From an uncultured virus (IMG/VR IMGVR_UViG_3300035670_008414) (Duplodnaviria; Heunggongvirae; Uroviricota; Caudoviricetes): a stretch of 64,000 nt of DNA. Where the stretch lies: the IMG/VR virus record IMGVR_UViG_3300035670_008414. One strand, written 5' to 3'. The translations under genes and the position numbers were made by a program. Of the stretch, positions 1 to 64,000 are shown one piece after another (the first letter of the stretch is position 1; every line of letters starts with the position of its first letter). A model generated the notes under the pieces. It was not told where the DNA came from, ran no database searches, and worked only from the letters and a program-made list of their open reading frames with translations.

Positions 1-20
1 AATAATTTAAACAAGTAAAA

Positions 21-191
21 ATGGAAAAAAAAGAAAACAAAACAAGCAATCATTCTGAAAATCAGAGTGAAAATGAAAAAAACCAGCAAAACAAACCAAA
101 AGAAAGGATTTTAAAATCTTCGACTACAAAATTAGGGGATTTTGAAGTTTTACAGGAATTAAGCAAAAAATTAAAATCACAAAACAAATGA
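21..191 (+). CDS. 56-aa small protein (not in ORF track); C-terminus resembles Bacteroidota ribosomal protein S1 tail
   Basis: ATG 21, TGA overlapping SSB ATG (ATGA); MEKKENK...STTKLGDFEVLQELSKKLKSQNK. Confidence 0.6.
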   Translation: MEKKENKTSNHSENQSENEKNQQNKPKERILKSSTTKLGDFEVLQELSKKLKSQNK

Positions 192-511
192 GAAAAATAG
201 TAATTATAGGAAATTTGACTTCCGATTGCGAGGTAAAAACATTTGGCACTAAAAATGTATTAAATTTTACTGTGGCAGTAAATGATAAATTCAAAGATTC
301 TAGCGGAAATAAAGTAGAAAAGGCTTTGTTTTACAACTGTAACTACTGGAAAGAAAATACTAAATTATCAGAATTTCTAACAAAAGGAACTAAGATATAT
401 TTAGAAGGAACTCCAGATGCCGATGTTTTTAAAGATAGGAATGGAGAATATAGAGCTTCAATAAAAATAAATGTTTCTAATATCGAGCTTATATCTAGTA
501 AAAAAGATTGA
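188..511 (+). CDS. ssb: Single-stranded DNA-binding protein
   Basis: IIGNLTSD..., NFTVAVN, LTKGTKIYLEG OB-fold SSB motifs; lacks acidic tail. Confidence 0.9.
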   Translation: MRKIVIIGNLTSDCEVKTFGTKNVLNFTVAVNDKFKDSSGNKVEKALFYNCNYWKENTKLSEFLTKGTKIYLEGTPDADVFKDRNGEYRASIKINVSNIELISSKKD

Positions 512-563
512 AATAAAAATAAAAGTAATAAAAAGTAATATAAAATAATAAAAAACCAATAAC

Positions 564-1109
564 ATGAAAAAGACAATGACAATATTATTTATGATTTTAG
601 GATTAATTTCATATTCTCAGAATAATAAAAAAACAATCTCAAATAAGGATAGTGTATATATAGTAAAGCAGGTAGATGATATGAATGATAAAACATATTA
701 TTTTCCATCAAAAGCCTTAGTATGTATTGATGAAGTTAAAGCTCAAGGAATAAGTTTATCCTCATTTATAGATGCAAAAGATGGTGTTATATCAGTATCA
801 GATTTGAAAATGAAAATGGTAGGTATTGGAAATTGTGTAGAAAATAATACTTTCATTGTAAAATTTTCAGATGAATCTAAAATAGAATTGAAAAGCTGGA
901 ATGATTTTAATTGTGAGGGAGATGCTTGGTTTTCAGTAAAGGAGGATAATTTAAAATCATTGGAAACCAAAAAAATAACAAAAATAAGGGTTCAGAATGG
1001 TAGAACTTTTGAAAGCTTTACAATGGAAGTTCCAGAAATTGATTCGGATTATTTTATTCAGCTTATATATGCAACCAAAAACAATAAAATAAAAACACTA
1101 AAAAAATAA
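564..1109 (+). CDS. Secreted/periplasmic hypothetical protein with Sec signal peptide
   Basis: MKKTMTILFMILGLISYSQ, a Bacteroidota-type signal ending before Q. Confidence 0.7.
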   Translation: MKKTMTILFMILGLISYSQNNKKTISNKDSVYIVKQVDDMNDKTYYFPSKALVCIDEVKAQGISLSSFIDAKDGVISVSDLKMKMVGIGNCVENNTFIVKFSDESKIELKSWNDFNCEGDAWFSVKEDNLKSLETKKITKIRVQNGRTFESFTMEVPEIDSDYFIQLIYATKNNKIKTLKK

Positions 1110-1111
1110 AA

Positions 1112-1288
1112 ATGGCAAATAGAAATATATCAATAACTATAAGTCCAAAAAGCTTAGAATTGCTTACTAAGATAGTTGAGCTTGAAAAACAGCTATATGG
1201 AAGTTCAAAGGGCAGGAGTGCTATTATAAATGAATGTATAATCATGCAATCTGAATCCATAATAAAAAAGCTATCATCAAAGTCCTAG
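1112..1288 (+). CDS. Ribbon-helix-helix DNA-binding protein, 58 aa (not in ORF track)
   Basis: MANRNISITISPKSLELLTKIVE...GRSAIINECI: alternating beta ribbon then two helices with RS.II motif. Confidence 0.7.
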   Translation: MANRNISITISPKSLELLTKIVELEKQLYGSSKGRSAIINECIIMQSESIIKKLSSKS

Positions 1289-1300
1289 TTTTATTTTTAA

Positions 1301-1358
1301 AAATAACTTTTTATTTTATAAAATAACTTTTTATTTTCTAAGATAATTTTTAAATTTG
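1301..1358 (+). promoter_or_regulatory. 20-bp tandem repeats (operator-like) plus TAnnTTTG -7 promoter element
   Basis: aaataactttttattttata / aaataactttttattttcta / degenerate third copy; taaatttg at 1351-1358 just before ORF 1364. Confidence 0.55.
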
Positions 1359-1363
1359 TCATT

Positions 1364-1720
1364 ATGTTTATAGTTAATGGCAAATTATCTGATAAGTCTT
1401 TTGTTAAGACTGGGGTATCTGAAAATGGTGCTTGGAAGATTATTCATTTTCTTATAGAGAAAACAAGGAAAAGAAAGCCAATTAAGATACCTCTAGTCGC
1501 AAAAGGCAAATTAGCCGAAAAAATAGAAAGTATTGCTCTAGGGGAAAAAATTGTTGTTAATTTCTTTATAGAAGGAAGGAAACACAATGATAGGTATTTC
1601 ACAAATTGTGTGGCTACTGAAATAGATAAATATGTTAGGAAGTCCAGATACAAATATGAATATAAAGATTCGGACTTTGAATTTAATAAGGATTACAACC
1701 TATTTAATGAAAATTTATAA
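1364..1720 (+). CDS. DUF3127-like OB-fold (SSB-like) protein
   Basis: G.S.NG.WK...F.IE, GEKIVVNFFIEGR.HNDRYFTN pattern. Confidence 0.75.
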   Translation: MFIVNGKLSDKSFVKTGVSENGAWKIIHFLIEKTRKRKPIKIPLVAKGKLAEKIESIALGEKIVVNFFIEGRKHNDRYFTNCVATEIDKYVRKSRYKYEYKDSDFEFNKDYNLFNENL

Positions 1721-1722
1721 AA

Positions 1723-1929
1723 ATGAACAAAAGAAAAAAAATAACAAGGCTTAAAATAATTCTAATGCAAAGGGGATTATCCCAGACCGATTTTGCCAAA
1801 ATGGTAGGTATGCACAATTATGAGATAAGCAATTTGTGTTCAGGCAAAAAGGTTAATTTGTTTTTAGAAACAGCAAAGAAAATTTCTAACGCACTTAATT
1901 TAACACTTGACGATGTTTTTGGAGACTAA
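1723..1929 (+). CDS. XRE/Cro helix-turn-helix regulator
   Basis: RGLSQTDFAKMVGM...ISNLCSGK...AKKISNALNLTLDDVF. Confidence 0.9.
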   Translation: MNKRKKITRLKIILMQRGLSQTDFAKMVGMHNYEISNLCSGKKVNLFLETAKKISNALNLTLDDVFGD

Positions 1930-2242
1930 AGAAATAAAGGCTAAAATAACATTTAATAATAAACAAATGTTAATTCCCATTTCGGAGGATTTTTATACCG
2001 AGTATAGGGTTCTGGAAGAAATGGCATCAATGGTTCTTGAGCAAAATTTTACATTAGAACAAACCGAATTAGAAAGGCAGTATGATTTAGTAGAAGAAAA
2101 ATTTCAAGATAAATTAATTTCATTAATAGAAAAAAAATTTAAAAAGAAAATTAAAAAAGACTGCTTTTACTATGAGGACTATAAGATAAATAAAGAAAAT
2201 TTAGAAAAGGGAATAGTTATTATAGCAGATTGTTATGATTAG
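1907..2242 (+). CDS. Hypothetical protein
   Basis: ORF in operon; start uncertain. Confidence 0.55.
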   Translation: MTMFLETKEIKAKITFNNKQMLIPISEDFYTEYRVLEEMASMVLEQNFTLEQTELERQYDLVEEKFQDKLISLIEKKFKKKIKKDCFYYEDYKINKENLEKGIVIIADCYD

Positions 2243-2271
2243 AAGATTTAATAATATAAAAAACCAAAGAA

Positions 2272-3705
2272 ATGAAATCAGTATTAGACCTAACAAAAGC
2301 AATAACCGATGGTCAATTTTATAAAGAGCAGTTTGAAAATAATGGTAATGAAAAAAACATTCTGTTTTTAGAACCTCAGCTTACTTCTAAGCATTTATAT
2401 AAATTCATACTTCCATACTTTTGTTTTTACGATGATAAGGTATATACAGCTATAACAGGATTAGGCAAATATGACCCTTATAGACAAATAGTGGGTATTG
2501 AAGCCAATCTTAATGAAAAGGAAATCCTATGGGCAGATTATATTGTAATTCCATTTACAACTATGGATTTGTCAAAAGAGTATGGAATATATTCGGCTAT
2601 CAGGGAGGTTAATCCAGATTGTAAAATTGTATTTTTTGTAGATTTTAATTTTTATGAATTAAGCCAAGAGCATCCCCATAAAGAATTATTTTCTTTTCAG
2701 AATATAGTTGATATTGTAGAAAAGAATATATTATTTTCTGATTTGTGCCTTACAAATAATATTCAATTAAGAGGTTATTTGATTAAAAAATTCACTCAAT
2801 TAGTTGAAAGCAAATATGTTGGTGTAGAAAATATTGATGTTAATTTTGGAACTATACCTTATTTAATAGATGAGCAAATAGTTTTACAAAATGTAGAATT
2901 TGAATATCAAAAGCCTGAACCAGTTATTAATAAGGAAATATTCATAAAGGTAGCGGAGGTTGCTGATGAAATAAAAAAAGAGGATTTGGAGCAAAATAAA
3001 GATAAGGCTAAAAAATTAAATAGTAAAAACGCTCCCAGAAAGGTATCAACTAAAACAAAAAAGGTAGTAGCTAAAAGAGGTAGGAAAAAGAAAGAAGAAG
3101 AAAAACCTATTGTTGAGGAAACTAAAATAGAACCTATCGAAATAAAAAAATTGCCTAAGAAATACAATATAGGTATTATTTGTTCTGGAAGTAATTTAGG
3201 AGATATAAAAGAATATAACGAGGAGTTTAAGAAAATAAATGATAAATATGGAGATGATGTTAATTTAATATTTATCGGTTATGATTACGATGAGGACAAA
3301 AATAAGGGCAACATATTAGAGGGGGTAAACTTTGAATATGTAAAGCAAGTATCAATTATTCATTTTTTCAAGCAGTTACAGGCTTTGCAATTAGATTTAG
3401 TATTCATCCCTTTAAAAAAGAATCTATACAATATTACTAGTGAAAATATAAACAAATATTTGGAATGTGGAATATTAAATATACCAGTAATTTGTTTGGA
3501 TATAGCTCCTTATAACCAGATTATATTGAATCAAAGGAATGGATTTGTTTATGAGAATAAAGAAAGTTTTCTAAATGATTTAGATGCAATATTAAATAAT
3601 AAAGACCTTATAAAATCGGTTTCTGAACAATGCAAAAAAGATGTTTTAGAAAACTATTCTTATAACAATAAAACAATAGACTTAATTCATACCATATATA
3701 TATAG
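2272..3705 (+). CDS. GT-B (GT4-like) glycosyltransferase-like protein with Lys-rich insertion
   Basis: C-terminal DLVFIPL..N..N...SENINKYLECGILNIPVICLDIAPY..II....NGF. Confidence 0.7.
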   Translation: MKSVLDLTKAITDGQFYKEQFENNGNEKNILFLEPQLTSKHLYKFILPYFCFYDDKVYTAITGLGKYDPYRQIVGIEANLNEKEILWADYIVIPFTTMDLSKEYGIYSAIREVNPDCKIVFFVDFNFYELSQEHPHKELFSFQNIVDIVEKNILFSDLCLTNNIQLRGYLIKKFTQLVESKYVGVENIDVNFGTIPYLIDEQIVLQNVEFEYQKPEPVINKEIFIKVAEVADEIKKEDLEQNKDKAKKLNSKNAPRKVSTKTKKVVAKRGRKKKEEEKPIVEETKIEPIEIKKLPKKYNIGIICSGSNLGDIKEYNEEFKKINDKYGDDVNLIFIGYDYDEDKNKGNILEGVNFEYVKQVSIIHFFKQLQALQLDLVFIPLKKNLYNITSENINKYLECGILNIPVICLDIAPYNQIILNQRNGFVYENKESFLNDLDAILNNKDLIKSVSEQCKKDVLENYSYNNKTIDLIHTIYI

Positions 3706-3708
3706 TAA

Positions 3709-4623
3709 TTATTCTTGGACATTAAAAAACTTAGTTTTGTGTTTTTTATCTTTCCACATAATTTCTATATAGCTTGTATTTTTAGAGCTTTTAAATTCGT
3801 ATTTATATAACTTATCGGCTCTACTAATAATATTTTCAACCTCTGCTTGTGGTATATATCCCCAAAGTCTCATTTGAAAAGAATCCATTATTGTTTGGTA
3901 AATGCTCTGACAATAATCTTCAAATACCTTATCCATATCAATAGGAGCTTGTTCTACCTGAGAATTGCTTCCCCAGTTTTGTTGAGCAGTATTTTGAGCA
4001 ATAATTGAAGGATAGGCTTCTGAAAGGACTTGATAATGAATGTCTTTATTTTCTCTTTGAGCAGGGGGGTTATTAATAGTGTGCTGGTATGTACTAGCTG
4101 GATTTCTAGGAGTAAATTTGTTGTCTAAATGATTATCCTTATTTTCTACAAAATTGTAAGAAGGATTAATATTATCGGATGCGGTTTCAGTAATTTTAGA
4201 AGCATTTTGTTCTTTAAGTTCTAGCAATAGTGATTCCTTTCCATCAATCCATTCTTTAATAAGGTTCACAGCTACTAAATCCTTATCCATAATTTGACTA
4301 ATCATTGAGAACATATTTGGATTAGATACAAACATGGAAAAATCAGTTACCAAGCTATTTATGGAATCTAAAATATTTTGAGGTAGTAAATAAACATTAA
4401 TGTCGTATTGAGAAATAATATTCTTAGTCTGGGTTTGTAAATCTGATTGAGGAAATGGATTGAATTGTTTAGGCTTTTCATTTCCATATATTTTTTTCAA
4501 TAAATCGAAATCATTAGATTCTAACTCTACTGTAATTTTTTCTTTCTTTTGAGCAGGTCTCCCTCTTTTTACAGGTTTAATTTCAGGCTTTTCTTCCTTT
4601 TTTTTTGATATTTTCTTTGCCAT
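3709..4623 (-). CDS. Hypothetical protein with N-terminal basic KRGRP (AT-hook-like) motif
   Basis: 304-aa ORF, divergent from the 4729 operon. Confidence 0.75.
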   Translation of the reverse strand: MAKKISKKKEEKPEIKPVKRGRPAQKKEKITVELESNDFDLLKKIYGNEKPKQFNPFPQSDLQTQTKNIISQYDINVYLLPQNILDSINSLVTDFSMFVSNPNMFSMISQIMDKDLVAVNLIKEWIDGKESLLLELKEQNASKITETASDNINPSYNFVENKDNHLDNKFTPRNPASTYQHTINNPPAQRENKDIHYQVLSEAYPSIIAQNTAQQNWGSNSQVEQAPIDMDKVFEDYCQSIYQTIMDSFQMRLWGYIPQAEVENIISRADKLYKYEFKSSKNTSYIEIMWKDKKHKTKFFNVQE

Positions 4624-4706
4624 AGTATTTTGGTTTTACTTATTTTTTGTAAAAGTAAAAAATATTATTGTTATTAAAAACTTGTTAATAATATTTGTAT
4701 AATTAT

Positions 4707-4714
4707 TAGATTTG
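4707..4714 (+). promoter_or_regulatory. Bacteroidota-type -7 promoter element
   Basis: tagatttg 14 nt before ORF 4729 in a divergent intergenic region. Confidence 0.45.
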
Positions 4715-4728
4715 TAAAAAGCAAGAAA

Positions 4729-6006
4729 ATGTCTAAAAATAAAAGCAAGGGCGGTATGTTTATGGGAAAGCTTCATAGTGAAGGGGGTATTCCTATAAAG
4801 ATAAAAGAGACTGGACAAGCAATAGAAGTAGAGGGAGATGAGCCATTAATAAGCAATGAAGCAATTAGTGATAATGTAGTTAGAAAAAGACAAGGAACTA
4901 ATGTTGAAATACTAGACCAAATAAATAAAAAGGTAGGTGCTAAAGGAATGAAGGAAAAGGCTACCGAAGTTCATTTAGGGGATGCTATTGTATGTAGAAA
5001 ATCAGCTTACGATAAAAAGAAAAGAACATATATAGGAACGGATAAGCAAATTGTTAGTGCTATAAATAAAAGTGGAGGGTGCAGGGAGATAGAAAAAGGT
5101 GCTAAAGCAATCGAGCCAGATGGTAGTGTTATTCAATATAAAAAGGGGGGTAGCTTAAAAACAAGGTGGGATAAGAAAAAAGCGAGTATTGAGCAGTTAT
5201 CAAAAAACATTCAAAGACTTAGATTAAATTTAACAAAATCATTAAAGTCAAAGGATGAAAAAGAATTTCTCACAGCATTAGTTATTTCTATAATGATGAA
5301 AACTGGAGAAAGGGTAGGTAACTATACTAGTGCTAAAAATGGTCATTTTGGAGTTTCAGGTTTTAGAAAAAAACATATTAAAGTAGAAGGTTCAAATGTA
5401 TATTTAGACTATGTAGGAAAATCTGGAGTAGAACAAGAGAAAAAATTTACCGATAAGGTTTTAAGTTCATATTTAAAGAAAGCAATTAAAGATTCTCCTA
5501 GTCAATATGTTTTTACTACTTCCGATGGTTTTAGAATAAAAGCAGATAGGGTAAATAGATATTTAGAAGATTTTGATGTTACAGCAAAGGATATTCGTGG
5601 GTTTTCGGCTAATAACTGGATTGTAAAAAAGTTAGAGAATTTAGAAATACCTGATTCTGAAAATCAAAGAAAAAGATTATTCAATAAGGTTGGGAAATCA
5701 GTTGCTAAAAAAATAGGTCATGGATTTGCAACACTAAAGAAACATTATTTAATGCCAGAAATCTATGATTACTATTTAAGATATGGTAAAATATTAGATA
5801 CTAAGGAAGCCACTATGTTTGCTAGTGGAGGGGAATTAATAGATGAGAGTTTAAATTTAAGGATTGAGAATAGGTTAAAAGATAATGAAATTACAATTAA
5901 GGATTTAATTGTAATAATTGGAAAAGAACCTGATTACCCTTATGAATATGTAGGTAATTATAAATTACAGAAATGCTTTTTAAGACCTTGTTATAAATTA
6001 GTATGA
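4729..6006 (+). CDS. Polyprotein: HSEGG/EVEG domain - YKKGG - DNA topoisomerase IB catalytic domain - FASGG - C-terminal tag
   Basis: Topo IB pentad: GERVGN (R), YVGKSG (K), KDIRGF (R), IGHG (H), KKHYL (Y). Confidence 0.85.
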   Translation: MSKNKSKGGMFMGKLHSEGGIPIKIKETGQAIEVEGDEPLISNEAISDNVVRKRQGTNVEILDQINKKVGAKGMKEKATEVHLGDAIVCRKSAYDKKKRTYIGTDKQIVSAINKSGGCREIEKGAKAIEPDGSVIQYKKGGSLKTRWDKKKASIEQLSKNIQRLRLNLTKSLKSKDEKEFLTALVISIMMKTGERVGNYTSAKNGHFGVSGFRKKHIKVEGSNVYLDYVGKSGVEQEKKFTDKVLSSYLKKAIKDSPSQYVFTTSDGFRIKADRVNRYLEDFDVTAKDIRGFSANNWIVKKLENLEIPDSENQRKRLFNKVGKSVAKKIGHGFATLKKHYLMPEIYDYYLRYGKILDTKEATMFASGGELIDESLNLRIENRLKDNEITIKDLIVIIGKEPDYPYEYVGNYKLQKCFLRPCYKLV

Positions 6007-7760
6007 CTTTATTAGCACCCAACGGAAAGCCGAGTAATTTAACTCCAGAGCAATATAGAATTGTTCGCACCCATGAATTTATTTCTTGGTTCGGAGATTG
6101 GGAAAAGGCATACGAAACAGGTAATTACGATAATGTTTCAAAGGTTATTGATGAAGAAACAAAAGAACCTTTAGTCGTATATCATGGAACTGATAGAGAT
6201 TTTAATGTATTCGATAAAAATAGAGCAGGAGAATTAGAAACAATAGAAGGGGTTGATAGAAAAATAGGTATTTATTTTAGTAATAAAAGAAGTATTGCAC
6301 GATTTTACACTAAAAATAAAGGTAAAATTTTAGAAGTTTTTTTATGTATAAAAACTCCATTAAAGACAGATAAAGATAAGCTATCAACTTTTCAAATACG
6401 TTTTTTTAAAGAATCAGGAGATGATGGAATAATATGGAATAGGGGTAGTGGAATTTATATTAACAATAAAAAAATACCATTAGAAAAAGGAGAAAAAGCA
6501 GAAATTGAATATATTGTTTTTGAACCCGAACAAATAAAACTTGCCGATGGAACAAACACTACTTTTGATAAAAATAATCCTGATATAAGGTATGATTATG
6601 GAGGTGTTGCTACAAAAATAAAAATGCCAAGTTTTATTGCTCCGAATGGTAATAGAAGTAATCTTTTTCGTATTACAGCAGAAGGAGAAGATGGTAGGTG
6701 GGTTTACCTTTATGATATAGTAAGAACTCCAGAATTTAAAAATTGGTTTGGCGACTGGGAAGAAGCATATAGAACAAAGGATTATGATGGTGTATCAAAA
6801 ATTATAGATGAAAATGGAGAGCCACTTATTTGCTATCATACAACCAATGCAGATTTCTGGGAGTTTAGCGATAGTTATATTGGAAGTAAGACAGATGCAG
6901 GTTTTTATGGAAAAGGTTTCTATTTTACGGAGGGTTCTCCAGATTCTCATTATGGTCAAAGAGAGATACCTTGTTTCTTAAATATCAGAAATCCTTTTAT
7001 ACACATTAGCACATATAGAACTTATCAGCTTAATACAGATGAACTTAAAAGCAAAGGACACGATGGAGTTCTTGTTTTTCCTAATTATTTAGATGCTGAT
7101 AATATTGATTTAAGTAATGGATTAGGTTATAAAGCAAATAGAGTAGATGAAATAGTTGCTTATTATTCAGAAGATATAAAATTAGCCGATGCAACTAATA
7201 CTAAGTTTGATAAATATGACAGTGATATAAGGTATTCAAAAGGAGGTATGATAACAGAAGAAGAAAAAAAGGAAATCTATAAAAAGTGGAAAGACCTTGT
7301 AAATATGTCGGCATCTGAGCTTAAAAAGTTTATGGATAGTGAAGAAGGCAAGGTAGCAGGATTATCAAAAAAAGAAGCTGATAAACTTGGAATAGATTAC
7401 GGAAGGGAAAGTGCTAAGTGGATTCTTAAAATGAAAGATACTCCAGTTAAGGATTGGACACCTAATATGTGGAGATGGGCGAAAAAGCAAATTAGCTTTA
7501 ATTCAAGGATGCGAGGTAATAAAGGAAAATTGTACGATGAAAAAGGCAGAAAGACTAGAAAGCATTTGAGTTTATTGATTTGGGGTCATAATCCTGAGAA
7601 ATATGAGAATGGAGGTATATTGTCTCAAATTTTAGAAGCAAATGAAGTAGAAGGAATTATAGGTAGAAAATTAAACCTATGGAATGACAATATTGTATTT
7701 ATAGAAGGTAAAAAATATAAGAAAATGTATTTGAAACCATTTTACGAAAGAGTTATATGA
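6003..7760 (+). CDS. Polyvalent polyprotein: 2x ADP-ribosyltransferase-like (ART-PolyVal) + DUF3140-like + C-terminal tag
   Basis: Two YHGT/YHTT..G[IF]YF..E.[IV] modules; LVNMSASEL...LSLLIWGHNP; linkers YDYGG, YSKGG, YENGG. Confidence 0.8.
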   Translation: MTLLAPNGKPSNLTPEQYRIVRTHEFISWFGDWEKAYETGNYDNVSKVIDEETKEPLVVYHGTDRDFNVFDKNRAGELETIEGVDRKIGIYFSNKRSIARFYTKNKGKILEVFLCIKTPLKTDKDKLSTFQIRFFKESGDDGIIWNRGSGIYINNKKIPLEKGEKAEIEYIVFEPEQIKLADGTNTTFDKNNPDIRYDYGGVATKIKMPSFIAPNGNRSNLFRITAEGEDGRWVYLYDIVRTPEFKNWFGDWEEAYRTKDYDGVSKIIDENGEPLICYHTTNADFWEFSDSYIGSKTDAGFYGKGFYFTEGSPDSHYGQREIPCFLNIRNPFIHISTYRTYQLNTDELKSKGHDGVLVFPNYLDADNIDLSNGLGYKANRVDEIVAYYSEDIKLADATNTKFDKYDSDIRYSKGGMITEEEKKEIYKKWKDLVNMSASELKKFMDSEEGKVAGLSKKEADKLGIDYGRESAKWILKMKDTPVKDWTPNMWRWAKKQISFNSRMRGNKGKLYDEKGRKTRKHLSLLIWGHNPEKYENGGILSQILEANEVEGIIGRKLNLWNDNIVFIEGKKYKKMYLKPFYERVI

Positions 7761-7933
7761 ATGAGGAAAAAGAAATATTTTTGCCAGATACAAGCATTAA
7801 ATTAAAGAATCTGAAAAGTAAACTAAATAATGTTTATGAATTAGATTTAATAACCAAAAGAGAAAAAATGATATACATAGGAATACTAGGTATATTGGGG
7901 GGAATTATACTCTACAAATTTTTAAAAAAATGA
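7757..7933 (+). CDS. 58-aa tail-anchored membrane protein (not in ORF track)
   Basis: ATGA overlaps at both ends; MIYIGILGILGGIILYKFLKK. Confidence 0.7.
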   Translation: MNEEKEIFLPDTSIKLKNLKSKLNNVYELDLITKREKMIYIGILGILGGIILYKFLKK

Positions 7934-10900
7934 GAATTGCTCAAACACCATCTCCTAAAAAAGAACGGATATTTGGTTCAAAAAAAAACAAGCCTAAATC
8001 ATCTGAAAGCAAATACAAAGCAAGTTCAATAGTTTTAAATCCTAAGACTATTGCTTCTATTAAATCAATTATAGAAAAGCATAATGATAAGTTTTCGGAT
8101 AAAAAAATACCATTAGCTACTGCAAAGGCTGTTGTTCGTAGAGGTATGGGAGCTTATAGTGTATCACATAGACCAACAATAAAAGGAGGTAAACCAAATA
8201 GCAGGGTTGCTTGGGGATTAGCCAGATTAAATGCCTTTGTTTATAAAATACAAAAAGGAACTTCTAAATCTGGAAGATACAATCAGGATGATGATTTGAT
8301 AAATGAATTAGGATATAGAGTAAAAAAATATGCCGAAGGAGGAAAAATGGAAAATAATATAATTGGAGGTAAATCAGATAAAAAAACAATAGAAGATATT
8401 GCTAATATGCACAATGTTTCTATTGATTTTGCTAAAGAGCAATTAGAAAAAGGAATAAAGGTTGAAATGGAACATACAAGCGATACCGAAAAAGCTTACG
8501 AAATTGCATTAGACCATTTATTTGAATTTATTAATTACTACATTGAGCTTGAAAAGATGGAAGAAAAGCTATCTAAACAAGCTAAGTCTGGTATGTCAAA
8601 TGAATATAAGGGTAAGATTTTAGAAAAAATTAATGACACTATATTTTATAGATACTACCCATTAAATTCAAATCCTTTTGATGTTAGCGATAGCCTTGAT
8701 AATAAATATGGAAAAGGAATTTACTTTTTAGATAATCCTTATTACTATCAGGATAAATTCAAAGATGGTATGTTAGTTACCATAAAGCCTAAATTAAAAA
8801 ATCCTAAGTTGTATTTAAGAAAAGAATCAATAACTCCTAATATTGATTATTCATTAGATATTATTGATGCCTTAAAAGATAATATTAAAAACAAAAATGA
8901 ATTTTCGGATAAATTGATTTCAGAGGGTTACGATAGTATAATTGCTATTGAGCCTAGAGGAATGTATTTAGTGTTTTTATTTAATGACCCAGAAAATTAT
9001 GATGTTTTATCGGATAAAAGAAACATGATGGCTTATGGGGGGGAAATTAAACCAGTAGATTTTGTTTCAGATACAATTACAAGTTCTATTGAGGATTTAA
9101 TCGCACAGGGAAATTATTCAGATTTAACATTATTAGAAGCTTTGTACTTTTTCAAGACCTTTCGTAACATTGATTATGGTAAGGGAAAATTTATGTCTAA
9201 TGATGGAGTTAAAGGCATAATGCGTAATAAATTAGTTAATCAAGGATATATTAATGATAGCTGGTTAATTTATTATGAAACTGAATTTGCCGATAATTTT
9301 GATATAGATGATGATAATTATTCTCCTACCGAAAAAGGATATAAATTTTTAAATGCTATTGCAAATAGACACAGAACAAGGAAGGGATTAAAAGAGGGTA
9401 TAGATTTATTTCCTGAATTTGCTAATGTAAAAGAATATGACACTAGAAAAGAATCTAATAAAGCCAAATTAGATAATTTGATTGGTTCACTTTCTAAAAA
9501 ATACAATGATGGTGGAGAGGTTCTATTAGCACCGAATGGAAAACCAAGTAATTTAACTCCAGAGCAATATAGAATTGTTCGCACCCCTGAATTTATTTCT
9601 TGGTTCGGAGATTGGATTAATTCTCCAGAAACAGCAAGTAAAGTAGTTGATGAAAATGGAGAGCCATTAATGGTTATACATAAAACAAATTTGGAAAATG
9701 ATTTTTATGTTTTTGATAAGAATAAAATTGGTGATGCAAATTCATTCACAACTTTAAATGGTTTTTTCTTCGGTAATTACGAAAAAGAAAGTAATAATTT
9801 AAGAAACATATTATGCTTTTTGAGTATTAAAAATCCTATTGTTTTGAATCAATCAAATACTTATTTTGATAGTGTTGGTTATCAAGAAGCAGTACAACAT
9901 TTTATTCAAAATGGAACAACTGATTATTTGGTTGATTATTTAGAACACGAAGAATATGATGATTATGAAATAAATGAAATTTTAGATAACTGGAAATACA
10001 CAGATGGTGTTATAGTCAAAAATCTTTATTATGATAATTTCGATATTGAATATGTTGTATTTCAACCCGAACAAATAAAACTTGCCGATGGAACAAACAC
10101 TACTTTTGATGGAAATAACCCTGATATAAGATATTCAAATGGAGGAAATGTTTATTTTAGAAATTTAGCAAATATCAAAATACTTAACGAAAGGGAATCA
10201 AGAACATTTTATAGAAGGACTTATGCCGATGGAACTATACAAGAATTTAGTGTTTTAGGAGAAAGCAATTCCGATATAAGATATGCAAATGGAGGACAAG
10301 CTTCTTCATGGGAAAAAATGACTTCCGCAAGTTCAAGGTTTAAGCCTTCTGAAACTATTGTATTTGACCCTCCTTTGATTGGATTAAATGGTAATAAACT
10401 AACTTCTTATACATGGTCTTATGAAATGACTATGCAACCTAATTGGGAAGGAGAATTAGTTTCTAAAAGAGTTTCAGATTGGACACAAGCCGAAGCTAGT
10501 GCAGAAACAGGAAGGAATTTAGTTCATCAATATACTATTGAGCTACCTAATGGAGATATAAAAACAGTTAGTTCAGAATCAGTACCTATTCTTTTAGGAT
10601 ATGTAGATAGAACTCAGGCAAAGGCATTTGGTAACTTAGCAACTGCATCTAAAACACTTGCAAAACAACAAATGCAATTAGCTATAATGGAAGCTCAAAA
10701 GAAAGAATATGATGAGATAGTTGCTAAATATGAAAAAGAGCTAAAACCTCAAATAAGGATAGCTACATTAGATGAATTAGGTTGGGGAGCAAAAATAAAA
10801 ATGGAAGAAGCTATGCAAAAAAATGAAGTTCCTAGTCAAACTTTTTTTACTATGGGAGATGTTATTATAGGTCAATATAATAAAGATTATTATGATTCTA

Positions 10901-11088
10901 ACTATGGAACAAAGTATATTCTTATAGATACTCCAAATAAAAACACAATTGAACAATTAACTTCAATGTGGATTTCTAAAAGAGTAGAGGAAGATGGAGG
11001 TAAATATCCTAGAGGTTTATATGACCTAAAAAATAGAGTAGAAAGACAAAAACGCAAAGTAGAAAATTTGCTAAGTAATAAAAATTAA
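7930..11088 (+). CDS. Polyvalent polyprotein: DUF5824-like, DUF5661-like, ART-like modules and unknown modules
   Basis: RRGMGAYSVSHRP..AWGLARLNAF; GIKVEMEHT..IALDHL.E..YY; LLAPNGKPSNL ART module; 5 xxxGG linkers. Confidence 0.75.
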   Translation: MRIAQTPSPKKERIFGSKKNKPKSSESKYKASSIVLNPKTIASIKSIIEKHNDKFSDKKIPLATAKAVVRRGMGAYSVSHRPTIKGGKPNSRVAWGLARLNAFVYKIQKGTSKSGRYNQDDDLINELGYRVKKYAEGGKMENNIIGGKSDKKTIEDIANMHNVSIDFAKEQLEKGIKVEMEHTSDTEKAYEIALDHLFEFINYYIELEKMEEKLSKQAKSGMSNEYKGKILEKINDTIFYRYYPLNSNPFDVSDSLDNKYGKGIYFLDNPYYYQDKFKDGMLVTIKPKLKNPKLYLRKESITPNIDYSLDIIDALKDNIKNKNEFSDKLISEGYDSIIAIEPRGMYLVFLFNDPENYDVLSDKRNMMAYGGEIKPVDFVSDTITSSIEDLIAQGNYSDLTLLEALYFFKTFRNIDYGKGKFMSNDGVKGIMRNKLVNQGYINDSWLIYYETEFADNFDIDDDNYSPTEKGYKFLNAIANRHRTRKGLKEGIDLFPEFANVKEYDTRKESNKAKLDNLIGSLSKKYNDGGEVLLAPNGKPSNLTPEQYRIVRTPEFISWFGDWINSPETASKVVDENGEPLMVIHKTNLENDFYVFDKNKIGDANSFTTLNGFFFGNYEKESNNLRNILCFLSIKNPIVLNQSNTYFDSVGYQEAVQHFIQNGTTDYLVDYLEHEEYDDYEINEILDNWKYTDGVIVKNLYYDNFDIEYVVFQPEQIKLADGTNTTFDGNNPDIRYSNGGNVYFRNLANIKILNERESRTFYRRTYADGTIQEFSVLGESNSDIRYANGGQASSWEKMTSASSRFKPSETIVFDPPLIGLNGNKLTSYTWSYEMTMQPNWEGELVSKRVSDWTQAEASAETGRNLVHQYTIELPNGDIKTVSSESVPILLGYVDRTQAKAFGNLATASKTLAKQQMQLAIMEAQKKEYDEIVAKYEKELKPQIRIATLDELGWGAKIKMEEAMQKNEVPSQTFFTMGDVIIGQYNKDYYDSNYGTKYILIDTPNKNTIEQLTSMWISKRVEEDGGKYPRGLYDLKNRVERQKRKVENLLSNKN

Positions 11089-11089
11089 A

Positions 11090-13489
11090 ATGGAATTATT
11101 AGCTCCTAATGGAAAACCTAGCAATCTTACTCCTGAACAATATCATTTAGTAAGAACTCCTGAATTTATCGCTTGGTTCGGAGATTGGCTTAAACTTGCT
11201 ATGGCAAGGGTTAAAGACCCAGCTATGGATGATGTTACACTTAAAGCAATTTCTGAAAATGTTTCAAAAGTAGTTGATGAGAACGGAGAACCTTTGGTGG
11301 TTTATCATGGAACTAATAGACAATTTAATGTATTTGATTTAAAAGAAATAGGTCAAGGCACTGGCAATTTAGGGCATTATGGTTATGGTTTTTATTTTTC
11401 TAATGACATAAGGGAAGCCAAAGGTTATGGAGAAACCATTTTAAAGTGTTACCTTAATATTAGAAAGCCTTTCACTGGTACAGAAAAAGAATTTGATTTA
11501 TTAAAAAACGAAGGTTTTACAGGTATAGATGAAAAAGTTGCTTTAAGCATTGATTTTCAAGACTTATATAAAAAAATTAAGTCTGTGGACTCAAATGCTT
11601 ACAAGTTTATGCAAATAGCCAAAGAAAAAGGAATTGATAATGTTTGGAGCGAATATTTAGAATCTAATTCAAGTTCAAATAATGGCAAAATAGACTTAAA
11701 TGATTTATATGAAGTTTTAACTTATACAGATTTATTTAGTCAAAATAATTCAATTCCAAGTTATGTTTTAGATGAATTTCAATCATTTGGAATTGAACCT
11801 AAAATAAACTATGGGTATGAACACGCTCAATCTTTACATTGGGTTACGGACTTAGGAAACAACTCAAAAATTTTCACTAATTTTATAAAATCATTGAATT
11901 ATGATGGAGTAATTTATGGAAGTGAATATGTTGCATTTGAACCAAACCAAATAAAACTTGCCGATGGAACAAATACTACTTTTGATTCTAACAATCCAGA
12001 TATAAGGTATGAAAATGGAGGAATGACTTATAGGCAATATGTAGATACTCAATTTAATGAAAATGAAGATAGATATTTACCAAGTGATTATTTAGAAGAT
12101 TTTGAAATAAAATATGACACTTTAAATAATTATCCAATATTGTATAAATTTAAAGATAGATTTCAATTTAGATTAGAAAATGAAAATAATAGTTCAATAG
12201 GAGTTTTTGATGGAGATAAACAAATAGCCTATGCTGATAATAAAGTTATTGAAGTTTCCCCATTATACCAAAGGAAAGGCATCGGTTTAGAATTAGTAAC
12301 TATTTTGAAAGAAAGAAATCCAAATCATCGTTTTGGAAGCATGACCCCACAAGGTTTTAATCTTATGGGCAAATACTATGATGAAAAAATAAAGAAAAAA
12401 TTTGACAACGGAGGTAGTATTGATAACCAAAAAAATAAAGAATTAGTTGCTCAAAAAATAAAAATCAGGAATAAATTATCTAGCCTTTTAAAAACATTAG
12501 ACTATAAAACAATTGATATTCATTCTGGTAAATCAAAAGAGGATTTGTTTATCCAAAGGGTTATAGACATGATTTATAATGGATATGACTTTAAAAGCAA
12601 ACTAGATATTGAAAGAATTGCAGTTAAAGAGTTTAATTTTGAGGATGCCAAAAAGGTTAGGGAGCTTACCGAGTATGCAATTCTATTTGTAGGTAGAGAT
12701 ATTTCAAAAGAAAATGATATTAAATCTACCTATGACAAGTTAGTTTCCTTATATGCTAATCAGCCTTATTCTACTCATAGGACTGCTAAATCTATGGAAC
12801 TAGGACAATTCAGCACCCCTGCTCCAATGGCTTATTTAATGGGAGTTTATGTTGGAATAAATAAATCTGATAATAATATATTCTTAGAGCCAACAGCAGG
12901 AAATGGTATGCTAACAATTGCTGGTAATCCAAATGACTTTGTTGTTAATGAATTAGATTTTAACCGATACAATAACTTATTGAAAGATAATTATAAGGAA
13001 GTTTTAAATAAAGATGCTTCAAAACCTATTGATTATGGTTATCAATTTGATGGTTTAATAGCTAACCCTCCTTTTGCAACAACTAAAATAGACTTGTTTA
13101 TAGATAACTATAAAATAAGTGGATTAGAAAATCAAATTATAATTCGTTCTTTAGAATATTTAAAAGATAATGGTAAAGCTGCATTTATAATTGGAGGACA
13201 CACAGAGTTTGATTCAGCAGGAAGGATAAAATCAGCAAAAGACAAAACATTTTTATCTTATTTATATAGCAGATACAATCTTCAAGATGTTATAAATATT
13301 TCAGGAACTTTATACGGAAGGCAAGGCACTACATATCCAATCAGAATATTATTAATTGATGGGAAAAAACCTATTCCACAAGGTTATTATCCATTGAAAA
13401 ATGACAACCTGACTATATTTGACCCTTTTTCTGTAAAGGTTATAAATAATTTTGATGAATTATACAAAAGATTTGAAAATTTTATTTAA
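11090..13489 (+). CDS. Polyprotein: ART-like + GNAT-like + N6-adenine DNA methyltransferase (DarB-like)
   Basis: VYHGT/GFYFS/EYVAF; EVSPLYQRKGIG; GQFSTP, LEPTAGNG, ANPPF; linkers YENGG, FDNGG. Confidence 0.85.
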   Translation: MELLAPNGKPSNLTPEQYHLVRTPEFIAWFGDWLKLAMARVKDPAMDDVTLKAISENVSKVVDENGEPLVVYHGTNRQFNVFDLKEIGQGTGNLGHYGYGFYFSNDIREAKGYGETILKCYLNIRKPFTGTEKEFDLLKNEGFTGIDEKVALSIDFQDLYKKIKSVDSNAYKFMQIAKEKGIDNVWSEYLESNSSSNNGKIDLNDLYEVLTYTDLFSQNNSIPSYVLDEFQSFGIEPKINYGYEHAQSLHWVTDLGNNSKIFTNFIKSLNYDGVIYGSEYVAFEPNQIKLADGTNTTFDSNNPDIRYENGGMTYRQYVDTQFNENEDRYLPSDYLEDFEIKYDTLNNYPILYKFKDRFQFRLENENNSSIGVFDGDKQIAYADNKVIEVSPLYQRKGIGLELVTILKERNPNHRFGSMTPQGFNLMGKYYDEKIKKKFDNGGSIDNQKNKELVAQKIKIRNKLSSLLKTLDYKTIDIHSGKSKEDLFIQRVIDMIYNGYDFKSKLDIERIAVKEFNFEDAKKVRELTEYAILFVGRDISKENDIKSTYDKLVSLYANQPYSTHRTAKSMELGQFSTPAPMAYLMGVYVGINKSDNNIFLEPTAGNGMLTIAGNPNDFVVNELDFNRYNNLLKDNYKEVLNKDASKPIDYGYQFDGLIANPPFATTKIDLFIDNYKISGLENQIIIRSLEYLKDNGKAAFIIGGHTEFDSAGRIKSAKDKTFLSYLYSRYNLQDVINISGTLYGRQGTTYPIRILLIDGKKPIPQGYYPLKNDNLTIFDPFSVKVINNFDELYKRFENFI

Positions 13490-13571
13490 TAAAAATTAAA
13501 TTCTTTATTTTTGTTTGCTATATTGACAATAATTAATATACATATTTTACTAAAAAATAAATCAACTTAAA

Positions 13572-16500
13572 ATGGAAAATACAAAATTTGATGATGGTGG
13601 TATGACTACAAATGAATCATCAATGATTAATATAGAGGAATTTGGAGCAGACCCTTCTAATCCTTTGGAAGAAAAAGAAGTTCAAAATGCTGATGCTACT
13701 TCTCAGGCATACGAGCCTATATCAAAGGTTTGTGATACTGTTGATACAGTTGCACCAGTTTCTATGTTATATGAAATGAATAAATCCCTTTCAAGTATTG
13801 ATAGGAAAGTAAGGGGAGTTGATTATTTTGTAATGGAAAGGCTAGGTTATGATAACCTAATGGATTTATGCTCTGCTTTTTCAGCCGAACAAGTGGATGG
13901 AGTGGCTAATGCTATTTATCAGATTGAAAGAGGTCAAGCCTTAATTATTGGAGACCAAACAGGAATCGGAAAAGGGAGACAAGCAGCAGCTATTATCAGA
14001 TACGCAATAAAAGTTGGTAAATTACCAATATTCTTAACTCAAAAGCCAAATTTATTTTCAGACATATATAGAGATTTAATTGCTATTGGTAGCGATGATG
14101 CTATACCTATGGAATATAATGTAGGAGAATATGAGAGGGTAAGAAAAGTTACTAGTGCTTTAATAAAAGATAAAATAAAAGATGATATTGAAAATGGAGA
14201 TTTTGAATTAGAATATAATACAGAAGATTTATTTTCAAAGGAAAACAAAAAAGTATTAAATGAAGTAATCGAAGAATATAGAGAGCTTTATTTTCCCTCA
14301 TCAGTTGAAAAATATACTTCTTATAAAAAAAATAAAGAGTACCAATCTGATATAAGGGGTAAAAAAAGAATTGTTCCTTTTATAGTAAATGCTAAAAACG
14401 ATAAAACGAAGATTAAAGATGATAAGGGTAATATATTATATACTACTGAAAAAGATATTCAGACCTCTGCTTTTGATAGTATGATGTTGCCAAAGGGATA
14501 TGATGTAGTTTTACTAACATATTCTCAGATAAACAAAATGTCAAATAAGGTAACGTGGTTATCTAGTATAGCAAATGAATCTATTGTAATTATGGATGAA
14601 AGTCATACTGCTAGTGGAGAAAGTGCTACTGGTAGAATGATAGAAGGTATCATAGAAAAATCTTATGGCGTTTGTTTCTTATCTGCGACATTTGCTAAAA
14701 AGCCATCTAATATGCCTATTTATGCTATGAAAACAGCAATTAGGGATGCTGATATGGAAAAGGACAAATTAGTTCAGGCAATAAGTCAAGGTGGAGTAGC
14801 ATTACAGGAAATACTTTCTTCTCAATTAGTTTTGGAAGGTCAAATGTTAAGGAGAGAGAGGTCTTACGAAGGAGTAGTAGTAAATTACAACTACTTAGAT
14901 GATAGAATGTTAGACCGAGATGTTCCTTTACCACAATTTGATTTAAAAGAAGCTCATCAGTCAATATCAGATAAAGTTACCGATATTTTAAGAAGGATTA
15001 TAACATTTCAAAAAGAGAAAGTTAATCCTATTATCGAAAGAATGGATATTGAATATGCAGAAAGCCAAATAAGAGTAGGAGTTGAAAGACAAAATGTAGA
15101 AGGTGGTATCAGTAATTATCCCTTGTTTAGCGGAATTTTTAATCTTGTAAATCAATTGCTTTTGTCTATAAAAGCAGAAGCAGTAGCAGAATTTGCAGTA
15201 ATGAGATTAAAAGAAGGTAAAAAGGTAGTAATTGGTTTGGCTAGTACCCTTGAAAGCTTCTTAGATTATATGGTTGCTGATGAAGGAGGTAAAATAAAAA
15301 CTGATTTTGGTGTTATTTTAAGAAGAAGACTAGAAAAGACACTAGAGTACACTATGAAATTAGAAGATGGTAGTACCGAAAAGGAAGCTTTAAATTATAG
15401 TGAATACCCAGAATTACAAATAGAATATAATGAGATATTGGATGATATTGAAAATGCTTCTACTGGTATTACAATAAGTCCAATTGATGTAATAGTTAAT
15501 TACATTAAGAACGCAGGTTATGAAATTGGAGAGGTTACTGGAAGAAATAAGTATGTAGAGTTTTTAGGTAATAATTATGGAGTTATTAAGGATAGGAGAA
15601 AAGAACCTGCAAATGATTTATTTAGAAAGTTTAATAATAATGAATTAGATTGTTTAATCATTAATCAATCAGGTGCAGTTGGTGCTTCGGCTCATGCAAT
15701 AAAAACAGATAAAGTTAATGTTGTAAACTATGATTCAGAAGGAAATCCAATTATACCTACATCACTATATCCTAAAAATGAAGTTAAACAGCGAGTAATG
15801 ATTATTTTACAAGCTGAATTAGACATTAATAATGAAGTACAAAAAAGAGGTCGTATAAATAGAACTGGTCAAATATTTAAACCAATTTATGACTATGTAA
15901 TTTCATCTATACCAGCAGAGGAAAGGTTAATGATGATGTTACAAAAGAAATTAAAATCTTTGGATGCTAATACTACTTCTAATCAAAAACAATCTTCAAA
16001 AGTATTGAATGTAGTAGATTTTTTAAATGTTTATGGAGATGAAAAAGTTGCTGAATTTTTAACTAATAATCCTACATTCAATGAAATGACAGGTTCTTTA
16101 GTTAAAATTGAAGATGGAAAACTTGATACATCTTCAAACTTAGTTGATTTAGCTCATAGGGTAAGTGGTAGAGTAGCTGTTTTAAGTGTTGAAAATCAAA
16201 ATACATTTTACAAAACAGTTTCTACTGCATATATTGATAAAGAAAAACAATTAAGGTCTTTAGGAGAATGGAATTTAGAGGTTGAGAGTATAGATTTAGA
16301 AGCTAAAACTTTAAATAGAGAAGTGGTTGCTGTTGGTAATCCAGATTCAAAATCAGTATTCGGAAGTCCTGTATTTATTGAAAAATGCGAAGTAAACAAT
16401 CTTCGTAAGCCTTATAAGAAAAGCGATGTAATTACAATGATAGATGAATCATTAGTTGTTACTATGGCTGATGGAAAAAGGATGAAAATGAATCCAGATG

Positions 16501-17807
16501 AAAAAGTTAAATTCTTAAAGGATGCTTTGGCGAAAAGCATAATATCTAATATTGATGATGATAATACTTATTACGATAATAAAAAAGAGTTTAAAATAAA
16601 AGATTTAATGAATAGTCCTTCTGTATCTAAGAAAAAAGGAACAGAAAGAAAGGATTATATTGATGAAAAAACTGCTATAATTGAGGTGGAGATAAATACC
16701 TTAAAAGAAAAAAGCTCTGATTATTATAAAAGTGTATCAAATAAAATAGGGAGATTATTAGATTTTTTCAAACCTTCTAAAATAATATCATATCCTACAA
16801 GACTAGGAGAATCATTTGCTGGTATTTGTTTAGGTGTCAATGTTGATTTAAGTTTAAAAAACCCATTTGTTCCTAGTGCAATGTTTGTTAGATTTTTATT
16901 CCCTAATGGTTTAAAATATCTTAAAATAGCACTTTCGGATAGCCTATTAGACAGTATTATAGGAAATACAATGACTTCTGAATATTCTTATAGTGATGAA
17001 ACTGATTTTAAACTATTTGTGGAAAGCTGGGATAATTTAACTAAGGAAAGTAGTTTTAATAGAGTAGAAAGATACATTGTTACTGGTAACATATTAAAGG
17101 CTTATAATAATCCTGAATTTATGTATGGTGGTAAATTAGTTTCATACACTACTATAAATAAGGAAGTTAAAAAGGGAATCTTGTTAAATGATAATTACAA
17201 AAAAACAGGACAAGATTATGTAAGTGTACCTTTAAAATCAGCAGTAAGATTTATTAAAAAAGGTTCAGGTTCAATTAAATTGTCTAATAATATTAGTATT
17301 ATAATAGTTAATGGAGGTTTTAAATTAATAATACCTGCAAAAAGTAAATTGTTAAAAGATAAAGATTTAATAGAATTAACAGTAAATAATGACATTAAAA
17401 AAGAATCAGGATATTACACAGGCAATTTTTATGATGAATCTCTTGAAAATGTAATAGACATTTTATGGAATAAGTATAAATTATATGTTCTAATTCCTGC
17501 TTCTAATTTTGAAGTTATAAAAGACCAATTTGATATTGAATATAGAGACTTTGCAACTAAAGATGGAGTAGAGGAATTACTTCAAAAAATGAATAAAGAT
17601 TACGATGATTACGAAAGAGAGCAAAGCTTTGTAAAAATAGATGAATCTGAATTAAATAAAATGGATGAACTTGAAAAAGAAGTCTATGATTTAAGAAAGA
17701 GAAATGCTGAGTTAGATTTACAAAGGAGACTATATAAAGTATATGCTTCATTAGGTCGTGAAATCGAGAAAAGAAAAAGAGAAAAAGAAAAATCACAATC
17801 TAATTAA
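13572..17807 (+). CDS. Strawberry-notch-family SF2 helicase (DarB-like helicase moiety)
   Basis: GDQTGIGKGRQ, MDESH, SAT, QKRGRINRTGQ, LKSLDANT; N-terminal KFDDGG. Confidence 0.9.
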   Translation: MENTKFDDGGMTTNESSMINIEEFGADPSNPLEEKEVQNADATSQAYEPISKVCDTVDTVAPVSMLYEMNKSLSSIDRKVRGVDYFVMERLGYDNLMDLCSAFSAEQVDGVANAIYQIERGQALIIGDQTGIGKGRQAAAIIRYAIKVGKLPIFLTQKPNLFSDIYRDLIAIGSDDAIPMEYNVGEYERVRKVTSALIKDKIKDDIENGDFELEYNTEDLFSKENKKVLNEVIEEYRELYFPSSVEKYTSYKKNKEYQSDIRGKKRIVPFIVNAKNDKTKIKDDKGNILYTTEKDIQTSAFDSMMLPKGYDVVLLTYSQINKMSNKVTWLSSIANESIVIMDESHTASGESATGRMIEGIIEKSYGVCFLSATFAKKPSNMPIYAMKTAIRDADMEKDKLVQAISQGGVALQEILSSQLVLEGQMLRRERSYEGVVVNYNYLDDRMLDRDVPLPQFDLKEAHQSISDKVTDILRRIITFQKEKVNPIIERMDIEYAESQIRVGVERQNVEGGISNYPLFSGIFNLVNQLLLSIKAEAVAEFAVMRLKEGKKVVIGLASTLESFLDYMVADEGGKIKTDFGVILRRRLEKTLEYTMKLEDGSTEKEALNYSEYPELQIEYNEILDDIENASTGITISPIDVIVNYIKNAGYEIGEVTGRNKYVEFLGNNYGVIKDRRKEPANDLFRKFNNNELDCLIINQSGAVGASAHAIKTDKVNVVNYDSEGNPIIPTSLYPKNEVKQRVMIILQAELDINNEVQKRGRINRTGQIFKPIYDYVISSIPAEERLMMMLQKKLKSLDANTTSNQKQSSKVLNVVDFLNVYGDEKVAEFLTNNPTFNEMTGSLVKIEDGKLDTSSNLVDLAHRVSGRVAVLSVENQNTFYKTVSTAYIDKEKQLRSLGEWNLEVESIDLEAKTLNREVVAVGNPDSKSVFGSPVFIEKCEVNNLRKPYKKSDVITMIDESLVVTMADGKRMKMNPDEKVKFLKDALAKSIISNIDDDNTYYDNKKEFKIKDLMNSPSVSKKKGTERKDYIDEKTAIIEVEINTLKEKSSDYYKSVSNKIGRLLDFFKPSKIISYPTRLGESFAGICLGVNVDLSLKNPFVPSAMFVRFLFPNGLKYLKIALSDSLLDSIIGNTMTSEYSYSDETDFKLFVESWDNLTKESSFNRVERYIVTGNILKAYNNPEFMYGGKLVSYTTINKEVKKGILLNDNYKKTGQDYVSVPLKSAVRFIKKGSGSIKLSNNISIIIVNGGFKLIIPAKSKLLKDKDLIELTVNNDIKKESGYYTGNFYDESLENVIDILWNKYKLYVLIPASNFEVIKDQFDIEYRDFATKDGVEELLQKMNKDYDDYEREQSFVKIDESELNKMDELEKEVYDLRKRNAELDLQRRLYKVYASLGREIEKRKREKEKSQSN

Positions 17808-17816
17808 TAAATAATT

Positions 17817-20807
17817 ATGACCCCTAAATTTGAAAAAAACGAAGCAATTAAATTTGTTTCAACTGTTGAGGGCAGATATACTTTAGGAGATGAAGGTAGG
17901 ATTGATAGTTCATACGATAATGGTAAGGGAGAGTTTTTTTATGTAATTAAGTCGGCAGGAGTATCTATTCCAGATGTTCCTGAATCTGATATTGAAGCGG
18001 TTTATTCTGGTATTGAAAAGAACGTAGATGCTTATTTAAGGACTAATGAAGCCGAAAAGAAATTTCAAGACAGTGATGTAAGGATTGGAGGTACTAGAAA
18101 AGAAATGGCTGCTTTTAAAGGTTTAATTAAATTATCAGACCTTTCTAATATTGAAGTAGATAGTGTAACAGCCGAAAAATTAATTAAAAAAGACAAAGTA
18201 TATCCTAAGATAAATTATAATGAACAAATAGAAAAAGGAGTTTCTGCTGGAACATTGTATTTAAAAGATAAACTAAGGGAATCAGTTATTTCTGAACCTA
18301 AAGGTAGCAAAGAAATTAGAGCTATGTATGTTGGTTTAATTGAATGGTTGGTTGAATTAGTAGAAGATACAAAGGATATTAATAGTCTTAAAGAAAATTT
18401 CAGTTACTTCTATAAGGGTTCTTTGAGAAAAGCTATTTTAATTGCTAATCCTGATTTGGAATACATATTACTTTCTGAGAAAAAACATTACGATGATTTT
18501 ACGGAAAAATTGCCAGAGTTTAGAGCTAAAGTAGATGAGTTTGATAATTTAATGACAAAAATTAGAAATGAAAACTTTGGATTAAATTTTTTTGAATTAA
18601 GAGAATTAGAAGAATATAAAAAAGTCGAAGAAGAATATAAGTATTGGAGAAAAATGGTTGATTTAGCTTGGAGCTATAAGTCTAATCAGATTCTACCAAT
18701 AGAATATAAATTCTTACAGCAAATACAGATAAATGATTACAAAAAAGGAAAGACAAATATTTTAGGAAGTGAAAAAACCTACTCTGATGAAGATTACATA
18801 AAACAATTTACCGATGGAGTAAAGCATAAACTATTAAGCTCAGTATTTGGAGATAAATTTTATGATTTTATAAGGCAAATTGAAAGTAGAGATTTTGTAG
18901 AAAAGGCATACTCACAAGCTTTTTTATATGAACCATATTCTCAGGATGAATATGAATTAGCCTATGAAAATTTTATAAAACCAAAAGAAATAAAATTTAA
19001 AAAATATCAAGAGTGGGTTAATTTTTTATCTGATGAGGATAAATCATTAAAAGAAAAGATTGAATATGCTCATAAAAATACTGATATGGGTGGTTGGCAT
19101 TATGGTAATTCTTCTTCAAATAATTTTAACAAACTATATAATAAAGGAGATATTCAAGAAATGTCCATTTTTATTAGGAGAATGGTATCTAATAATGGTG
19201 GTTATATAAATGAATTGAATGAATCTAAAAATGAATTAGAACAACAGCAAGAAAAATATAAAGTAAGGGAAAACGATTATAGTTGGATTGAAGATAAAGG
19301 CTCTAAAAATAAAGATAAAAAAACAAAACCAAAATCAGAGTTAAAAATAAATACAGCAACTCCTTTAAGTCATATTAAAAGAATAGGAGGTATTGCAGTA
19401 TTCGATGAAGATTTAGACGATGGAGAAAAATTACTTTCATTCTACAAGCAAAATTTAGGCATTACTAGGATTACTTATGGTAAGACATTACCAGATAACG
19501 AGAGATTAGCTCATTCTAAACATTTTTTTGCTTCTCTTATTGACTTATCTGAAACTCTAAATTTTGATGTAAAGAGTTTTGTTGGATTAGGTGGATTAGG
19601 CATTATGTTTGCAGCATCAGGTACAGCAGGAGCTATGGCTCACTATGACCCAACAACAATTGCACTAAATTTAACTAGAGGTAGAGGGGATGGAACTGTT
19701 GCTCATGAAATGGCTCACTATATAGATAATATGTTAGCTAAGATTTTTCCAAAAGACCAAGAAACTAAAAAAAGAAGTTCAGTTTATGGTTCTTATATAG
19801 TTGAGCAAAAACTAAGATATGGAACAAATTTAACTCAAAATATTTCAAATGAGAATATTTATTCTGCTATGAAGTCTTTGATGTTATTTATAAGAAAAGG
19901 AGTTCCAATTAAGTCTGATGGTACTTTTGATTTAAGTGAGGAAGCAAAGAAAAATCCAATAATGGAAAAAATGCTTCCACTATTAGATACATTTATTAAA
20001 TCAATGTTTGAAACGGAAATACCTATTATTATTCAAGCTAGTCCAGAATCAGCTAGTAATAAAAAGATGCTATCTAGGAGACATGGGGTAACTATTGAAG
20101 ATGAAATAGAATACCAAAAGCTAAATTATCCTGATTACTTTTCATACAATTATTATATGTCTGAAAAAAGAGTAAGTGATTTATTTACTGCTATTGCTAA
20201 TACTTATGGAGTTCCTTCCTATGAAATAACATTAAATAACAAACCAAGAAAGGCATATTACTATACTCAAAACTATACAAATACTAACTTTTATTTAAGA
20301 AGTAGTATGATGAAAAGTGAGTATTGGACTTTTGATTGGGAATTATTTGCAAGGGGATTTGAAACCTATGTTTTCGATAAAATGGCTAAGTTTGGTAGAG
20401 AAAATAATTATCTAGTTAGTGGAGGTTATTTTGACAGACCAGAAGGGGTATATCCTTTTGGTATAGAAAGAGATATATTATACATTCTATATGACAATCT
20501 TATTGATACAATAAAGAATGAACTGCAAATACCAGATTTCACTCCGTTTAGAACTCAAAGATTAAATGAGTATATTGAAATTAACAATGATGATACTGAA
20601 AAGAGAAAGGTAATTGTGGATGAATCTACTTCTGCTGTAATAGATGCTCCAGATGAAAACTCAGAACGTAAAACTTTAGTTTCAAATAAGTTGCAATCAC
20701 TTATAAATATGCTTACAAAAGAAAAATTTGAAGATGGAGGGGAAATTAGCGATATGGATTTAATGAAAAATTTGTTTAACTTTACTCAAAATAATTTGGC
20801 TAATTAA
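17817..20807 (+). CDS. Large polyvalent protein with zincin-like HExxH and LPD1 domain
   Basis: RIGGTRKE; AHEMAHYIDN; YW...ELFARGFETYV...NNYLV...YP.G.ER; C-terminal KFEDGG. Confidence 0.8.
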   Translation: MTPKFEKNEAIKFVSTVEGRYTLGDEGRIDSSYDNGKGEFFYVIKSAGVSIPDVPESDIEAVYSGIEKNVDAYLRTNEAEKKFQDSDVRIGGTRKEMAAFKGLIKLSDLSNIEVDSVTAEKLIKKDKVYPKINYNEQIEKGVSAGTLYLKDKLRESVISEPKGSKEIRAMYVGLIEWLVELVEDTKDINSLKENFSYFYKGSLRKAILIANPDLEYILLSEKKHYDDFTEKLPEFRAKVDEFDNLMTKIRNENFGLNFFELRELEEYKKVEEEYKYWRKMVDLAWSYKSNQILPIEYKFLQQIQINDYKKGKTNILGSEKTYSDEDYIKQFTDGVKHKLLSSVFGDKFYDFIRQIESRDFVEKAYSQAFLYEPYSQDEYELAYENFIKPKEIKFKKYQEWVNFLSDEDKSLKEKIEYAHKNTDMGGWHYGNSSSNNFNKLYNKGDIQEMSIFIRRMVSNNGGYINELNESKNELEQQQEKYKVRENDYSWIEDKGSKNKDKKTKPKSELKINTATPLSHIKRIGGIAVFDEDLDDGEKLLSFYKQNLGITRITYGKTLPDNERLAHSKHFFASLIDLSETLNFDVKSFVGLGGLGIMFAASGTAGAMAHYDPTTIALNLTRGRGDGTVAHEMAHYIDNMLAKIFPKDQETKKRSSVYGSYIVEQKLRYGTNLTQNISNENIYSAMKSLMLFIRKGVPIKSDGTFDLSEEAKKNPIMEKMLPLLDTFIKSMFETEIPIIIQASPESASNKKMLSRRHGVTIEDEIEYQKLNYPDYFSYNYYMSEKRVSDLFTAIANTYGVPSYEITLNNKPRKAYYYTQNYTNTNFYLRSSMMKSEYWTFDWELFARGFETYVFDKMAKFGRENNYLVSGGYFDRPEGVYPFGIERDILYILYDNLIDTIKNELQIPDFTPFRTQRLNEYIEINNDDTEKRKVIVDESTSAVIDAPDENSERKTLVSNKLQSLINMLTKEKFEDGGEISDMDLMKNLFNFTQNNLAN

Positions 20808-20843
20808 TTTGCCTATATTGTTTATTTAAAAAAAAAATATAAA

Positions 20844-22781
20844 ATGCACTCTAAGGATTTTTTCAATAAAATAGATTTATCAAAACTTGATACTATTACA
20901 GCTACTCAAATTCGTGAAGAAATATTAACTCTTAGTGATTCAGACTGGGATTTAATTGATAATGATACTGAGATGCAAAAGCAAATGGAAATCATTAAAG
21001 AAAGATTAGAAAATGATTTTCCAGATTCATTAGGAATGTCGGCTACAATAGATACTGGTTCTGTTGCCGAAGTAGTGAATAAGGCAGAGGATGAGATTAG
21101 CTCTCTTAAAGAAGCTATTGAATATCTACAAGCCGAAGCGGATGCTGGAGATGAAGAATCTAGGGAAGCTCTTGAATATTTGAGAGAAGAACTTAAATCA
21201 TTGACAGGGGAAACTTTTGAGGATTCAGGAAGCAATATTAAAAATGAAAGTAAAGATATAGATTATTTAAAATATGTTCGTTCAAAGACAGATGAATATA
21301 GAAAAGAGGGTTATACATTAATGGATGCAATTGCAACTGCATTTAGGGATTTAGGTCTTGAAACAAATGGAAAATTTGAAAAGAAAAAATTTGACAAAGT
21401 AATAAATACTAATGCCAATGTAAAAAAAGCATGGAATACATATAAGAAAGAATCTGAGATATATGTTAAAGATGGTTATTATATGAATCCTTATCAGTTG
21501 TACGCAAATGGAGGTGGGGTTGGAGATATGGGTGAGAAAATTTTGACTTATAAATTGAAAGATAATGATTTTCAAGTTAAAATAAGATATAACTATAAAC
21601 ATAAAAAATGGGAAGGTTTACATAGAGCTATAAACCCAAAAAATAATCAACCTTTACAAAAATGGGGATTTGATAAAGATAGTCTAACTTCTGATACAAA
21701 AGAAAATCTTATTCAAAAATATATGGATGAGTATGGAGATGATTTTTTTGCCAATGGAGGTGGGGTTGAAAAAAAAAAAATAATCTCTGAAAGTGGTATT
21801 GACAAATTGAAAAAATTAGGCATTAAGGACACAAGAGAATTTGGCAATAAGTATAGAGATTTTCTTGATAGAATGGAAGAACCTAAAGATGGTAAATATG
21901 TAGGTTACAAGTTGGATTTAATAACTGATGTGTTATTATACATTCAAGAAAATGGAATGAAAACAATATCTATTAAAGATTATTCAGAATTTCCAAAATT
22001 AGGCACTTTTGAATTATTAAAAGATTCATCAATTTATTATTCAACTGGAGGTCAAACAGAGGTATATGTAGCCTTTTCATTGACTAGTGATGGTGTTTTA
22101 TTAACTGAAAAATTTGATAACAATATTGATAATAAAACTCTTTACCAGCATTATAAAAATAAAGGGTATGAAATAGTTGATAGTGATATTTTTAAAGTTA
22201 CAAATTATAATTTAAAAGATATTTATATTGAAGCTGTTTCTAATTTTGTAATGGAAAAATACAATGAGGATATTGATTGGGATAATAGCTTTTTAACTTA
22301 TGAAATTGCAGATGATATGCTATTTGTAAAAGAGTGTTCAGTAAAAACAATGTCAGGAAAGGAATATTTAATAAATCCTGATGATTTGTTAGACAATAAT
22401 TATGCTAGAGGTGGTAGCATTTTCGGTTCTGAAAGACCTAAATCAGCTATTATGAGAGATAGGGCATATAAGTCCAATGAGCCACATGAAAAGAGATATA
22501 AGAGAAAGTCTAAACCAAAAAACCCTAGATATTCTAAATACAAGCATGGAGGGAATATTGAAGGAATAGATTTATTTGAAGATTATGAAAATATACCAGC
22601 AGATGTTCAGGATATATTAGACAGATATTCAGAGGATTTTGAAGATGGTAATTATTCTGGTATGGAAGAAGCTTTAATGCAATTAGAATCTATCGGATAT
22701 ACTTTTGATTATGACTTAAATGGGATAGCTTACGATTTAAGACCTATTGGAACAAAAGGAAAAAGCGAATTTGAAGATTAA
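20844..22781 (+). CDS. Polyprotein of short unknown modules separated by xxxGG linkers
   Basis: YANGG, FANGG, YARGG, YKHGG; alternating acidic and basic modules. Confidence 0.75.
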   Translation: MHSKDFFNKIDLSKLDTITATQIREEILTLSDSDWDLIDNDTEMQKQMEIIKERLENDFPDSLGMSATIDTGSVAEVVNKAEDEISSLKEAIEYLQAEADAGDEESREALEYLREELKSLTGETFEDSGSNIKNESKDIDYLKYVRSKTDEYRKEGYTLMDAIATAFRDLGLETNGKFEKKKFDKVINTNANVKKAWNTYKKESEIYVKDGYYMNPYQLYANGGGVGDMGEKILTYKLKDNDFQVKIRYNYKHKKWEGLHRAINPKNNQPLQKWGFDKDSLTSDTKENLIQKYMDEYGDDFFANGGGVEKKKIISESGIDKLKKLGIKDTREFGNKYRDFLDRMEEPKDGKYVGYKLDLITDVLLYIQENGMKTISIKDYSEFPKLGTFELLKDSSIYYSTGGQTEVYVAFSLTSDGVLLTEKFDNNIDNKTLYQHYKNKGYEIVDSDIFKVTNYNLKDIYIEAVSNFVMEKYNEDIDWDNSFLTYEIADDMLFVKECSVKTMSGKEYLINPDDLLDNNYARGGSIFGSERPKSAIMRDRAYKSNEPHEKRYKRKSKPKNPRYSKYKHGGNIEGIDLFEDYENIPADVQDILDRYSEDFEDGNYSGMEEALMQLESIGYTFDYDLNGIAYDLRPIGTKGKSEFED

Positions 22782-22813
22782 TAAAAACAAAAAAACAATA
22801 TATTAATAGAAAT

Positions 22814-23602
22814 ATGAACTTAGAACAATTAAAATCGGAACTTGCAAGACAAGAAAAAGCTTTAGCTAATCCCAAATTAGCTATGTTATTGGGAGATAAG
22901 ATAAAATCTAAAGTTGAAACACTTCAAAAGCAAATAGCTGAATTAGAATCTAATGCTAAACAAGATGTAAAAGAAGCTACTGAGGAAGTTAAAAAGACTG
23001 AAAAAAAAGTAGATGAAGCTGATAATACTTCCGAAAAGAAAAAAGCTGAAAAAGAAGTAAAAGAAGCAAAAGAAGATTTAAAAGAAGCGAAGGAAATTTT
23101 AAAAGATTTAAAAGATTTTTCTGAAAAAGCAGATAAAGTAGAAAAAAAGGTTAGTAAAATAAAAAGAGCTTCTTCTCCAACTAAAATGAAAAAACCAGAT
23201 GGAGTACCTGCAAAGGATGAAAAGACCGTTAGAGCTTTTGGTCAGACTATTACATATAAAAACGAAAGTGATTTTTGTAAAAACCTTATTACTGCATTTA
23301 AGAGTAGAAAAGAAGCATCTAAAAAGACTGGCAAAAGAAAAAGAACTAAGCCTGTATTTAATGTAATTACTTCTAATGTTAAGAATGTAGTGTCTAAGGC
23401 ATTAAATAGTGTTTCTAAGAAAGAAATTGAAAGGAATCCAAAGCAATTCTTACAAAAAGCTAAGAGCCTTGAAAAGTCTGCTATTAGATTCTTACAAGAC
23501 TTCAAAGGAATATTAGGGGATGATTTCAAAAAATCAGAAATTACATCTGAATTTGGAGAACTTGAAAAATCAATTAATAAATTTGTTCAAAAATATATAT
23601 GA
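22814..23602 (+). CDS. Lys/Glu-rich coiled-coil, basic protein (possible core protein)
   Basis: Composition; 262-aa ORF. Confidence 0.7.
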   Translation: MNLEQLKSELARQEKALANPKLAMLLGDKIKSKVETLQKQIAELESNAKQDVKEATEEVKKTEKKVDEADNTSEKKKAEKEVKEAKEDLKEAKEILKDLKDFSEKADKVEKKVSKIKRASSPTKMKKPDGVPAKDEKTVRAFGQTITYKNESDFCKNLITAFKSRKEASKKTGKRKRTKPVFNVITSNVKNVVSKALNSVSKKEIERNPKQFLQKAKSLEKSAIRFLQDFKGILGDDFKKSEITSEFGELEKSINKFVQKYI

Positions 23603-23763
23603 TAAGACCTATTCCAAATAATTTTACTGGACAGGGATTTAAAGGAGAGAGAGCATTAGCGGTAACAGCAGTATTATTAACTATTGTTTCTACTTTATTG
23701 TTAATTGACTTAACTTTAACCCAAAAAAGGCACTTGAACAATGAAATGAAAAACAACAAATAA
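23599..23763 (+). CDS. 54-aa single-TM protein (not in ORF track)
   Basis: ATGA overlap with previous gene; ALAVTAVLLTIVSTLLLIDL. Confidence 0.65.
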   Translation: MIRPIPNNFTGQGFKGERALAVTAVLLTIVSTLLLIDLTLTQKRHLNNEMKNNK

Positions 23764-23785
23764 ATAAATCCAAAAACCAAAAACT

Positions 23786-24304
23786 ATGAATGAAGATGAA
23801 TTAGAAATCCAGCACAGAACATTAATTGAAGAAGAAGAATTAGAAGTTTCTTCACTTCCTACTGAAATTAAAAATGCAATGCGAAAGTTCAATATGAAAC
23901 TAGCTAAGTATGAAGATAGTGGAGATGAAGAATTGTTCTATGAATTGCAACAAGATGATGTAGCAATTGCAGATAATATCTTAACTTTCATTGAAGATAA
24001 CAATTCTGATGATGAAGATGAAGATGAGGATTATTTAGAAGAACAAAGAGAGAAAGAGCAAGAGCAAGAGAAAGAGAAAGAGCAAGAAAAAATTGAGGTA
24101 AAAAATGAAGAACCTGCTAAACAGGTAAACCCAGTTAATAACCTAGAGGAGCAAATTAAGGCATTGGTTAAGAATGGAAAAATTAGTGTTAGCGATTTAG
24201 AAAACATTATAAAAAGAGAACCTGATTATCCTAATGAGCAAGTAGGTAATTTAATTTTGAAAAAGGTTTATTTACAACCTTATTACGAAGTTTACCAAAA
24301 ATAA
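23786..24304 (+). CDS. Acidic scaffold-like protein carrying the shared C-terminal tag
   Basis: D/E-rich; ends IIKREPDYPNEQVGNLILKKVYLQPYYEV; no GG linker. Confidence 0.75.
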   Translation: MNEDELEIQHRTLIEEEELEVSSLPTEIKNAMRKFNMKLAKYEDSGDEELFYELQQDDVAIADNILTFIEDNNSDDEDEDEDYLEEQREKEQEQEKEKEQEKIEVKNEEPAKQVNPVNNLEEQIKALVKNGKISVSDLENIIKREPDYPNEQVGNLILKKVYLQPYYEVYQK

Positions 24305-24330
24305 ACATAGTTAGTTTTTTTAATTTTTAG

Positions 24331-24358
24331 AAAGGCATTGAAAGATGCCTTTTTTTTT
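24331..24358 (+). terminator. Intrinsic terminator closing the cargo operon
   Basis: aaaggcat-tgaaag-atgccttt hairpin followed by T run. Confidence 0.75.
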
Positions 24359-24446
24359 GTTTAAAAAACTGTTAATAAAAATATTTGAGTGTCTAAAATA
24401 TATCAATAATTTTTACAAAATTTGTGTAAAGAATAACCAAAGAATA

Positions 24447-24917
24447 ATGCACCCTAAAGATGAAAGAGAGCTTTATGAATTAATCCGAAATCTAAGTAGA
24501 GGGATTAAAAAACATGGCATACGAAAAGTAATTAAAAGCTTAAAACAAATAAATTTCTTAGCAGATGAGGAAGATAATATCAATTACACATTGATAGACC
24601 AAATAGAATCTACTGTATGTGCTAAGATTGGTGTTCCCAGAGATGAGCTTTATGGATTTGCTTCTAGGGGAGAAATTACAATAGCTAGAAAATTTTGTAT
24701 TCTTTTAATTAGAAAATTCATTAGAAACATGAGTGATGAACTTGTAGCTACTCAATACAATAGAAGCAGACAAGTAGTTCATAATACTGAAAAAGAATTT
24801 AGGACAATTAAAAGCGGAAAGCAGAATAAGTTTCATTTAGATTTATTGTCTCTTTATGCAGAGCTTGAAAATGAAATACAAAAATTTATTGATAACTCAA
24901 AAAAAAGTAAAAAATAA
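24447..24917 (+). CDS. Protein with DnaA C-terminal (domain IV)-like HTH
   Basis: IESTVCAKIGVPRDELYG..R.EITIARKFCILLIRK...VATQYNRSRQVVH; ATG 24447 preferred over 24345 (inside terminator). Confidence 0.7.
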   Translation: MHPKDERELYELIRNLSRGIKKHGIRKVIKSLKQINFLADEEDNINYTLIDQIESTVCAKIGVPRDELYGFASRGEITIARKFCILLIRKFIRNMSDELVATQYNRSRQVVHNTEKEFRTIKSGKQNKFHLDLLSLYAELENEIQKFIDNSKKSKK

Positions 24918-26212
24918 TGGCTGAACCAAAAAAAAGAGGGAGACCTAAGAAAGTACAGCAGCCAGATTTTTCAATGGAAAATCAGCAAAAAGAACAAGTT
25001 GAAACAAATAATTTTCAGCAAGATGATGATGATGATTTAAAATCATTTTTAAGAAGTAAACAAAAAAAAGAAACTGTGAATATAGATAATTCAGGGAGTT
25101 CCGATATTGATGAAGAAGCTCTTAAAGAAATAGAAGATTTTGAAAGTCAAGAAGGAATTAATGACATTCCAAATGAGGATTTTAACCCTTTAAATGAAGC
25201 CTTACAAAACAGGTCATATACAGGTGGTATAGTAAATAACAATACTATTAAGACCGAAAGGATAATTGAAGAACCTAATTATGTAGGTAGTGGAGGTGCT
25301 AAACTAGAGGTAGATAGTGAATTAATAAATCCAAATAATAATTCTAATAACAATAATACAAGTAACACAAATAATAATACTAGTTCTACTTTCAATGATA
25401 TTCCTCCCGATAATTCAAACAATAATAATTCATCAAGTACAAACACAAATGCAAATACAAATGTAGATGGTAGTGATAATTTAAAAAACTTATCTCCTAA
25501 AGAGAAAAGGGAATCAATGGAAAAGACTGCCGATGTTATACTATTGACTATTAAAAATATTTTTCCTATTCCATTTGTTTATGTTGCTACTTATTCAGAT
25601 AAAAAATTAAATAATTTACATTCTAAAAATGAAATTAATTTAGATACTGAGATAAAGAGAGATGGAACTACATTTAGAGAATACTATAAGGAATTTAATG
25701 CCAAAGTAGAAGAAGCTTTTGTAGTTACGGATGCTGAAATAGAAGCTTTAAAAGAACCTCTGGTAGATGTTTTAATGGAGAGAGATGTTGCCATGACACC
25801 TATGCAAAGACTATTATTTGTAGCTGGTCAATTTGTAGTTCCTAAAATCATGTTGGCAGGTAAATTCATGATGGAGAAAAAGAGTGATATTGAAGAAATG
25901 AAAAATATACATAAAGAGAAAATGAAAATAGAGCAAGATATTTTGGAAAAATTAGATAGAGATGAGAAAATAAAGAAAAGACAAGAAGAAGAAATTTTAA
26001 GGCAAGAAAGATTAAGAAAAGAAAAGGAAAGATTAGAAAAAGAGGTTAAGGCTAATAATGATAAAAATAATAAAGAAGATGTAATCGAAGATATTGAGGA
26101 TGATGAGGATGATAATGATTACGGAGATGAAGAAACAAACGAATCTCCTACAATGGATGAAGCTTTGAATTTAGAAAATGATGATAATTTTGTTAATGAT
26201 ATTCCAGAATGA
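24917..26212 (+). CDS. Acidic/Asn-rich protein with two hydrophobic segments, upstream of packaging ATPase
   Basis: KKRGRPKK N-terminus, low-complexity N tract, coiled coil; overlaps ATPase start. Confidence 0.75.
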   Translation: MAEPKKRGRPKKVQQPDFSMENQQKEQVETNNFQQDDDDDLKSFLRSKQKKETVNIDNSGSSDIDEEALKEIEDFESQEGINDIPNEDFNPLNEALQNRSYTGGIVNNNTIKTERIIEEPNYVGSGGAKLEVDSELINPNNNSNNNNTSNTNNNTSSTFNDIPPDNSNNNNSSSTNTNANTNVDGSDNLKNLSPKEKRESMEKTADVILLTIKNIFPIPFVYVATYSDKKLNNLHSKNEINLDTEIKRDGTTFREYYKEFNAKVEEAFVVTDAEIEALKEPLVDVLMERDVAMTPMQRLLFVAGQFVVPKIMLAGKFMMEKKSDIEEMKNIHKEKMKIEQDILEKLDRDEKIKKRQEEEILRQERLRKEKERLEKEVKANNDKNNKEDVIEDIEDDEDDNDYGDEETNESPTMDEALNLENDDNFVNDIPE

Positions 26213-27060
26213 GAGAGCCACAATTGATAGTAGCTACTGGTACAAAGGGGGTTGGAAAAACATTCAAGACTTGTCAATTAATACAAGAATATCTAACTCC
26301 AGATGTTAATACTGGTAAAAAGCCTAGAAAAGTTTTGATATTCGATGTTAATGGAGAATATAACAATGAAGAATTAATTAAAAATGGATTTAGATTTAGA
26401 ACAAAGGTTTTGGCTTTAAAAGATGTAGAAGAATGGACAAAACAATCTAGGGTTGAGGTTAGGAGGGTCTTGCCTGTTGATGCAAATGGAAACGAAGTAG
26501 GTACTGAAAAATATCCAGAGATATTAGGAGTTATATTACATTATTTTAGGGGTGGTATGTTAATATTGGAAGATATTAATAAATACTTAGTTGAAACTAG
26601 GGATGCAAAGATTATTGGAGCTTTAACTACAAATAGACATAGAGATTTAGATATTTATATTCATTTACAATCATTAGCTCCTTTAACTACTAGAATGTGG
26701 CAAAATGCAAATGTTGTTCGATTTCATTATCAAATGGATGATATTGATAGGTATAAAGCCAGAATACCAAATTACGAGCTTTTTAAGATTTCTCAATTAA
26801 TGGTAAATGAAAAGTATTATAGTGGAAATGAAAGGTTCTTTTGCTATGTAATGAATCAGTTAAATAAAATTGTTGGTTCATATTCAAAAAAAGATTTTAT
26901 TGTTGCTTGTAGGCAATATTTAGAACTGCATCCAGCCAAAGTAAAAGCTATTCAACAAAAATATGGAAAAGGCTATGATGCTAAATTAAAAGCTACAAAG
27001 GAATGTATATTGGATTTATATAAAAAGTATTTTGGTAACAAAAAACCAGCAAAAAAATGA
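26209..27060 (+). CDS. FtsK/HerA-superfamily (A32/P9-like) genome packaging ATPase
   Basis: Walker A GTKGVGKT near N-terminus, Walker B MLILEDI, RHRDLDIYIHLQ (R-finger + Q sensor), ~280 aa. Confidence 0.8.
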   Translation: MREPQLIVATGTKGVGKTFKTCQLIQEYLTPDVNTGKKPRKVLIFDVNGEYNNEELIKNGFRFRTKVLALKDVEEWTKQSRVEVRRVLPVDANGNEVGTEKYPEILGVILHYFRGGMLILEDINKYLVETRDAKIIGALTTNRHRDLDIYIHLQSLAPLTTRMWQNANVVRFHYQMDDIDRYKARIPNYELFKISQLMVNEKYYSGNERFFCYVMNQLNKIVGSYSKKDFIVACRQYLELHPAKVKAIQQKYGKGYDAKLKATKECILDLYKKYFGNKKPAKK

Positions 27061-27950
27061 TTAAAATTTTAATATTTACTATTTCGCTTATAGCAATATA
27101 TTTAATTTATATATATGTAAGAAAAAGAATTTTAGAAGATGAATTTGTAATTGAGGAAGAATTTTATAATTATGGTAGAATATTAGTTTTTGATATTTCT
27201 AATTGTTATAATGAAGAAATAGAATTAGATTTATGTCAATTAGATTCTAAAGATAGCAGGTATAAATTTGAAAACTCTAATGGAGAATATGAAAAACTAT
27301 CAAACTACTTAAAAACACACACTTTAAATGTTATTTCAACTAAAGTAATTTATAATAATTCGGATTGGCAAAAGGATATTATTAGAAATATAATGTATAA
27401 TCCTTTTACAAACTATAAGAGACCTGTTTTTGTAGCTATGAATGATTTTTCTTTGCCCTATGCAAATAAAAACATAGTTGAATCAAGACATAAGTATGAA
27501 TTTAATTATTTCAATAGCTTATTAGTTAGCCTAAAACCTAATGAATCAAAGCAAATACATCTTTTTGTTGTTGAAAATGATATAAAAACAAGTAATTATC
27601 CTGTTAAGACTGGAGTTATATTGAAAAATAATTCAAACGAAACTCAAAGAGTTAATTTGTTCGATAATGATTTAATAGATGGAATAGAATATGATTCATT
27701 ATTTAAAGGAAATACATATCAGGAATTAGTAAACCATTACAATAGAAATCATTTAGTAGCAAAAGAAGTAAAATTATTTTCAAAAACCATGAATGAATTG
27801 GTTTACAAAATAAATTTTGATGATTACAAAATGACAAGTGATAGTAACGAAAATCATTACTACATAATAGATTTAAAAAATGATAGATTTATAGCTTTAT
27901 TTGAAATTGAAATTCAAGCAAATGCTGAACTTATAATAACATTCAACTAA
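27057..27950 (+). CDS. N-terminal TM + two tandem domains resembling the candidate capsid fold
   Basis: Repeated pattern (hydrophobic)xNxxxxxxxxxLF...Y..L...; similar to 37793 ORF. Confidence 0.55.
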   Translation: MIKILIFTISLIAIYLIYIYVRKRILEDEFVIEEEFYNYGRILVFDISNCYNEEIELDLCQLDSKDSRYKFENSNGEYEKLSNYLKTHTLNVISTKVIYNNSDWQKDIIRNIMYNPFTNYKRPVFVAMNDFSLPYANKNIVESRHKYEFNYFNSLLVSLKPNESKQIHLFVVENDIKTSNYPVKTGVILKNNSNETQRVNLFDNDLIDGIEYDSLFKGNTYQELVNHYNRNHLVAKEVKLFSKTMNELVYKINFDDYKMTSDSNENHYYIIDLKNDRFIALFEIEIQANAELIITFN

Positions 27951-28624
27951 TGAATTATAATTTAATAGTAAATTACTATACTGATAAAAATACAGATAGA
28001 CAAAAAGAATTAGATTTTTGCTTTTTAGAGAATCTGAAAGTTGAGTGCTTAAATAGTTCATTGGTAATTTGTAATGAAAATGATTATGAAAATATAAAAT
28101 CTAAATTTTCAGATTATCAAAATAAGATTTTACCGATAATCATTGATAATAGACCTAGTTATAATGATTATTTTCAATTAATATCAAAAGCTTTTAACGA
28201 TAAAGATAATATCAATGTATTAAGCAACCTAGATATTATTGTTCCAAAGGAAACTTTTGTTTATTCATCCTTGTATTTATCAGAGCCTAATAGTTGTTTA
28301 GCTTTAACAAGGTATGATGTAAATAATATAGATAATTACTCAATAAATTCTACATTTTTTGATAGGGTTGATAGTCAAGATACATGGATATTCAAAGGTG
28401 GAGTTTCTAATATTACTGGAGCTGATTTCGGACTTGGAATAGCTGGTTGCGATAATAGTATTGCACATTTGCTAGAACAAGCAGGATATTTAGTTAAGAA
28501 TCCTTCTTTAACTTTAAAAACATATCATTATCATTTAAGTAATGTAAGAAATTATACAGACATGGTAGGGCAAGTTATTCAAAGAGTTCCACCCCCATAC
28601 AAACTTTTACCTACTACAAAATAG
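27950..28624 (+). CDS. Glycosyltransferase-like (GT-A-type) protein
   Basis: RQKELDFC, SNLDI, ALTRYD, DSQDTWIF, GIAGCDN, HYH motifs. Confidence 0.6.
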   Translation: MNYNLIVNYYTDKNTDRQKELDFCFLENLKVECLNSSLVICNENDYENIKSKFSDYQNKILPIIIDNRPSYNDYFQLISKAFNDKDNINVLSNLDIIVPKETFVYSSLYLSEPNSCLALTRYDVNNIDNYSINSTFFDRVDSQDTWIFKGGVSNITGADFGLGIAGCDNSIAHLLEQAGYLVKNPSLTLKTYHYHLSNVRNYTDMVGQVIQRVPPPYKLLPTTK

Positions 28625-29568
28625 TGAAAAAGAAACTTTTACATATTATGATGGGTACTCATAACCCAGAGCTTTGTAAAGGCTTAGAAAGTGTATTTGA
28701 ATGTTTTCATTTAGACTGGAGTATTTATGGAGAAAATTCTCATGAATTACAAAATAAAATTTTAGAGACTTCTCATAATTTTAAACCTGATTATGTTTTT
28801 TTACATATTCAAAGTGGAAATGCTATTAGAATTGAGACTATAAAAGAATTAATGAAAAATAGTAAAGTAGTGAATTGGACTGGAGATGTAAGGCATCCAC
28901 TACCTGAACACTATTTGCACATTGGTTCTCATATTAATTTAACTTTATATACAAATGAAAATGATGTTGAAACTTCTAAAATTAGAGGTGTAAATACAGA
29001 TTTTTTACAAGTTGGATTCGACAAAACTTATTTTAATCCATTAGGAAGAAAAGATAGTAAATACGAGCCAATACTATTTTTAGGTTCAAATTATCCTCAC
29101 TCAAATTTTCCACTAACAGATTTGAGGGTTCAAATGGTTTTAAGACTTAAAAATGAATTTGGAAATGATTTTGGAGTTTATGGAGGAGGTTGGATGAGTT
29201 ATGGAAATGGAAACATAACAAACTATGAAGAAGAAGGAACTGCATATAGGTCTTGTAAAATAGCAATAAACTTGTCTCACTATGCTTACAAAAGATATAG
29301 CTCAGATAGGTTATTTAGGATTTTAGGTAGCGGTGCTTTTTGTTTAACTCATTATTTTCCTGAAATTGAAAAAGATTTTAAAGTAGGAGAAGAATTAGTT
29401 GTTTGGGAAAATTTAGATGATTTAGTTTTAAAAATTAGAAAGTACCTAAATAATAATAATGAAAGAGAAAAAATAGCTATTAAAGGCTGTGCTTTAGGTA
29501 GAAGTAAATATACATGGTTTAATTTTGCGAATGAATTATATAACATATTAAAAAAACACAATTTATGA
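28624..29568 (+). CDS. CgeB-like glycosyltransferase (Glyco_trans_1_2)
   Basis: NWTGD, FLGSNY, YRSCKIAINLSH, SDRLFRILGSGAFCLT. Confidence 0.85.
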   Translation: MKKKLLHIMMGTHNPELCKGLESVFECFHLDWSIYGENSHELQNKILETSHNFKPDYVFLHIQSGNAIRIETIKELMKNSKVVNWTGDVRHPLPEHYLHIGSHINLTLYTNENDVETSKIRGVNTDFLQVGFDKTYFNPLGRKDSKYEPILFLGSNYPHSNFPLTDLRVQMVLRLKNEFGNDFGVYGGGWMSYGNGNITNYEEEGTAYRSCKIAINLSHYAYKRYSSDRLFRILGSGAFCLTHYFPEIEKDFKVGEELVVWENLDDLVLKIRKYLNNNNEREKIAIKGCALGRSKYTWFNFANELYNILKKHNL

Positions 29569-30227
29569 TTAACTGGGTAACACAAATAAAAAACATACCT
29601 ACACTTAAAAAATATGCTCAATTTGGCGAGGAAGCTATATTTGACTATATATTTCATCACATAGGAACTACTAATAAATTTTTAGTTGATTTCGGAGCAA
29701 GTTCATTAAATGTAGGTCTTTCAAATAGCAAACATTTACTTGAAAATGGTTGGGATGGTTTATTAATGGATGGTAAAACAGATGGAAACCCATTCATAAA
29801 AGAGGAATTTATTACAGCCGAGAATATTTGTGATTTGTTTAAAAAATATTCAGTTCCACAAACATTTGATTTATTGTCAATTGATATTGATGGAAATGAT
29901 ATTTGGGTATTGGAAAATATACTTAAAAAATATAAGCCTAGAGTAATAATAAATGAATTTAATGGTTGTATTCCTGTTGGTGTTAATAAAGCGATAAAAT
30001 ACAATCCAACTCATAGCTGGGGGGAAAATGATTACTATGGAGCTAGTTTTGAAGCTTTCAAAGTATTGTTTAATAAATTTAACTATACATTAGTGCATCA
30101 GATAGCCACTACTAATATGGTTGCTATAAGTAGTGATATTGTTCCTAACTTCGACTATGGAGTAAGTTATAATCAAAATCAATACCATGCTCATTCTCCA
30201 AATAGAGAGTGGGTACAATATATTTAA
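29565..30227 (+). CDS. FkbM-like SAM methyltransferase
   Basis: YAQFGEE, VDFGA, FDLLSIDIDGND, PRVIINEFN, YYGAS. Confidence 0.8.
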   Translation: MINWVTQIKNIPTLKKYAQFGEEAIFDYIFHHIGTTNKFLVDFGASSLNVGLSNSKHLLENGWDGLLMDGKTDGNPFIKEEFITAENICDLFKKYSVPQTFDLLSIDIDGNDIWVLENILKKYKPRVIINEFNGCIPVGVNKAIKYNPTHSWGENDYYGASFEAFKVLFNKFNYTLVHQIATTNMVAISSDIVPNFDYGVSYNQNQYHAHSPNREWVQYI

Positions 30228-30229
30228 CT

Positions 30230-30835
30230 ATGTCATTAATAAACGCAAATAATTTTGTTTTCATACACATTTACAAGTGTGGTGGTATGTCAATGCGTAA
30301 AATAATTCAGGAAAAGCTAAATTCGGTAGAATTAGGATTAAGCCACTATACAGCAAAAGAAATGAGAGATTTTTGCTATTCTAATGGAGGTCAATTTTTC
30401 TGGAAAACTGCTTTTAAATTTTCTTTTGTTAGAAATCCTTTCGATTGGGTAGTTTCTCTTTATGAATTTATAAGAAATAATTCTAATCATCCAAATTACA
30501 ATGAAGTAAAAGATTTTGATTTTGAGCAATTTTGTGTATGGAATGTAAATTGCATAAATAACAAAAAAAATAATCCAGATGGAAACTTTAATACACTAAC
30601 AGAGTTTCTATTCGATGGAAGTCAATTACTTGTAGATTTTATAGGTAAATTGGAAAATTACAATGAAGATTCTAAAAAGATATTTAATAGACTTGGAATA
30701 CCTGAAAGCTCTATTTCTTATATAAATAAGACTGAAAGGGATTCTGATTATAAAAAGTATTATAATGATGAAAGCAAAAGAATAATAACCGATGCTTTTT
30801 ATTATGACCTAGTAAATTTTAACTATAAATTTTAA
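30230..30835 (+). CDS. Sulfotransferase family 2 protein
   Basis: FIHIYKCGGMS (5'-PSB), FVRNPFDWVVSLY (3'-PB). Confidence 0.85.
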   Translation: MSLINANNFVFIHIYKCGGMSMRKIIQEKLNSVELGLSHYTAKEMRDFCYSNGGQFFWKTAFKFSFVRNPFDWVVSLYEFIRNNSNHPNYNEVKDFDFEQFCVWNVNCINNKKNNPDGNFNTLTEFLFDGSQLLVDFIGKLENYNEDSKKIFNRLGIPESSISYINKTERDSDYKKYYNDESKRIITDAFYYDLVNFNYKF

Positions 30836-31437
30836 TGGCTTTAATAAATGATGATAAAAAATATATTTTCTTTCATTTATATAAATGTGGAGGAAATTCT
30901 TTTAGGACTATTTTAAGTGGTAACGAATATGGGGGGGTACATTCAAATCCTAAAGAAATAAAGCAGTTGCTTAATTCTTCAAATTCAAATATATTTAATG
31001 ACTACTTTAAATTTACTATCATTAGGAATCCTTTTGATTGGTTATTAAGCACTTATTTTTATATAATAAACACTAGTCATAATCTAAATAGTATTGTTAA
31101 AAAAATGAATTTTAATGAATTTTTAGTTTATTATGTAAATGAAATGATGCTTAATTTAAACAAGCCAATTGGCTCAAATAAAGTTGTAAATCTTTTTGAG
31201 TATATAACAGATGAAAATTCTAATGTTATTTTAGACTATGTTGGAAAATATGAAAATATTGATTCGGAAGCTAAGATAATTTGTGAAAAAATTGGAATAC
31301 CATTCCATAAACTTCCATTAAAAAATGTCAATATAAATAAGGATAAAGATTATAGAAAATACTATAATTCTGAAAGTATTGAATTTGTTCAAACATATTT
31401 TAAAAAAGATTTAGAATACTTTAACTATAAATTTTAA
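30835..31437 (+). CDS. Sulfotransferase family 2 protein
   Basis: FFHLYKCGGNS, IIRNPFDWLLSTY; paralogue of preceding gene. Confidence 0.85.
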   Translation: MALINDDKKYIFFHLYKCGGNSFRTILSGNEYGGVHSNPKEIKQLLNSSNSNIFNDYFKFTIIRNPFDWLLSTYFYIINTSHNLNSIVKKMNFNEFLVYYVNEMMLNLNKPIGSNKVVNLFEYITDENSNVILDYVGKYENIDSEAKIICEKIGIPFHKLPLKNVNINKDKDYRKYYNSESIEFVQTYFKKDLEYFNYKF

Positions 31438-31442
31438 TAAAA

Positions 31443-32090
31443 ATGAGCAACCTTTATGAAGGCTTGATGCCTAATGAACCAGTTTTGATGCCTAATCAGG
31501 CAAAAGCTTTAAATGGAGATTATTTCGCTTGTGAGGAGTTTTTAAAGCTAAAAGAAAAATACAATGTAAAAAATCTTATAGAGCTAGGGAGCTGTGTTTT
31601 CGGTTCTACAAATTGGTTTGCTGATAATTTTGAAAAAGTTATTACAGTTGAAATTAATCCTACTTTCAGAGAAATTGGACTAAAGAGAGTTGAAGGAAAA
31701 TCAAATATCAAATCGCTTTTAGGGGATAGTATTAATATGCTACCAGAAATGTTATCTATGGTAGATAATAGGACTATAATTTTCATTGATAGTCATTGGC
31801 AGACTTTACCACTCATAGATGAATTAAAGATAATTGCCAATAGTAAATTAACTCCTTGTATAGTTGTTCATGATTGCTTAGTTCCTAATGAGCCAAATCT
31901 AGGATATGATACTTATGAAGGATTAGATATTAGTTATGCCACAATGAAGCCTTATTTAGATAACATATATGGTATTGATGAGTATTCATATCATTATAAT
32001 AAAGATGCTACTTCCACAATAGTAAAAAGAGGTATTATTTATATTTATCCTAAATTAAATTCGGTAGAAAAAATATATAAATTCATGTAG
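31443..32090 (+). CDS. Class I SAM methyltransferase-like protein
   Basis: LIELGS, TVEIN, GDS, IFIDSH, VVHD. Confidence 0.75.
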   Translation: MSNLYEGLMPNEPVLMPNQAKALNGDYFACEEFLKLKEKYNVKNLIELGSCVFGSTNWFADNFEKVITVEINPTFREIGLKRVEGKSNIKSLLGDSINMLPEMLSMVDNRTIIFIDSHWQTLPLIDELKIIANSKLTPCIVVHDCLVPNEPNLGYDTYEGLDISYATMKPYLDNIYGIDEYSYHYNKDATSTIVKRGIIYIYPKLNSVEKIYKFM

Positions 32091-32093
32091 GGC

Positions 32094-32339
32094 ATGATTA
32101 CTAGAATTTTATCAATTTTAGAAGCTATTTATTTAATTCCATATTATTTAATTATTTTAATTCACATAATTATAAATTACTCAATGAGTATATTGAATAA
32201 TAAAAATGGAAGTTTAGCAGATTACGCTAAAACAATAGCTGAAACAGATGTAGCTATTGTTTTTTTGAGAAAAAATAGATGGATTGGTATAATTCACTCT
32301 TTTATTGTATGGTTACTTATTTATAAATCAATAAATTAA
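32094..32339 (+). CDS. Small membrane protein
   Basis: Two hydrophobic segments. Confidence 0.55.
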   Translation: MITRILSILEAIYLIPYYLIILIHIIINYSMSILNNKNGSLADYAKTIAETDVAIVFLRKNRWIGIIHSFIVWLLIYKSIN

Positions 32340-32343
32340 TATT

Positions 32344-32670
32344 ATGAAAAACAAAATGACACTAAAAATGGCAAGTGAAAATGTTGCTATTTTACAAAGG
32401 AATGGAGAGGATATGGTATGCCCTTTCGTTCCTCCATTACAAATAAGACAAAGAGTTCAAAATGCTTTAGGTCAGGTAGGGGAGCAGATTAGCATACAAA
32501 AATCATCCTGCAATACTAATTGTCCCTTATTTGATTTATCGAGAATAGGAGCAAATTATGTATCTGTAAAATGTTCTGGTGTAGAATTAGAATATAAAAT
32601 AGAAGATACAATAGCATTTGAAAATCCTAATAAAGATGAATCCGATAACATTATAAGCTTAGACCGATGA
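32344..32670 (+). CDS. Hypothetical protein with four Cys (CPF...CNTNCPLF...C)
   Basis: ORF in operon. Confidence 0.65.
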   Translation: MKNKMTLKMASENVAILQRNGEDMVCPFVPPLQIRQRVQNALGQVGEQISIQKSSCNTNCPLFDLSRIGANYVSVKCSGVELEYKIEDTIAFENPNKDESDNIISLDR

Positions 32671-32894
32671 ATGAATCAGTAATAAAAATAAGATTTAACC
32701 ATGATTGCAAAGACGCTAAAAACTATTGGAGAGCAATTATAAATGGAATGGAATATCATTGTTCAGAGATTATAATAAATACAAATTGTAAAACAACTAA
32801 AGACTGGTTAGAAGATAAAAATGAGTATAAGTGGCATATTACAGTTGTTACAAAAAACTATGTTTTACACAATGGAATCCTAACAATTAATTAA
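32667..32894 (+). CDS. Hypothetical protein
   Basis: ATGA overlap. Confidence 0.6.
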   Translation: MNESVIKIRFNHDCKDAKNYWRAIINGMEYHCSEIIINTNCKTTKDWLEDKNEYKWHITVVTKNYVLHNGILTIN

Positions 32895-32902
32895 TATATT
32901 TG
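32895..32902 (+). promoter_or_regulatory. Bacteroidota-type -7 element
   Basis: tatatttg followed by aaccaaagaa and ATG 32921. Confidence 0.5.
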
Positions 32903-32920
32903 TAAAAAAAACCAAAGAAA

Positions 32921-33433
32921 ATGAATCAACAAAAGAAAAATGCAGAAGATGCTAAAGCACTAAAACTTCGATTAAATGAAATAGTTGAAATCGAACAAAA
33001 AATAGATTACTATAAGTCTATTTTAATGGCTTATGATGAATTATCAGAATTAATAGGGAAGGAAATAGAAGAAAAATCTAAATCTGTAAATTTAAACACT
33101 AATGATAAGATTCAAATAGCTAGACTTAGAATAGAAAAAATATCTAATGATAGTAATATCTATGAAAAGAAAAAGTTTTTTGAACATTGGCTTAATAGAA
33201 AGAATGAATATGATAAAAAGTTTGCTTTTATTACAGATGAGTGTAACAAAAACTTTGATGAAATAAACAACAAAGCAAAAAAAATAGGAGAAAAAAATAT
33301 TAAGTTTAAAAGCTTTGTAGATAAATTTGAGAAAGAAGAAAATGTTACTCAGAAATTAAAAAATGAGTATTACCTTATGCTTAAATATGAAATAAGCAGG
33401 TTAGAAGGTAAAGGGGTATTTCTTGAAATTTAA
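32921..33433 (+). CDS. Helical/coiled-coil hypothetical protein
   Basis: 170-aa ORF. Confidence 0.7.
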   Translation: MNQQKKNAEDAKALKLRLNEIVEIEQKIDYYKSILMAYDELSELIGKEIEEKSKSVNLNTNDKIQIARLRIEKISNDSNIYEKKKFFEHWLNRKNEYDKKFAFITDECNKNFDEINNKAKKIGEKNIKFKSFVDKFEKEENVTQKLKNEYYLMLKYEISRLEGKGVFLEI

Positions 33434-33439
33434 AATATA

Positions 33440-33520
33440 GTGTGGTTGGGGGTTGCGATATTAGATTTGGTGTTTAGTAATCCGATAGAGTGATAAACTA
33501 TCTATAAAAACCAATCACAC
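33440..33520 (+). ncRNA. Putative structured RNA / complex terminator between convergent genes
   Basis: Outer stem gtgtggttgg/ccaatcacac enclosing two hairpins. Confidence 0.35.
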
Positions 33521-33531
33521 GACAATTTTTA

Positions 33532-34167
33532 TCAAACATCAGTAGAGTTTGGTATGTGGCAAACATAATATTCACAATTACTTATTTTTTTAAATTTAAG
33601 ATTTAACATTAGTAAATTGTTTATGAAGTTCCAATCATGACCATAACCATTGCAATCTCCCCAGCTTATTCTAAAATCTCTTTTGTGAGCTATTGAAGAA
33701 GTTCCTATACTACCATGCTGAATTATTACATCTTTTTTAGCTTTGCTAATTATTGTTTTGTTTATTGGATGAATAATATAAACTATATCATAATCAAAAA
33801 ATACCCAGTCATTATCAAAAAAACCTAATGCAATGTTGTATAAATGATTTATACCGAAATAATCATCTGTATCTAAATAGCAAATAATATCTCCATTAGC
33901 CTTTTGCAAACCATAATCCCTTACTTTACCAGAGAACAAAGGTTGTTTGTCTATTCCATAAAGCTTAATACAATCATGATTCATGTATTTACTAGCTTCA
34001 ATTATTGTAATAGGGCAACCATCACTTACAATGATTAATTCTTTATTATCATAGCTTTGAGTTAAAAATGAATATATTGCCCTATGAAATTTATCTACTC
34101 TATTAGTAGCTGCATTTGGGTAATCTCCTAAATAAGAAGGCATTATAACAGAAATTTTAGAACTCAT
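33532..34167 (-). CDS. GT2 glycosyltransferase
   Basis: ISVIMPSY, ELIIVSDG, ICYLDTDD. Confidence 0.9.
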   Translation of the reverse strand: MSSKISVIMPSYLGDYPNAATNRVDKFHRAIYSFLTQSYDNKELIIVSDGCPITIIEASKYMNHDCIKLYGIDKQPLFSGKVRDYGLQKANGDIICYLDTDDYFGINHLYNIALGFFDNDWVFFDYDIVYIIHPINKTIISKAKKDVIIQHGSIGTSSIAHKRDFRISWGDCNGYGHDWNFINNLLMLNLKFKKISNCEYYVCHIPNSTDV

Positions 34168-34774
34168 TTAAGCTATATTTGAAATTTTTAAAATCTTCTT
34201 TATAGATAGTATTTACCAATTTGAAAGTTTTATAATCATAGTATTCATTATAATTAAAAAACCTATCTGATTTCTTTGTAAGAGGTATATGTTTAGGCAA
34301 TCTAAGGTTTAGATTTAACATTATACTGAGTAAATTTGAAGTTCCTGAATCATTACATAAAAGCTCATACTTGAATAAGTTTTTTACCTTTAATTCATTG
34401 TTTATTGATAGGTAATCAGTTTGAGTTCGATAAAAAGGTTGAAAATCATTTTCTTCTCTTTTAAATCCTTCATCTGCCATCCAAACTATAAAATCAAAAA
34501 AACCAAGCTTATTAACCTTATAATAATCCTTATTTTCCGAATCTATACTTGAATAAATTGATACTAATAAATCATAGGGATTTCTTACATAAGAAAATGT
34601 AAAATAATTAAAAACTGATTTGAAATTCAAAATTGTTTTTTCAATACTTGAATGATAGGGAGCTATAATTTGTAAATCATCAACTTGACTTTTTAAACAA
34701 TTTACTATTGTAGTTCCACCAGTTCTAGGTATATGTAAGAAACAAAATCTATTAGAATGACTTATTAAGGACAT
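34157..34774 (-). CDS. Sulfotransferase family 2 protein
   Basis: FLHIPRTGGTT, YVRNPYDLLVSIY. Confidence 0.85.
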   Translation of the reverse strand: MSLISHSNRFCFLHIPRTGGTTIVNCLKSQVDDLQIIAPYHSSIEKTILNFKSVFNYFTFSYVRNPYDLLVSIYSSIDSENKDYYKVNKLGFFDFIVWMADEGFKREENDFQPFYRTQTDYLSINNELKVKNLFKYELLCNDSGTSNLLSIMLNLNLRLPKHIPLTKKSDRFFNYNEYYDYKTFKLVNTIYKEDFKNFKYSLNEF

Positions 34775-35163
34775 AAAAGCTTTTTCAATATTTCATGTGC
34801 CTTTTCATCTACTAATTGTTTCCAATCTTCTTCTCCGCTTCTAATTTGTTTTCTTATAGCAGTTGCCGAAATGTTTGCTATGTTTGATTCAACTTTTATT
34901 TCCTTTACTTCATATCCTACTCCTCGACCATAATTTACACTTGCAATATCTGGTATTATAATAACTTTTACTAGTTCATTATTTTCATATATTTTATCCC
35001 ATATTGCTTTTACTTCTTCTGCTATTAAAGGATTATTTTCATCTGTTTCAACATCTCTAATTGCTATGCAAATAGGCAATCCTTTATTCAGGTATTCATT
35101 AAAAATTGTCTGATGCCCTTTGTGTGGACTTTGGTATCTTCCGATAAATAAATTGTAAGTCAT
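34765..35163 (-). CDS. HIGH-superfamily (cytidylyltransferase-like) nucleotidyltransferase
   Basis: FIGRYQSPHKGH, ISATAIRK. Confidence 0.8.
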   Translation of the reverse strand: MTYNLFIGRYQSPHKGHQTIFNEYLNKGLPICIAIRDVETDENNPLIAEEVKAIWDKIYENNELVKVIIIPDIASVNYGRGVGYEVKEIKVESNIANISATAIRKQIRSGEEDWKQLVDEKAHEILKKLLCP

Positions 35164-35176
35164 AGTTTTTTTTTAT

Positions 35177-35482
35177 TTATAATTCAAGCATTTTATTGTA
35201 ATATTCATGTATTCTAGCTATGTTTTTTTCAAATTCTTCCATATAATTTTCAGCATATTGCACCCAAAAGAAAATACCCCTTTCATATAAGTTTCTTTGA
35301 ACTTCATCAAAACTCATTTCTTGGCATTCAAACCAATCTTCCTTAAGATATAATTGCTTTTTTGCCACTATTTTAAAGGCTTCCAATTCGTTTGTTGATT
35401 TAACAACCCAATTTTGCATTAGACAATTTTCATTTTTTAGCGTAACTAGGTCGGGAATGTATGTTACTAAATAGTTTTTCAT
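35177..35482 (-). CDS. Hypothetical protein
   Basis: ORF in operon. Confidence 0.6.
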   Translation of the reverse strand: MKNYLVTYIPDLVTLKNENCLMQNWVVKSTNELEAFKIVAKKQLYLKEDWFECQEMSFDEVQRNLYERGIFFWVQYAENYMEEFEKNIARIHEYYNKMLEL

Positions 35483-35488
35483 AAAAAA

Positions 35489-35740
35489 TTATTCTTTTTC
35501 ATAAGTTTTTTCAAAAATATCTGGCTTACAAGGATAAAACTCTCCATTAATTCCTTTTATTATGTAATCTCCTTTTTGTGCTGTCATTTTTCCTTCAAGC
35601 GTTTCAATAAACATACTTTCATCATTCCAAGTAAAACCATGTGTAGTTTGTTTTAAAAAATCATCAACCTCTTGAAGATTTTCTCCATTCCAAATTAGTG
35701 CATCAATCACTATTTGTTTTTTTCTGAATTTTTGTACCAT
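35489..35740 (-). CDS. Conserved small phage protein (KFRKK..VIDA / TLEG / GDYIIKG / YPCKPDIFEKTY)
   Basis: Widespread phage hypothetical family motifs. Confidence 0.8.
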   Translation of the reverse strand: MVQKFRKKQIVIDALIWNGENLQEVDDFLKQTTHGFTWNDESMFIETLEGKMTAQKGDYIIKGINGEFYPCKPDIFEKTYEKE

Positions 35741-35742
35741 AC

Positions 35743-36207
35743 TTATTTGTTTTTAGATATTAATAAATTGTCATATAATCCTGATTGTATTGATTGATAA
35801 ATAGTATTCGCAATTTTACCAGCAGGTTCATTAGTTGTATCTATTGAAATAAATTTATCAGTTGGTTCAGCATAATTTTGAACGAAAAAATGTTCTCTAC
35901 CTCTAATACTAGAAGTATGAATATAAAACTCAATTGTATCTACTTTTTCTTTTAAATCATCTCTTAAATCTTTGTATGGAGAAATAAGACTTATAATAGG
36001 ATTAAAACCTTTGTGATGTAAAAAAATAGCTATGTTATACGCATTTGTAATATTATTCCTTCTACCAGTTTCGGAATAATCCTTATTTGAGAAAATTTCT
36101 CTTAATTCATCCCCATCAATATTTATTGAATTAGGAATTAATTTTAATAGCTCTTTTGCTAGAGTAGTCTTACCAGCTCCAGCTTGACCAGTCAAGTTAA
36201 TTATCAT
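35743..36207 (-). CDS. cysC: Adenylyl-sulfate (APS) kinase
   Basis: LTGQAGAGKTT, IDGDELR, DYSETGRRNN, SLISPY. Confidence 0.85.
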   Translation of the reverse strand: MIINLTGQAGAGKTTLAKELLKLIPNSINIDGDELREIFSNKDYSETGRRNNITNAYNIAIFLHHKGFNPIISLISPYKDLRDDLKEKVDTIEFYIHTSSIRGREHFFVQNYAEPTDKFISIDTTNEPAGKIANTIYQSIQSGLYDNLLISKNK

Positions 36208-36406
36208 TTTTTTGTTTTTTAGTTATTTTACCCCAAATAAATTCGTATATGTAGTATGTAAATATTTTTATTACAAAATCAGCTATACTTATTGCTAAAC
36301 TAAAATTTGTTCTTCCTGTAACAATAAATGAAATAATAAATGTTATTACAGAAGAATAAATTCTATAAAAAAAGGACTTTAAAAATATTGTAAATTTTTC
36401 TTTCAT
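36197..36406 (-). CDS. DUF2061-like small membrane protein
   Basis: KSFFYRI...YYIYEFIW; commonly adjacent to cysC. Confidence 0.7.
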   Translation of the reverse strand: MKEKFTIFLKSFFYRIYSSVITFIISFIVTGRTNFSLAISIADFVIKIFTYYIYEFIWGKITKKQKNDN

Positions 36407-37110
36407 TATGAGTAAATCCACTCTGAGTTATTGTGTTCGCACAAAACACTAGTATCTATAAACTTTTTAATACCTAAAGCATCTATATCAAAAGCAAAAA
36501 AACTATCTGGGTGCATAGCAACTCCTTTTTCATGCCTAAATTCAAATAGTTTTAAAATCTTTTTATGAATCAAAATACAACCTAATCCACAATGAAATGT
36601 AGGTTTTAATGTACCATCAACCATTAATAAATCATTTCCATTTTCAACATTAATAGTTTCTCTTAAATTACCGAATGTTTCCATATTTTGAGCCATCAAA
36701 TGACTATCTTTTCCAAAGTTTATCATATACATAGCTGAAACAATAGGTAAATTATGTAACATTAAACTTTCAATAACATTTGTAGGAGGTATTAAATCAC
36801 TTTCTAAATGCAATAAATAATCATAATTATTTGCAACTGCATATTTTCTAATAGCTTCATGACTTTCAGCTAAAATATGTTGAATAGAATGATTCTTAGG
36901 CTTAATATGAATTGCTTTAAATCCTTCTTTAATAAATCTTTTATAGTTTTTCCTAGATTCACTATTATCAACTATAAGCACATCAATATTTTTATATGAA
37001 AGAGATTTTATAGCACTTATATAATCTTCAATACAATAGTTTTTCTTATCGGAGTGAGGAGTTCCTACTAAAACTCTATATCCTTTATTAATTATTGATG
37101 GTGTTATCAT
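36406..37110 (-). CDS. GT2/GT-A glycosyltransferase-like protein
   Basis: VLIVDNS, YDYLLHLESD, GLGCILI, HPDSFF. Confidence 0.75.
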   Translation of the reverse strand: MITPSIINKGYRVLVGTPHSDKKNYCIEDYISAIKSLSYKNIDVLIVDNSESRKNYKRFIKEGFKAIHIKPKNHSIQHILAESHEAIRKYAVANNYDYLLHLESDLIPPTNVIESLMLHNLPIVSAMYMINFGKDSHLMAQNMETFGNLRETINVENGNDLLMVDGTLKPTFHCGLGCILIHKKILKLFEFRHEKGVAMHPDSFFAFDIDALGIKKFIDTSVLCEHNNSEWIYS

Positions 37111-37322
37111 TATTTTCTAATTTTTGATTTCATTTTTGGTATTTCTATTCTGAGAATAAAATGATTATTTATAAATACAAACCAATTTTCTTCAAACCAG
37201 CTATCTACAATTCTTGAATTACTTTTACCAATATGATTAACAACTGCTTTTTTACTTCTATAAATAGCAGGTTCTCCTCCCCAGTTGAACAATACATATA
37301 GATATTTTTTTCTTATCTGCAA
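37110..37322 (-). CDS. Hypothetical protein
   Basis: First ORF of minus-strand operon; start uncertain. Confidence 0.5.
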   Translation of the reverse strand: MQIRKKYLYVLFNWGGEPAIYRSKKAVVNHIGKSNSRIVDSWFEENWFVFINNHFILRIEIPKMKSKIRK

Positions 37323-37373
37323 TTTGTAAGTTTTATAACATTTTGCTTTTGCAAATTGATTTTTAAATCAAGG

Positions 37374-37543
37374 CAAATTTAATAAAATAAATACACAAAA
37401 TCATTATTTGAAAATAAATTTATGCTATCATTTATTATTTATATTATACAAATAAAACATTCATATTCAGGATATTAAGTTTAAAATAATATTGTTTTGT
37501 CAAGTTAATTAATTGTCAGATAGATATACCTAATCTAATTTTG
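37374..37543. promoter_or_regulatory. Divergent promoter region with two -7 elements
   Basis: taaatttg on minus (37374-37381) and taattttg on plus (37536-37543). Confidence 0.5.
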
Positions 37544-37587
37544 AACTCATAACTCAATTAGTGTTTAACTATTAAAAATTAAAAAAC

Positions 37588-37683
37588 ATGAGCAAAGAAG
37601 TAATTATGACCGCAGTTCTTGCATCTGTTCTTACAGTTGTAATGATTATCGGAAAAGAAAAGCTTATCGACAAGAAACCCTAA
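37588..37683 (+). CDS. 31-aa single-TM peptide (not in ORF track)
   Basis: MSKEVIMTAVLASVLTVVMIIGKEKLIDKKP; A-rich leader, codon usage like adjacent capsid gene. Confidence 0.65.
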   Translation: MSKEVIMTAVLASVLTVVMIIGKEKLIDKKP

Positions 37684-37792
37684 TTCTAGTCTAAGTAAAA
37701 AAACTGCTTGATGATTTTTAAAGTTTTTACTTATTCATCAAACTTTTAAAGGGCAAAGTAAAAGCAAAAAAAAATACTTAAAAATTAAGTAA

Positions 37793-38596
37793 ATGAAAAA
37801 CGCAATGAACATCGACCGTTATATCGCTATGGCGGAAGAAAATTTTTCGGGAGCTAATGGCTACCAAGACCCGAATTTAGCGAGGTTAGACCTTTCTTTT
37901 GAAGGGGAATTTGGAGCAGATGGAGATTACTCCTATGATGATGCAGACAATATGTACTATGCAGAAGGAGATTACTCTTATGCACAAGGCAACATGGGTA
38001 GAGTAGCTGCAAAACAACCTACTCCTTACCAAGTAAATGTAACCAACACTACTGGTTCTACTGGAACTGTTGTATTGTTCGGTCTTAACACTTACTTATT
38101 GACAACCAATTTTGGTTCATCAGTTGGTGTAACTGTAACTCCAGCTCAGGTGAATGTATCTTATCTTGAACTCTTGAATCAGTCTGCAAACCAGCCTTTC
38201 GAGACTTCTTTGATTCGTATTCAGACATCAAATGCTTCTCAGCTTACACAAATCTTGACTGTAACAAGTAAAGATGCCAACGGACAATTGTGCCAGATTC
38301 CAGTGATTACGCAATCGTATTTCTCTGCAAATCAGTTCCAAAGTACAATCCTTGATGTGCCATACCCAGTTAAAATTGATGGCAACACTTACATCACATT
38401 TAACATTTTGGCGAACACTACTGCAACTTATACATTCTTCCCATCAGAGAAAATCAATACAAGTCGTGTACTTGGTGGTGGTTCAGAATTACAACAATAC
38501 TCAGCTCCTGCTGTGCCTGTTGCTGTGCCTATGTTTGCAGCAAGACCAATCGGAATCAAACCAAGACCAAAAATGATTCCAGGCAGAAGGAGATAA
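37793..38596 (+). CDS. Candidate major capsid protein (single jelly-roll-like beta domain, acidic N-terminal extension, basic C-tail)
   Basis: Markedly C-ending/high-expression codon bias, own promoter region and strong terminator, beta-rich ~150-aa core, heads the membrane-protein cluster. Confidence 0.6.
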   Translation: MKNAMNIDRYIAMAEENFSGANGYQDPNLARLDLSFEGEFGADGDYSYDDADNMYYAEGDYSYAQGNMGRVAAKQPTPYQVNVTNTTGSTGTVVLFGLNTYLLTTNFGSSVGVTVTPAQVNVSYLELLNQSANQPFETSLIRIQTSNASQLTQILTVTSKDANGQLCQIPVITQSYFSANQFQSTILDVPYPVKIDGNTYITFNILANTTATYTFFPSEKINTSRVLGGGSELQQYSAPAVPVAVPMFAARPIGIKPRPKMIPGRRR

Positions 38597-38622
38597 TTCT
38601 TTTTGAATTTAAACCTTATAAG

Positions 38623-38661
38623 AAAAGGGGGGTAAGGGTTTTCCCTCCCCCTTTTTTTTTT
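38623..38661 (+). terminator. Strong intrinsic terminator
   Basis: aaaagggggg-taaggg-tttt-ccct-ccccc followed by ~10 T. Confidence 0.85.
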
Positions 38662-38674
38662 AAAAATTAAAAAA

Positions 38675-39556
38675 ATGAGTAAATTAATTACAATACAAGG
38701 CAAAGCACAAGAATCTAGTAAAAAAATAGAAGGATATGCTTTACCAGAAAATATAGCAGATTTTAAAACTCCAGCTATTATTCTTTTTGCACCTAACTAT
38801 TCGCCTATTCTTTATAAAGAAGAAATTGGACAAAATAATGGAAAACCAATTTCTAGGATGGTTCAAGTAAATTTAAAAGATAGATTGCCTTCGGTTGATA
38901 TAGTTGATAAGAATTTACAAAGAAATTGGTTATTAACTAAAGAAGGGTATATTTTACAATGGATGAAATCTCCAAATTCTTATATGTTGATTTCTCCAAG
39001 CTCAATTAAATCAACTCCTAGTGCTACTCCTAGTCCTATTATATCTAATACAAAAAAAGATTCAGCTCCTGTTTCTAATAAATCAATAGATTCAACACAA
39101 ATTTTTGGTTCTTTTGAAAAGACAGCAAGAAATATTCAAATTGGATGGACATTAGCAGGTTGGGGTATTTTTGGTTTCCTTGCATATAAATTTTGGAATA
39201 AATCTAATATATGGAAAACTGTAATAGTTTTGTTAGGTATTTCAAATGCTTATAATACTTATAAGGCATTTTCAAATAAATCTATTTCAGAAACATCAGA
39301 TTCAAGTAGTAAAGAAAAACCTTCAAGGAAAGAACAAGAAGATTATTTAGTTAAAGAAAATTTGAAACAAGGAATGACCGAAGAATATACTAGGTCGGCT
39401 CTCAAAAATTTAACTAACGATGAAACATTTATTATTTATGCCATGACTTTATTTAATGGTTCTGCTAGTGCTATTAAACAAAAATTTGGAATTGATATAG
39501 ATTCTCCAGAACAAGTTGCAATAATTGATTCTGCTTCTAAAAAACTATTTTCTTAA
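38675..39556 (+). CDS. Membrane protein (2 TM)
   Basis: IGWTLAGWGIFGFLAYKFW; WKTVIVLLGISNAY. Confidence 0.75.
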   Translation: MSKLITIQGKAQESSKKIEGYALPENIADFKTPAIILFAPNYSPILYKEEIGQNNGKPISRMVQVNLKDRLPSVDIVDKNLQRNWLLTKEGYILQWMKSPNSYMLISPSSIKSTPSATPSPIISNTKKDSAPVSNKSIDSTQIFGSFEKTARNIQIGWTLAGWGIFGFLAYKFWNKSNIWKTVIVLLGISNAYNTYKAFSNKSISETSDSSSKEKPSRKEQEDYLVKENLKQGMTEEYTRSALKNLTNDETFIIYAMTLFNGSASAIKQKFGIDIDSPEQVAIIDSASKKLFS

Positions 39557-39569
39557 AATAAAAAATTAA

Positions 39570-40070
39570 ATGAAAATAAATAGTATTCGATATATATATG
39601 AAAACAAGCAACCAGAATTAAGAAGGTTGATTGTAAAATATGGATTGCCACCTGCAAAAAATATTAAAGACCTTTGGACTAAGACTAATTATTTAGTTGC
39701 TAAATTCAAAGATGAGTTTTTAAAAGATTTAGCCGAGATTCATCCTGATAGAGAATTAATTATTTGGAGTGAAAGCTTAAAAAATACAAATACAAATGCA
39801 ACCGAAACATCTAACATTGTTTCAAAAACTGAAAATGTAAAATCGGAAGTTTTTAGTGGTGCTTGTGGTTGTTCTGGTTTTGATGGAGAAGATTCATCAA
39901 ATTGCAATGGAAATTCAAATTGCGGCTGTAATTGTGGTTCAAAAAATCAGAATTTTTCTAATGCAAATGGGAATTTAACTGATAAAGTAAAAGATAATTT
40001 ACCATTAATTGTAATTGGTTCTTTATTAGTAGTAGGTGGACTATTGTATTTTGGAAAAACATCTAGTTAA
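39570..40070 (+). CDS. Tail-anchored membrane protein with Cys cluster
   Basis: FSGACGCSGFDG..CNGNSNCGCNCG; C-terminal TM. Confidence 0.75.
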   Translation: MKINSIRYIYENKQPELRRLIVKYGLPPAKNIKDLWTKTNYLVAKFKDEFLKDLAEIHPDRELIIWSESLKNTNTNATETSNIVSKTENVKSEVFSGACGCSGFDGEDSSNCNGNSNCGCNCGSKNQNFSNANGNLTDKVKDNLPLIVIGSLLVVGGLLYFGKTSS

Positions 40071-40885
40071 TGATTTGGATTCAACACGATTTTTACAAGA
40101 ACTTTATCGAAAGTTTTGATTCAGAGGATATTGAATTATCACTTGATATTTTTCGTAGTGAAATTAGTGAGCTATTGACATACAAATCTGAAAAGCTTTT
40201 TGATTTATTTAAAAAAGTAAATATTCCATTTAATAAAAAGCAATCTTATGAAGTATTGTTAGATACTATACTTCGAGAAATTAAAACAAATAAAAAATTT
40301 GTAAATGGACTTGCTTTTTTATTTGGGGAAAACAATGATATAGTAAAATTTCATAAAAAAGTTTCATGGCAGAAGCTTTTGAATGGTATAAAGTTCGGAA
40401 TAATTAAGATAGCTGATTATTTTGAAAAGAATCCTAAGAGTGAATTGCTATTTAAAAGAAAGGTTTTAGATATGGTCGGTCTAAAATCTTCAATAAAAGG
40501 AGATGATACAAGGGTAATCAAAGAAAAAGATAATACAATACTTTGGTTTATAGGATTGACTATTGTTGGTGTTGCTGGATATTTAATTTGGAGACACTTC
40601 GATAAAATAAAACAAGATAGGTTAAGAGCCGAAAGTTTAAATCCTATTACTCCAAAATTAGATATGGGAGGAAATATTAATACAGAAAATGTTAGTAATG
40701 TAGTTAGTAATAATTCAGCAAGTAATACAAATGTTGCTCCTACTAATGTACCAGCTCCTCCTATTAGTCCTGATTATGTTGTTCCAAGTGATGTATTAAT
40801 ACCAGAAGCACCAATGAATACAATGCCTAGTACAAATGGAAGTGTTCAAATAAATGTTTCTACAAATGCAAAACCTACACAATAA
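40070..40885 (+). CDS. Single-TM protein with Pro/Asn-rich tail after LDMGG
   Basis: ILWFIGLTIVGVAGYLIW. Confidence 0.75.
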   Translation: MIWIQHDFYKNFIESFDSEDIELSLDIFRSEISELLTYKSEKLFDLFKKVNIPFNKKQSYEVLLDTILREIKTNKKFVNGLAFLFGENNDIVKFHKKVSWQKLLNGIKFGIIKIADYFEKNPKSELLFKRKVLDMVGLKSSIKGDDTRVIKEKDNTILWFIGLTIVGVAGYLIWRHFDKIKQDRLRAESLNPITPKLDMGGNINTENVSNVVSNNSASNTNVAPTNVPAPPISPDYVVPSDVLIPEAPMNTMPSTNGSVQINVSTNAKPTQ

Positions 40886-40916
40886 GAAATGAACTTTTTT
40901 TTGTTGATATTTAATA

Positions 40917-41159
40917 ATGAAAAAGAAAAAAAATAAAAGAAAAAAGTTAAATTTTGTAGGAGATGAATTATTTACTGAAAATAGTGATGTAAATTATTTT
41001 AAAAGAGGTGCGTTTATAGGAGGTTTGATAGGAGGAGTAACAGGATTGATAATAAATAGAAGAATAATTTTAGGTATTTTGATAGGGGGATTAGCAGGGG
41101 GATATATAGGATATGAATTAACAAAAAAAAGTAATAGAAAACCATTTACAATAAATTAA
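40917..41159 (+). CDS. Gly-zipper two-TM small protein
   Basis: GAFIGGLIGGVTG; GILIGGLAGGYIG. Confidence 0.7.
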   Translation: MKKKKNKRKKLNFVGDELFTENSDVNYFKRGAFIGGLIGGVTGLIINRRIILGILIGGLAGGYIGYELTKKSNRKPFTIN

Positions 41160-41168
41160 AAAAATAAA

Positions 41169-42956
41169 ATGAAAACTAAAACAGCTCCAGATAATATGTA
41201 TATCACTAAAAGTGATGCTGAAATATTTTTATTATCTAAAAAACCAAATAGTAAATCAAATGTCGTTTATATGTATTCGGCATCAAAAGACCCAAAATAT
41301 TCTGGAAAAAACTTAGTTAATAAGTTTGAAAGATTAAATGGAAACTTTGTTTATTTCATTCCTAAAGATGAAACAGGAAAAGTAATTGGAGAACCAGTAA
41401 AACTTTTAAAGATAAATTTCAATACCGACTTAGTTGGGGATATGGAAAAGCCTAGAATTGGAGGGAGTGCTATTCGTTCAGAGGATAAGAATTTATATAT
41501 TAAAATGGATGATGCTGCTCCTTTAAATGATTACATTTTAGAAAATACAAATTTATTTGCATTTAATCCAAGTTGGGTATCTCATGCTAAAGGAAGAAGT
41601 GGAGAGCTTTTAGCTAGTAAATTTACAGGATTAGATGATATTAGAAATGAAATGAATAAATATGGAGTGAATGGTTGTTCATTAGATTTATCAAATGTAG
41701 AAGGACTTGATGAAAGTATTTCTAACACTATGGGAATGGAATTAGATTTAGGAGTTCAAGGTAAATCTGACAATGTTTTTAGAGTTGGTAAATATATTTC
41801 AACTAGAAAATCTGCTAAGATTGTAAATAAAAATGGTAAATGGGTTAGAAGTGGATTTTTCCCAAGAGGTAAGGTAAAAAATGCAATTGGTATTGAGAGA
41901 ATTACATTCTATTGTCCAATGAGACAATCAAATGTAACTAGAAATCTTATTGTATTTGATGATAATACAGCTTCCATGCCTTTTAAATGGGATAAATTTT
42001 CAAGTGCTGATGGATTTAATATGTATAGTAATCTAATTAATGAAAGTTTATTAGATGGACTTACCGAAAATACAAGTTTGTTAGAAGTAGAAGGTAATGA
42101 TTATTCAAACCTAACTAATCAAAGCTTATTAGATGGTCTTACTGAAAACACTAGCTTTTTAGAAGCAACTGGATTTCAAGAATTAGTGAATCCTAGAGAT
42201 GCACAATTATATGTTAGAATGGGTAGTTTTTATGCTCCAAGTGTAATGTTAAGTCCTAATAAAACGAAAGTTTTAAAATCGAATATAAAAAATGCTCCAA
42301 TTCAAGGTGGTGGTACATTAGATTTAATTTTGTTTACGGATAACACAATAGGAAGAAAGTCTGAATGGTTTACAGTTGCTCAATTGCAATATATGTCTGC
42401 AAATGGAGAATATTCAAATTTAATTAATCAAAGTTTGCTTGATGGACTTACCGAAAATACAAGTTTGTTAGAAGCCGAAGGAAACGAACAATATTCTAAT
42501 GGAGTAGGAGATTGGTTCAAAGGATTATTTAAAAAAGATGAGAAAAAACCTGAATATGTAACTGCTCAAACTCCTTTTGGAAATATTCTTTTACCAAAAG
42601 TAGAAGGGGAAAGTCAAGTAGTAGATGGAAAAACTTTAGAGCAAGAATTTTCTAAAAGTCCAGAAGCAAAAGAAGGTAAATCTTTTAAAGATTGGTTTAA
42701 AAGTGATAGCTCTAAAAGAGCTTTGAATAGTGCTTTACAAGTGGTTAATTTCTTATTTGCTCCTAAGACAAAAGAGGGAATAGCTTCGACACAAATTCCT
42801 TCGCAAATGCCTTCTGAGGTTCAAAGTAAATCAGATGATAAAAGCGAAGATAAGCCTGTTACTATACTAGGTATGCAACCAGTAACTTTTGCAATAGTTT
42901 CTGTTTTAACTATTGGAGGTGTAATTGGAGGTATTTATTTACTAAGAAAAAAATAA
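41169..42956 (+). CDS. Tail-anchored virion membrane protein with repeated YSNLxNxSLLDGLTENTS motif
   Basis: Three internal repeats; ILGMQP + TM + RKK C-terminus. Confidence 0.75.
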   Translation: MKTKTAPDNMYITKSDAEIFLLSKKPNSKSNVVYMYSASKDPKYSGKNLVNKFERLNGNFVYFIPKDETGKVIGEPVKLLKINFNTDLVGDMEKPRIGGSAIRSEDKNLYIKMDDAAPLNDYILENTNLFAFNPSWVSHAKGRSGELLASKFTGLDDIRNEMNKYGVNGCSLDLSNVEGLDESISNTMGMELDLGVQGKSDNVFRVGKYISTRKSAKIVNKNGKWVRSGFFPRGKVKNAIGIERITFYCPMRQSNVTRNLIVFDDNTASMPFKWDKFSSADGFNMYSNLINESLLDGLTENTSLLEVEGNDYSNLTNQSLLDGLTENTSFLEATGFQELVNPRDAQLYVRMGSFYAPSVMLSPNKTKVLKSNIKNAPIQGGGTLDLILFTDNTIGRKSEWFTVAQLQYMSANGEYSNLINQSLLDGLTENTSLLEAEGNEQYSNGVGDWFKGLFKKDEKKPEYVTAQTPFGNILLPKVEGESQVVDGKTLEQEFSKSPEAKEGKSFKDWFKSDSSKRALNSALQVVNFLFAPKTKEGIASTQIPSQMPSEVQSKSDDKSEDKPVTILGMQPVTFAIVSVLTIGGVIGGIYLLRKK

Positions 42957-42962
42957 TTTAAA

Positions 42963-43499
42963 ATGAATATTGATTTAACAAATGGAGATATTTTAGATAA
43001 TACTCCTTTAGTAGAGAGAAAGTCAAATGTAGTTAGTAGAATTAATACTATGCTAAAAGAAAATAGCACAGGTATAGTTCCTAGAAAAATACCAGTTGTT
43101 TTACCTAAAATTCAACAACCAGTAGCACAGACACAAAGCTATACTCCTAGACCAGTTGCTCCAGTTAGCTCAGTTCCAACTGCATCTGCTACTCCTATTA
43201 CTACTCCAGAACAAAATATTTCTACTGAAAAGGAATCTGAAAAACCTATAACTGATGCTACTAGTACCGAAACTCCAAAATCAGAAACTAAAAAATCTAT
43301 GTTTTGGGTTATTGGTGCAATAGCAGGTGGAATCATAGGGTATTTTTATGGTAAAAAAATGAATAGTGCCTTAATAGGAGCAGGAATTGGTGGAGGAGCT
43401 GGATTTGTATATGATAAAATGCAAGATAAAAAAGACATCAAAACTAAATCAACAACTGATTCTGCTAAAAAAGATTCATTAGTATCAGAAACTAAATAA
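42963..43499 (+). CDS. Membrane protein, LxNxxxLD N-motif, Pro/Thr linker, Gly-zipper TMs
   Basis: LTNGDILD; WVIGAIAGGIIG; LIGAGIGGGAG. Confidence 0.75.
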   Translation: MNIDLTNGDILDNTPLVERKSNVVSRINTMLKENSTGIVPRKIPVVLPKIQQPVAQTQSYTPRPVAPVSSVPTASATPITTPEQNISTEKESEKPITDATSTETPKSETKKSMFWVIGAIAGGIIGYFYGKKMNSALIGAGIGGGAGFVYDKMQDKKDIKTKSTTDSAKKDSLVSETK

Positions 43500-43500
43500 A

Positions 43501-44010
43501 ATGAAAAACACATTAAATTATACCTTTTTAGGAGCTTTAAGTGGAGCTGCATTGACATTTGTTATTTTGAAGCTTATGAAAAATCCTAATATCGGAAAAG
43601 GAGTTTTGATTGGAGCTGGAACAGGTAGTGCAGTAGGTTTATTGCTTGGAGTTATGGAAGATATGAAAACTTCAAAAACTAGTACTGATGAACAAGAAAA
43701 TTTAGTAACAGAAGCACAAGTTAAGGCTTTTGCAAAGTCATTAGGTATTGATGCCGAGCTTAAAGTAAATAGCTATTTAACCATACTTAATCAAATTCCA
43801 CATACATCGGTACAAAAGCAAAATGTTTTGAATGTTATAAATGTAATGTTGAAAGCAATGAAGGATGGTAAATGGAATGAGGAAGCTAGTTTACCTGAAA
43901 AAAAGCAAATTTTGTTAGCCTATGGAGTTAAAGAAAGTGAATTTAACTCATTTCAGCAAATTGTAGTATCTAACTTAACAAACATAATAACTGGATTTTT
44001 TAATAAATAA
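43501..44010 (+). CDS. Membrane protein with N-terminal Gly-zipper TMs
   Basis: FLGALSGAALTFVIL; GVLIGAGTGSAVGLLLG. Confidence 0.75.
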   Translation: MKNTLNYTFLGALSGAALTFVILKLMKNPNIGKGVLIGAGTGSAVGLLLGVMEDMKTSKTSTDEQENLVTEAQVKAFAKSLGIDAELKVNSYLTILNQIPHTSVQKQNVLNVINVMLKAMKDGKWNEEASLPEKKQILLAYGVKESEFNSFQQIVVSNLTNIITGFFNK

Positions 44011-44040
44011 ATATAAACCAAAGAATAAAATCACAAACAA

Positions 44041-44502
44041 ATGACACAATTAGCAAATGCAAACCTATTAGATGATGATTTAGCAAATGGAAATTCTTTA
44101 AGAAAAAAAAGATTAAACAGGGTAGCACAAAGGGCAGAAAATCCTATTCCAAAAGTTGTAGAAGAAAAATTAGATGATGAAGATGATTATGAAGAAAAAA
44201 ATCAATACAACAATGATGAATACACAGAGCCAAAGTCCTATTCCACAAAAAAGTCTTTTGAAACAGAGCAGCAGCGTTATTTTAATGAAAATTCTAAATC
44301 CGATTCAAATAGCAAAAATGATGATGGCGAAAAGATTTTGGGAATGAAGCCAATTTTATTTTATGGATTAGTAGCAGTTGGATTAGCTATTGGAGGTTAT
44401 ATTGTTTACAATAAATTCATTAAGAAAGGCAAGGCTAATTTAAAATCATTACCAGATGGAAATGCAGTAGCAGGAATAGAAAATAATATAATAAATAAAT
44501 AA
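44041..44502 (+). CDS. Membrane protein, LxNxxxLD N-motif, ILGM TM
   Basis: LANANLLD; KILGMKPILFYGLVAVGLAIGGY. Confidence 0.75.
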   Translation: MTQLANANLLDDDLANGNSLRKKRLNRVAQRAENPIPKVVEEKLDDEDDYEEKNQYNNDEYTEPKSYSTKKSFETEQQRYFNENSKSDSNSKNDDGEKILGMKPILFYGLVAVGLAIGGYIVYNKFIKKGKANLKSLPDGNAVAGIENNIINK

Positions 44503-44518
44503 ATAAAAACAAAACAAG

Positions 44519-45067
44519 ATGAACAACAACTTTGAACTTTTAAATGCGGAAGGACTTGATGAAAGTATTTCTAACACTATGGGATTAGAATATTCTGATT
44601 TTTGCTGTGGTGCAGATGGACAAACAGCTCCTAGTGGAGAAGGAAAGCCTAAAATTGACCCTGCCTTGATTGCACAAGGTGCAGCTACATTAGGAGGTAT
44701 AATAAAAAATATTTCAGCAAATAGAAAACCTACCGATGAAGAACTATTTGCTAGATGCGATAAAAAGCCGGGTATTTTAGCAGGGAAAAAAAAGAAAGAA
44801 AAATGGGAAAAATGTAAAAATGATTTTTATGCAGAAAAATCAAAAGCAGCCGATGCTGAACTAGAAAAACAAAGACTTATAGCTCAACAAGAACAAATTC
44901 GATTAGAGCAACAAAGATTAGGTGCTATGGCTTCAAAAGATTCGGGTAAATCTTCCGATGATAAATTCTTAGGTATGCCAAAGGCAGTTGGAATTACTGT
45001 TGCTATTGTAGGTGGTATAGCAGTTTTAGTAGGGGGTTTCTTTTTAGTTAAAAAGCTTAGAAAATAA
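44519..45067 (+). CDS. Tail-anchored membrane protein, LxNxxxLD N-motif
   Basis: LLNAEGLD; KFLGMPKAVGITVAIVGG. Confidence 0.75.
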   Translation: MNNNFELLNAEGLDESISNTMGLEYSDFCCGADGQTAPSGEGKPKIDPALIAQGAATLGGIIKNISANRKPTDEELFARCDKKPGILAGKKKKEKWEKCKNDFYAEKSKAADAELEKQRLIAQQEQIRLEQQRLGAMASKDSGKSSDDKFLGMPKAVGITVAIVGGIAVLVGGFFLVKKLRK

Positions 45068-45078
45068 AAAATAAAATT

Positions 45079-45756
45079 ATGACAAGAGATTTTGATTTAA
45101 TAAACATAGACCAACTTGATGATAATGTTTTGCAGAATTATTATAATTCTAATGGTATTAAAGAACAGTTTGGTCAATGTGAAGAAATAAATGTTGATAT
45201 TGGGGATGATTTTTTTATAAAAAAATGTAAAGATAATTCTAATGTCAAATTAACTAAAAGGCTATTTAAAAAATATATAGATGGCACTATACAAGAAGGT
45301 AAAATAATAAACTCAGAAGGTAAGATTCTTCTTAGAATTGAAAATAAAAATAAAGTTTTTGATTTTTACCCAAAAGATAAAGGATTTACAAAAAGTGATG
45401 GTTCTGGAAATTATTTTTATTTTGAAGAATTACCTCAATTGATAAAAGATAATATTGCTAAACTTGAAAAATTAAAATCTGATGCAGAAAAGGCAAAACA
45501 ATCTCAGATTGAAGCTCAAAAAAAATCTGATGCAGAAAAAGCAAAAGCAAAACAATTAGCAGATGAAGCTGAAAGAAAGTTTCAGTTAGAAAAAGCAGAA
45601 GCAGAAGCAATAGCGAAACAATCAGAAGCAAAGTTAGCAGAACAAAAAAGATTAGAAGCCGAATTGCAATCTAAAAATAAAAAAATCATGATTATAGGTG
45701 GTATAATCTTAGTATCAGTAGTAGGATTTGTTATTTGGAAAAAATTAAAAAAATAA
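45079..45756 (+). CDS. Tail-anchored coiled-coil protein, LxNxxxLD N-motif
   Basis: LINIDQLD; EKAK coiled coil; C-terminal TM. Confidence 0.75.
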   Translation: MTRDFDLINIDQLDDNVLQNYYNSNGIKEQFGQCEEINVDIGDDFFIKKCKDNSNVKLTKRLFKKYIDGTIQEGKIINSEGKILLRIENKNKVFDFYPKDKGFTKSDGSGNYFYFEELPQLIKDNIAKLEKLKSDAEKAKQSQIEAQKKSDAEKAKAKQLADEAERKFQLEKAEAEAIAKQSEAKLAEQKRLEAELQSKNKKIMIIGGIILVSVVGFVIWKKLKK

Positions 45757-45885
45757 ATGAATAAGAATTTATTAATTATCGGAGGTATTTTAATAGCCGC
45801 TTCTATTGGTTATTACATATACAAATCAAGGAATAGAGAACTGTCTCAAATAGATGTAATGAATGATGATTTATTAGACTTATAA
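45757..45885 (+). CDS. 42-aa TM protein (not in ORF track)
   Basis: MNKNLLIIGGILIAASIGYYIY...VMNDDLLDL; abuts both neighbours. Confidence 0.65.
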   Translation: MNKNLLIIGGILIAASIGYYIYKSRNRELSQIDVMNDDLLDL

Positions 45886-46616
45886 TGAAAAACAAAAAAT
45901 TATTAATAGGAGGAATTGTAGTTTTAGTAGCAGGTATTGGAGGATTTTTATTTTATAGATATAAGAAATCTAAAAAAACTGCATCTGATTCTGAAACAGA
46001 TTCACAAAGCAAGTTAGATTCAGCTAGTAAATCTGAATTAGATTCAGCAGGAGCTGAATTATTTTCAAATAAACCTACTAGTACAGAAGCTCCAAAAAAA
46101 CCTACTTTGGGATTCGGTTCTTCAATTACAGATAAATTAAAAACTTCATTAACTTCTCAAATTTTAAAGTACAAAACAAAAAAACCTATAAATGCTAATA
46201 AAATTATGGGTCTTGGTTTTGTATCTATTCCAGAAAATGAGATTATTGAAGGTAAATTCTTACAATTTTCAGATTCAGGTTTAGGATTATTTGAAGGTAC
46301 ATATAAAGGAGCTAGATTTAGAAAGCAATTGTCTATTTCTGATTTACAAGTTCAATCAGGTCAAGTTGATACTACTTCTACTTCTTCTACTCCATCACTT
46401 GCTCAAGTATCTGAAACTGATTCAAACTTTAAAGTTAAAAATACTTTTAGTGCAAATAAATTAATGGGAATTGGAATGATAGTTATTCCTCAAAATTCAA
46501 ACATAACAGGCAGATTTATTCAATATATTGATGATAAAAGTGGTACTTTTGTTGGAAGATTCAATGGAATACCTTTTAGAAAGCAATTACAAATTTCTAA
46601 TTTAGAAAAAATATAA
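45885..46616 (+). CDS. N-anchored membrane protein with two tandem ~60-aa beta domains
   Basis: ANK[IL]MG.G...IP.N..I.G.F.Q...FRKQL.IS repeated twice. Confidence 0.75.
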   Translation: MKNKKLLIGGIVVLVAGIGGFLFYRYKKSKKTASDSETDSQSKLDSASKSELDSAGAELFSNKPTSTEAPKKPTLGFGSSITDKLKTSLTSQILKYKTKKPINANKIMGLGFVSIPENEIIEGKFLQFSDSGLGLFEGTYKGARFRKQLSISDLQVQSGQVDTTSTSSTPSLAQVSETDSNFKVKNTFSANKLMGIGMIVIPQNSNITGRFIQYIDDKSGTFVGRFNGIPFRKQLQISNLEKI

Positions 46617-46625
46617 ATAAAAAAA

Positions 46626-48926
46626 ATGGACACACCAAAAATTTACATTGCAGATTTAGCTGCTTATAATGAAGGCAAATTAATAGGAGAATGGGTTGAT
46701 TTATCTGATTTCAATGATGGTTCAGAGGTAATGGATGAAATTCAGTCTTTACTAGAAAAATGGTCTAGTGAACAAGGAGAAGAAAGAGAAGAATATGCTA
46801 TTCATGATTTTGAAAATTTCAGCCGAGACTTATATAGTGAATATATGGGAGAAGAAGAATTTGATAAGATAATCAAAATTTATAGTATAAGTGAAGATAA
46901 AAACATTCCACAGGAAGTAATTGGAACTTTAGTTAGAGAATATGGATTAGAGCCTGATGAAATTGAAGATTGGATTGATGAGCATTATCAAGGTCAATTT
47001 GATTCCGATGAAGATTTAGCCTATAATTATATTGAAATGGTGGGTGGAGTTGAAGGATTAGGAGAAGATACAATGAAAAGATATTTCGACTATGAATCAT
47101 TTGGTAGGGATTTGGCTTATGACTATGCAGAATACGATGGACACTATTTTAGAACATATAAAGATGGTGGTTCGGTATCTTATGATTTGAACAAATATAT
47201 TAAAGAAGGTAAAGGATATAAAAGAGGAGGTAAGGTTAAAAATTACTGGATTCAAGATGCTTTAGGAGGTAAAAAAGGAGTTTTAAAAAGAAAAGCTCTT
47301 AAAGAAGGATTAGTAAGGAGCATGGATGAGAAATTATCTAAAACAGACCTTAGAAAATTACAAAAGATGGGAGGTAAAACTGCTAAGAGAGCTTATTTGG
47401 CAGAAACATTGAGGTCTTTTGCCAAAGGCGGTGGGGTTGGAGATTTTAACATAGGTCAAAGTGTAACTATTGATAGATACAATGATAATGAAAATTACGA
47501 TGATTATAGAGGTAAAGAGCTAGTAATAACTGATAAAATAACAAGTTCAAAACAGCATCCTGATTTTGATGAAGGAATAGAAGGACAAGCATTATATTCT
47601 TTTGTTTTAAGAGAAACAGGAGAAGATGTTCCATTTAGTTTGTATGATTATGAACTAGAACAATACGCAAAAGGCGGTGGGGTTGGGGAATACGATTCTG
47701 ATGGATATAGTTATGAGATTTTCTATTCACTTGATAACCCAGAAATTTTCGTGAAAAAAGAAAAAGGTAGATTGGGTAGATACGCTGTATTCGTTGGAGG
47801 AACTATGAGGAGCGGACATCCTGATTTGAAATCAGCTATTAGACAAGCAGACTGGATGCACAATTTTATGTTAAAAAATAAATATGCCAAAGGCGGTGGG
47901 GTTGGAGATTTTAACATAGGTCAAAGTGTAACTATTGATAGATACAATGATAATGAAAATTACGATGATTATAGAGGTAAAGAGCTAGTAATAACTGATA
48001 AAATAACAAGTTCAAAACAGCATCCTGATTTTGATGAAGGAATAGAAGGACAAGCATTATATTCTTTTGTTTTAAGAGAAACAGGAGAAGATGTTCCATT
48101 TAGTTTGTATGATTATGAACTAGAACAATACGCAAAAGGCGGTGGGGTTGGGGAATACGATTCTGATGGATATAGTTATGAGATTTTCTATTCACTTGAT
48201 AACCCAGAAATTTTCGTGAAAAAAGAAAAAGGTAGATTGGGTAGATACGCTGTATTCGTTGGAGGAACTATGAGGAGCGGACATCCTGATTTGAAATCAG
48301 CTATTAGACAAGCAGACTGGATGCACAATTTTATGTTAAAAAATAAATATGCCAAAGGCGGTGGGGTTGGTCGTAGAACAAAAAACTACAAGTATATTCC
48401 AAATCGAATGATTCAGTCAGCAGAAGTAAAGAAAGGTAGAAAAGTAACTGAAATTGCTGGTAAAAATATTCTTGATGGAATTTATGTTAGAGGTAAAGTT
48501 AAATTTGACAATGGAGGTTCTATTGATGATAAATTTTCAATGTCAAAACTTACTCGTGAAAATGGAAAATTTGTAGAAATGGTTATTGCAGAAAATGTAA
48601 CTGTTGGAGAGTTTGAAAAAATGTTTAATGACAAGGGTTATAGGAAAGTTTCAGATACAAGCTTAGTTGGATTTTATTTTGTTAAACCTAATGGAGATAC
48701 AATACAATTAGTTCCAAGTTTCCATAAAAGAGGAGAAATTTTACAATATGAAAATGGAGGTTCTATTGGTTCGGAAGAAGAAGAAGTAAGAAACAACCTT
48801 GTAAATGGAGAAATTTCATGTGAAGCATTACAAAATATTTTGGGTTGCAAACCTGAATATCCAGTTCAAGTTGTTGGTTCATTAAAATTAACTAAGAGCT
48901 TTTTAAGACCTTATTACACAATTTAA
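46626..48926 (+). CDS. ardA: Polyprotein: ArdA antirestriction domain + GG-delimited modules + C-terminal tag
   Basis: KIYIADLAAYNEGKLIGEWVDL, EEYAIHDFE, YFDYESFGRDL; nine [YF]xxGG linkers. Confidence 0.85.
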   Translation: MDTPKIYIADLAAYNEGKLIGEWVDLSDFNDGSEVMDEIQSLLEKWSSEQGEEREEYAIHDFENFSRDLYSEYMGEEEFDKIIKIYSISEDKNIPQEVIGTLVREYGLEPDEIEDWIDEHYQGQFDSDEDLAYNYIEMVGGVEGLGEDTMKRYFDYESFGRDLAYDYAEYDGHYFRTYKDGGSVSYDLNKYIKEGKGYKRGGKVKNYWIQDALGGKKGVLKRKALKEGLVRSMDEKLSKTDLRKLQKMGGKTAKRAYLAETLRSFAKGGGVGDFNIGQSVTIDRYNDNENYDDYRGKELVITDKITSSKQHPDFDEGIEGQALYSFVLRETGEDVPFSLYDYELEQYAKGGGVGEYDSDGYSYEIFYSLDNPEIFVKKEKGRLGRYAVFVGGTMRSGHPDLKSAIRQADWMHNFMLKNKYAKGGGVGDFNIGQSVTIDRYNDNENYDDYRGKELVITDKITSSKQHPDFDEGIEGQALYSFVLRETGEDVPFSLYDYELEQYAKGGGVGEYDSDGYSYEIFYSLDNPEIFVKKEKGRLGRYAVFVGGTMRSGHPDLKSAIRQADWMHNFMLKNKYAKGGGVGRRTKNYKYIPNRMIQSAEVKKGRKVTEIAGKNILDGIYVRGKVKFDNGGSIDDKFSMSKLTRENGKFVEMVIAENVTVGEFEKMFNDKGYRKVSDTSLVGFYFVKPNGDTIQLVPSFHKRGEILQYENGGSIGSEEEEVRNNLVNGEISCEALQNILGCKPEYPVQVVGSLKLTKSFLRPYYTI
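47420..48370 (+). repeat. 465-bp tandem duplication (2 units), apparently identical, bounded by GG-linker DNA
   Basis: gccaaaggcggtggggttgg at 47421, 47886, 48351; intervening sequence looks identical by eye. Confidence 0.95.
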
Positions 48927-48945
48927 TAATATTAAAAAATAAACA

Positions 48946-50289
48946 ATGGATTTATCAAATTCAAATATGTTAGATGATAGCTTTTCTAACTTTGCTAGTT
49001 CAAAAAATGGTAGGATTAAAACTATTTACCCAACAGCATTGCCTAGCGGAGATAGATTAGAAGATGAATTTGGAGGTTCGGCTTCATATCCTTCTTTTAA
49101 TGAAATGTTACCATTATCGACATTGGTAGAACCTATGATTATTGATGCTGGATTTGGTAATATGTATGAAAGCACTCCTTATGGTTATTATTTAAAACCT
49201 GATTCGTATTCAAATTTTGTTTGTGATGAAATAAGTTCATTTACAACTGATGAAGAATATGCTAGTTTTATCGGAGACCATTTAGAATATGTAGGTCAAA
49301 TGTATTCTAATGATGAAATGTACTCGGAAGCTAAAGGTAGATTAAAAGCATGGGTTCAGAAACAAGGAGATAAAGCTAAAGAAGTTGTTCAGAATGTAAA
49401 ATCTACTGCAAAAGATGTTACTAGAGACATTAAAAAAGGATTTCAAAATGTAAAAAGTGAAATAGGCAAAGGATTTGAAAATGTAAAATCTGGAGTTAAA
49501 AAAGGTTTCGATAATGTTAAGAATTGGGTAAAAGAAAATACCAAAGATGGTAAAGCTTTGCATCACTTGAATAAAGTAAATCCTGCTTTTATTGCTATGA
49601 GAGGAGCTATAATTGGCTTACTTGAAAAGAATGTGGTAGGTATTGCTACTTCATTTGCAGCTATAAAAGAAAAAGGAGCTAATAGATACGAGGAAGTTCA
49701 AGAAAAGTGGTATAAGTGGGGAGGAGATAAGAAAAGATTCGATGAAGCGGTACAATCTGGTAGAAACAAGAAAAAATTATTTTTAGACATAGTTTTAAAA
49801 GCAAAAGGTAAAAAAGGTTTTGATGGAGAATACTATTATGCAGAAGGAGAAGAAGAAAAAAACCCTGCAAAAATGGTTATGTTAGCTGCAAGTTCATTAG
49901 GTGCTTTGAGTGGAGTGTTAGCTTCTATACCTTCTCCCGACCCTGCTACTAAAGGAGTTGCTGCATGGACTGGAGTTGGAGGTGCTGGAATTGGAGCTTT
50001 GGGTGGAATTATGAAATCATTTGCTAAAGATATGGGTGCTAGTGAGGAAGAATTAGCTGAAATACCAGAAAATCCAGACCCAAAAGATTCAGAATTACCT
50101 ACTGATGAAGAACAATTAAAAGCATTACAAAAATCCATAGAATCAGAAGAATCTACTACATTGAGTTCAAAAGAAATGGAAGATGATGATAAAATATTAG
50201 GAATGTCTAAACCATTATTTTTCACTCTAACTGGTATTCTAGTTGTTGGAGGTGGTTTTTTAGCTTATAAATTAATAAAGAAAAAGTAA
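48946..50289 (+). CDS. Membrane protein, LxNxxxLD N-motif, 11-aa amphipathic repeats, ILGM tail anchor
   Basis: LSNSNMLD; KGF[QED]NVK repeats; KILGMSKPLFF TM. Confidence 0.75.
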   Translation: MDLSNSNMLDDSFSNFASSKNGRIKTIYPTALPSGDRLEDEFGGSASYPSFNEMLPLSTLVEPMIIDAGFGNMYESTPYGYYLKPDSYSNFVCDEISSFTTDEEYASFIGDHLEYVGQMYSNDEMYSEAKGRLKAWVQKQGDKAKEVVQNVKSTAKDVTRDIKKGFQNVKSEIGKGFENVKSGVKKGFDNVKNWVKENTKDGKALHHLNKVNPAFIAMRGAIIGLLEKNVVGIATSFAAIKEKGANRYEEVQEKWYKWGGDKKRFDEAVQSGRNKKKLFLDIVLKAKGKKGFDGEYYYAEGEEEKNPAKMVMLAASSLGALSGVLASIPSPDPATKGVAAWTGVGGAGIGALGGIMKSFAKDMGASEEELAEIPENPDPKDSELPTDEEQLKALQKSIESEESTTLSSKEMEDDDKILGMSKPLFFTLTGILVVGGGFLAYKLIKKK

Positions 50290-50297
50290 TTTTAAGT

Positions 50298-51110
50298 ATG
50301 AATTTTTCGATACCATGTAACGGATTGCCATTTACTTTGATTGTCGGTATAAAAACTAACAAGCCTGAAAATATTTGCCTTACTGCTAAAGATTATCATA
50401 AGCAAAATACATACTACATTAGTAGAAAAGGAATGGTAAATGGTTATAAGGAATATGAATTAAAGTTCCCACAAACTCCAAAGCTATTAGTATTTTCTAT
50501 TTTCAACTTAGATAAGGGTAATTTTCCAAATAATGAGGATGATTCATTCAAAATAGTAAAATTTGAAGCTGAGAATTGTAAAACATATCCACTTTGGGGA
50601 GATAAAGATGTTTTTAATTTTGTAAAGTTTGCAAAAGAATTTTCAGCAAATGCAAGTGTTTTATCATCTGGAGACTTTAAGCCTAGTATTTATCGTTCCG
50701 ATGATGGTAAATTTTGTATTGACTATTATAATAAAATTAGAGATAGAAAAAGTGGTAGATTTGTTAGTACCCCTGCTAGAATAGGACATCAAACAGGTAT
50801 TATAGAAATTTCTAAGTCTGATTTTGAAAAATATACTGTGCCTATGAGAATGGTAATTTTATTGCATGAATTTTCTCATAAGTACATGAATCCAAAAGTA
50901 AATAGAGAAATATCAGATGAAATTGCAGCCGATATTAATGCTCTAAATATTTATCTTTCATTAGGTTATCCAGACATTGAAGCTCAATATGCGTTTTTAA
51001 GAGTATTTAAGGGAGCTAATAACTCTTTAAATAAAAAGAGATATTTGATTTTGGATGATTTCATAAAGAAATTTTCCAAAGGAGACTTGGAAAATAAGCT
51101 AGATGTATAA
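50298..51110 (+). CDS. Zincin-like metallopeptidase
   Basis: VILLHEFSH followed by EIAAD third-ligand motif. Confidence 0.7.
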   Translation: MNFSIPCNGLPFTLIVGIKTNKPENICLTAKDYHKQNTYYISRKGMVNGYKEYELKFPQTPKLLVFSIFNLDKGNFPNNEDDSFKIVKFEAENCKTYPLWGDKDVFNFVKFAKEFSANASVLSSGDFKPSIYRSDDGKFCIDYYNKIRDRKSGRFVSTPARIGHQTGIIEISKSDFEKYTVPMRMVILLHEFSHKYMNPKVNREISDEIAADINALNIYLSLGYPDIEAQYAFLRVFKGANNSLNKKRYLILDDFIKKFSKGDLENKLDV

Positions 51111-52857
51111 ACTTTCAAAAAAAATACTTGAACATTTTGATTTAGAGGGGGATTGGGATGAAATGATTTTCACAGGTCATAATCCTACTTCTAGCGATGT
51201 TAATTTTAATTTTTTTGATTTATTAATTACTCAGCAAACTAATGTTCCGAATACTCCGTATGGATATGTTCAGCCACCTGCATTAGTTTCTTCTACAATT
51301 ACTCCTCCCCCCTCTATTTTAAATTATCCTACAATAGATACATTAGGTACTTATCCTTTTTTTGTTAGGAATAATACTTTAAAATATGATAGTGTGCATA
51401 GTAGAATGTATATGACTTACTATGCAGTTCCTAGACTAACATGGCAAGATTCAACTAATAATTTTTATAGTTCTAGTATTTTGCTTGTAGGAATGGCAGA
51501 TGTTATTGATACTGCAATTTCAACTACTTCAAATAAGTTGATATTAATTTCGACAATAGGAAATATTATAATTGTAGATACAACTACAAATACTATAATA
51601 GCTAACTTTTTATCCCCTGCATCTCCCGATGCACATAGGCAAGTAGAATGGAATAGTGTAAAAAACACTTGGTATATTACTTCTATAAATGGAAACATAA
51701 TAGAAGTTGATTGTGTTACAAATGCGGTAGTTTCATTTTTTAATGTAGGAGCTGGTAAAAGACCTTATGGATTAACTTTCAAGGCTTCTACCAATGAAAT
51801 GTTTGTTACTTATGACACAAATAATGAAATAGCTTCTATAAATTGCACTACAAATGTAGCTAGTGTTATAATTGCAAATACAATTACTACTAATCCTAGA
51901 GTTATATTTTATAATCCAACAACTGATATTGTTACCTATGGTTCAAATATTAGTTTAGGAGTAAGGAGCTTTAATGCTACTACATTAGTATTTGAATCCT
52001 CAGTAATAAATTTAGATATTTTACATATTGGTTATTATCCTTTAGATAACAAGTTATATTTATTACCAGCAAGTAGTAATGTTATAACTATTTTAGATGG
52101 AAATAATTTATCAATTGCAAATAGTGTTACTTCAAATACCCCCAGCATAACTAGTGCTGCTGCATTTTGTCAAATAGAATTTTATCCTCCTAACAATCAA
52201 ATGTTATATAACATAAATGTATTGTTTCCAGTTACTAAATCAAATTTAGTCGGAGTAATTTCATTAGCTCCTCCTAATTTTTGGATTGATGGAAGTGTTG
52301 AATACAATGATACAGTTAGAGATTTTTTCAATAGTCCAGCTTGGGTTCGTAGAATTTATTTTTATTCAAAGACAAAAGAAAATTTGTATCAGGTAATTCA
52401 ACATATTTACAAAGATGCAAATGGAATAGAATGTAATTTCCCGAGAATACCTAGTTTAAGTATAGGAATTAACCAGTTTCAAGATTGGATTGGTGAGTTA
52501 GATTTTCCAACCAATGAATGTATTTTTGGAATCAATCAATGGTTTCAAAATGTGTTAGTTAAATCTAATAGCGAATTAGGTATGCTTTTGATATACAAGC
52601 AAATAGAGAAAGTAAAATTACTTGGAGGTTCTACTGGAAACTTAGGTAAAACTATTTGTGATGAGTATGCTTCATGCCCTAATAAATTAAGAAAATGGAG
52701 TGAAAGAGATTTGTATTTGAATGATTATAGTGTGGTTACTCCTTTCAAGCAAAATATGTTCTTAGGATTAAAAGAAGATGCTGTAAAGCCTTTCGATTTT
52801 TCAATGCTTAAAACTTATGAAATAGAGGAAGGTTGTAAGGGCAAGTGCGATATTTAA
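51103..52857 (+). CDS. Capsid-fold paralogue with inserted beta-propeller (candidate minor capsid/vertex protein)
   Basis: KDANG..C..P and NQFQ shared with 37793; central YVTN/YncE-like blade repeats. Confidence 0.65.
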   Translation: MYKLSKKILEHFDLEGDWDEMIFTGHNPTSSDVNFNFFDLLITQQTNVPNTPYGYVQPPALVSSTITPPPSILNYPTIDTLGTYPFFVRNNTLKYDSVHSRMYMTYYAVPRLTWQDSTNNFYSSSILLVGMADVIDTAISTTSNKLILISTIGNIIIVDTTTNTIIANFLSPASPDAHRQVEWNSVKNTWYITSINGNIIEVDCVTNAVVSFFNVGAGKRPYGLTFKASTNEMFVTYDTNNEIASINCTTNVASVIIANTITTNPRVIFYNPTTDIVTYGSNISLGVRSFNATTLVFESSVINLDILHIGYYPLDNKLYLLPASSNVITILDGNNLSIANSVTSNTPSITSAAAFCQIEFYPPNNQMLYNINVLFPVTKSNLVGVISLAPPNFWIDGSVEYNDTVRDFFNSPAWVRRIYFYSKTKENLYQVIQHIYKDANGIECNFPRIPSLSIGINQFQDWIGELDFPTNECIFGINQWFQNVLVKSNSELGMLLIYKQIEKVKLLGGSTGNLGKTICDEYASCPNKLRKWSERDLYLNDYSVVTPFKQNMFLGLKEDAVKPFDFSMLKTYEIEEGCKGKCDI

Positions 52858-52964
52858 GTTTTACAAATTACTTGTATAATATAAATGTCGATATGTATGT
52901 TAAAAAACTGATTTGAATTGAGTTATATATAGGATATTATAAATTAAATTTACAAAAAAAAATC

Positions 52965-53105
52965 ATGGCAAAGAAAGACAACACTAATCGGATGAAAATG
53001 ATTTCATCTTTAGCAAAAAAAATGTATCAAGAAGGTAAAGCTAAAAAATGGACTGATGCTATTAAAAAAGCTAGTGCAGAATTAAAAAAGCAGGGTAAAA
53101 TCTAA
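52965..53105 (+). CDS. 46-aa basic protein (not in ORF track), possible DNA-condensing protein
   Basis: MAKKDNTNRMKMISSLAKKMYQEGKAKKWTDAIKKASAELKKQGKI. Confidence 0.65.
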   Translation: MAKKDNTNRMKMISSLAKKMYQEGKAKKWTDAIKKASAELKKQGKI

Positions 53106-53341
53106 TGATAGATGAAAATGAAATAGTTGAAACTAATGTAAAGGAGTTGCAAAAAAGTCAAACAGTTAGACTGATTGATGTATTTGTAATTGCTCCTATT
53201 TGTGTTTATGCTGGTTTCAAATATTCAAAGACTATGCCTTATTGGTTAAGTTTGAGCCTGATTGGTATAGGACTTGCGACTTTTGTTTATAATGGAAAAA
53301 ATTATTTAGAGAATAAAAATAATTTAAAATTAGTTGAGTAA
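53105..53341 (+). CDS. Two-TM small protein
   Basis: RLIDVFVIAPICVYAG; WLSLSLIGIGLATFVYNG. Confidence 0.7.
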   Translation: MIDENEIVETNVKELQKSQTVRLIDVFVIAPICVYAGFKYSKTMPYWLSLSLIGIGLATFVYNGKNYLENKNNLKLVE

Positions 53342-55119
53342 TGGGATTAATTGATTGGTTTGATTTTGATAAAAAAATGGCTTTGATTAATCTCGGTCAA
53401 ATTGAAGAATATGCTATAAAGTTAGATAAGATAGTTTCAGATGAATCTGAATTAGAAGATTGGGTTAAAATGAAACTAACTAAGGTTGAGCAAAATATAG
53501 CAGATGTAAAAAAATCTCTTAAAGGTTGGGAAAAATTCGAGGGATATGAAGAAGGAGGTAGAATATTCAAAAAACAATTACTTCATATTGGTAGCTATGC
53601 AAAAGATTTAATTGAAATGATTAAGTCAGGCTCTAAGCTAATGTCATGGCAAGAAAATAAACTTGCTGTAAGTGCAGAATATATTGATGGTATATATCAT
53701 CATTTAGAATATGAAATGGGTAAAAGAGCAAGTGATATTAAAGAATATGCTAATGGTGGCATGGTTAATTATTACGACAAAGATGCAGAGTATAAGATAG
53801 GCAGACCTTCGGGAAGTATTGAAAAAGACATACTTAGTAAAGTCGATTATGAATATTTAAAGCCTTATTTTATTGGAAATTTTGGTTGGAAAACTCCAAA
53901 TGGAAAATTAGCAGATGGGTATTTATTCAGTTTAGATAATTTTGACCAAGATTTAGTAAGAAAAATAAATTTAAAAGAAGGAGAAAAAATTTATAGATAC
54001 TTTAATAGCACTACTGCAATAGGTGGCTCTACTCCATTTATAAAAATAAATTTGTTAAAAGGACTTCTATATTTTTCTATACCAAATGAAAATGATGATA
54101 TTATCTTTGAAACAAAGGGTATTAAATCAGAATGGATAAATTTAATTTCGGATAAATATGCTAATGGAGGTGCTATTGATACTTTTCCAAAATCAATAAA
54201 AGATAAAATTGATGAAATAAATTCACTTATTGAATGGTCAAAAGATAAGGAAAATTTAGTAGGAGGTTATTTTGGAGGTACTTACTATGAGTATTTAGAT
54301 TTTGAAAAACCGATTACAATTAAAAATAATTTTGTTTATATAGAATACAATCAAGGTGGTGGAAAGGAATCAAAAGAAAGATACAATGTAAACAAAAAAA
54401 GTCAATTTGATAGTTATGGTTTATATGAGCTAAAAAAAGAACTTATGAGAATACATGGTGCTTTCAAAAGAGCAAAGAAAAAATATGATGAAAAAGGCTA
54501 TTTTGATAATGGAGGTAATATTCAAGAAGATTTTGATTGGAATAAACTTTTTGAACCTCTATCTGAAATGGAACAAAATATTCTAAATGAAAGAATAAGA
54601 AAAGAAGAATCAGAACTTACTACAAAGGAGAAAGATAGTTGGGCGAAACAAATAAGAGCTAGTGGCAATAATTGGAATGAAGCCTTTATTCGTAGAGTAA
54701 ATTCAGCAAAACATAACATTGATAAATTTATTGAGTGGTCAAATAAAAAATATGGAGAAGAAAAAGCTCAATCTTATTTTTCTTATGCTTTAGAAGATAT
54801 TGATAGCATTAGAGAATTAAGATATGGTGCTTTAAGATATGCAAATAATTTAGAAAAAAGGCTTCGTGAAGCATACGACCAATACTTTGTAAAAGGAGTA
54901 AAGAAATTCGATATTGGAGGAGACATAGAGGATTTATCAATAGCTTCTAAAACATTCTCTAAAACTTCCGAAATGTTAGTTAGGGAAAATTTAAAAGATG
55001 GAGAAATTTGTGTTTGTAAATTAAAAAAGATTCTAGGTCATGAACCTGAATATCCATTTCAAATTGTAGGAAGTTTGAAATTAGAAAAAGTATTTTTAAA
55101 ACCTTATTATAAAATTTAA
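53341..55119 (+). CDS. Polyprotein of GG-delimited modules + C-terminal tag
   Basis: Two helical repeats (L.I..YA..L....L..W...KL); YEEGG, YANGG x2, FDNGG, FDIGG; ILGHEPEYP...FLKPYYKI. Confidence 0.75.
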   Translation: MGLIDWFDFDKKMALINLGQIEEYAIKLDKIVSDESELEDWVKMKLTKVEQNIADVKKSLKGWEKFEGYEEGGRIFKKQLLHIGSYAKDLIEMIKSGSKLMSWQENKLAVSAEYIDGIYHHLEYEMGKRASDIKEYANGGMVNYYDKDAEYKIGRPSGSIEKDILSKVDYEYLKPYFIGNFGWKTPNGKLADGYLFSLDNFDQDLVRKINLKEGEKIYRYFNSTTAIGGSTPFIKINLLKGLLYFSIPNENDDIIFETKGIKSEWINLISDKYANGGAIDTFPKSIKDKIDEINSLIEWSKDKENLVGGYFGGTYYEYLDFEKPITIKNNFVYIEYNQGGGKESKERYNVNKKSQFDSYGLYELKKELMRIHGAFKRAKKKYDEKGYFDNGGNIQEDFDWNKLFEPLSEMEQNILNERIRKEESELTTKEKDSWAKQIRASGNNWNEAFIRRVNSAKHNIDKFIEWSNKKYGEEKAQSYFSYALEDIDSIRELRYGALRYANNLEKRLREAYDQYFVKGVKKFDIGGDIEDLSIASKTFSKTSEMLVRENLKDGEICVCKLKKILGHEPEYPFQIVGSLKLEKVFLKPYYKI

Positions 55120-55133
55120 CTCAAAAAACAATC

Positions 55134-55547
55134 ATGGCAAAAAAATCAAAAACTCCTAGTAGAGATAAAAAAGTTAAGGCAAAGCCTTCTGGTTATCGTT
55201 TTAAAACTAAGGACATCGAGGGATTAACTAAAAAAGATGGTACTCTAAACAAAAAGGGTAAAAAATTATATTTTAAAAGACCTACAAAAGCAGAGGTAGA
55301 AAAATATAAGAAGCAAGATGGGGAATACCCTAGTGAAACAAAACAAGTTTACAAAGAAGTAAGAGAGGAAAGAGGGGATGCTAACTTGAAAAAAAAGTTT
55401 AACGAAGGAGGTAATGTAGTAGTTGAAATGAGCATAGAAGAAATGAGAAATGCTTTAGGTAGAGAGCCTAAATATCCTTATGATTTTATTGCAGGTAAAA
55501 AATACACAAAGTGTTTTTTAAGACCATACTATAAAACCGAAGAATAA
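55134..55547 (+). CDS. Basic module - FNEGG - C-terminal tag
   Basis: K/R-rich N-module; ALGREPKYPYDFIAGKKYTKCFLRPYY. Confidence 0.75.
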   Translation: MAKKSKTPSRDKKVKAKPSGYRFKTKDIEGLTKKDGTLNKKGKKLYFKRPTKAEVEKYKKQDGEYPSETKQVYKEVREERGDANLKKKFNEGGNVVVEMSIEEMRNALGREPKYPYDFIAGKKYTKCFLRPYYKTEE

Positions 55548-55553
55548 AAAATT

Positions 55554-55856
55554 ATGAGTAAGGAATTAAAAATAATTTTAGCAACAATAGGAGTAACTGC
55601 TGGTGCTTATTTTTTATATGATTTTTATAAAAGATATAGACTTGAAAAAGCTTTAGGTAATTGTGCTGATTTTATAAAGGATGGATTTGTTTACGATACT
55701 AACTACCAACAAAGTTATTCAAAGAAAGCTGGAGATTGGGCAGGTTGTAATGTCGTAAATGATGAAAGCAATCCAGCTTATTATAAAGCAATAAATACTA
55801 AAAGTCAATCTATTAGGCTTTTAAAGAGTGATGTATTACTTAGAAATCCATTATAA
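55554..55856 (+). CDS. N-anchored membrane protein
   Basis: IILATIGVTAGAYFLY. Confidence 0.7.
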   Translation: MSKELKIILATIGVTAGAYFLYDFYKRYRLEKALGNCADFIKDGFVYDTNYQQSYSKKAGDWAGCNVVNDESNPAYYKAINTKSQSIRLLKSDVLLRNPL

Positions 55857-55867
55857 AAATATTCAAT

Positions 55868-56428
55868 ATGAATAGAGAATTATTGATGAAAAGAGATGAG
55901 CTACTACAAAATGAGCTAATGAAAAAAGAAGAATCTGAAAATAAATTAGATTCTATTTTAGCTTCTGGCAGGTGGATAGCTTCGACAGGAGAAGAAATTA
56001 CTGAAAATTCAACTCCAGATATGGATGATTGGGGATGGGATGATTACTGGTCTTGCGAAGATTGGATGGCATGGCATAAAATAATGAAAGAAAAAAAGGG
56101 TAAGCAATTTGCCGATTCTACTTTTTTAAGTTGGTGGAACAAATTAGGTAGCTTTGCAGCAACTTATAATTGTCGTTCTTTTAATACAGCTTTTAGAGAT
56201 TACTTTAGAAAAGAAAATTTATTATCTGCTTTATATTCTGGTATTGGAATAATTGCTGCTCCTATTGGAGTAGGTACTGATGTAGCTGGTGCTGCTTCTG
56301 ATGTAATAGTTGGAACAGCACAAGGAGTAGGTTCGGTTGCTAAGACATTAAAATATTTAGTTCCTATATTAGTTTTAGGAGGAGTAATTTATGGAGGATT
56401 TTATATTTATAAACAATTAAAAAAATAA
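55868..56428 (+). CDS. Trp-rich membrane protein with C-terminal TM
   Basis: DDWGWDDYWSCEDWMAWH; LVPILVLGGVIYGGFYIY. Confidence 0.75.
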   Translation: MNRELLMKRDELLQNELMKKEESENKLDSILASGRWIASTGEEITENSTPDMDDWGWDDYWSCEDWMAWHKIMKEKKGKQFADSTFLSWWNKLGSFAATYNCRSFNTAFRDYFRKENLLSALYSGIGIIAAPIGVGTDVAGAASDVIVGTAQGVGSVAKTLKYLVPILVLGGVIYGGFYIYKQLKK

Positions 56429-56432
56429 AAAA

Positions 56433-56624
56433 ATGAATACACTAGGAAAAGTAGTTGATGCAACAGTATTAGTAGGCTCAACAATCGTTGGTTATCAAGC
56501 AATTAAAACAATTTCTGCTGGTATTAAAAGCAAAAGTACAACAGTAACAGTTTTAGGCTCTATTACTTTATTGATTGGTATTTATGCTTTTAAAGAAGCT
56601 ATGAGAAAGATAAACGAGGAATAA
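56433..56624 (+). CDS. Two-TM small protein
   Basis: Hydrophobic segments. Confidence 0.65.
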   Translation: MNTLGKVVDATVLVGSTIVGYQAIKTISAGIKSKSTTVTVLGSITLLIGIYAFKEAMRKINEE

Positions 56625-56635
56625 TATTTTTAAAA

Positions 56636-57334
56636 ATGAAAAAAAATAAAACTTTACTTTGGGTAGGTATAGCTTCTGCATTATTAATTGGTGGAGGGTT
56701 GTTTTGGCTTTTTAAAACTAAAAAAGAAGCCGAAGAATTAGAAAAAAAGAAAAAAGAAGAAGAAGAAAAATTAAAGGAACAAGAGCAACCTGTTTCTATA
56801 CCTCAAAGCACTTCAATAGTATCAGAAAGTCCATTTAAAAATAAAATTGAAGGAGATAAATTTAGAAAGTGGATGCAATCATTTGCACCTAGCTTTAGGG
56901 ATTCTCAGGGAGAAAAATTAGACCCTTCTGGAAGTTTTAATAATAGAACTATTATTGAAGCTTATGAAATGTATAAAAACGAATATGCTTCATTTTTATC
57001 TGGAAAACCAGCAAATCAAAATAATGCTTCTACCACTTCCTCTACTAGTTCATTGAAAAGTGGAGATACTATTTATAGTAAAAAAGTTGGTAATTTAGGG
57101 ATTTATAATATTCCATCGACAAGAGCTTATGTAGGTAATACTATAATAAGAGAAAAAGAAAAATCTAATCCAATAGGAACATTTATTTCTGATTCAACAG
57201 AAGGTTTCGCAAAAGTTAAGATAAATATTCCATACTATATTGATTTTACAAGTCCTACTAAAGCTTTTGGTTGGAATGAAACTCCTAAAGAGTTTTATGT
57301 TTTCAAGAGTTTTATAACAAATAAGAAACCATAA
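56636..57334 (+). CDS. N-anchored membrane protein
   Basis: LLWVGIASALLIGGGLFWLF; two small domains separated by S/T linkers. Confidence 0.75.
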   Translation: MKKNKTLLWVGIASALLIGGGLFWLFKTKKEAEELEKKKKEEEEKLKEQEQPVSIPQSTSIVSESPFKNKIEGDKFRKWMQSFAPSFRDSQGEKLDPSGSFNNRTIIEAYEMYKNEYASFLSGKPANQNNASTTSSTSSLKSGDTIYSKKVGNLGIYNIPSTRAYVGNTIIREKEKSNPIGTFISDSTEGFAKVKINIPYYIDFTSPTKAFGWNETPKEFYVFKSFITNKKP

Positions 57335-57353
57335 AAATTATATTTACCTCTAA

Positions 57354-57794
57354 ATGAAAGAAGGAAGAAATAGAGTATATGTAGCAAAAGAAAAACTTGA
57401 ACTATTAAGACCTAATAGTAAGAGTGATGGATTTTTGGAAAAAGATGATGCTATTTATGTTATTAAAAGATTTAAGATTGATGATAAGAGTTATTTTCAA
57501 TTTAGAGTAATTAAATTTTTTGAAACTAAAAATGAAACAAATACTTATACTTCCGAAATAAAATATTTTAAAAAGATGTTTCCAAAGATTGAAAAATCTT
57601 CAATAACAGGAGAAACTGAAAATAGTAACAAAAAAAATTATAAAGTTCCTATACTAACTACATTAGGAGGAGGAGCTTTAGGTTATCTTTTTGGAAATAA
57701 GTTCGGAGGTACTATTAAATGGATTATAGGAGGGATGATTATAGGCGGTGCAGTTGGGATATATTTAATTAAAAATAAAGATGAAAAAAAATAA
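57354..57794 (+). CDS. Membrane protein with C-terminal Gly-zipper TMs
   Basis: LGGGALGYLFG; IIGGMIIGGAVG. Confidence 0.7.
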   Translation: MKEGRNRVYVAKEKLELLRPNSKSDGFLEKDDAIYVIKRFKIDDKSYFQFRVIKFFETKNETNTYTSEIKYFKKMFPKIEKSSITGETENSNKKNYKVPILTTLGGGALGYLFGNKFGGTIKWIIGGMIIGGAVGIYLIKNKDEKK

Positions 57795-58266
57795 AGGAAT
57801 TGTAATTATCGGTGGCTTATTACTTTTAGGAGTTGGATTATATTTTATTTTTAGAAAGCCTAAGAAAAAAATAGAAGATAAAAAAATAGGAGAATCTAAG
57901 ATTTTAAAAGATGCTTATGATAATCTTGTATTTGAAACAAATAAAGATGTTATAAAGCCAGTTTCATTTCCTTTTTTAGATGAAGTTGCTAATGTATTAA
58001 GGGAAGCTCCTACTTGGACACTAAACCTAGAAGGACATACCGATAATGTAGGTTCTGATTCATACAACTTAGATTTATCTCAAAAAAGAGCCGATGCAGT
58101 AAAGAAATATTTGGTTGAACAAGGAATATCAGAAAATAGGATAACTGCTAAAGGATTTGGAGAAAGTAAGCCGATAGCTGATAATTCTACTCCAGAGGGT
58201 AGAGAAAAAAATAGGAGAGTAGAATTTAAGATTGTAAAAACAAATATTCAAAGTATTTTAGTGTAA
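57781..58266 (+). CDS. N-anchored OmpA-C (peptidoglycan-binding) domain protein
   Basis: FETNK, LEGHTDNVG, NLDLSQKRADAVK, GFGESKP, NRRVE. Confidence 0.9.
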   Translation: MKKNKGIVIIGGLLLLGVGLYFIFRKPKKKIEDKKIGESKILKDAYDNLVFETNKDVIKPVSFPFLDEVANVLREAPTWTLNLEGHTDNVGSDSYNLDLSQKRADAVKKYLVEQGISENRITAKGFGESKPIADNSTPEGREKNRRVEFKIVKTNIQSILV

Positions 58267-58655
58267 TGGATTTTAGCAAGATTAAGAATAATAAAGCTAT
58301 ACAAATAGGTCTTATAATAATAGTTCCAACTGTTATTGTAGCAGGATATTTTGGATATAAATTTGTCAAAAGAAAAATTGATGAAAGAAAAGAAAGTCAA
58401 TTTGTATTAGACATGAGGGAAAAATATAAAAACATAAACAATGTTGATGATTTTATAGAAGGGATTAAGTATGTTAAGCAACCTATTCAATACGGATATG
58501 ACTTGAAATTATTTCAAAATTTGAAAGAAAAATTGAATGATTTCGATTTTGAAGAAATTAAAGACATATATGAGCTAATTAAAAAGCCTTTGAATGAAAG
58601 AAATGAAGAAGAAAATCAAAAAGTATTGATTTTTTTAAGTAATATAACTGAATAA
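58266..58655 (+). CDS. N-anchored membrane protein
   Basis: IGLIIIVPTVIVAGYFGY. Confidence 0.7.
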   Translation: MDFSKIKNNKAIQIGLIIIVPTVIVAGYFGYKFVKRKIDERKESQFVLDMREKYKNINNVDDFIEGIKYVKQPIQYGYDLKLFQNLKEKLNDFDFEEIKDIYELIKKPLNERNEEENQKVLIFLSNITE

Positions 58656-58657
58656 TC

Positions 58658-59185
58658 ATGGAATTTACACCGAAACTTAGAAATAGATTAATTATTGGAG
58701 GTTTAGCTGTTGCTGGTATTACATTGTTACTTTATTTAAGGAGACAATATAACTTGTTATATAATGCTGTTTACACAATATCTGGGGGTATAATTCATAA
58801 TTTGGGATTAGATAAGGTAAAAATGACCTTGTTCCTTAAAATAGCTAATGAAAGCGATTTAATGATTGAAATTTCAAATTTAGATTTGAGTATTTATGTA
58901 AATAAAATGTTTATTACAAGGATTAAAAGACCTGAAAAACAAGTTATTCAAGCAAAATCCGATGCTATTATAAAATTAGATGTTGAATTTAATCCTAAAG
59001 ACTTATTGAAAGCAGGATTAACAAACATAGAGCCAATACTTTATGATAATGAAAAGCTTGTTATTACTACTAAGGGAACTCTATCAGCTAAAACTGGAAT
59101 TGTTACCTTAACTAAATTTCCTTTTTCTGTTGATATTACTCTAAAAGAATTGTTAGAGCCATCTCCAGAAAAGAAAAAAAAGTAA
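58658..59185 (+). CDS. N-anchored LEA_2-like beta-sandwich protein
   Basis: TM then LKIANESD...ISNLDLSIYVN....I. Confidence 0.65.
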   Translation: MEFTPKLRNRLIIGGLAVAGITLLLYLRRQYNLLYNAVYTISGGIIHNLGLDKVKMTLFLKIANESDLMIEISNLDLSIYVNKMFITRIKRPEKQVIQAKSDAIIKLDVEFNPKDLLKAGLTNIEPILYDNEKLVITTKGTLSAKTGIVTLTKFPFSVDITLKELLEPSPEKKKK

Positions 59186-59215
59186 TACATTTGTATTTAA
59201 ACCAAAGAAATCAAA

Positions 59216-59578
59216 ATGATAAGAGAAACATTGCAAAATGCTATTCGTTCTTTAAGTAATAAACATGGTATTAGCGAAAAAGATTTAAGAATTGCTATTT
59301 CGAGACCTAATAAAAATCTCCGATATGAAATAATGAAAAATGGAGATGTTTTAGAGGAAACAAATATTGCAACTGCCTTAAATCTAAATTCTATTGTTGC
59401 ATTTATGGTTGGTAATAGAATCAATGCTATTGTTGATAGTATAGCAAAAGATTATAAAATAGACCAATCAAAATTGAATGTAAGAATTTACACTAAGACT
59501 GAGGATTGTGAACCATTACTTTACTTATTTGAAGGGAAAACACCTGTTACAGCATTGGATTTGAATAAATTTATTTAA
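59216..59578 (+). CDS. Hypothetical protein
   Basis: Preceded by tacatttg (-7) and aaccaaagaa. Confidence 0.7.
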   Translation: MIRETLQNAIRSLSNKHGISEKDLRIAISRPNKNLRYEIMKNGDVLEETNIATALNLNSIVAFMVGNRINAIVDSIAKDYKIDQSKLNVRIYTKTEDCEPLLYLFEGKTPVTALDLNKFI

Positions 59579-59588
59579 TTTCAATATA

Positions 59589-59861
59589 ATGGGTTTTGAA
59601 AAAAAACAAAAATTGTTCACTTATGTATTAAGTGGTACGACATTAACAATTACAGAAGATGATGGTATTACTGCCATTGCTCTTAAACTAACTGCTGGTG
59701 CAGGAACTTATCAGGGAACTAAAGCCTTGAAAACAGTTACTTCGACAACTATTCCTTTGGTAGTTGGAGAGCCAGTAACAATTAGTTCAGAACAAACTAA
59801 GTATATTGATGAATTAATCATTGATGGTTCTGCTGGTACTATTGAAATTATTGCTCGTTAA
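59589..59861 (+). CDS. Small beta-rich structural protein
   Basis: Thr/Gly/Ile-rich; precedes fibre gene. Confidence 0.65.
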   Translation: MGFEKKQKLFTYVLSGTTLTITEDDGITAIALKLTAGAGTYQGTKALKTVTSTTIPLVVGEPVTISSEQTKYIDELIIDGSAGTIEIIAR

Positions 59862-59871
59862 AACTTAATAT

Positions 59872-62385
59872 ATGGAAATATCAAATTTTGGATGGACTAG
59901 TGGTTCTGGAGGAGGAGGAGGAGGAGGAAATGCAGTAATATTATTAGGCGCTGGTTCGGGAAGTTCTTATAGATGTGGAAATGGAAATACTTCATCTGGA
60001 AGTTATTCTACTATTTCTGGAGGTCGTAATAATTCGACAAGTTCATATTATAATACCATATCTGGTGGATATGCAAATACAATTTCTGCTTATAGTTTAG
60101 CATCAACAATAGCTGGAGGAACAAACAATTCTTCTTTTAGAAATCATGAATTTATTGGGGGTGGTTGTTTTAATATAACTGGTAATCCTATAAATAAAGC
60201 TGGATTTAATGTCATTGGCGGAGGTTGTTTAAATAATAATTCTGGCACATATTCTTTTATTGGTAGTGGTTCATGTAATTACAATACTAGTGATTTTGCT
60301 GTAATTTCAGGAGGTAAATTTAATTCCATATCATGTAGTTATTCATCAATAAGTGGAGGTTATTTAAACTCAATAAGTGCGAGTTATTCTACTGTTTCTG
60401 GAGGTCGTAGCAATACAGCATCGGGATATGCTTCATTCATAGGAGGTGGAGGTTCAAACTCAGCTTCTGGAAATTATTCAAATATAAGTGGAGGTAATAA
60501 TAATACTGCATCGGGAAATTATTCAAATATATCTGGAGGTCGTAGCAATACAGCATCGGGATATGCTTCATTCATAGGAGGTGGAGGTTCAAACTCAGCT
60601 TCTGGAAATTATTCAAATATAAGTGGAGGTAATAATAATACTGCATCGGGAAATTATTCAAATATATCTGGAGGTGCTGGTAATACTGCTTCTACATTTT
60701 ACACAAATGTAAATGGAGGTGTTAATAATAATTCTGCATCAGATTATTCAGTTATTGGTGGTGGTAAATTAAACACAATAAATCCATTCTCAACTTGTTC
60801 ATTAAATCCAATTATCGGTAATGTAATTGCTGGTGGGAATCAAAATACTATAAATTCAAATAGTGCTTACTATGGAGCAGCAGGAGGGGTAACAATTAGT
60901 GGAGGTTATAATAATACTACTAATTCAGGATATTATGGTTTCAATACAACAAGTGGAGGTTATCAAAATACCATAAGTGGAAATTACCATGTAATATCTG
61001 GAGGTACTTTAAATTCAATTAGCTCTAATTATAATTCATTTTTAGGAGGGGGGTTTAATAATCAAGTGTCTGGAGACAGGTCATTAGTTATTGGTGGTTC
61101 TAATAATGTAGTATCTAATAGTGATTCAATTATCGGAGCAGGTGATTCTAATGTAATTTCTGGGTATAATTCTTCTATTTTTGGGGGGAGTAATTCTCAG
61201 ATATTCTCTGATTATTCATTTATTGGAGCAGGAAATAATAACTGTATTTTAGGAGCTAAACCAAATAATTCAGATTACTCGGTAATATCAGGAGGTCGGC
61301 AAAATTATATTTGTCCAAATTCAAACTACTCAACTATTTCGGGAGGTTATTGTCATTTTACAAAAGGAAGAAGCACAACTATATCAGGGGGTTATAAAAA
61401 CTTTGTTGATGATTGTAATTTAGGTGGGGTTGGAGTTCAGTTTGCTACTGATAACAATGCTGTAATAAGTGGAGGTTTCTGCAATAAAATTTATCATAGA
61501 GTTTGTTCAGGAATAACCTCTGGCAAAGCTTTAGGTAGTAGTACAATAGCAGGTGGTAAATGCAATATAAGTGGAGTTGAAATTACTTCTAATGGACAAC
61601 AAACAGGATTTTCAACTGTGTCTGGAGGATATTGTAATACTGCTAGTTTTAATGCTTCAAGTGTCGGAGGAGGATTTTGCAACTTGGCTCAAGGAAACTA
61701 CGCAACTATTAGTGGGGGTAATAGTAATAGTGTAACTGCTAACTCATCAAACATAGGTGGTGGTTCATGTAACTTAGTTAATTCTATATATTCTAATATT
61801 TCAGGAGGAGATTCAAACAATGTTTGTTCAGATAGCTCTGCAATTTTAGGAGGTAGATTTAATACAACTTGTTCTAATTATTCAGCAATAATAGGAGGAA
61901 CTCAAGGATTAACATATTCTTATGGACAAATAGCAAATGCTTCTGGTTATTTTGCAACTATTGGGGATGCTCAATCTTCAAAATCTATTTTAAGAAAATC
62001 AGCGACATTAAATTCAGCAATTACTTCTCAATTGTTTACTGATGGTAATGCAGGTCTTTTAACTCCTAATGGGAATGATAGACTTTGGAATGTAATGGTT
62101 AAATGGGCGATTGTAACAACTTCGGTTGGTGCTGGTACAGGAACATTAGGAGATGTTATTTATGGAACTGATATATTTTTCTTTAAAAGAGTAGGAGGAA
62201 CTGGAAGTATAAGTACCCAAACTAGAATAGCAAGTCAATCTGATGCTAGTATGTCCACAGCAGACATTCAGTATAGTGTTGGAGGTTCAAATGATTTAAA
62301 AATTGATATGCTTTCTCCTACTACTGCTAATGGAACTACATTTAGAGCAATAGCAACAGTTTATTTTGAGGAAGTAGCTTGGTAA
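59872..62385 (+). CDS. Gly/Ser/Asn-rich beta-helical fibre/spike protein
   Basis: ~15-aa repeats SGxYSxISGGxxNTA throughout; distinct C-terminal domain. Confidence 0.8.
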   Translation: MEISNFGWTSGSGGGGGGGNAVILLGAGSGSSYRCGNGNTSSGSYSTISGGRNNSTSSYYNTISGGYANTISAYSLASTIAGGTNNSSFRNHEFIGGGCFNITGNPINKAGFNVIGGGCLNNNSGTYSFIGSGSCNYNTSDFAVISGGKFNSISCSYSSISGGYLNSISASYSTVSGGRSNTASGYASFIGGGGSNSASGNYSNISGGNNNTASGNYSNISGGRSNTASGYASFIGGGGSNSASGNYSNISGGNNNTASGNYSNISGGAGNTASTFYTNVNGGVNNNSASDYSVIGGGKLNTINPFSTCSLNPIIGNVIAGGNQNTINSNSAYYGAAGGVTISGGYNNTTNSGYYGFNTTSGGYQNTISGNYHVISGGTLNSISSNYNSFLGGGFNNQVSGDRSLVIGGSNNVVSNSDSIIGAGDSNVISGYNSSIFGGSNSQIFSDYSFIGAGNNNCILGAKPNNSDYSVISGGRQNYICPNSNYSTISGGYCHFTKGRSTTISGGYKNFVDDCNLGGVGVQFATDNNAVISGGFCNKIYHRVCSGITSGKALGSSTIAGGKCNISGVEITSNGQQTGFSTVSGGYCNTASFNASSVGGGFCNLAQGNYATISGGNSNSVTANSSNIGGGSCNLVNSIYSNISGGDSNNVCSDSSAILGGRFNTTCSNYSAIIGGTQGLTYSYGQIANASGYFATIGDAQSSKSILRKSATLNSAITSQLFTDGNAGLLTPNGNDRLWNVMVKWAIVTTSVGAGTGTLGDVIYGTDIFFFKRVGGTGSISTQTRIASQSDASMSTADIQYSVGGSNDLKIDMLSPTTANGTTFRAIATVYFEEVAW
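60397..60675 (+). repeat. 135-bp tandem duplication inside fibre gene
   Basis: tctggaggt at 60397, 60532, 60667 with identical intervening sequence. Confidence 0.9.
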
Positions 62386-62396
62386 AAAATTAATTT

Positions 62397-62732
62397 ATGG
62401 CAATAGATTTATTACAAAAAACAACATTAGATATTAACACTCAATTAGCCAGTTATGGTTTATTGATAACCGATGCTACTAAATTGGTATTAATGAATGT
62501 TGGTAGTGGAAACAACTTAACTATACCATTAAATAGTTCAGTACCATTTCCAATAGGCACTCAAATAGTGGTTGGTCAATATGGAAGTGGACAAACTACT
62601 TTTGTAGCGACTGGTGGAGTAACATTAATAAGTGCTGGTGGAAAAACTAAATTAAATGCTCAATATTCTATGGCAACATTAATTAAGATTGCCACAGATG
62701 AATGGATTTTATCGGGAGATATAACTACTTAA
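62397..62732 (+). CDS. Fibre-associated beta protein
   Basis: TIPLNSSVPFPIGTQI..Q.G.GQ.T...GVTL...QYS.ATLIK...DEW.LSGD, typical of phage fibre domains. Confidence 0.7.
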   Translation: MAIDLLQKTTLDINTQLASYGLLITDATKLVLMNVGSGNNLTIPLNSSVPFPIGTQIVVGQYGSGQTTFVATGGVTLISAGGKTKLNAQYSMATLIKIATDEWILSGDITT

Positions 62733-62742
62733 AAATATAATT

Positions 62743-62961
62743 ATGACAAAGGTTGGACTTTTAACAATAGCTCAAAAGGATGAATTAGTAGGACAATGGT
62801 TTGCTCCAGATTCATATTTTAATCCTATTCAAGACATCAATGATGATTGGGTAATATCGACACAAGAAATGGAGCAATGTGTTAATCCTGATTTTATGTG
62901 GGTTAAAGATTTACCTTTAATTGATTATGTTCCAAAGCCACAGCCAGAACCTCCAATATGA
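62743..62961 (+). CDS. Small conserved phage protein
   Basis: YFNPIQDINDDWVIS..E; WVKDLPLI.Y.PKP. Confidence 0.7.
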   Translation: MTKVGLLTIAQKDELVGQWFAPDSYFNPIQDINDDWVISTQEMEQCVNPDFMWVKDLPLIDYVPKPQPEPPI

Positions 62962-64000
62962 TTACAGCATTAGCAGGAGTAGTAGCAAGTTCAATATCTC
63001 AGGTCGCACCTTATGACCCTGATGCACAAGCTTTTTTTACTGCTGAATCTGCGGCTGGAGTAACACTAACTCCTACACAAGAAACTGCTATAAATAATTT
63101 AGTAGTAAACTTAAAGGCTGCTAATATATGGACTAAGTTTAAAGCTTTATATCCAGTAGTAGGAGGAACTGCCACAGCTCACAAATTTAATCTTAAAAAT
63201 CCTGCCGATACTGATGCGGCTTTCAGATTAGCCTTTAGTGGGGGATGGATACATTCGGCAACAGGAATGAAACCTAATGGAACTAATACTTTTGCAAACA
63301 CTTTTTTATCAGCATCAGCAAATTTTACTATTTACAACACTCATCTGAGTGTTTACTCTCGTACACAATCAACAGGTACAAACGAATTTGATATGGGGTA
63401 TTTTGCAAATGGGGTTTCAAGTTTTTTATTATCCGCTTATACTGGTTCGGTAGGTTCTGCATTGTCAGACCAATACTCAAATACACAATCTAGGTTACAA
63501 TATGTCAATACTAATACTTTAGGACATTACATTGGTAATAGACTAGCAGCAAACAATCATAAACTGTATAAAAATGGTTCTCAGGTAGCATCTACAACTT
63601 CTTCAAGTAATTTAGGTTTGACAAATCAATTCCTATACTTAGCAGCATATAGAAGCGGAACATCAGCTTTTGGGAACTCATTAAGAGAACAAGCATTTGC
63701 ATCAATAGGAGAGGGATTAACTGATACTGAAGCTCAGTTGTTTTATCAAATAGTTGAAGGTTATCAATATGAACTAGGAAGAAATATTAATCCTACTTTG
63801 TCATTCTACTATAATCCTGCTTATAATAATGAGACTAATCTTTTCTTATATTCTACTCAAATAACAGATACAACAATTCAAACAGCAACAAATACATTAG
63901 TTTCCGATTTAAAAACTGCTGGAATTTGGACTAAAATGAGAGCTATATATCCAATGGTAGGTGGCACAGCAACTACTCATAAATTTAATCTTGTTAATTC
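62958..64000 (+). CDS. Repeat-domain adhesin/fibre-like protein, truncated by window end
   Basis: ATGA overlap; YDPDAQAFF...LKAANIWTKFKALYPVVGGTATAHKFNL, repeated near the end (LKTAGIWTKMRAIYPMVGGTATTHKFNL). Confidence 0.75.
   Translation, partial: MITALAGVVASSISQVAPYDPDAQAFFTAESAAGVTLTPTQETAINNLVVNLKAANIWTKFKALYPVVGGTATAHKFNLKNPADTDAAFRLAFSGGWIHSATGMKPNGTNTFANTFLSASANFTIYNTHLSVYSRTQSTGTNEFDMGYFANGVSSFLLSAYTGSVGSALSDQYSNTQSRLQYVNTNTLGHYIGNRLAANNHKLYKNGSQVASTTSSSNLGLTNQFLYLAAYRSGTSAFGNSLREQAFASIGEGLTDTEAQLFYQIVEGYQYELGRNINPTLSFYYNPAYNNETNLFLYSTQITDTTIQTATNTLVSDLKTAGIWTKMRAIYPMVGGTATTHKFNLVN

Follow-up and report, generated by a model that had tools for sequence, protein, structure and literature searches.

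Adenovirus protease and ASFV pS273R mature virion precursor polyproteins at a GG motif, which in cleavage of the adenovirus type has the consensus (M/I/L)xGG. Maturation of the T4 gp21 and phiKZ type involves the removal of targeting peptides. The tape measure protein pb2 of phage T5 is cut after R1127 according to the accessible part of PMC10038345, and for gpH of phage lambda both the cut site and the catalyst are stated to be unknown in the available sections of PMC12617516. An alignment of C-terminal tape measure fragments revealed no conserved motif, as far as the accessible text of PMC10713586 reports. For the polyvalent proteins, delivery with the virion and release of the domains by a peptidase have been predicted (Iyer et al. 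2017; PMC5512222, available part).

The window, i.e. the entire 64,000-nucleotide stretch of uncultured virus DNA analysed here, contains ten ORFs for which the original prediction had claimed more than 30 copies of [YF]xxGG. All of the quoted examples were found and the strict total amounts to 36 (ORF 4729, 2; 6003, 3; 7930, 4 and additionally MAYGG; 11090, 3; 13572, 2; 17817, 1; 20844, 5; 46626, 9; 53341, 6; 55134, 1), the counts for 20844 and 53341 having been given too low as four and five. The comparison with shuffled sequences by ORF class, which had been proposed as a check, revealed 4.1±2.0 copies in the shuffled ten ORFs (1000 shuffles, maximum 12), while the remaining 62 ORFs contain 10 copies versus 6.2±2.5, a number reached in 103 of the 1000 shuffles. 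When the residue pattern was extended to [YF]xxGGx[VIL], 28 copies versus 0.8 after shuffling were detected in the ten ORFs and 1 versus 1.3 outside of them. The ten ORFs were picked for having the motif; a whole-contig test, which is free of this selection, showed that 21/23 related contigs contain the motif more often than expected by chance.

The full consensus reads K-[YFM]-[AEK]-[KND]-G-G-x-[VIL]. According to an unbiased count of 340 GGx[VIL] sites the third residue before GG is Y in 32%, F in 30%, M in 17% and L in 6%. Residue-specific conservation at six positions is kept across contigs whose peptidases (see below) are just 35-40% identical. FIIGG in the methyltransferase of 11090, FMYGG in the helicase of 13572 and YNQGG in 53341 look like incidental matches. 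Since synonymous codons differ freely between the copies, the signal resides at the protein level and a DNA-level element was ruled out.

All features described in the following are encoded on the + strand. ORF 4729 encodes an HxxGG domain (residues 1-141; 4729..5151), a candidate reader of the motif, followed by a Topoisomerase IB module between two motifs (5152..5832; Pfam PF01028, E 3e-22) and the first copy of a C-terminal tag (5833..6003; HMM E 3e-22). The predicted cargo protein 6003..7760 combines two ART-PolyVal modules, a DUF3140 module and the tag (7617-7757) with three motifs, and 7930..11088 comprises a basic module, a DUF5661 module, an ART-PolyVal module and unknown modules with five motifs including MAYGG. 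Another ART-PolyVal module, a GNAT-like module, which was assigned by eye without a profile match, and an adenine methyltransferase resembling the N-terminal half of DarB are encoded at 11090..13489 (two canonical motifs). The SF2/Strawberry-notch helicase at 13572..17807 resembles the C-terminal half of DarB and carries a canonical motif at residue 6. The LPD1 protein at 17817..20807, with a motif at residue 971, contains an HExxH zincin segment (about 19446-19772; CLCA_X E 1e-17, which is under the cut-off of that profile). Short modules make up 20844..22781 (five motifs), 46626..48926 (together with ArdA; nine motifs; tag at 48762-48923) and 53341..55119 (five canonical motifs; tag at 54922-55116), whereas 55134..55547 encodes a single basic module (net charge +16) with one motif and the tag (55413-55544).

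The HMM of the C-terminal tag detected it in six proteins. One of these is an acidic protein (23786..24304) which ends with the tag and has no GG motif; its homologue is the only tagged protein in the contigs G035:C131 and G036:C48, and it is the probable source of the tag. No family matching the tag was found in Pfam, PHROGs or the Atlas, where the best score of 0.87 provides a lead only.

The motifs mark the ends of modules, as the original prediction had proposed on the basis of recognisable domains. Topo IB (Pfam, residues 143-339) is indeed bracketed by motifs at 137 and 364 and ArdA (PHROG match, residues 3-178 of 46626) terminates at the motif at 178, while the DIRYxxGG ending, said to be present in three of the four ART modules, was found in all four (6003 at 197 and 411, 7930 at 735, 11090 at 307). 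More generally, 211-241 of 352-386 alignment ends between cargo proteins fall at motifs compared to 22-38 at decoy sites, which were equally masked, so that a masking artefact was ruled out. Modules found behind a motif in one ORF also open other ORFs, at or near the initiator methionine, and stand-alone copies start exactly at the end of GG (EVLLAPNG versus MELLAPNG, offset 0). The largest enzymes, 13572 and 17817, are undivided, their single canonical motifs lying 5 residues after the N-terminus in 13572 and 21 residues before the C-terminus in 17817. In phage F116 an ART module ends with DILF, behind which the sequence diverges without GG, indicating that the upstream module includes the aromatic residue. 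For the polyvalent proteins of F116 a general boundary code R[YF]S was rejected, as one match each corresponds to chance level.

The N-terminal domain of ORF 4729 is homologous to the C-terminal domain of tape measure proteins of Bacteroidota siphophages (E 2e-5; HMM E 1e-11, 3e-9 and 1e-7), in which this motif either follows the domain or flanks it on both sides. In these proteins and in some further homologs the motif supplies the strand with which the domain naturally begins (KYKNGGLAYGNSH). The domain is present in 18/18 related contigs that include the ATPase gene as well. No significant relative was found among solved structures, and PHROG matches were weak. The comparison of the profile with the single sequences of T5 pb2C and lambda gpH resulted in probabilities of 0.1% and 0.6%, respectively, so that homology was undetected. 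This homology, the C-terminal tag, the peptidase described below and the hydrophobic residue behind GG had all been missed by the original prediction.

The motif itself resembles the T5 cut site, since residue 1128 of pb2 begins AEGGMM. Among 1219 residues this stretch receives the highest motif score, whether the aromatic column is counted or left out, which is modest evidence as pb2 contains only five GG runs; with the aromatic column it scores 4.0 against 3.9 for the runner-up, the 5th percentile of true sites being 8.1. By analogy, the motif probably marks where the strings of modules are cut. The cut in pb2, the sole one mapped at a like sequence, concerns the bond four residues upstream of the position after GG. 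If R1127|AEGGMM is taken as precedent, the cut in the cargo proteins would probably fall after the aromatic residue and not after GG. Lambda gpH contains FATGG at 733 and YATGG at 778 within the region that loses about 14 kDa, and the fragment predicted for a cut after F733 has 12.5 kDa.

A conserved gene beside the cargo genes (50298..51110) is predicted to encode a gluzincin peptidase of the M48-like type with an N-terminal beta-sandwich, the leading candidate for a maturation protease. As in gluzincins, HExxH is accompanied by a downstream Glu ligand and an Asp; H190, E191 and H194 are conserved in 150/150 alignment columns, E208 in 147/147 and D212 in 147/148. The model (pLDDT 93) matches BepA with Z 8.1 (rmsd 4.2, 121 aligned residues), 3c37 and ZMPSTE24 with Z 6.7 each and abylysin with Z 6.0, which are middling values. 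The lack of any match in Pfam, PHROGs or NCBIfam indicates that the peptidase is not a member of a named family. Its relatives form 791 clusters at 50% identity (E up to 0.001). As it served as the anchor for collecting related contigs, its presence in 23/23 of them is a matter of ascertainment.

If the motif is cut, this core peptidase seems the most plausible enzyme, with a chance slightly short of even. A host or other enzyme appears clearly less likely, and the HxxGG domain, be it in cis or in trans, somewhat less likely again. A related motif B on the leader of the candidate capsid protein and on membrane proteins would be expected for a general maturation protease. Thermolysin-like enzymes usually cleave before a hydrophobic residue, which would mean a different cut register. 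No such peptidase is known from T5 or lambda. The zincin embedded in 17817 is unlikely to be a general protease, HExxH cargo segments occurring in approximately 5/23 contigs according to a regex search.

The virus looks tail-less, based on an FtsK/HerA-type ATPase, a jelly-roll capsid candidate and many small membrane-anchored proteins. The ATPase (26209..27060; Pfam DUF87 E 7e-6, over the cut-off), a candidate packaging motor, was detected in 18/23 related contigs. The candidate major capsid protein (37793..38596), proposed as such because of its conservation in 22/23 contigs, is modelled as one jelly roll (residues 72-229) behind an N-terminal leader of low confidence carrying motif B. Its best match, by fold only, is the PR772 chain 6q5u_O (Z 6.3, rmsd 3.0, 95 aligned residues), the phiCjT23 capsid protein reaching Z 5.2, whereas a viral fold library contained no meaningful match. 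No annotated phage relatives of capsid protein and ATPase were found, none of the double jelly-roll groups in the accessible part of PMC5894146 matches, and terminase, portal and HK97 capsid genes were detected neither in the window nor in G029 or the scanned part of G036:C48 (106/148 ORFs). The automatic Atlas labels on the peptidase clusters, Uroviricota, count against the tail-less reading. The related contigs span 69-375 kb, and their hosts are probably Bacteroidota.

Taken together, we give roughly even chances to the explanation that the ten ORFs encode cargo carried inside the particle of a large virus with a membrane but no tail, the cargo being composed of shuffled modules joined by a motif that is cut at maturation. 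The modules would comprise anti-defence enzymes, short basic DNA-binding pieces and unknowns; that they are packaged is inferred from the position of their genes around the morphogenesis genes. The motif occurs throughout the family, marks module ends and corresponds to the strand flanking a tape-measure-type domain. The precursors would be recruited into the assembling particle, here via the shared C-terminal tag. The motif would then be cut at maturation, most likely after the aromatic residue or Met, giving products that start with AxGGxV like T5 pb2C, and the freed modules may condense DNA or enter the host by ejection.

The strongest competitor, a serious one although we consider it clearly less likely, takes the motif as a tag for docking or sorting that stays uncleaved. 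As a beta-strand it would complete the HxxGG domain in trans or attach to a protein of the shell or membrane, and would thereby concentrate the cargo in the particle or feed it to the ejection channel. The role of the motif as first strand of that domain, the conservation on either side of GG and the single motifs on 13572 and 17817 are in agreement with docking, as is the number of motifs at extreme C-termini (9 versus 3.0 after shuffling, maximum 7); proteins that stop 2-6 residues past GG and retain the hydrophobic residue fit docking better than a separation of domains. However, such terminal copies could be leftovers of gene fission, most N-terminal regex matches are membrane-anchor helices rather than true motifs, the motif is strictly placed at each junction of modules and immediately ahead of the C-terminal tag, which exceeds the needs of tagging, and the T5 precedent is a cut.

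A cut behind GG in the manner of adenovirus protease or pS273R, performed by peptidase 50298 or a cysteine protease of clan CE, would agree with the invariant GG and with the start of stand-alone modules at its end, but seems improbable since the spacing differs from the (M/I/L)xGG consensus, the T5 cut precedes AEGG and no suitable cysteine protease was detected. A search for adenain/Ulp1 proteases, as suggested together with the original prediction, identified Peptidase_C5 (PF00770) or C48 (PF02902) in 0/33 related virus records and in 0/6 of those at least 90% complete, although Pfam could miss a member that has diverged strongly. Both were likewise absent from the Pfam scans of the window, of G029 (88 ORFs) and of G036:C48 (106/148 ORFs), and inspection of core clusters by eye showed no conserved cysteine-protease-like family; for vaccinia I7 (C57) and the transglutaminase families the Pfam scans were the only coverage. 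Of the original proposal, modular cargo polyproteins with a boundary motif at the protein level, in a virus that has a conserved peptidase in its morphogenesis module, are supported by inference, while the adenovirus/ASFV type is not supported. Finally, a flexible linker of no particular function, propagated by recombination between stretches of motif-coding DNA, as the exact 465-nt tandem duplication of two modules in 46626 (47433..48362; 465/465 identical), ending inside such DNA, might suggest, is very improbable given the varying synonymous codons and the six-position conservation across distant contigs.

Cleavage of the cargo would mean that polyprotein maturation also operates in bacterial viruses that lack a tail and form a large and apparently undescribed family, with contigs of up to 375 kb. 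The motif divides cargo proteins that are otherwise opaque into modules, hundreds of which are candidates for anti-defence or DNA-condensing functions. A bolder reading, to which we assign a low probability, regards the AxGG motif and the HxxGG domain as one ancient unrecognised processing module that cuts tape measures (T5 R1127|AEGG; predicted lambda F733|ATGG), while the undescribed 69-375 kb single jelly-roll viruses would have captured its domain and distributed its target strand across all of the cargo. If true, dozens of effectors could be exchanged for one another under a programmable code for loading and release. For lambda gpH the motif offers a concrete prediction in a gap of fifty years, the cut location and the catalyst left open in the accessible part of PMC12617516.

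A literature search outside the subscription journals retrieved no paper on the motif or the virus group. Like adenovirus and ASFV, this is presumably a jelly-roll virus with a glycine-pair motif, in which enzymes and basic pieces of the core are produced in precursor form; it differs in the spacing, probably in the scissile bond, in the clan CE protease, of which none was found, and in the modelled single jelly roll of its candidate capsid protein as opposed to a double one. The T4 gp21 and phiKZ/SPN3US prohead proteases, as far as the sources at hand describe them, likewise cut one short motif in many head or ejection proteins, but this motif ends in Glu, the enzyme is a serine protease and the phages are tailed with an HK97 fold. 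The polyvalent proteins draw on the same stock of domains (ART-PolyVal, LPD1, the methyltransferase-SF2 helicase dyad, ArdA and the HExxH zincin); however, in the available part of PMC5512222 the peptidase that is predicted (MPTase) forms an embedded domain and a cut motif is not mentioned, whereas the present virus, which is apparently tail-less, combines a fixed motif and shared tags with a core peptidase encoded on its own. The likeness to tape measure proteins consists in R|AEGGMM of T5, FATGG and YATGG of lambda and the combination of the ORF 4729 domain with the motif in Bacteroidota proteins. In T5 pb2 and lambda gpH, judging from the accessible sections of the reports, one cut is made in one tail protein, whereas dozens of sites are predicted here in internal cargo.

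The ten cargo ORFs of the window (4729, 6003, 7930, 11090, 13572, 17817, 20844, 46626, 53341 and 55134, named by start coordinate) encode 36 strict [YF]xxGG sites compared with 4.1±2.0 in 1000 shuffles, in agreement with the more than 30 copies of the original prediction. Three of the 36 look incidental, and the 10 sites in the other 62 ORFs (6.2 when shuffled) are at chance level. When every GGx[VIL] site of 48 cargo proteins was collected without presupposing the aromatic residue (n=340), K was found at position -4 in 28% and Y, F, M or L at -3 in 85%, with A, E or K preferred at -2 and K, N or D at -1. In 21 of 23 related contigs (exceptions: G004 and G009) the motif is more frequent than in any shuffle, and it occurs 803 times, as against 15, in 120 database proteins bearing the ORF 4729 domain. 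Literature searches turned up no description of the motif or of this virus group.

The predicted placement of the motifs at domain boundaries was borne out when 46 cargo proteins were compared all against all; two fibre-like proteins rich in glycine had been removed from the 48. Internal alignment ends lay within 12 residues of a motif in 261 of 452 cases (99 for random positions), and in eight runs with equally masked decoys 211-241 ends fell at motifs versus 22-38 at decoys. DIRYxxGG closes all four ART modules rather than the three previously counted. Post-motif modules often begin another ORF at its Met, several with an offset of 0 to 3 and others of up to 17 residues. An exact 465-nt duplication inside 46626 spans motif to motif, suggesting that recombination in motif-coding DNA helps to shuffle modules.

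We see about an even chance that the cargo strings would be recruited during assembly and then cleaved at the motif, the probable scissile bond lying just after the aromatic residue. A docking tag left uncleaved is possible, at a distinctly lower probability; it would suit the motifs that sit only a few residues from a C-terminus (9 versus 3.0 in shuffles, which reach 7 at most) and the two largest enzymes, each of which has a single terminal motif. Cutting after GG appears unlikely. The homologous ART module of phage F116 terminates in DILF without GG, which fits a boundary after the aromatic residue. The motif-coding codons differ between copies, so that the signal resides in the protein, and a neutral linker is highly improbable.

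With regard to recruitment, a tag of 45-55 residues closes six window proteins (4729, 6003, 23786, 46626, 53341 and 55134), following the last motif in the five cargo proteins. It is clade-limited (8/23 contigs), and in G035:C131 and G036:C48 it occurs on the ortholog of the acidic protein 23786 only. From its distribution we read the tag as a putative assembly domain of 23786 grafted onto cargo. Cargo of other clades (G005, G028, G029, G017, G027, G012) ends in different shared tails, e.g. Y-x-[IV]-G-G-L or W-x-D-A-V-K-R-A.

The N-terminal domain of ORF 4729 (residues 1-141) carries conserved G, H and E residues and was recognised in 18/18 contigs spanning the ATPase (weakly in one). In the tape measure proteins of Bacteroidota siphophages the C-terminal domain is homologous to it and is followed or bracketed by FARGGEI, FAKGGTV and YAQGGGF; homology to the T5 and lambda tape measure proteins was not detected. 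The C-terminal region of lambda gpH contains FATGG and YATGG, and according to PMC12617516 about 14 kDa is removed there, the site and catalyst being stated as unknown. A predicted cut at F733|A734 (gpH residues 733-737) would free 120 residues, or 12.5 kDa compared with the reported ~14 kDa. T5 pb2 is cut after R1127 according to PMC10038345, and PMC12617516 gives pb2C a length of 92 residues. Residue 1128, 92 residues from the end, starts AEGGMM, the highest-scoring motif match in pb2, although pb2 has only five GG runs and Arg occupies the aromatic position.

As to the enzyme, no match to the adenain or Ulp1 family, the clan proposed in the original prediction, was found in 33 related records. 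The candidate peptidase ORF 50298 is flanked by the cargo genes 46626 and 53341, and 415 homologs of it were collected. Its HExxH...E...D active-site pattern is invariant, and a confident model predicts an M48-like catalytic domain after a beta-sandwich. It may perform the cutting. It is encoded in 23/23 contigs, most of them collected using the peptidase itself as anchor; G001 and G002, collected via the capsid protein, encode it as well. Partial paralogs of its C-terminal part lie outside the structural module (G002:C1:74645-75190; G003:C1:18329 and 33394; G034:C16:22570 and 278184).

Membrane proteins with a C-terminal anchor are enriched in a second motif, [YF]-S-x-A-x-G (39 versus 0.9 across 23 contigs), and a looser form of it occurs in 70/120 capsid leaders compared with 11 in shuffles, a hint that the cutting might belong to a general maturation. 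Within 37793-50289 (ORFs 37793, 39570, 41169 and 48946) the form [YF]-S-[NS]-A-[DNE]-G is carried by the capsid leader as well as by such anchored membrane proteins. By eye, several membrane-anchored proteins at 42963-48946 share an L-L/I-N-x-x-x-L-D-like N-terminal tag (N...L[DN] count 53 versus 24.5).

The candidate capsid protein ORF 37793 (353 homologs) is modelled as a single jelly roll preceded by a low-confidence leader, its best structural match being a chain of phage PR772 at a middling Z of 6.3; ORF 26209 is a HerA/FtsK ATPase. Tailed-phage hallmarks were found neither in the window nor in the related contigs G029 (88 ORFs; 69 kb, inverted terminal repeats) and G036:C48 (106/148 ORFs; 109 kb, terminal direct repeat). 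The 375-kb contig G034:C16, syntenic with the window, is a candidate jumbo tail-less virus. However, the Atlas labels related clusters Uroviricota, an automatic label which counts against a tail-less reading. G034:C16 also encodes 33 tRNA genes, one tmRNA and about a dozen capsid jelly-roll paralogs. Probable paralogs in the window are located at 27057-27950 and 51103-52857, of which 51103 carries a long insertion and resembles a spike or vertex protein. The stretch from the ATPase to the capsid gene (27950-37110) encodes glycosyltransferases, three sulfotransferases, an APS kinase, a nucleotidyltransferase and a methyltransferase, which possibly form a sulfated-glycan pathway for the particle surface. 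A LEA_2-domain membrane protein (58658-59185) is a core gene (22/23 contigs). The host is probably a member of the Bacteroidota, because 8/15 peptidase-bearing genome bins, whose assignment can err, belong to this phylum (four are archaeal) and 60/60 phage hits obtained with the ORF 4729 domain point to it.

The maturation of adenovirus, ASFV, T4 and phiKZ works like the system proposed for the cargo, although on the features compared the window's cargo system falls outside the adenain system. The cargo proteins belong to the polyvalent proteins as described in PMC5512222, where peptidases were predicted to release the individual domains.

Follow-up and report, generated by a model that had tools for sequence, protein, structure and literature searches.

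A conserved C-terminal mini-domain on diverse proteins of a large bacterial virus clade is a candidate virion-loading label

Six proteins encoded in a 64 kb stretch of DNA from an uncultured virus (hereafter, the window) share one small domain at their C-terminal ends, which most probably serves as a mark on anti-defence proteins that are to be delivered with the virion. The explanation preferred here, to which we assign slightly less than an even chance, is that this C-terminal tag serves to load co-delivered effectors into the virion and may afterwards be cleaved off.

All six C-termini listed in a preliminary description of the sequence were reproduced in the translations, and the common tag was recovered in translations, in a pattern scan and in an HMM scan alike. 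In a six-frame scan of the window, the pattern L[RKQ]P[YFC]Y has 6 matches, all within the six named genes on the + strand and all located 2-5 residues ahead of the stop codon. An HMM constructed from the six tails and run on all window ORFs of at least 40 aa scored the six copies at 64-90 bits and the next best ORF at 8 bits; thus, chance is excluded. The payloads had been described as otherwise unrelated and, with the tag removed, the best pairwise BLASTP hit among the six proteins indeed had E = 0.057. The architecture that the tagged proteins share is one of [YF]xxGG linkers between domains.

5848..6003, + strand: tag of a TopoIB-like protein (gene 4729..6006, 425 aa; HMM 89 bits); GG linkers at residues 137 and 364 stand on either side of the payload, a catalytic core of TopoIB-like type (Pfam Topoisom_I, residues 143-339)
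7617..7757, + strand: tag of a double ART-PolyVal protein (gene 6003..7760, 585 aa; HMM 64 bits), of the divergent subtype 'RKxNxWxD...YKKxYLxPxY'; two ART-PolyVal domains and DUF3140 make up the payload, and the GG linkers are found at residues 197, 411 and 534
24140..24301, + strand: tag of an acidic protein (gene 23786..24304, 172 aa; HMM 89 bits); 131 aa of strongly acidic payload (net charge -28), in a protein devoid of any GG linker
48771..48923, + strand: tag of an ArdA fusion (gene 46626..48926, 766 aa; HMM 90 bits); an N-terminal ArdA anti-restriction domain (residues 6-167) is followed by about eight small modules set apart by [YF]xxGG(G) linkers
54964..55116, + strand: tag of a protein without a known family (gene 53341..55119, 592 aa; HMM 90 bits); six GG linkers, payload matching no known family
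55410..55544, + strand: tag of a basic protein (gene 55134..55547, 137 aa; HMM 77 bits); 97 aa of basic, lysine-rich payload (net +16); the tag begins 4 residues past GG

An AF2 model of the tail of the gene 53341 protein, obtained with an alignment of 50 sequences (pLDDT 93.2), indicates that the tag is a folded mini-domain rather than a linear peptide. The modelled core of about 40 aa consists of a strand, a helix, a P-x-Y-P loop and a three-stranded sheet, often with one more helix N-terminal to it, and its C-terminal strand is exposed, aromatic and basic. The L..GEI...L..I motif, noted in the preliminary description as preceding the tag, belongs to the fold (helix, strand and helix in the model), so that the unit comprises about 40 aa for the core and about 50 aa with the N-terminal helix. 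When the model was compared with known structures using VIA-align, the best matches were winged-helix domains (BirA-N, IclR, RAP30, Z-alpha, Rpa2 and MCM8 WH), with weak Z-scores of only 2.6-3.8, and PCI, ESCRT-II and cullin rows were also obtained, all weak. A Foldseek search yielded no usable match (best E = 0.97 in the PDB and 1.0 in BFVD). A Protein Atlas look-up of the tag and of the 37793 protein gave scores of at most 0.88, a lead at most; the single-sequence fold of the 37793 protein has a pLDDT of 37.6.

Given that winged-helix domains are the sole structural resemblances, the tag might be a reduced domain of this kind that binds the viral genome or host DNA, in which case the tagged proteins would either enter together with the DNA or have it as their target. 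Such a tether would be compatible with the charge of the tag core (median net +2) and with the several payloads that act on DNA (TopoIB, with SNF2 and methylase neighbours). However, the fold matches all lie below a meaningful level, the 7-residue P-x-Y-P loop occupies, in the model, the position of the winged-helix recognition helix, and the charge is modest, with 27 of the 155 tags neutral or negative. Furthermore, DNA binding does not require strict C-terminal placement, and the tagging of DNA mimics (ArdA and the acidic protein) as well as a lysine-rich protein would be a poor fit. We regard a nucleic-acid tether as unlikely.

A profile search against 1.84 billion representative proteins identified 307 tag carriers at E <= 1e-3, 109 of these at E <= 1e-10, with lengths of 48-1627 aa among the 150 listed. 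In each of the 149 carriers examined, only 0-7 residues separate the end of the match to the tag from the C-terminus, a placement that would suit an address or a removable handle; P0118 contains one additional, internal copy. When checked with the tag HMM, the tag did not turn out to be a known catalytic or DNA-binding family found internally in proteins, so that the address-label reading withstood this refuting condition, which the preliminary description had itself set; the tag has no model in Pfam, PHROG or NCBIfam. The family appears to be new; the literature searched contained no description of the tag, the linker or the clade, which is weak evidence because that search was based on text, not on sequence.

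No tblastn match to the tag was found in 50,697 phage records or in 72,556 plasmids. With a degenerate DNA pattern for K-C-F-L-[RK]-P-Y-Y, used to find related contigs, 23 matches were obtained in 185,579 species genomes, none of them a true tag, and 5 in IMG/VR, of which 3 were true and 2 were due to chance (one on a 'GVMAG' contig). Three related IMG/VR contigs (74-170 kb) carry the tag in 3, 2 and 3 copies; a search for related loci with the 48-aa P0019 found nothing. Judging by these sequence searches, the tag is confined to one viral clade, which is what binding to a clade-specific part of the virion would predict. The contigs of this clade reach 238 kb, and the relatives carry amidase endolysin, spanin-like and tail-fibre-like genes along with many homing endonucleases; the clade consists of large, uncultured, probably lytic bacterial viruses. 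Within the family, the subtypes of the tag are old and stay with the payload class (basic protein, acidic protein, ART type), a constancy that fits any conserved function, not loading specifically.

The same distribution bears on the possibility that the tag acts after entry, by binding one host factor or by assembling the different effectors with each other, and does not contribute to delivery. This role would suit a conserved domain that is folded and whose C-terminal strand is exposed, aromatic and basic, and winged-helix-like folds often mediate protein contacts, as in the weak PCI, ESCRT-II and cullin rows. A host-side module would, however, be expected to have spread to other phages of the same hosts, and none was found in the 50,697 phage records; neither the invariably terminal position nor the frequent GG just upstream would be explained. 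Such a module seems improbable to us.

Varied cargo bearing C-terminal signals is characteristic of T9SS and T4SS, and the window encodes an OmpA-like protein and many membrane proteins, so the tag could also be conceived of as a secretion signal, either the T9SS C-terminal domain of Bacteroidota or the coupling-protein signal of a T4SS on a conjugative element. NCBIfam includes models of the T9SS tail (CTD), and neither the six proteins nor the isolated tag had an NCBIfam match at E <= 0.1; no signal-peptide-like hydrophobic start was seen, by eye, at the six N-termini. On the conjugative side, where polyvalent proteins also occur, according to the available text of PMC5512222, Pfam detected no relaxase, VirB4, VirD4 or Tra family in the window. 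Together with the empty searches of plasmids and species genomes and the phage-type genes of the relatives, these results led us to reject both versions of the secretion reading, the probability of which is very small. A Bacteroidota-type -7 promoter word was likewise discarded as a feature of the tagged genes: its 11 occurrences upstream of them, against an expectation of 6.8, were attained in 11 of 100 shuffles and are not significant.

Pfam recognises ArdA, ART-PolyVal (two domains) and Topoisom_I in the tagged window proteins, and GNAT, RadC-JAB, ART-PolyVal and Topoisom_I among the tagged relatives; 71 of the 75 payloads scanned have no Pfam match. The available text of Iyer et al. (2017, PMC5512222) gives ART, GNAT, RadC, ArdA, SNF2-methylase and zincin peptidases as the principal domains of polyvalent proteins, which are predicted there to enter the host with the DNA. 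The presence of several effector domains in one polypeptide, by which such proteins are defined, is seen in genes 6003 and 46626 and in neighbouring genes, where ART-PolyVal, SNF2 and LPD1 are found. By domain content, the payload types thus fit proteins travelling with DNA, and the acidic and basic tagged proteins would fit a DNA mimic and a DNA-condensing internal protein, respectively. Five of the neighbours have the linkers and no tag:

7930..22781, + strand: five large untagged effector-type genes with [YF]xxGG linkers, namely gene 7930 (ART-PolyVal and DUF5661), gene 11090 (ART-PolyVal and methylase-like), gene 13572 (SNF2/Strawberry-notch helicase), gene 17817 (LPD1) and gene 20844 (the same linkers)

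Thus, either other routes of delivery exist besides the tag or some of these proteins are not delivered.

The GG linkers fall at Pfam domain borders and also bound an exact 155-aa internal duplication, and we infer that GG is a cleavage site. In agreement with the preliminary description, in which the tag was said to follow the last xxxGG in five cases, the last GG lies 4-27 residues ahead of the core in five of the six proteins, 23786 being the exception. Among the 150 listed carriers, 78 have a GG within 25 residues upstream of the tag core, compared to 32% of random payload windows; however, 17 lack an upstream GG and, in 23, it is more than 40 residues away, so removal of the tag by cleavage cannot be general. 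The candidate for the cleaving enzyme is encoded close to two of the tagged genes:

50298..51110, + strand: conserved 270-aa HExxH protein, candidate zincin-type processing peptidase

The residues H190, E191, H194 and E208 are invariant in 54 sequences of this protein, which has 415 homologues (clusters), with the motif present in all 120 of those listed, and is the best conserved protein common to four genomes (80, 68 and 55% identity). Its gene is located two genes upstream of tagged 53341 and three upstream of tagged 55134, and the order HExxH, 51103, tagged, tagged recurs in all 4 genomes compared (the window and the three related contigs). No match to the protein was found in Pfam, NCBIfam or PDB sequences, and it is the motif that points to a candidate peptidase. 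Co-folding of the tag with the HExxH protein (two alignments) gave scores of 0.01 and 0.00 against a mark of 0.32, which is uninformative either way.

The conservation of the HExxH protein and its motif, the preserved gene order, the linkers at domain borders and the proposal that zincin peptidases process polyvalent proteins (PMC5512222, in its available text) would all be compatible with the tag being a processing handle or pro-domain, which docks the chains onto this peptidase or keeps them inactive until [YF]xxGG is cut; its role would then be the maturation of polyprotein-like effectors, whether packaged or not. Yet the five untagged proteins possess the same linkers, so docking via the tag cannot be required for GG cutting, whereas 23786 and the 17 carriers lacking GG are tagged all the same, and the peptidase itself is suggested by a motif, with no family or structure match. 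We give the processing-handle reading a low probability.

No major capsid protein, portal or terminase was detected with Pfam (65 window proteins scanned) or PHROGs in the window, in about 69 kb of G001 beyond the span of the window (90 ORFs by Pfam, 72 by PHROGs) or in 86 of the 87 G002 ORFs of at least 190 aa (Pfam, PHROGs). Tagged genes 46626, 53341 and 55134 lie inside a block of membrane, fibre-like and clade-core genes. Only one packaging-type enzyme was recognised; its conservation within this viral clade is high, and a PDB sequence search with it found nothing:

26209..27060, + strand: HerA/FtsK-type P-loop ATPase, 283 aa (weak DUF87 match)

Several known systems resemble the one described here in part. 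The T4 capsid-targeting sequence (of IPI-III and Alt-type enzymes) is a short N-terminal peptide removed by the head protease after loading, and encapsulin cargo-loading peptides are C-terminal, linear, of about 10 residues, and bind the inside of an HK97-fold shell. The preliminary description had drawn an analogy to both, which does not extend to form: those signals are short and linear, whereas the tag is modelled with high confidence as a folded domain. With T4, the likeness is that of a single address common to otherwise diverse anti-defence proteins, and the upstream GG linkers hint at a comparable removal; the tag differs in being C-terminal (6/6 in the window and 149/149 among relatives), folded and 40-50 aa long, there is no sequence relation, and no HK97-type head genes were recognised here. 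With encapsulins, the C-terminal position on unrelated cargo is shared, but the tag is a folded domain and the window has no encapsulin or HK97 capsid family (Pfam, PHROGs). Adenoviruses and African swine fever virus cut structural or core polyproteins after GG with cysteine proteases and have an FtsK/HerA-type packaging ATPase; here too, GG linkers mark domain borders and a HerA/FtsK-type ATPase is conserved, but the only candidate protease is the HExxH protein, and the hydrophobic residue is one position further from GG. MuF (Pfam Phage_Mu_F) had no match in the 65 window proteins.

The available text of PMC3012670 describes, for T4, one conserved address common to diverse anti-defence proteins, which are taken up by the head and then injected. 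Giant phages of the SPN3US/phiKZ group pack many proteins with the genome, which are ejected and protease-trimmed, and the available text of the two sources describes no C-terminal domain shared by the ejection proteins (PMC7411985, PMC10052503). In these phages, by contrast, genes for an HK97 capsid, a portal, a terminase and a serine prohead protease can be recognised, and the cleavage motif is another. Polyvalent proteins (PMC5512222) share with the present genes ART-PolyVal, ArdA, GNAT, RadC, the SNF2-methylase pair, LPD1 and HExxH; here, however, the domains are distributed over at least 11 genes, the linker is stereotyped, HExxH stands alone and a C-terminal tag is added, and the available text of that paper describes neither a [YF]xxGG linker nor such a tag.

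The address-label reading of the preliminary description is thus borne out with respect to terminal placement, payload types and clade restriction, whereas loading and GG cleavage went beyond the evidence. In the virion-loading scheme that we prefer, the tag would be a common handle that binds one conserved virion component, whereby diverse anti-restriction and host-modifying proteins would be incorporated during assembly and reach the next cell together with the DNA. Cutting the [YF]xxGG linkers after loading would be the task of the HExxH protein, which is conserved, stands alone and is encoded near carriers; the modules would thereby be freed and the tag detached. Binding to a virion part, packaging, GG cleavage and the protease role of the HExxH protein are all four steps that we infer. 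The order of events is assumed; were cleavage to precede loading, the tag could bring in the last module only.

A more specific version of the virion-loading reading, which we consider rather unlikely, is that the tag is the cargo address label of an undescribed lineage of large (about 100-240 kb) bacterial viruses. This lineage would have no recognisable terminase, portal or HK97 capsid module, but would possess a small, conserved HerA/FtsK-type ATPase and numerous membrane proteins with tail anchors; its polyprotein-like chains of anti-defence modules would be loaded via the mini-domain, after which a new HExxH peptidase would cut them at [YF]xxGG, as a bacterial counterpart of the Gly-Gly polyprotein maturation of adenoviruses and asfarviruses. 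If so, the tag would list the injected arsenal of each virus straight from sequence.

A clade without recognisable head genes presents a virion type worth solving, and a maturation system hitherto undescribed in bacterial viruses is suggested by the conservation of the HExxH protein together with the stereotyped GG linkers. The 40-aa domain could also find use as a portable tag for packaging. Should the tag be a delivery handle, it would provide a sequence-only listing of the proteins sent into the host, along with the DNA, by the whole clade of uncultured large viruses, on a scale of at least 307 tag-bearing protein clusters and 415 HExxH clusters, and the payloads, most of them without a known family, would offer ample material for finding new activities in anti-restriction and host takeover.

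Translation of all six genes bore out the C-termini given in the preliminary description, and a six-frame scan of the 64-kb window for L[RKQ]P[YFC]Y, a word near the very end of the tails, yielded 6 matches, all within these + strand genes and 2–5 residues ahead of the stop. The six tails are alignable across approximately 40–52 residues, with 4 invariant positions; an HMM built from them, run against every window ORF of at least 40 aa, scored the six carriers (proteins ending in the tag) at 64–90 bits and the next best ORF at 8 bits. The payloads, i.e. the rest of each protein, had been described as otherwise unrelated and, when compared pairwise without the tag, showed no significant similarity (best E = 0.057). 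By gene start, the payloads are:

4729, + strand: TopoIB-like core
6003, + strand: two ART-PolyVal domains and DUF3140
23786, + strand: very acidic protein
46626, + strand: ArdA, then about eight small modules
53341, + strand: protein of 592 aa, matching no known family
55134, + strand: small, lysine-rich protein

When a profile of nine tails (A2; six from the window and three from one related contig) was compared with 1.84 billion representative proteins, 307 carriers were found at E ≤ 1e-3 and 109 at E ≤ 1e-10. Among the best 150 of the 307, carrier size ranges from 48 to 1627 aa, and the tag match ends 0–7 residues from the C-terminus in 149/149 new sequences; one carrier, P0118, which looks like a fusion of two tagged genes, has an additional internal copy. 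All 10 carrier clusters that were looked up are of metagenomic origin. Searches of Pfam, PHROGs and NCBIfam gave no match to the tag, nor did tblastn at E ≤ 1 against 50,697 records of cultured phages and 72,556 plasmids. A degenerate DNA pattern representing the tag's eight most conserved residues gave 23 matches in 185,579 species genomes, of which the HMM recognized 0 as true tags; in IMG/VR, the same pattern matched five contigs, three of them true:

G001: 102 kb, 3 tags
G002: 170 kb, 82% complete by CheckV, 2 tags
G003: 74 kb, 3 tags

A literature search, by words and not by sequence, found no description of the tag in the texts covered. The tag appears to be a new domain family of good size, and the original observation is confirmed and extended.

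The tag is predicted to be an autonomous mini-domain rather than a linear peptide because AlphaFold2, with an alignment of 50 sequences, models the last 54 residues of the 53341 protein at a mean pLDDT of 93.2 (helix 5–12, strand 17–19, helix 20–27, a P-x-Y-P loop and strands 35–38, 41–45 and 51–53). Foldseek searches with this model returned nothing significant (best E = 0.97 in PDB and 1.0 in BFVD). In VIA-align, winged-helix domains dominate the list, at a best Z of 3.8, which is not significant, and the tag core is mildly basic (median net charge +2); that the tag is a nucleic-acid tether, a reduced winged helix, seems to us unlikely. Four tag subtypes, two of them without the first helix, each stay with their own payload class; these subtypes are old.

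Table. Tag subtypes and their payload classes.
EPxYPxQxVG...KCFLRPYY (the common one): many modular proteins
Second subtype: small basic protein
Third subtype: acidic protein
RKxNxWxD...YKKVYLRPEY: ART-PolyVal proteins

The carriers are modular chains. Their linker motif, [YF]xxGG (consensus [KY][YF]x[NK]GG[GV][VI]), occurs 658 times in 65,285 carrier residues and, in the window proteins, coincides with Pfam domain borders. Single-linkage clustering of 139 payloads gives 16 groups, the biggest of which holds 108; thus, modules are shuffled among carriers. A Pfam scan of 75 carriers left 71 without a match and found a RadC-JAB domain, and the precomputed Pfam assignments for the 104 carriers listed include ART-PolyVal (9), Topoisom_I (4) and GNAT (4). 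The principal domains of polyvalent proteins include ART, GNAT, RadC, ArdA, SNF2-methylase, LPD1 and zincin peptidases, and Iyer et al. predict that these proteins are transferred with the invading DNA (PMC5512222). The carriers can be classed as effector proteins of polyvalent type; compared with the passages of that paper covered here, three things are added, namely the tag, a stereotyped GG linker and a stand-alone HExxH protein.

Within the tagged ArdA-fusion gene 46626, an exact 465-bp tandem duplication (window 47420–48370; 2.0 copies, 100% identity) doubles two modules, i.e. 155 aa, with YAKGGGVG linkers at the borders; the two explanations are a very recent origin and an artefact of assembly.

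Between 7930 and 22781, the window encodes five further large effector-type proteins (7930, 11090, 13572, 17817 and 20844) with [YF]xxGG linkers and similar domains, all without the tag: two with ART-PolyVal, a 1411-aa SNF2/Strawberry-notch helicase, one with LPD1 and one unknown. The 13572 protein has a [YF]xxGG-type motif right at its start, and the 17817 protein ends 20 residues past such a motif.

The tag had been noted to follow the last GG in five proteins, and indeed the last GG lies 4–27 residues ahead of the tag core in 5/6, the acidic 23786 protein having no GG. Across 150 carriers, a GG is found at most 25 residues upstream of the tag core in 78, compared with 32% of random windows, and 17/150 have no GG. 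A candidate for a linked enzyme is the 270-aa product of 50298–51110, the best conserved protein common to the window and G001–G003 (80, 68 and 55% identity) and encoded by the clade's best conserved gene, which contains LLHE[FY]xHK with H190, E191, H194 and E208 invariant. The HExxH motif is present in 120/120 homologues among the matches listed (415 found); none of the 415 is annotated, and the protein has no sequence match in Pfam, NCBIfam or PDB. It may represent a new zincin peptidase family, and a role as the enzyme that would cut the GG linkers is reasonable to propose for it. The GG linker and an FtsK/HerA-type ATPase encoded in the window recall the Gly-Gly polyprotein maturation of adenoviruses and asfarviruses, in which the enzymes are cysteine proteases. 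With such a candidate enzyme encoded near tagged genes and GG linkers at domain borders, the tag might be a protease-docking site or pro-domain; with GG missing from 17 carriers and the linker present in five untagged proteins, we consider this improbable.

The element is a virus of bacteria, with a GC content of 27–33%, dense coding, and genes for an SSB, an ArdA domain, an OmpA-like protein, and glycine-zipper and many tail-anchored membrane proteins. Its relatives additionally encode homing endonucleases, thymidylate synthase, a sigma-70 region 4/alpha-CTD protein and an amidase, together with proteins of spanin-like and tail-fibre-like type. They also have about 20 DNA methyltransferase genes, which lie in a row at ~77–116 kb of the 170-kb contig G002 (loci L043–L045) and amount to an arsenal of unusual size for anti-restriction methylation. 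Neither a terminase nor a portal or capsid family was recognized by Pfam or PHROGs in the window itself, among the ORFs scanned from the ~69 kb of G001 outside the window's span, or among 86/87 ORFs of at least 190 aa in G002. The only packaging-type enzyme recognized is a 283-aa HerA/FtsK-type ATPase (26209–27060; weak DUF87 match), with 202 homologues, many annotated DUF87, showing 47–90% identity over the 120 listed, on contigs that match those of the HExxH protein in size (e.g. 148,529, 237,926 and 121,809 bases). The clade has this ATPase as a hallmark, and it is possibly the packaging ATPase; the virion is possibly a membrane-containing particle without a tail, and the clade looks undescribed. 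Other features of the window are:

4707–4720 and 32895–32908: two exact copies of TAnnTTTGTAAAAA, directly upstream of genes 4729 and 32921; the copies resemble the Bacteroidota −7 promoter element, a word that shows no enrichment over the window (11 matches vs. 6.8 expected)
27950–37110, partly − strand: glycosyltransferases, three to four sulfotransferases, an FkbM-type methyltransferase, and cytidylyltransferase-like and APS-kinase-like proteins, which look like a viral module for sulfated-glycan modification
37793–38596 and 51103–52857: products with a 71-residue stretch in common (30% identity, pairwise E = 3e-6), both matched by one 191-aa G002 protein; the stretch may be a shared beta-rich structural domain
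41169–42956, 44041–44502, 44519–45067 and 48946–50289: four products with a second shared C-terminal feature, [IF]LGMx(K)P followed by a transmembrane helix and a basic tip, apparently a common tail anchor; neighbours 39570, 45079 and 55868 are likewise tail-anchored
59872–62385: 837-aa product with repeated SFIGGGGSN-type glycine motifs and an N-terminal glycine run, probably a fibre or spike; the next gene encodes a 111-aa product matching C-terminal parts of phage tail-fibre/virion proteins (PHROGs)

In 4/4 genomes, the HExxH gene is followed by the 51103 homologue and then by tagged genes. As a candidate virion-loading handle, the tag would load co-delivered effectors into the virion. We hold this reading tentatively, at slightly below an even chance, and favour it because the tag is strictly terminal, a single conserved fold sits on many unrelated payloads, the payload types are those typically sent in with DNA, the tag is confined to one viral clade, three tagged genes sit within a conserved structural-looking block, and the GG linker is often directly upstream; the five untagged sister proteins and the carriers without GG speak against it. 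A host-side or self-association module we deem unlikely, and an export signal a far more remote prospect. Virion loading, as originally proposed, is the best available interpretation, only partly supported. Of the likeness drawn to the T4 capsid-targeting sequence and encapsulin loading peptides, a similar working would hold and membership does not: the T4 signal is an N-terminal peptide and the encapsulin signal also a peptide, whereas the tag is a C-terminal, apparently folded domain in a virus with no recognized HK97 shell. Cargo addresses as such are known; what seems to be new is a putative C-terminal cargo address on presumably injected effectors in an undescribed-looking viral clade.
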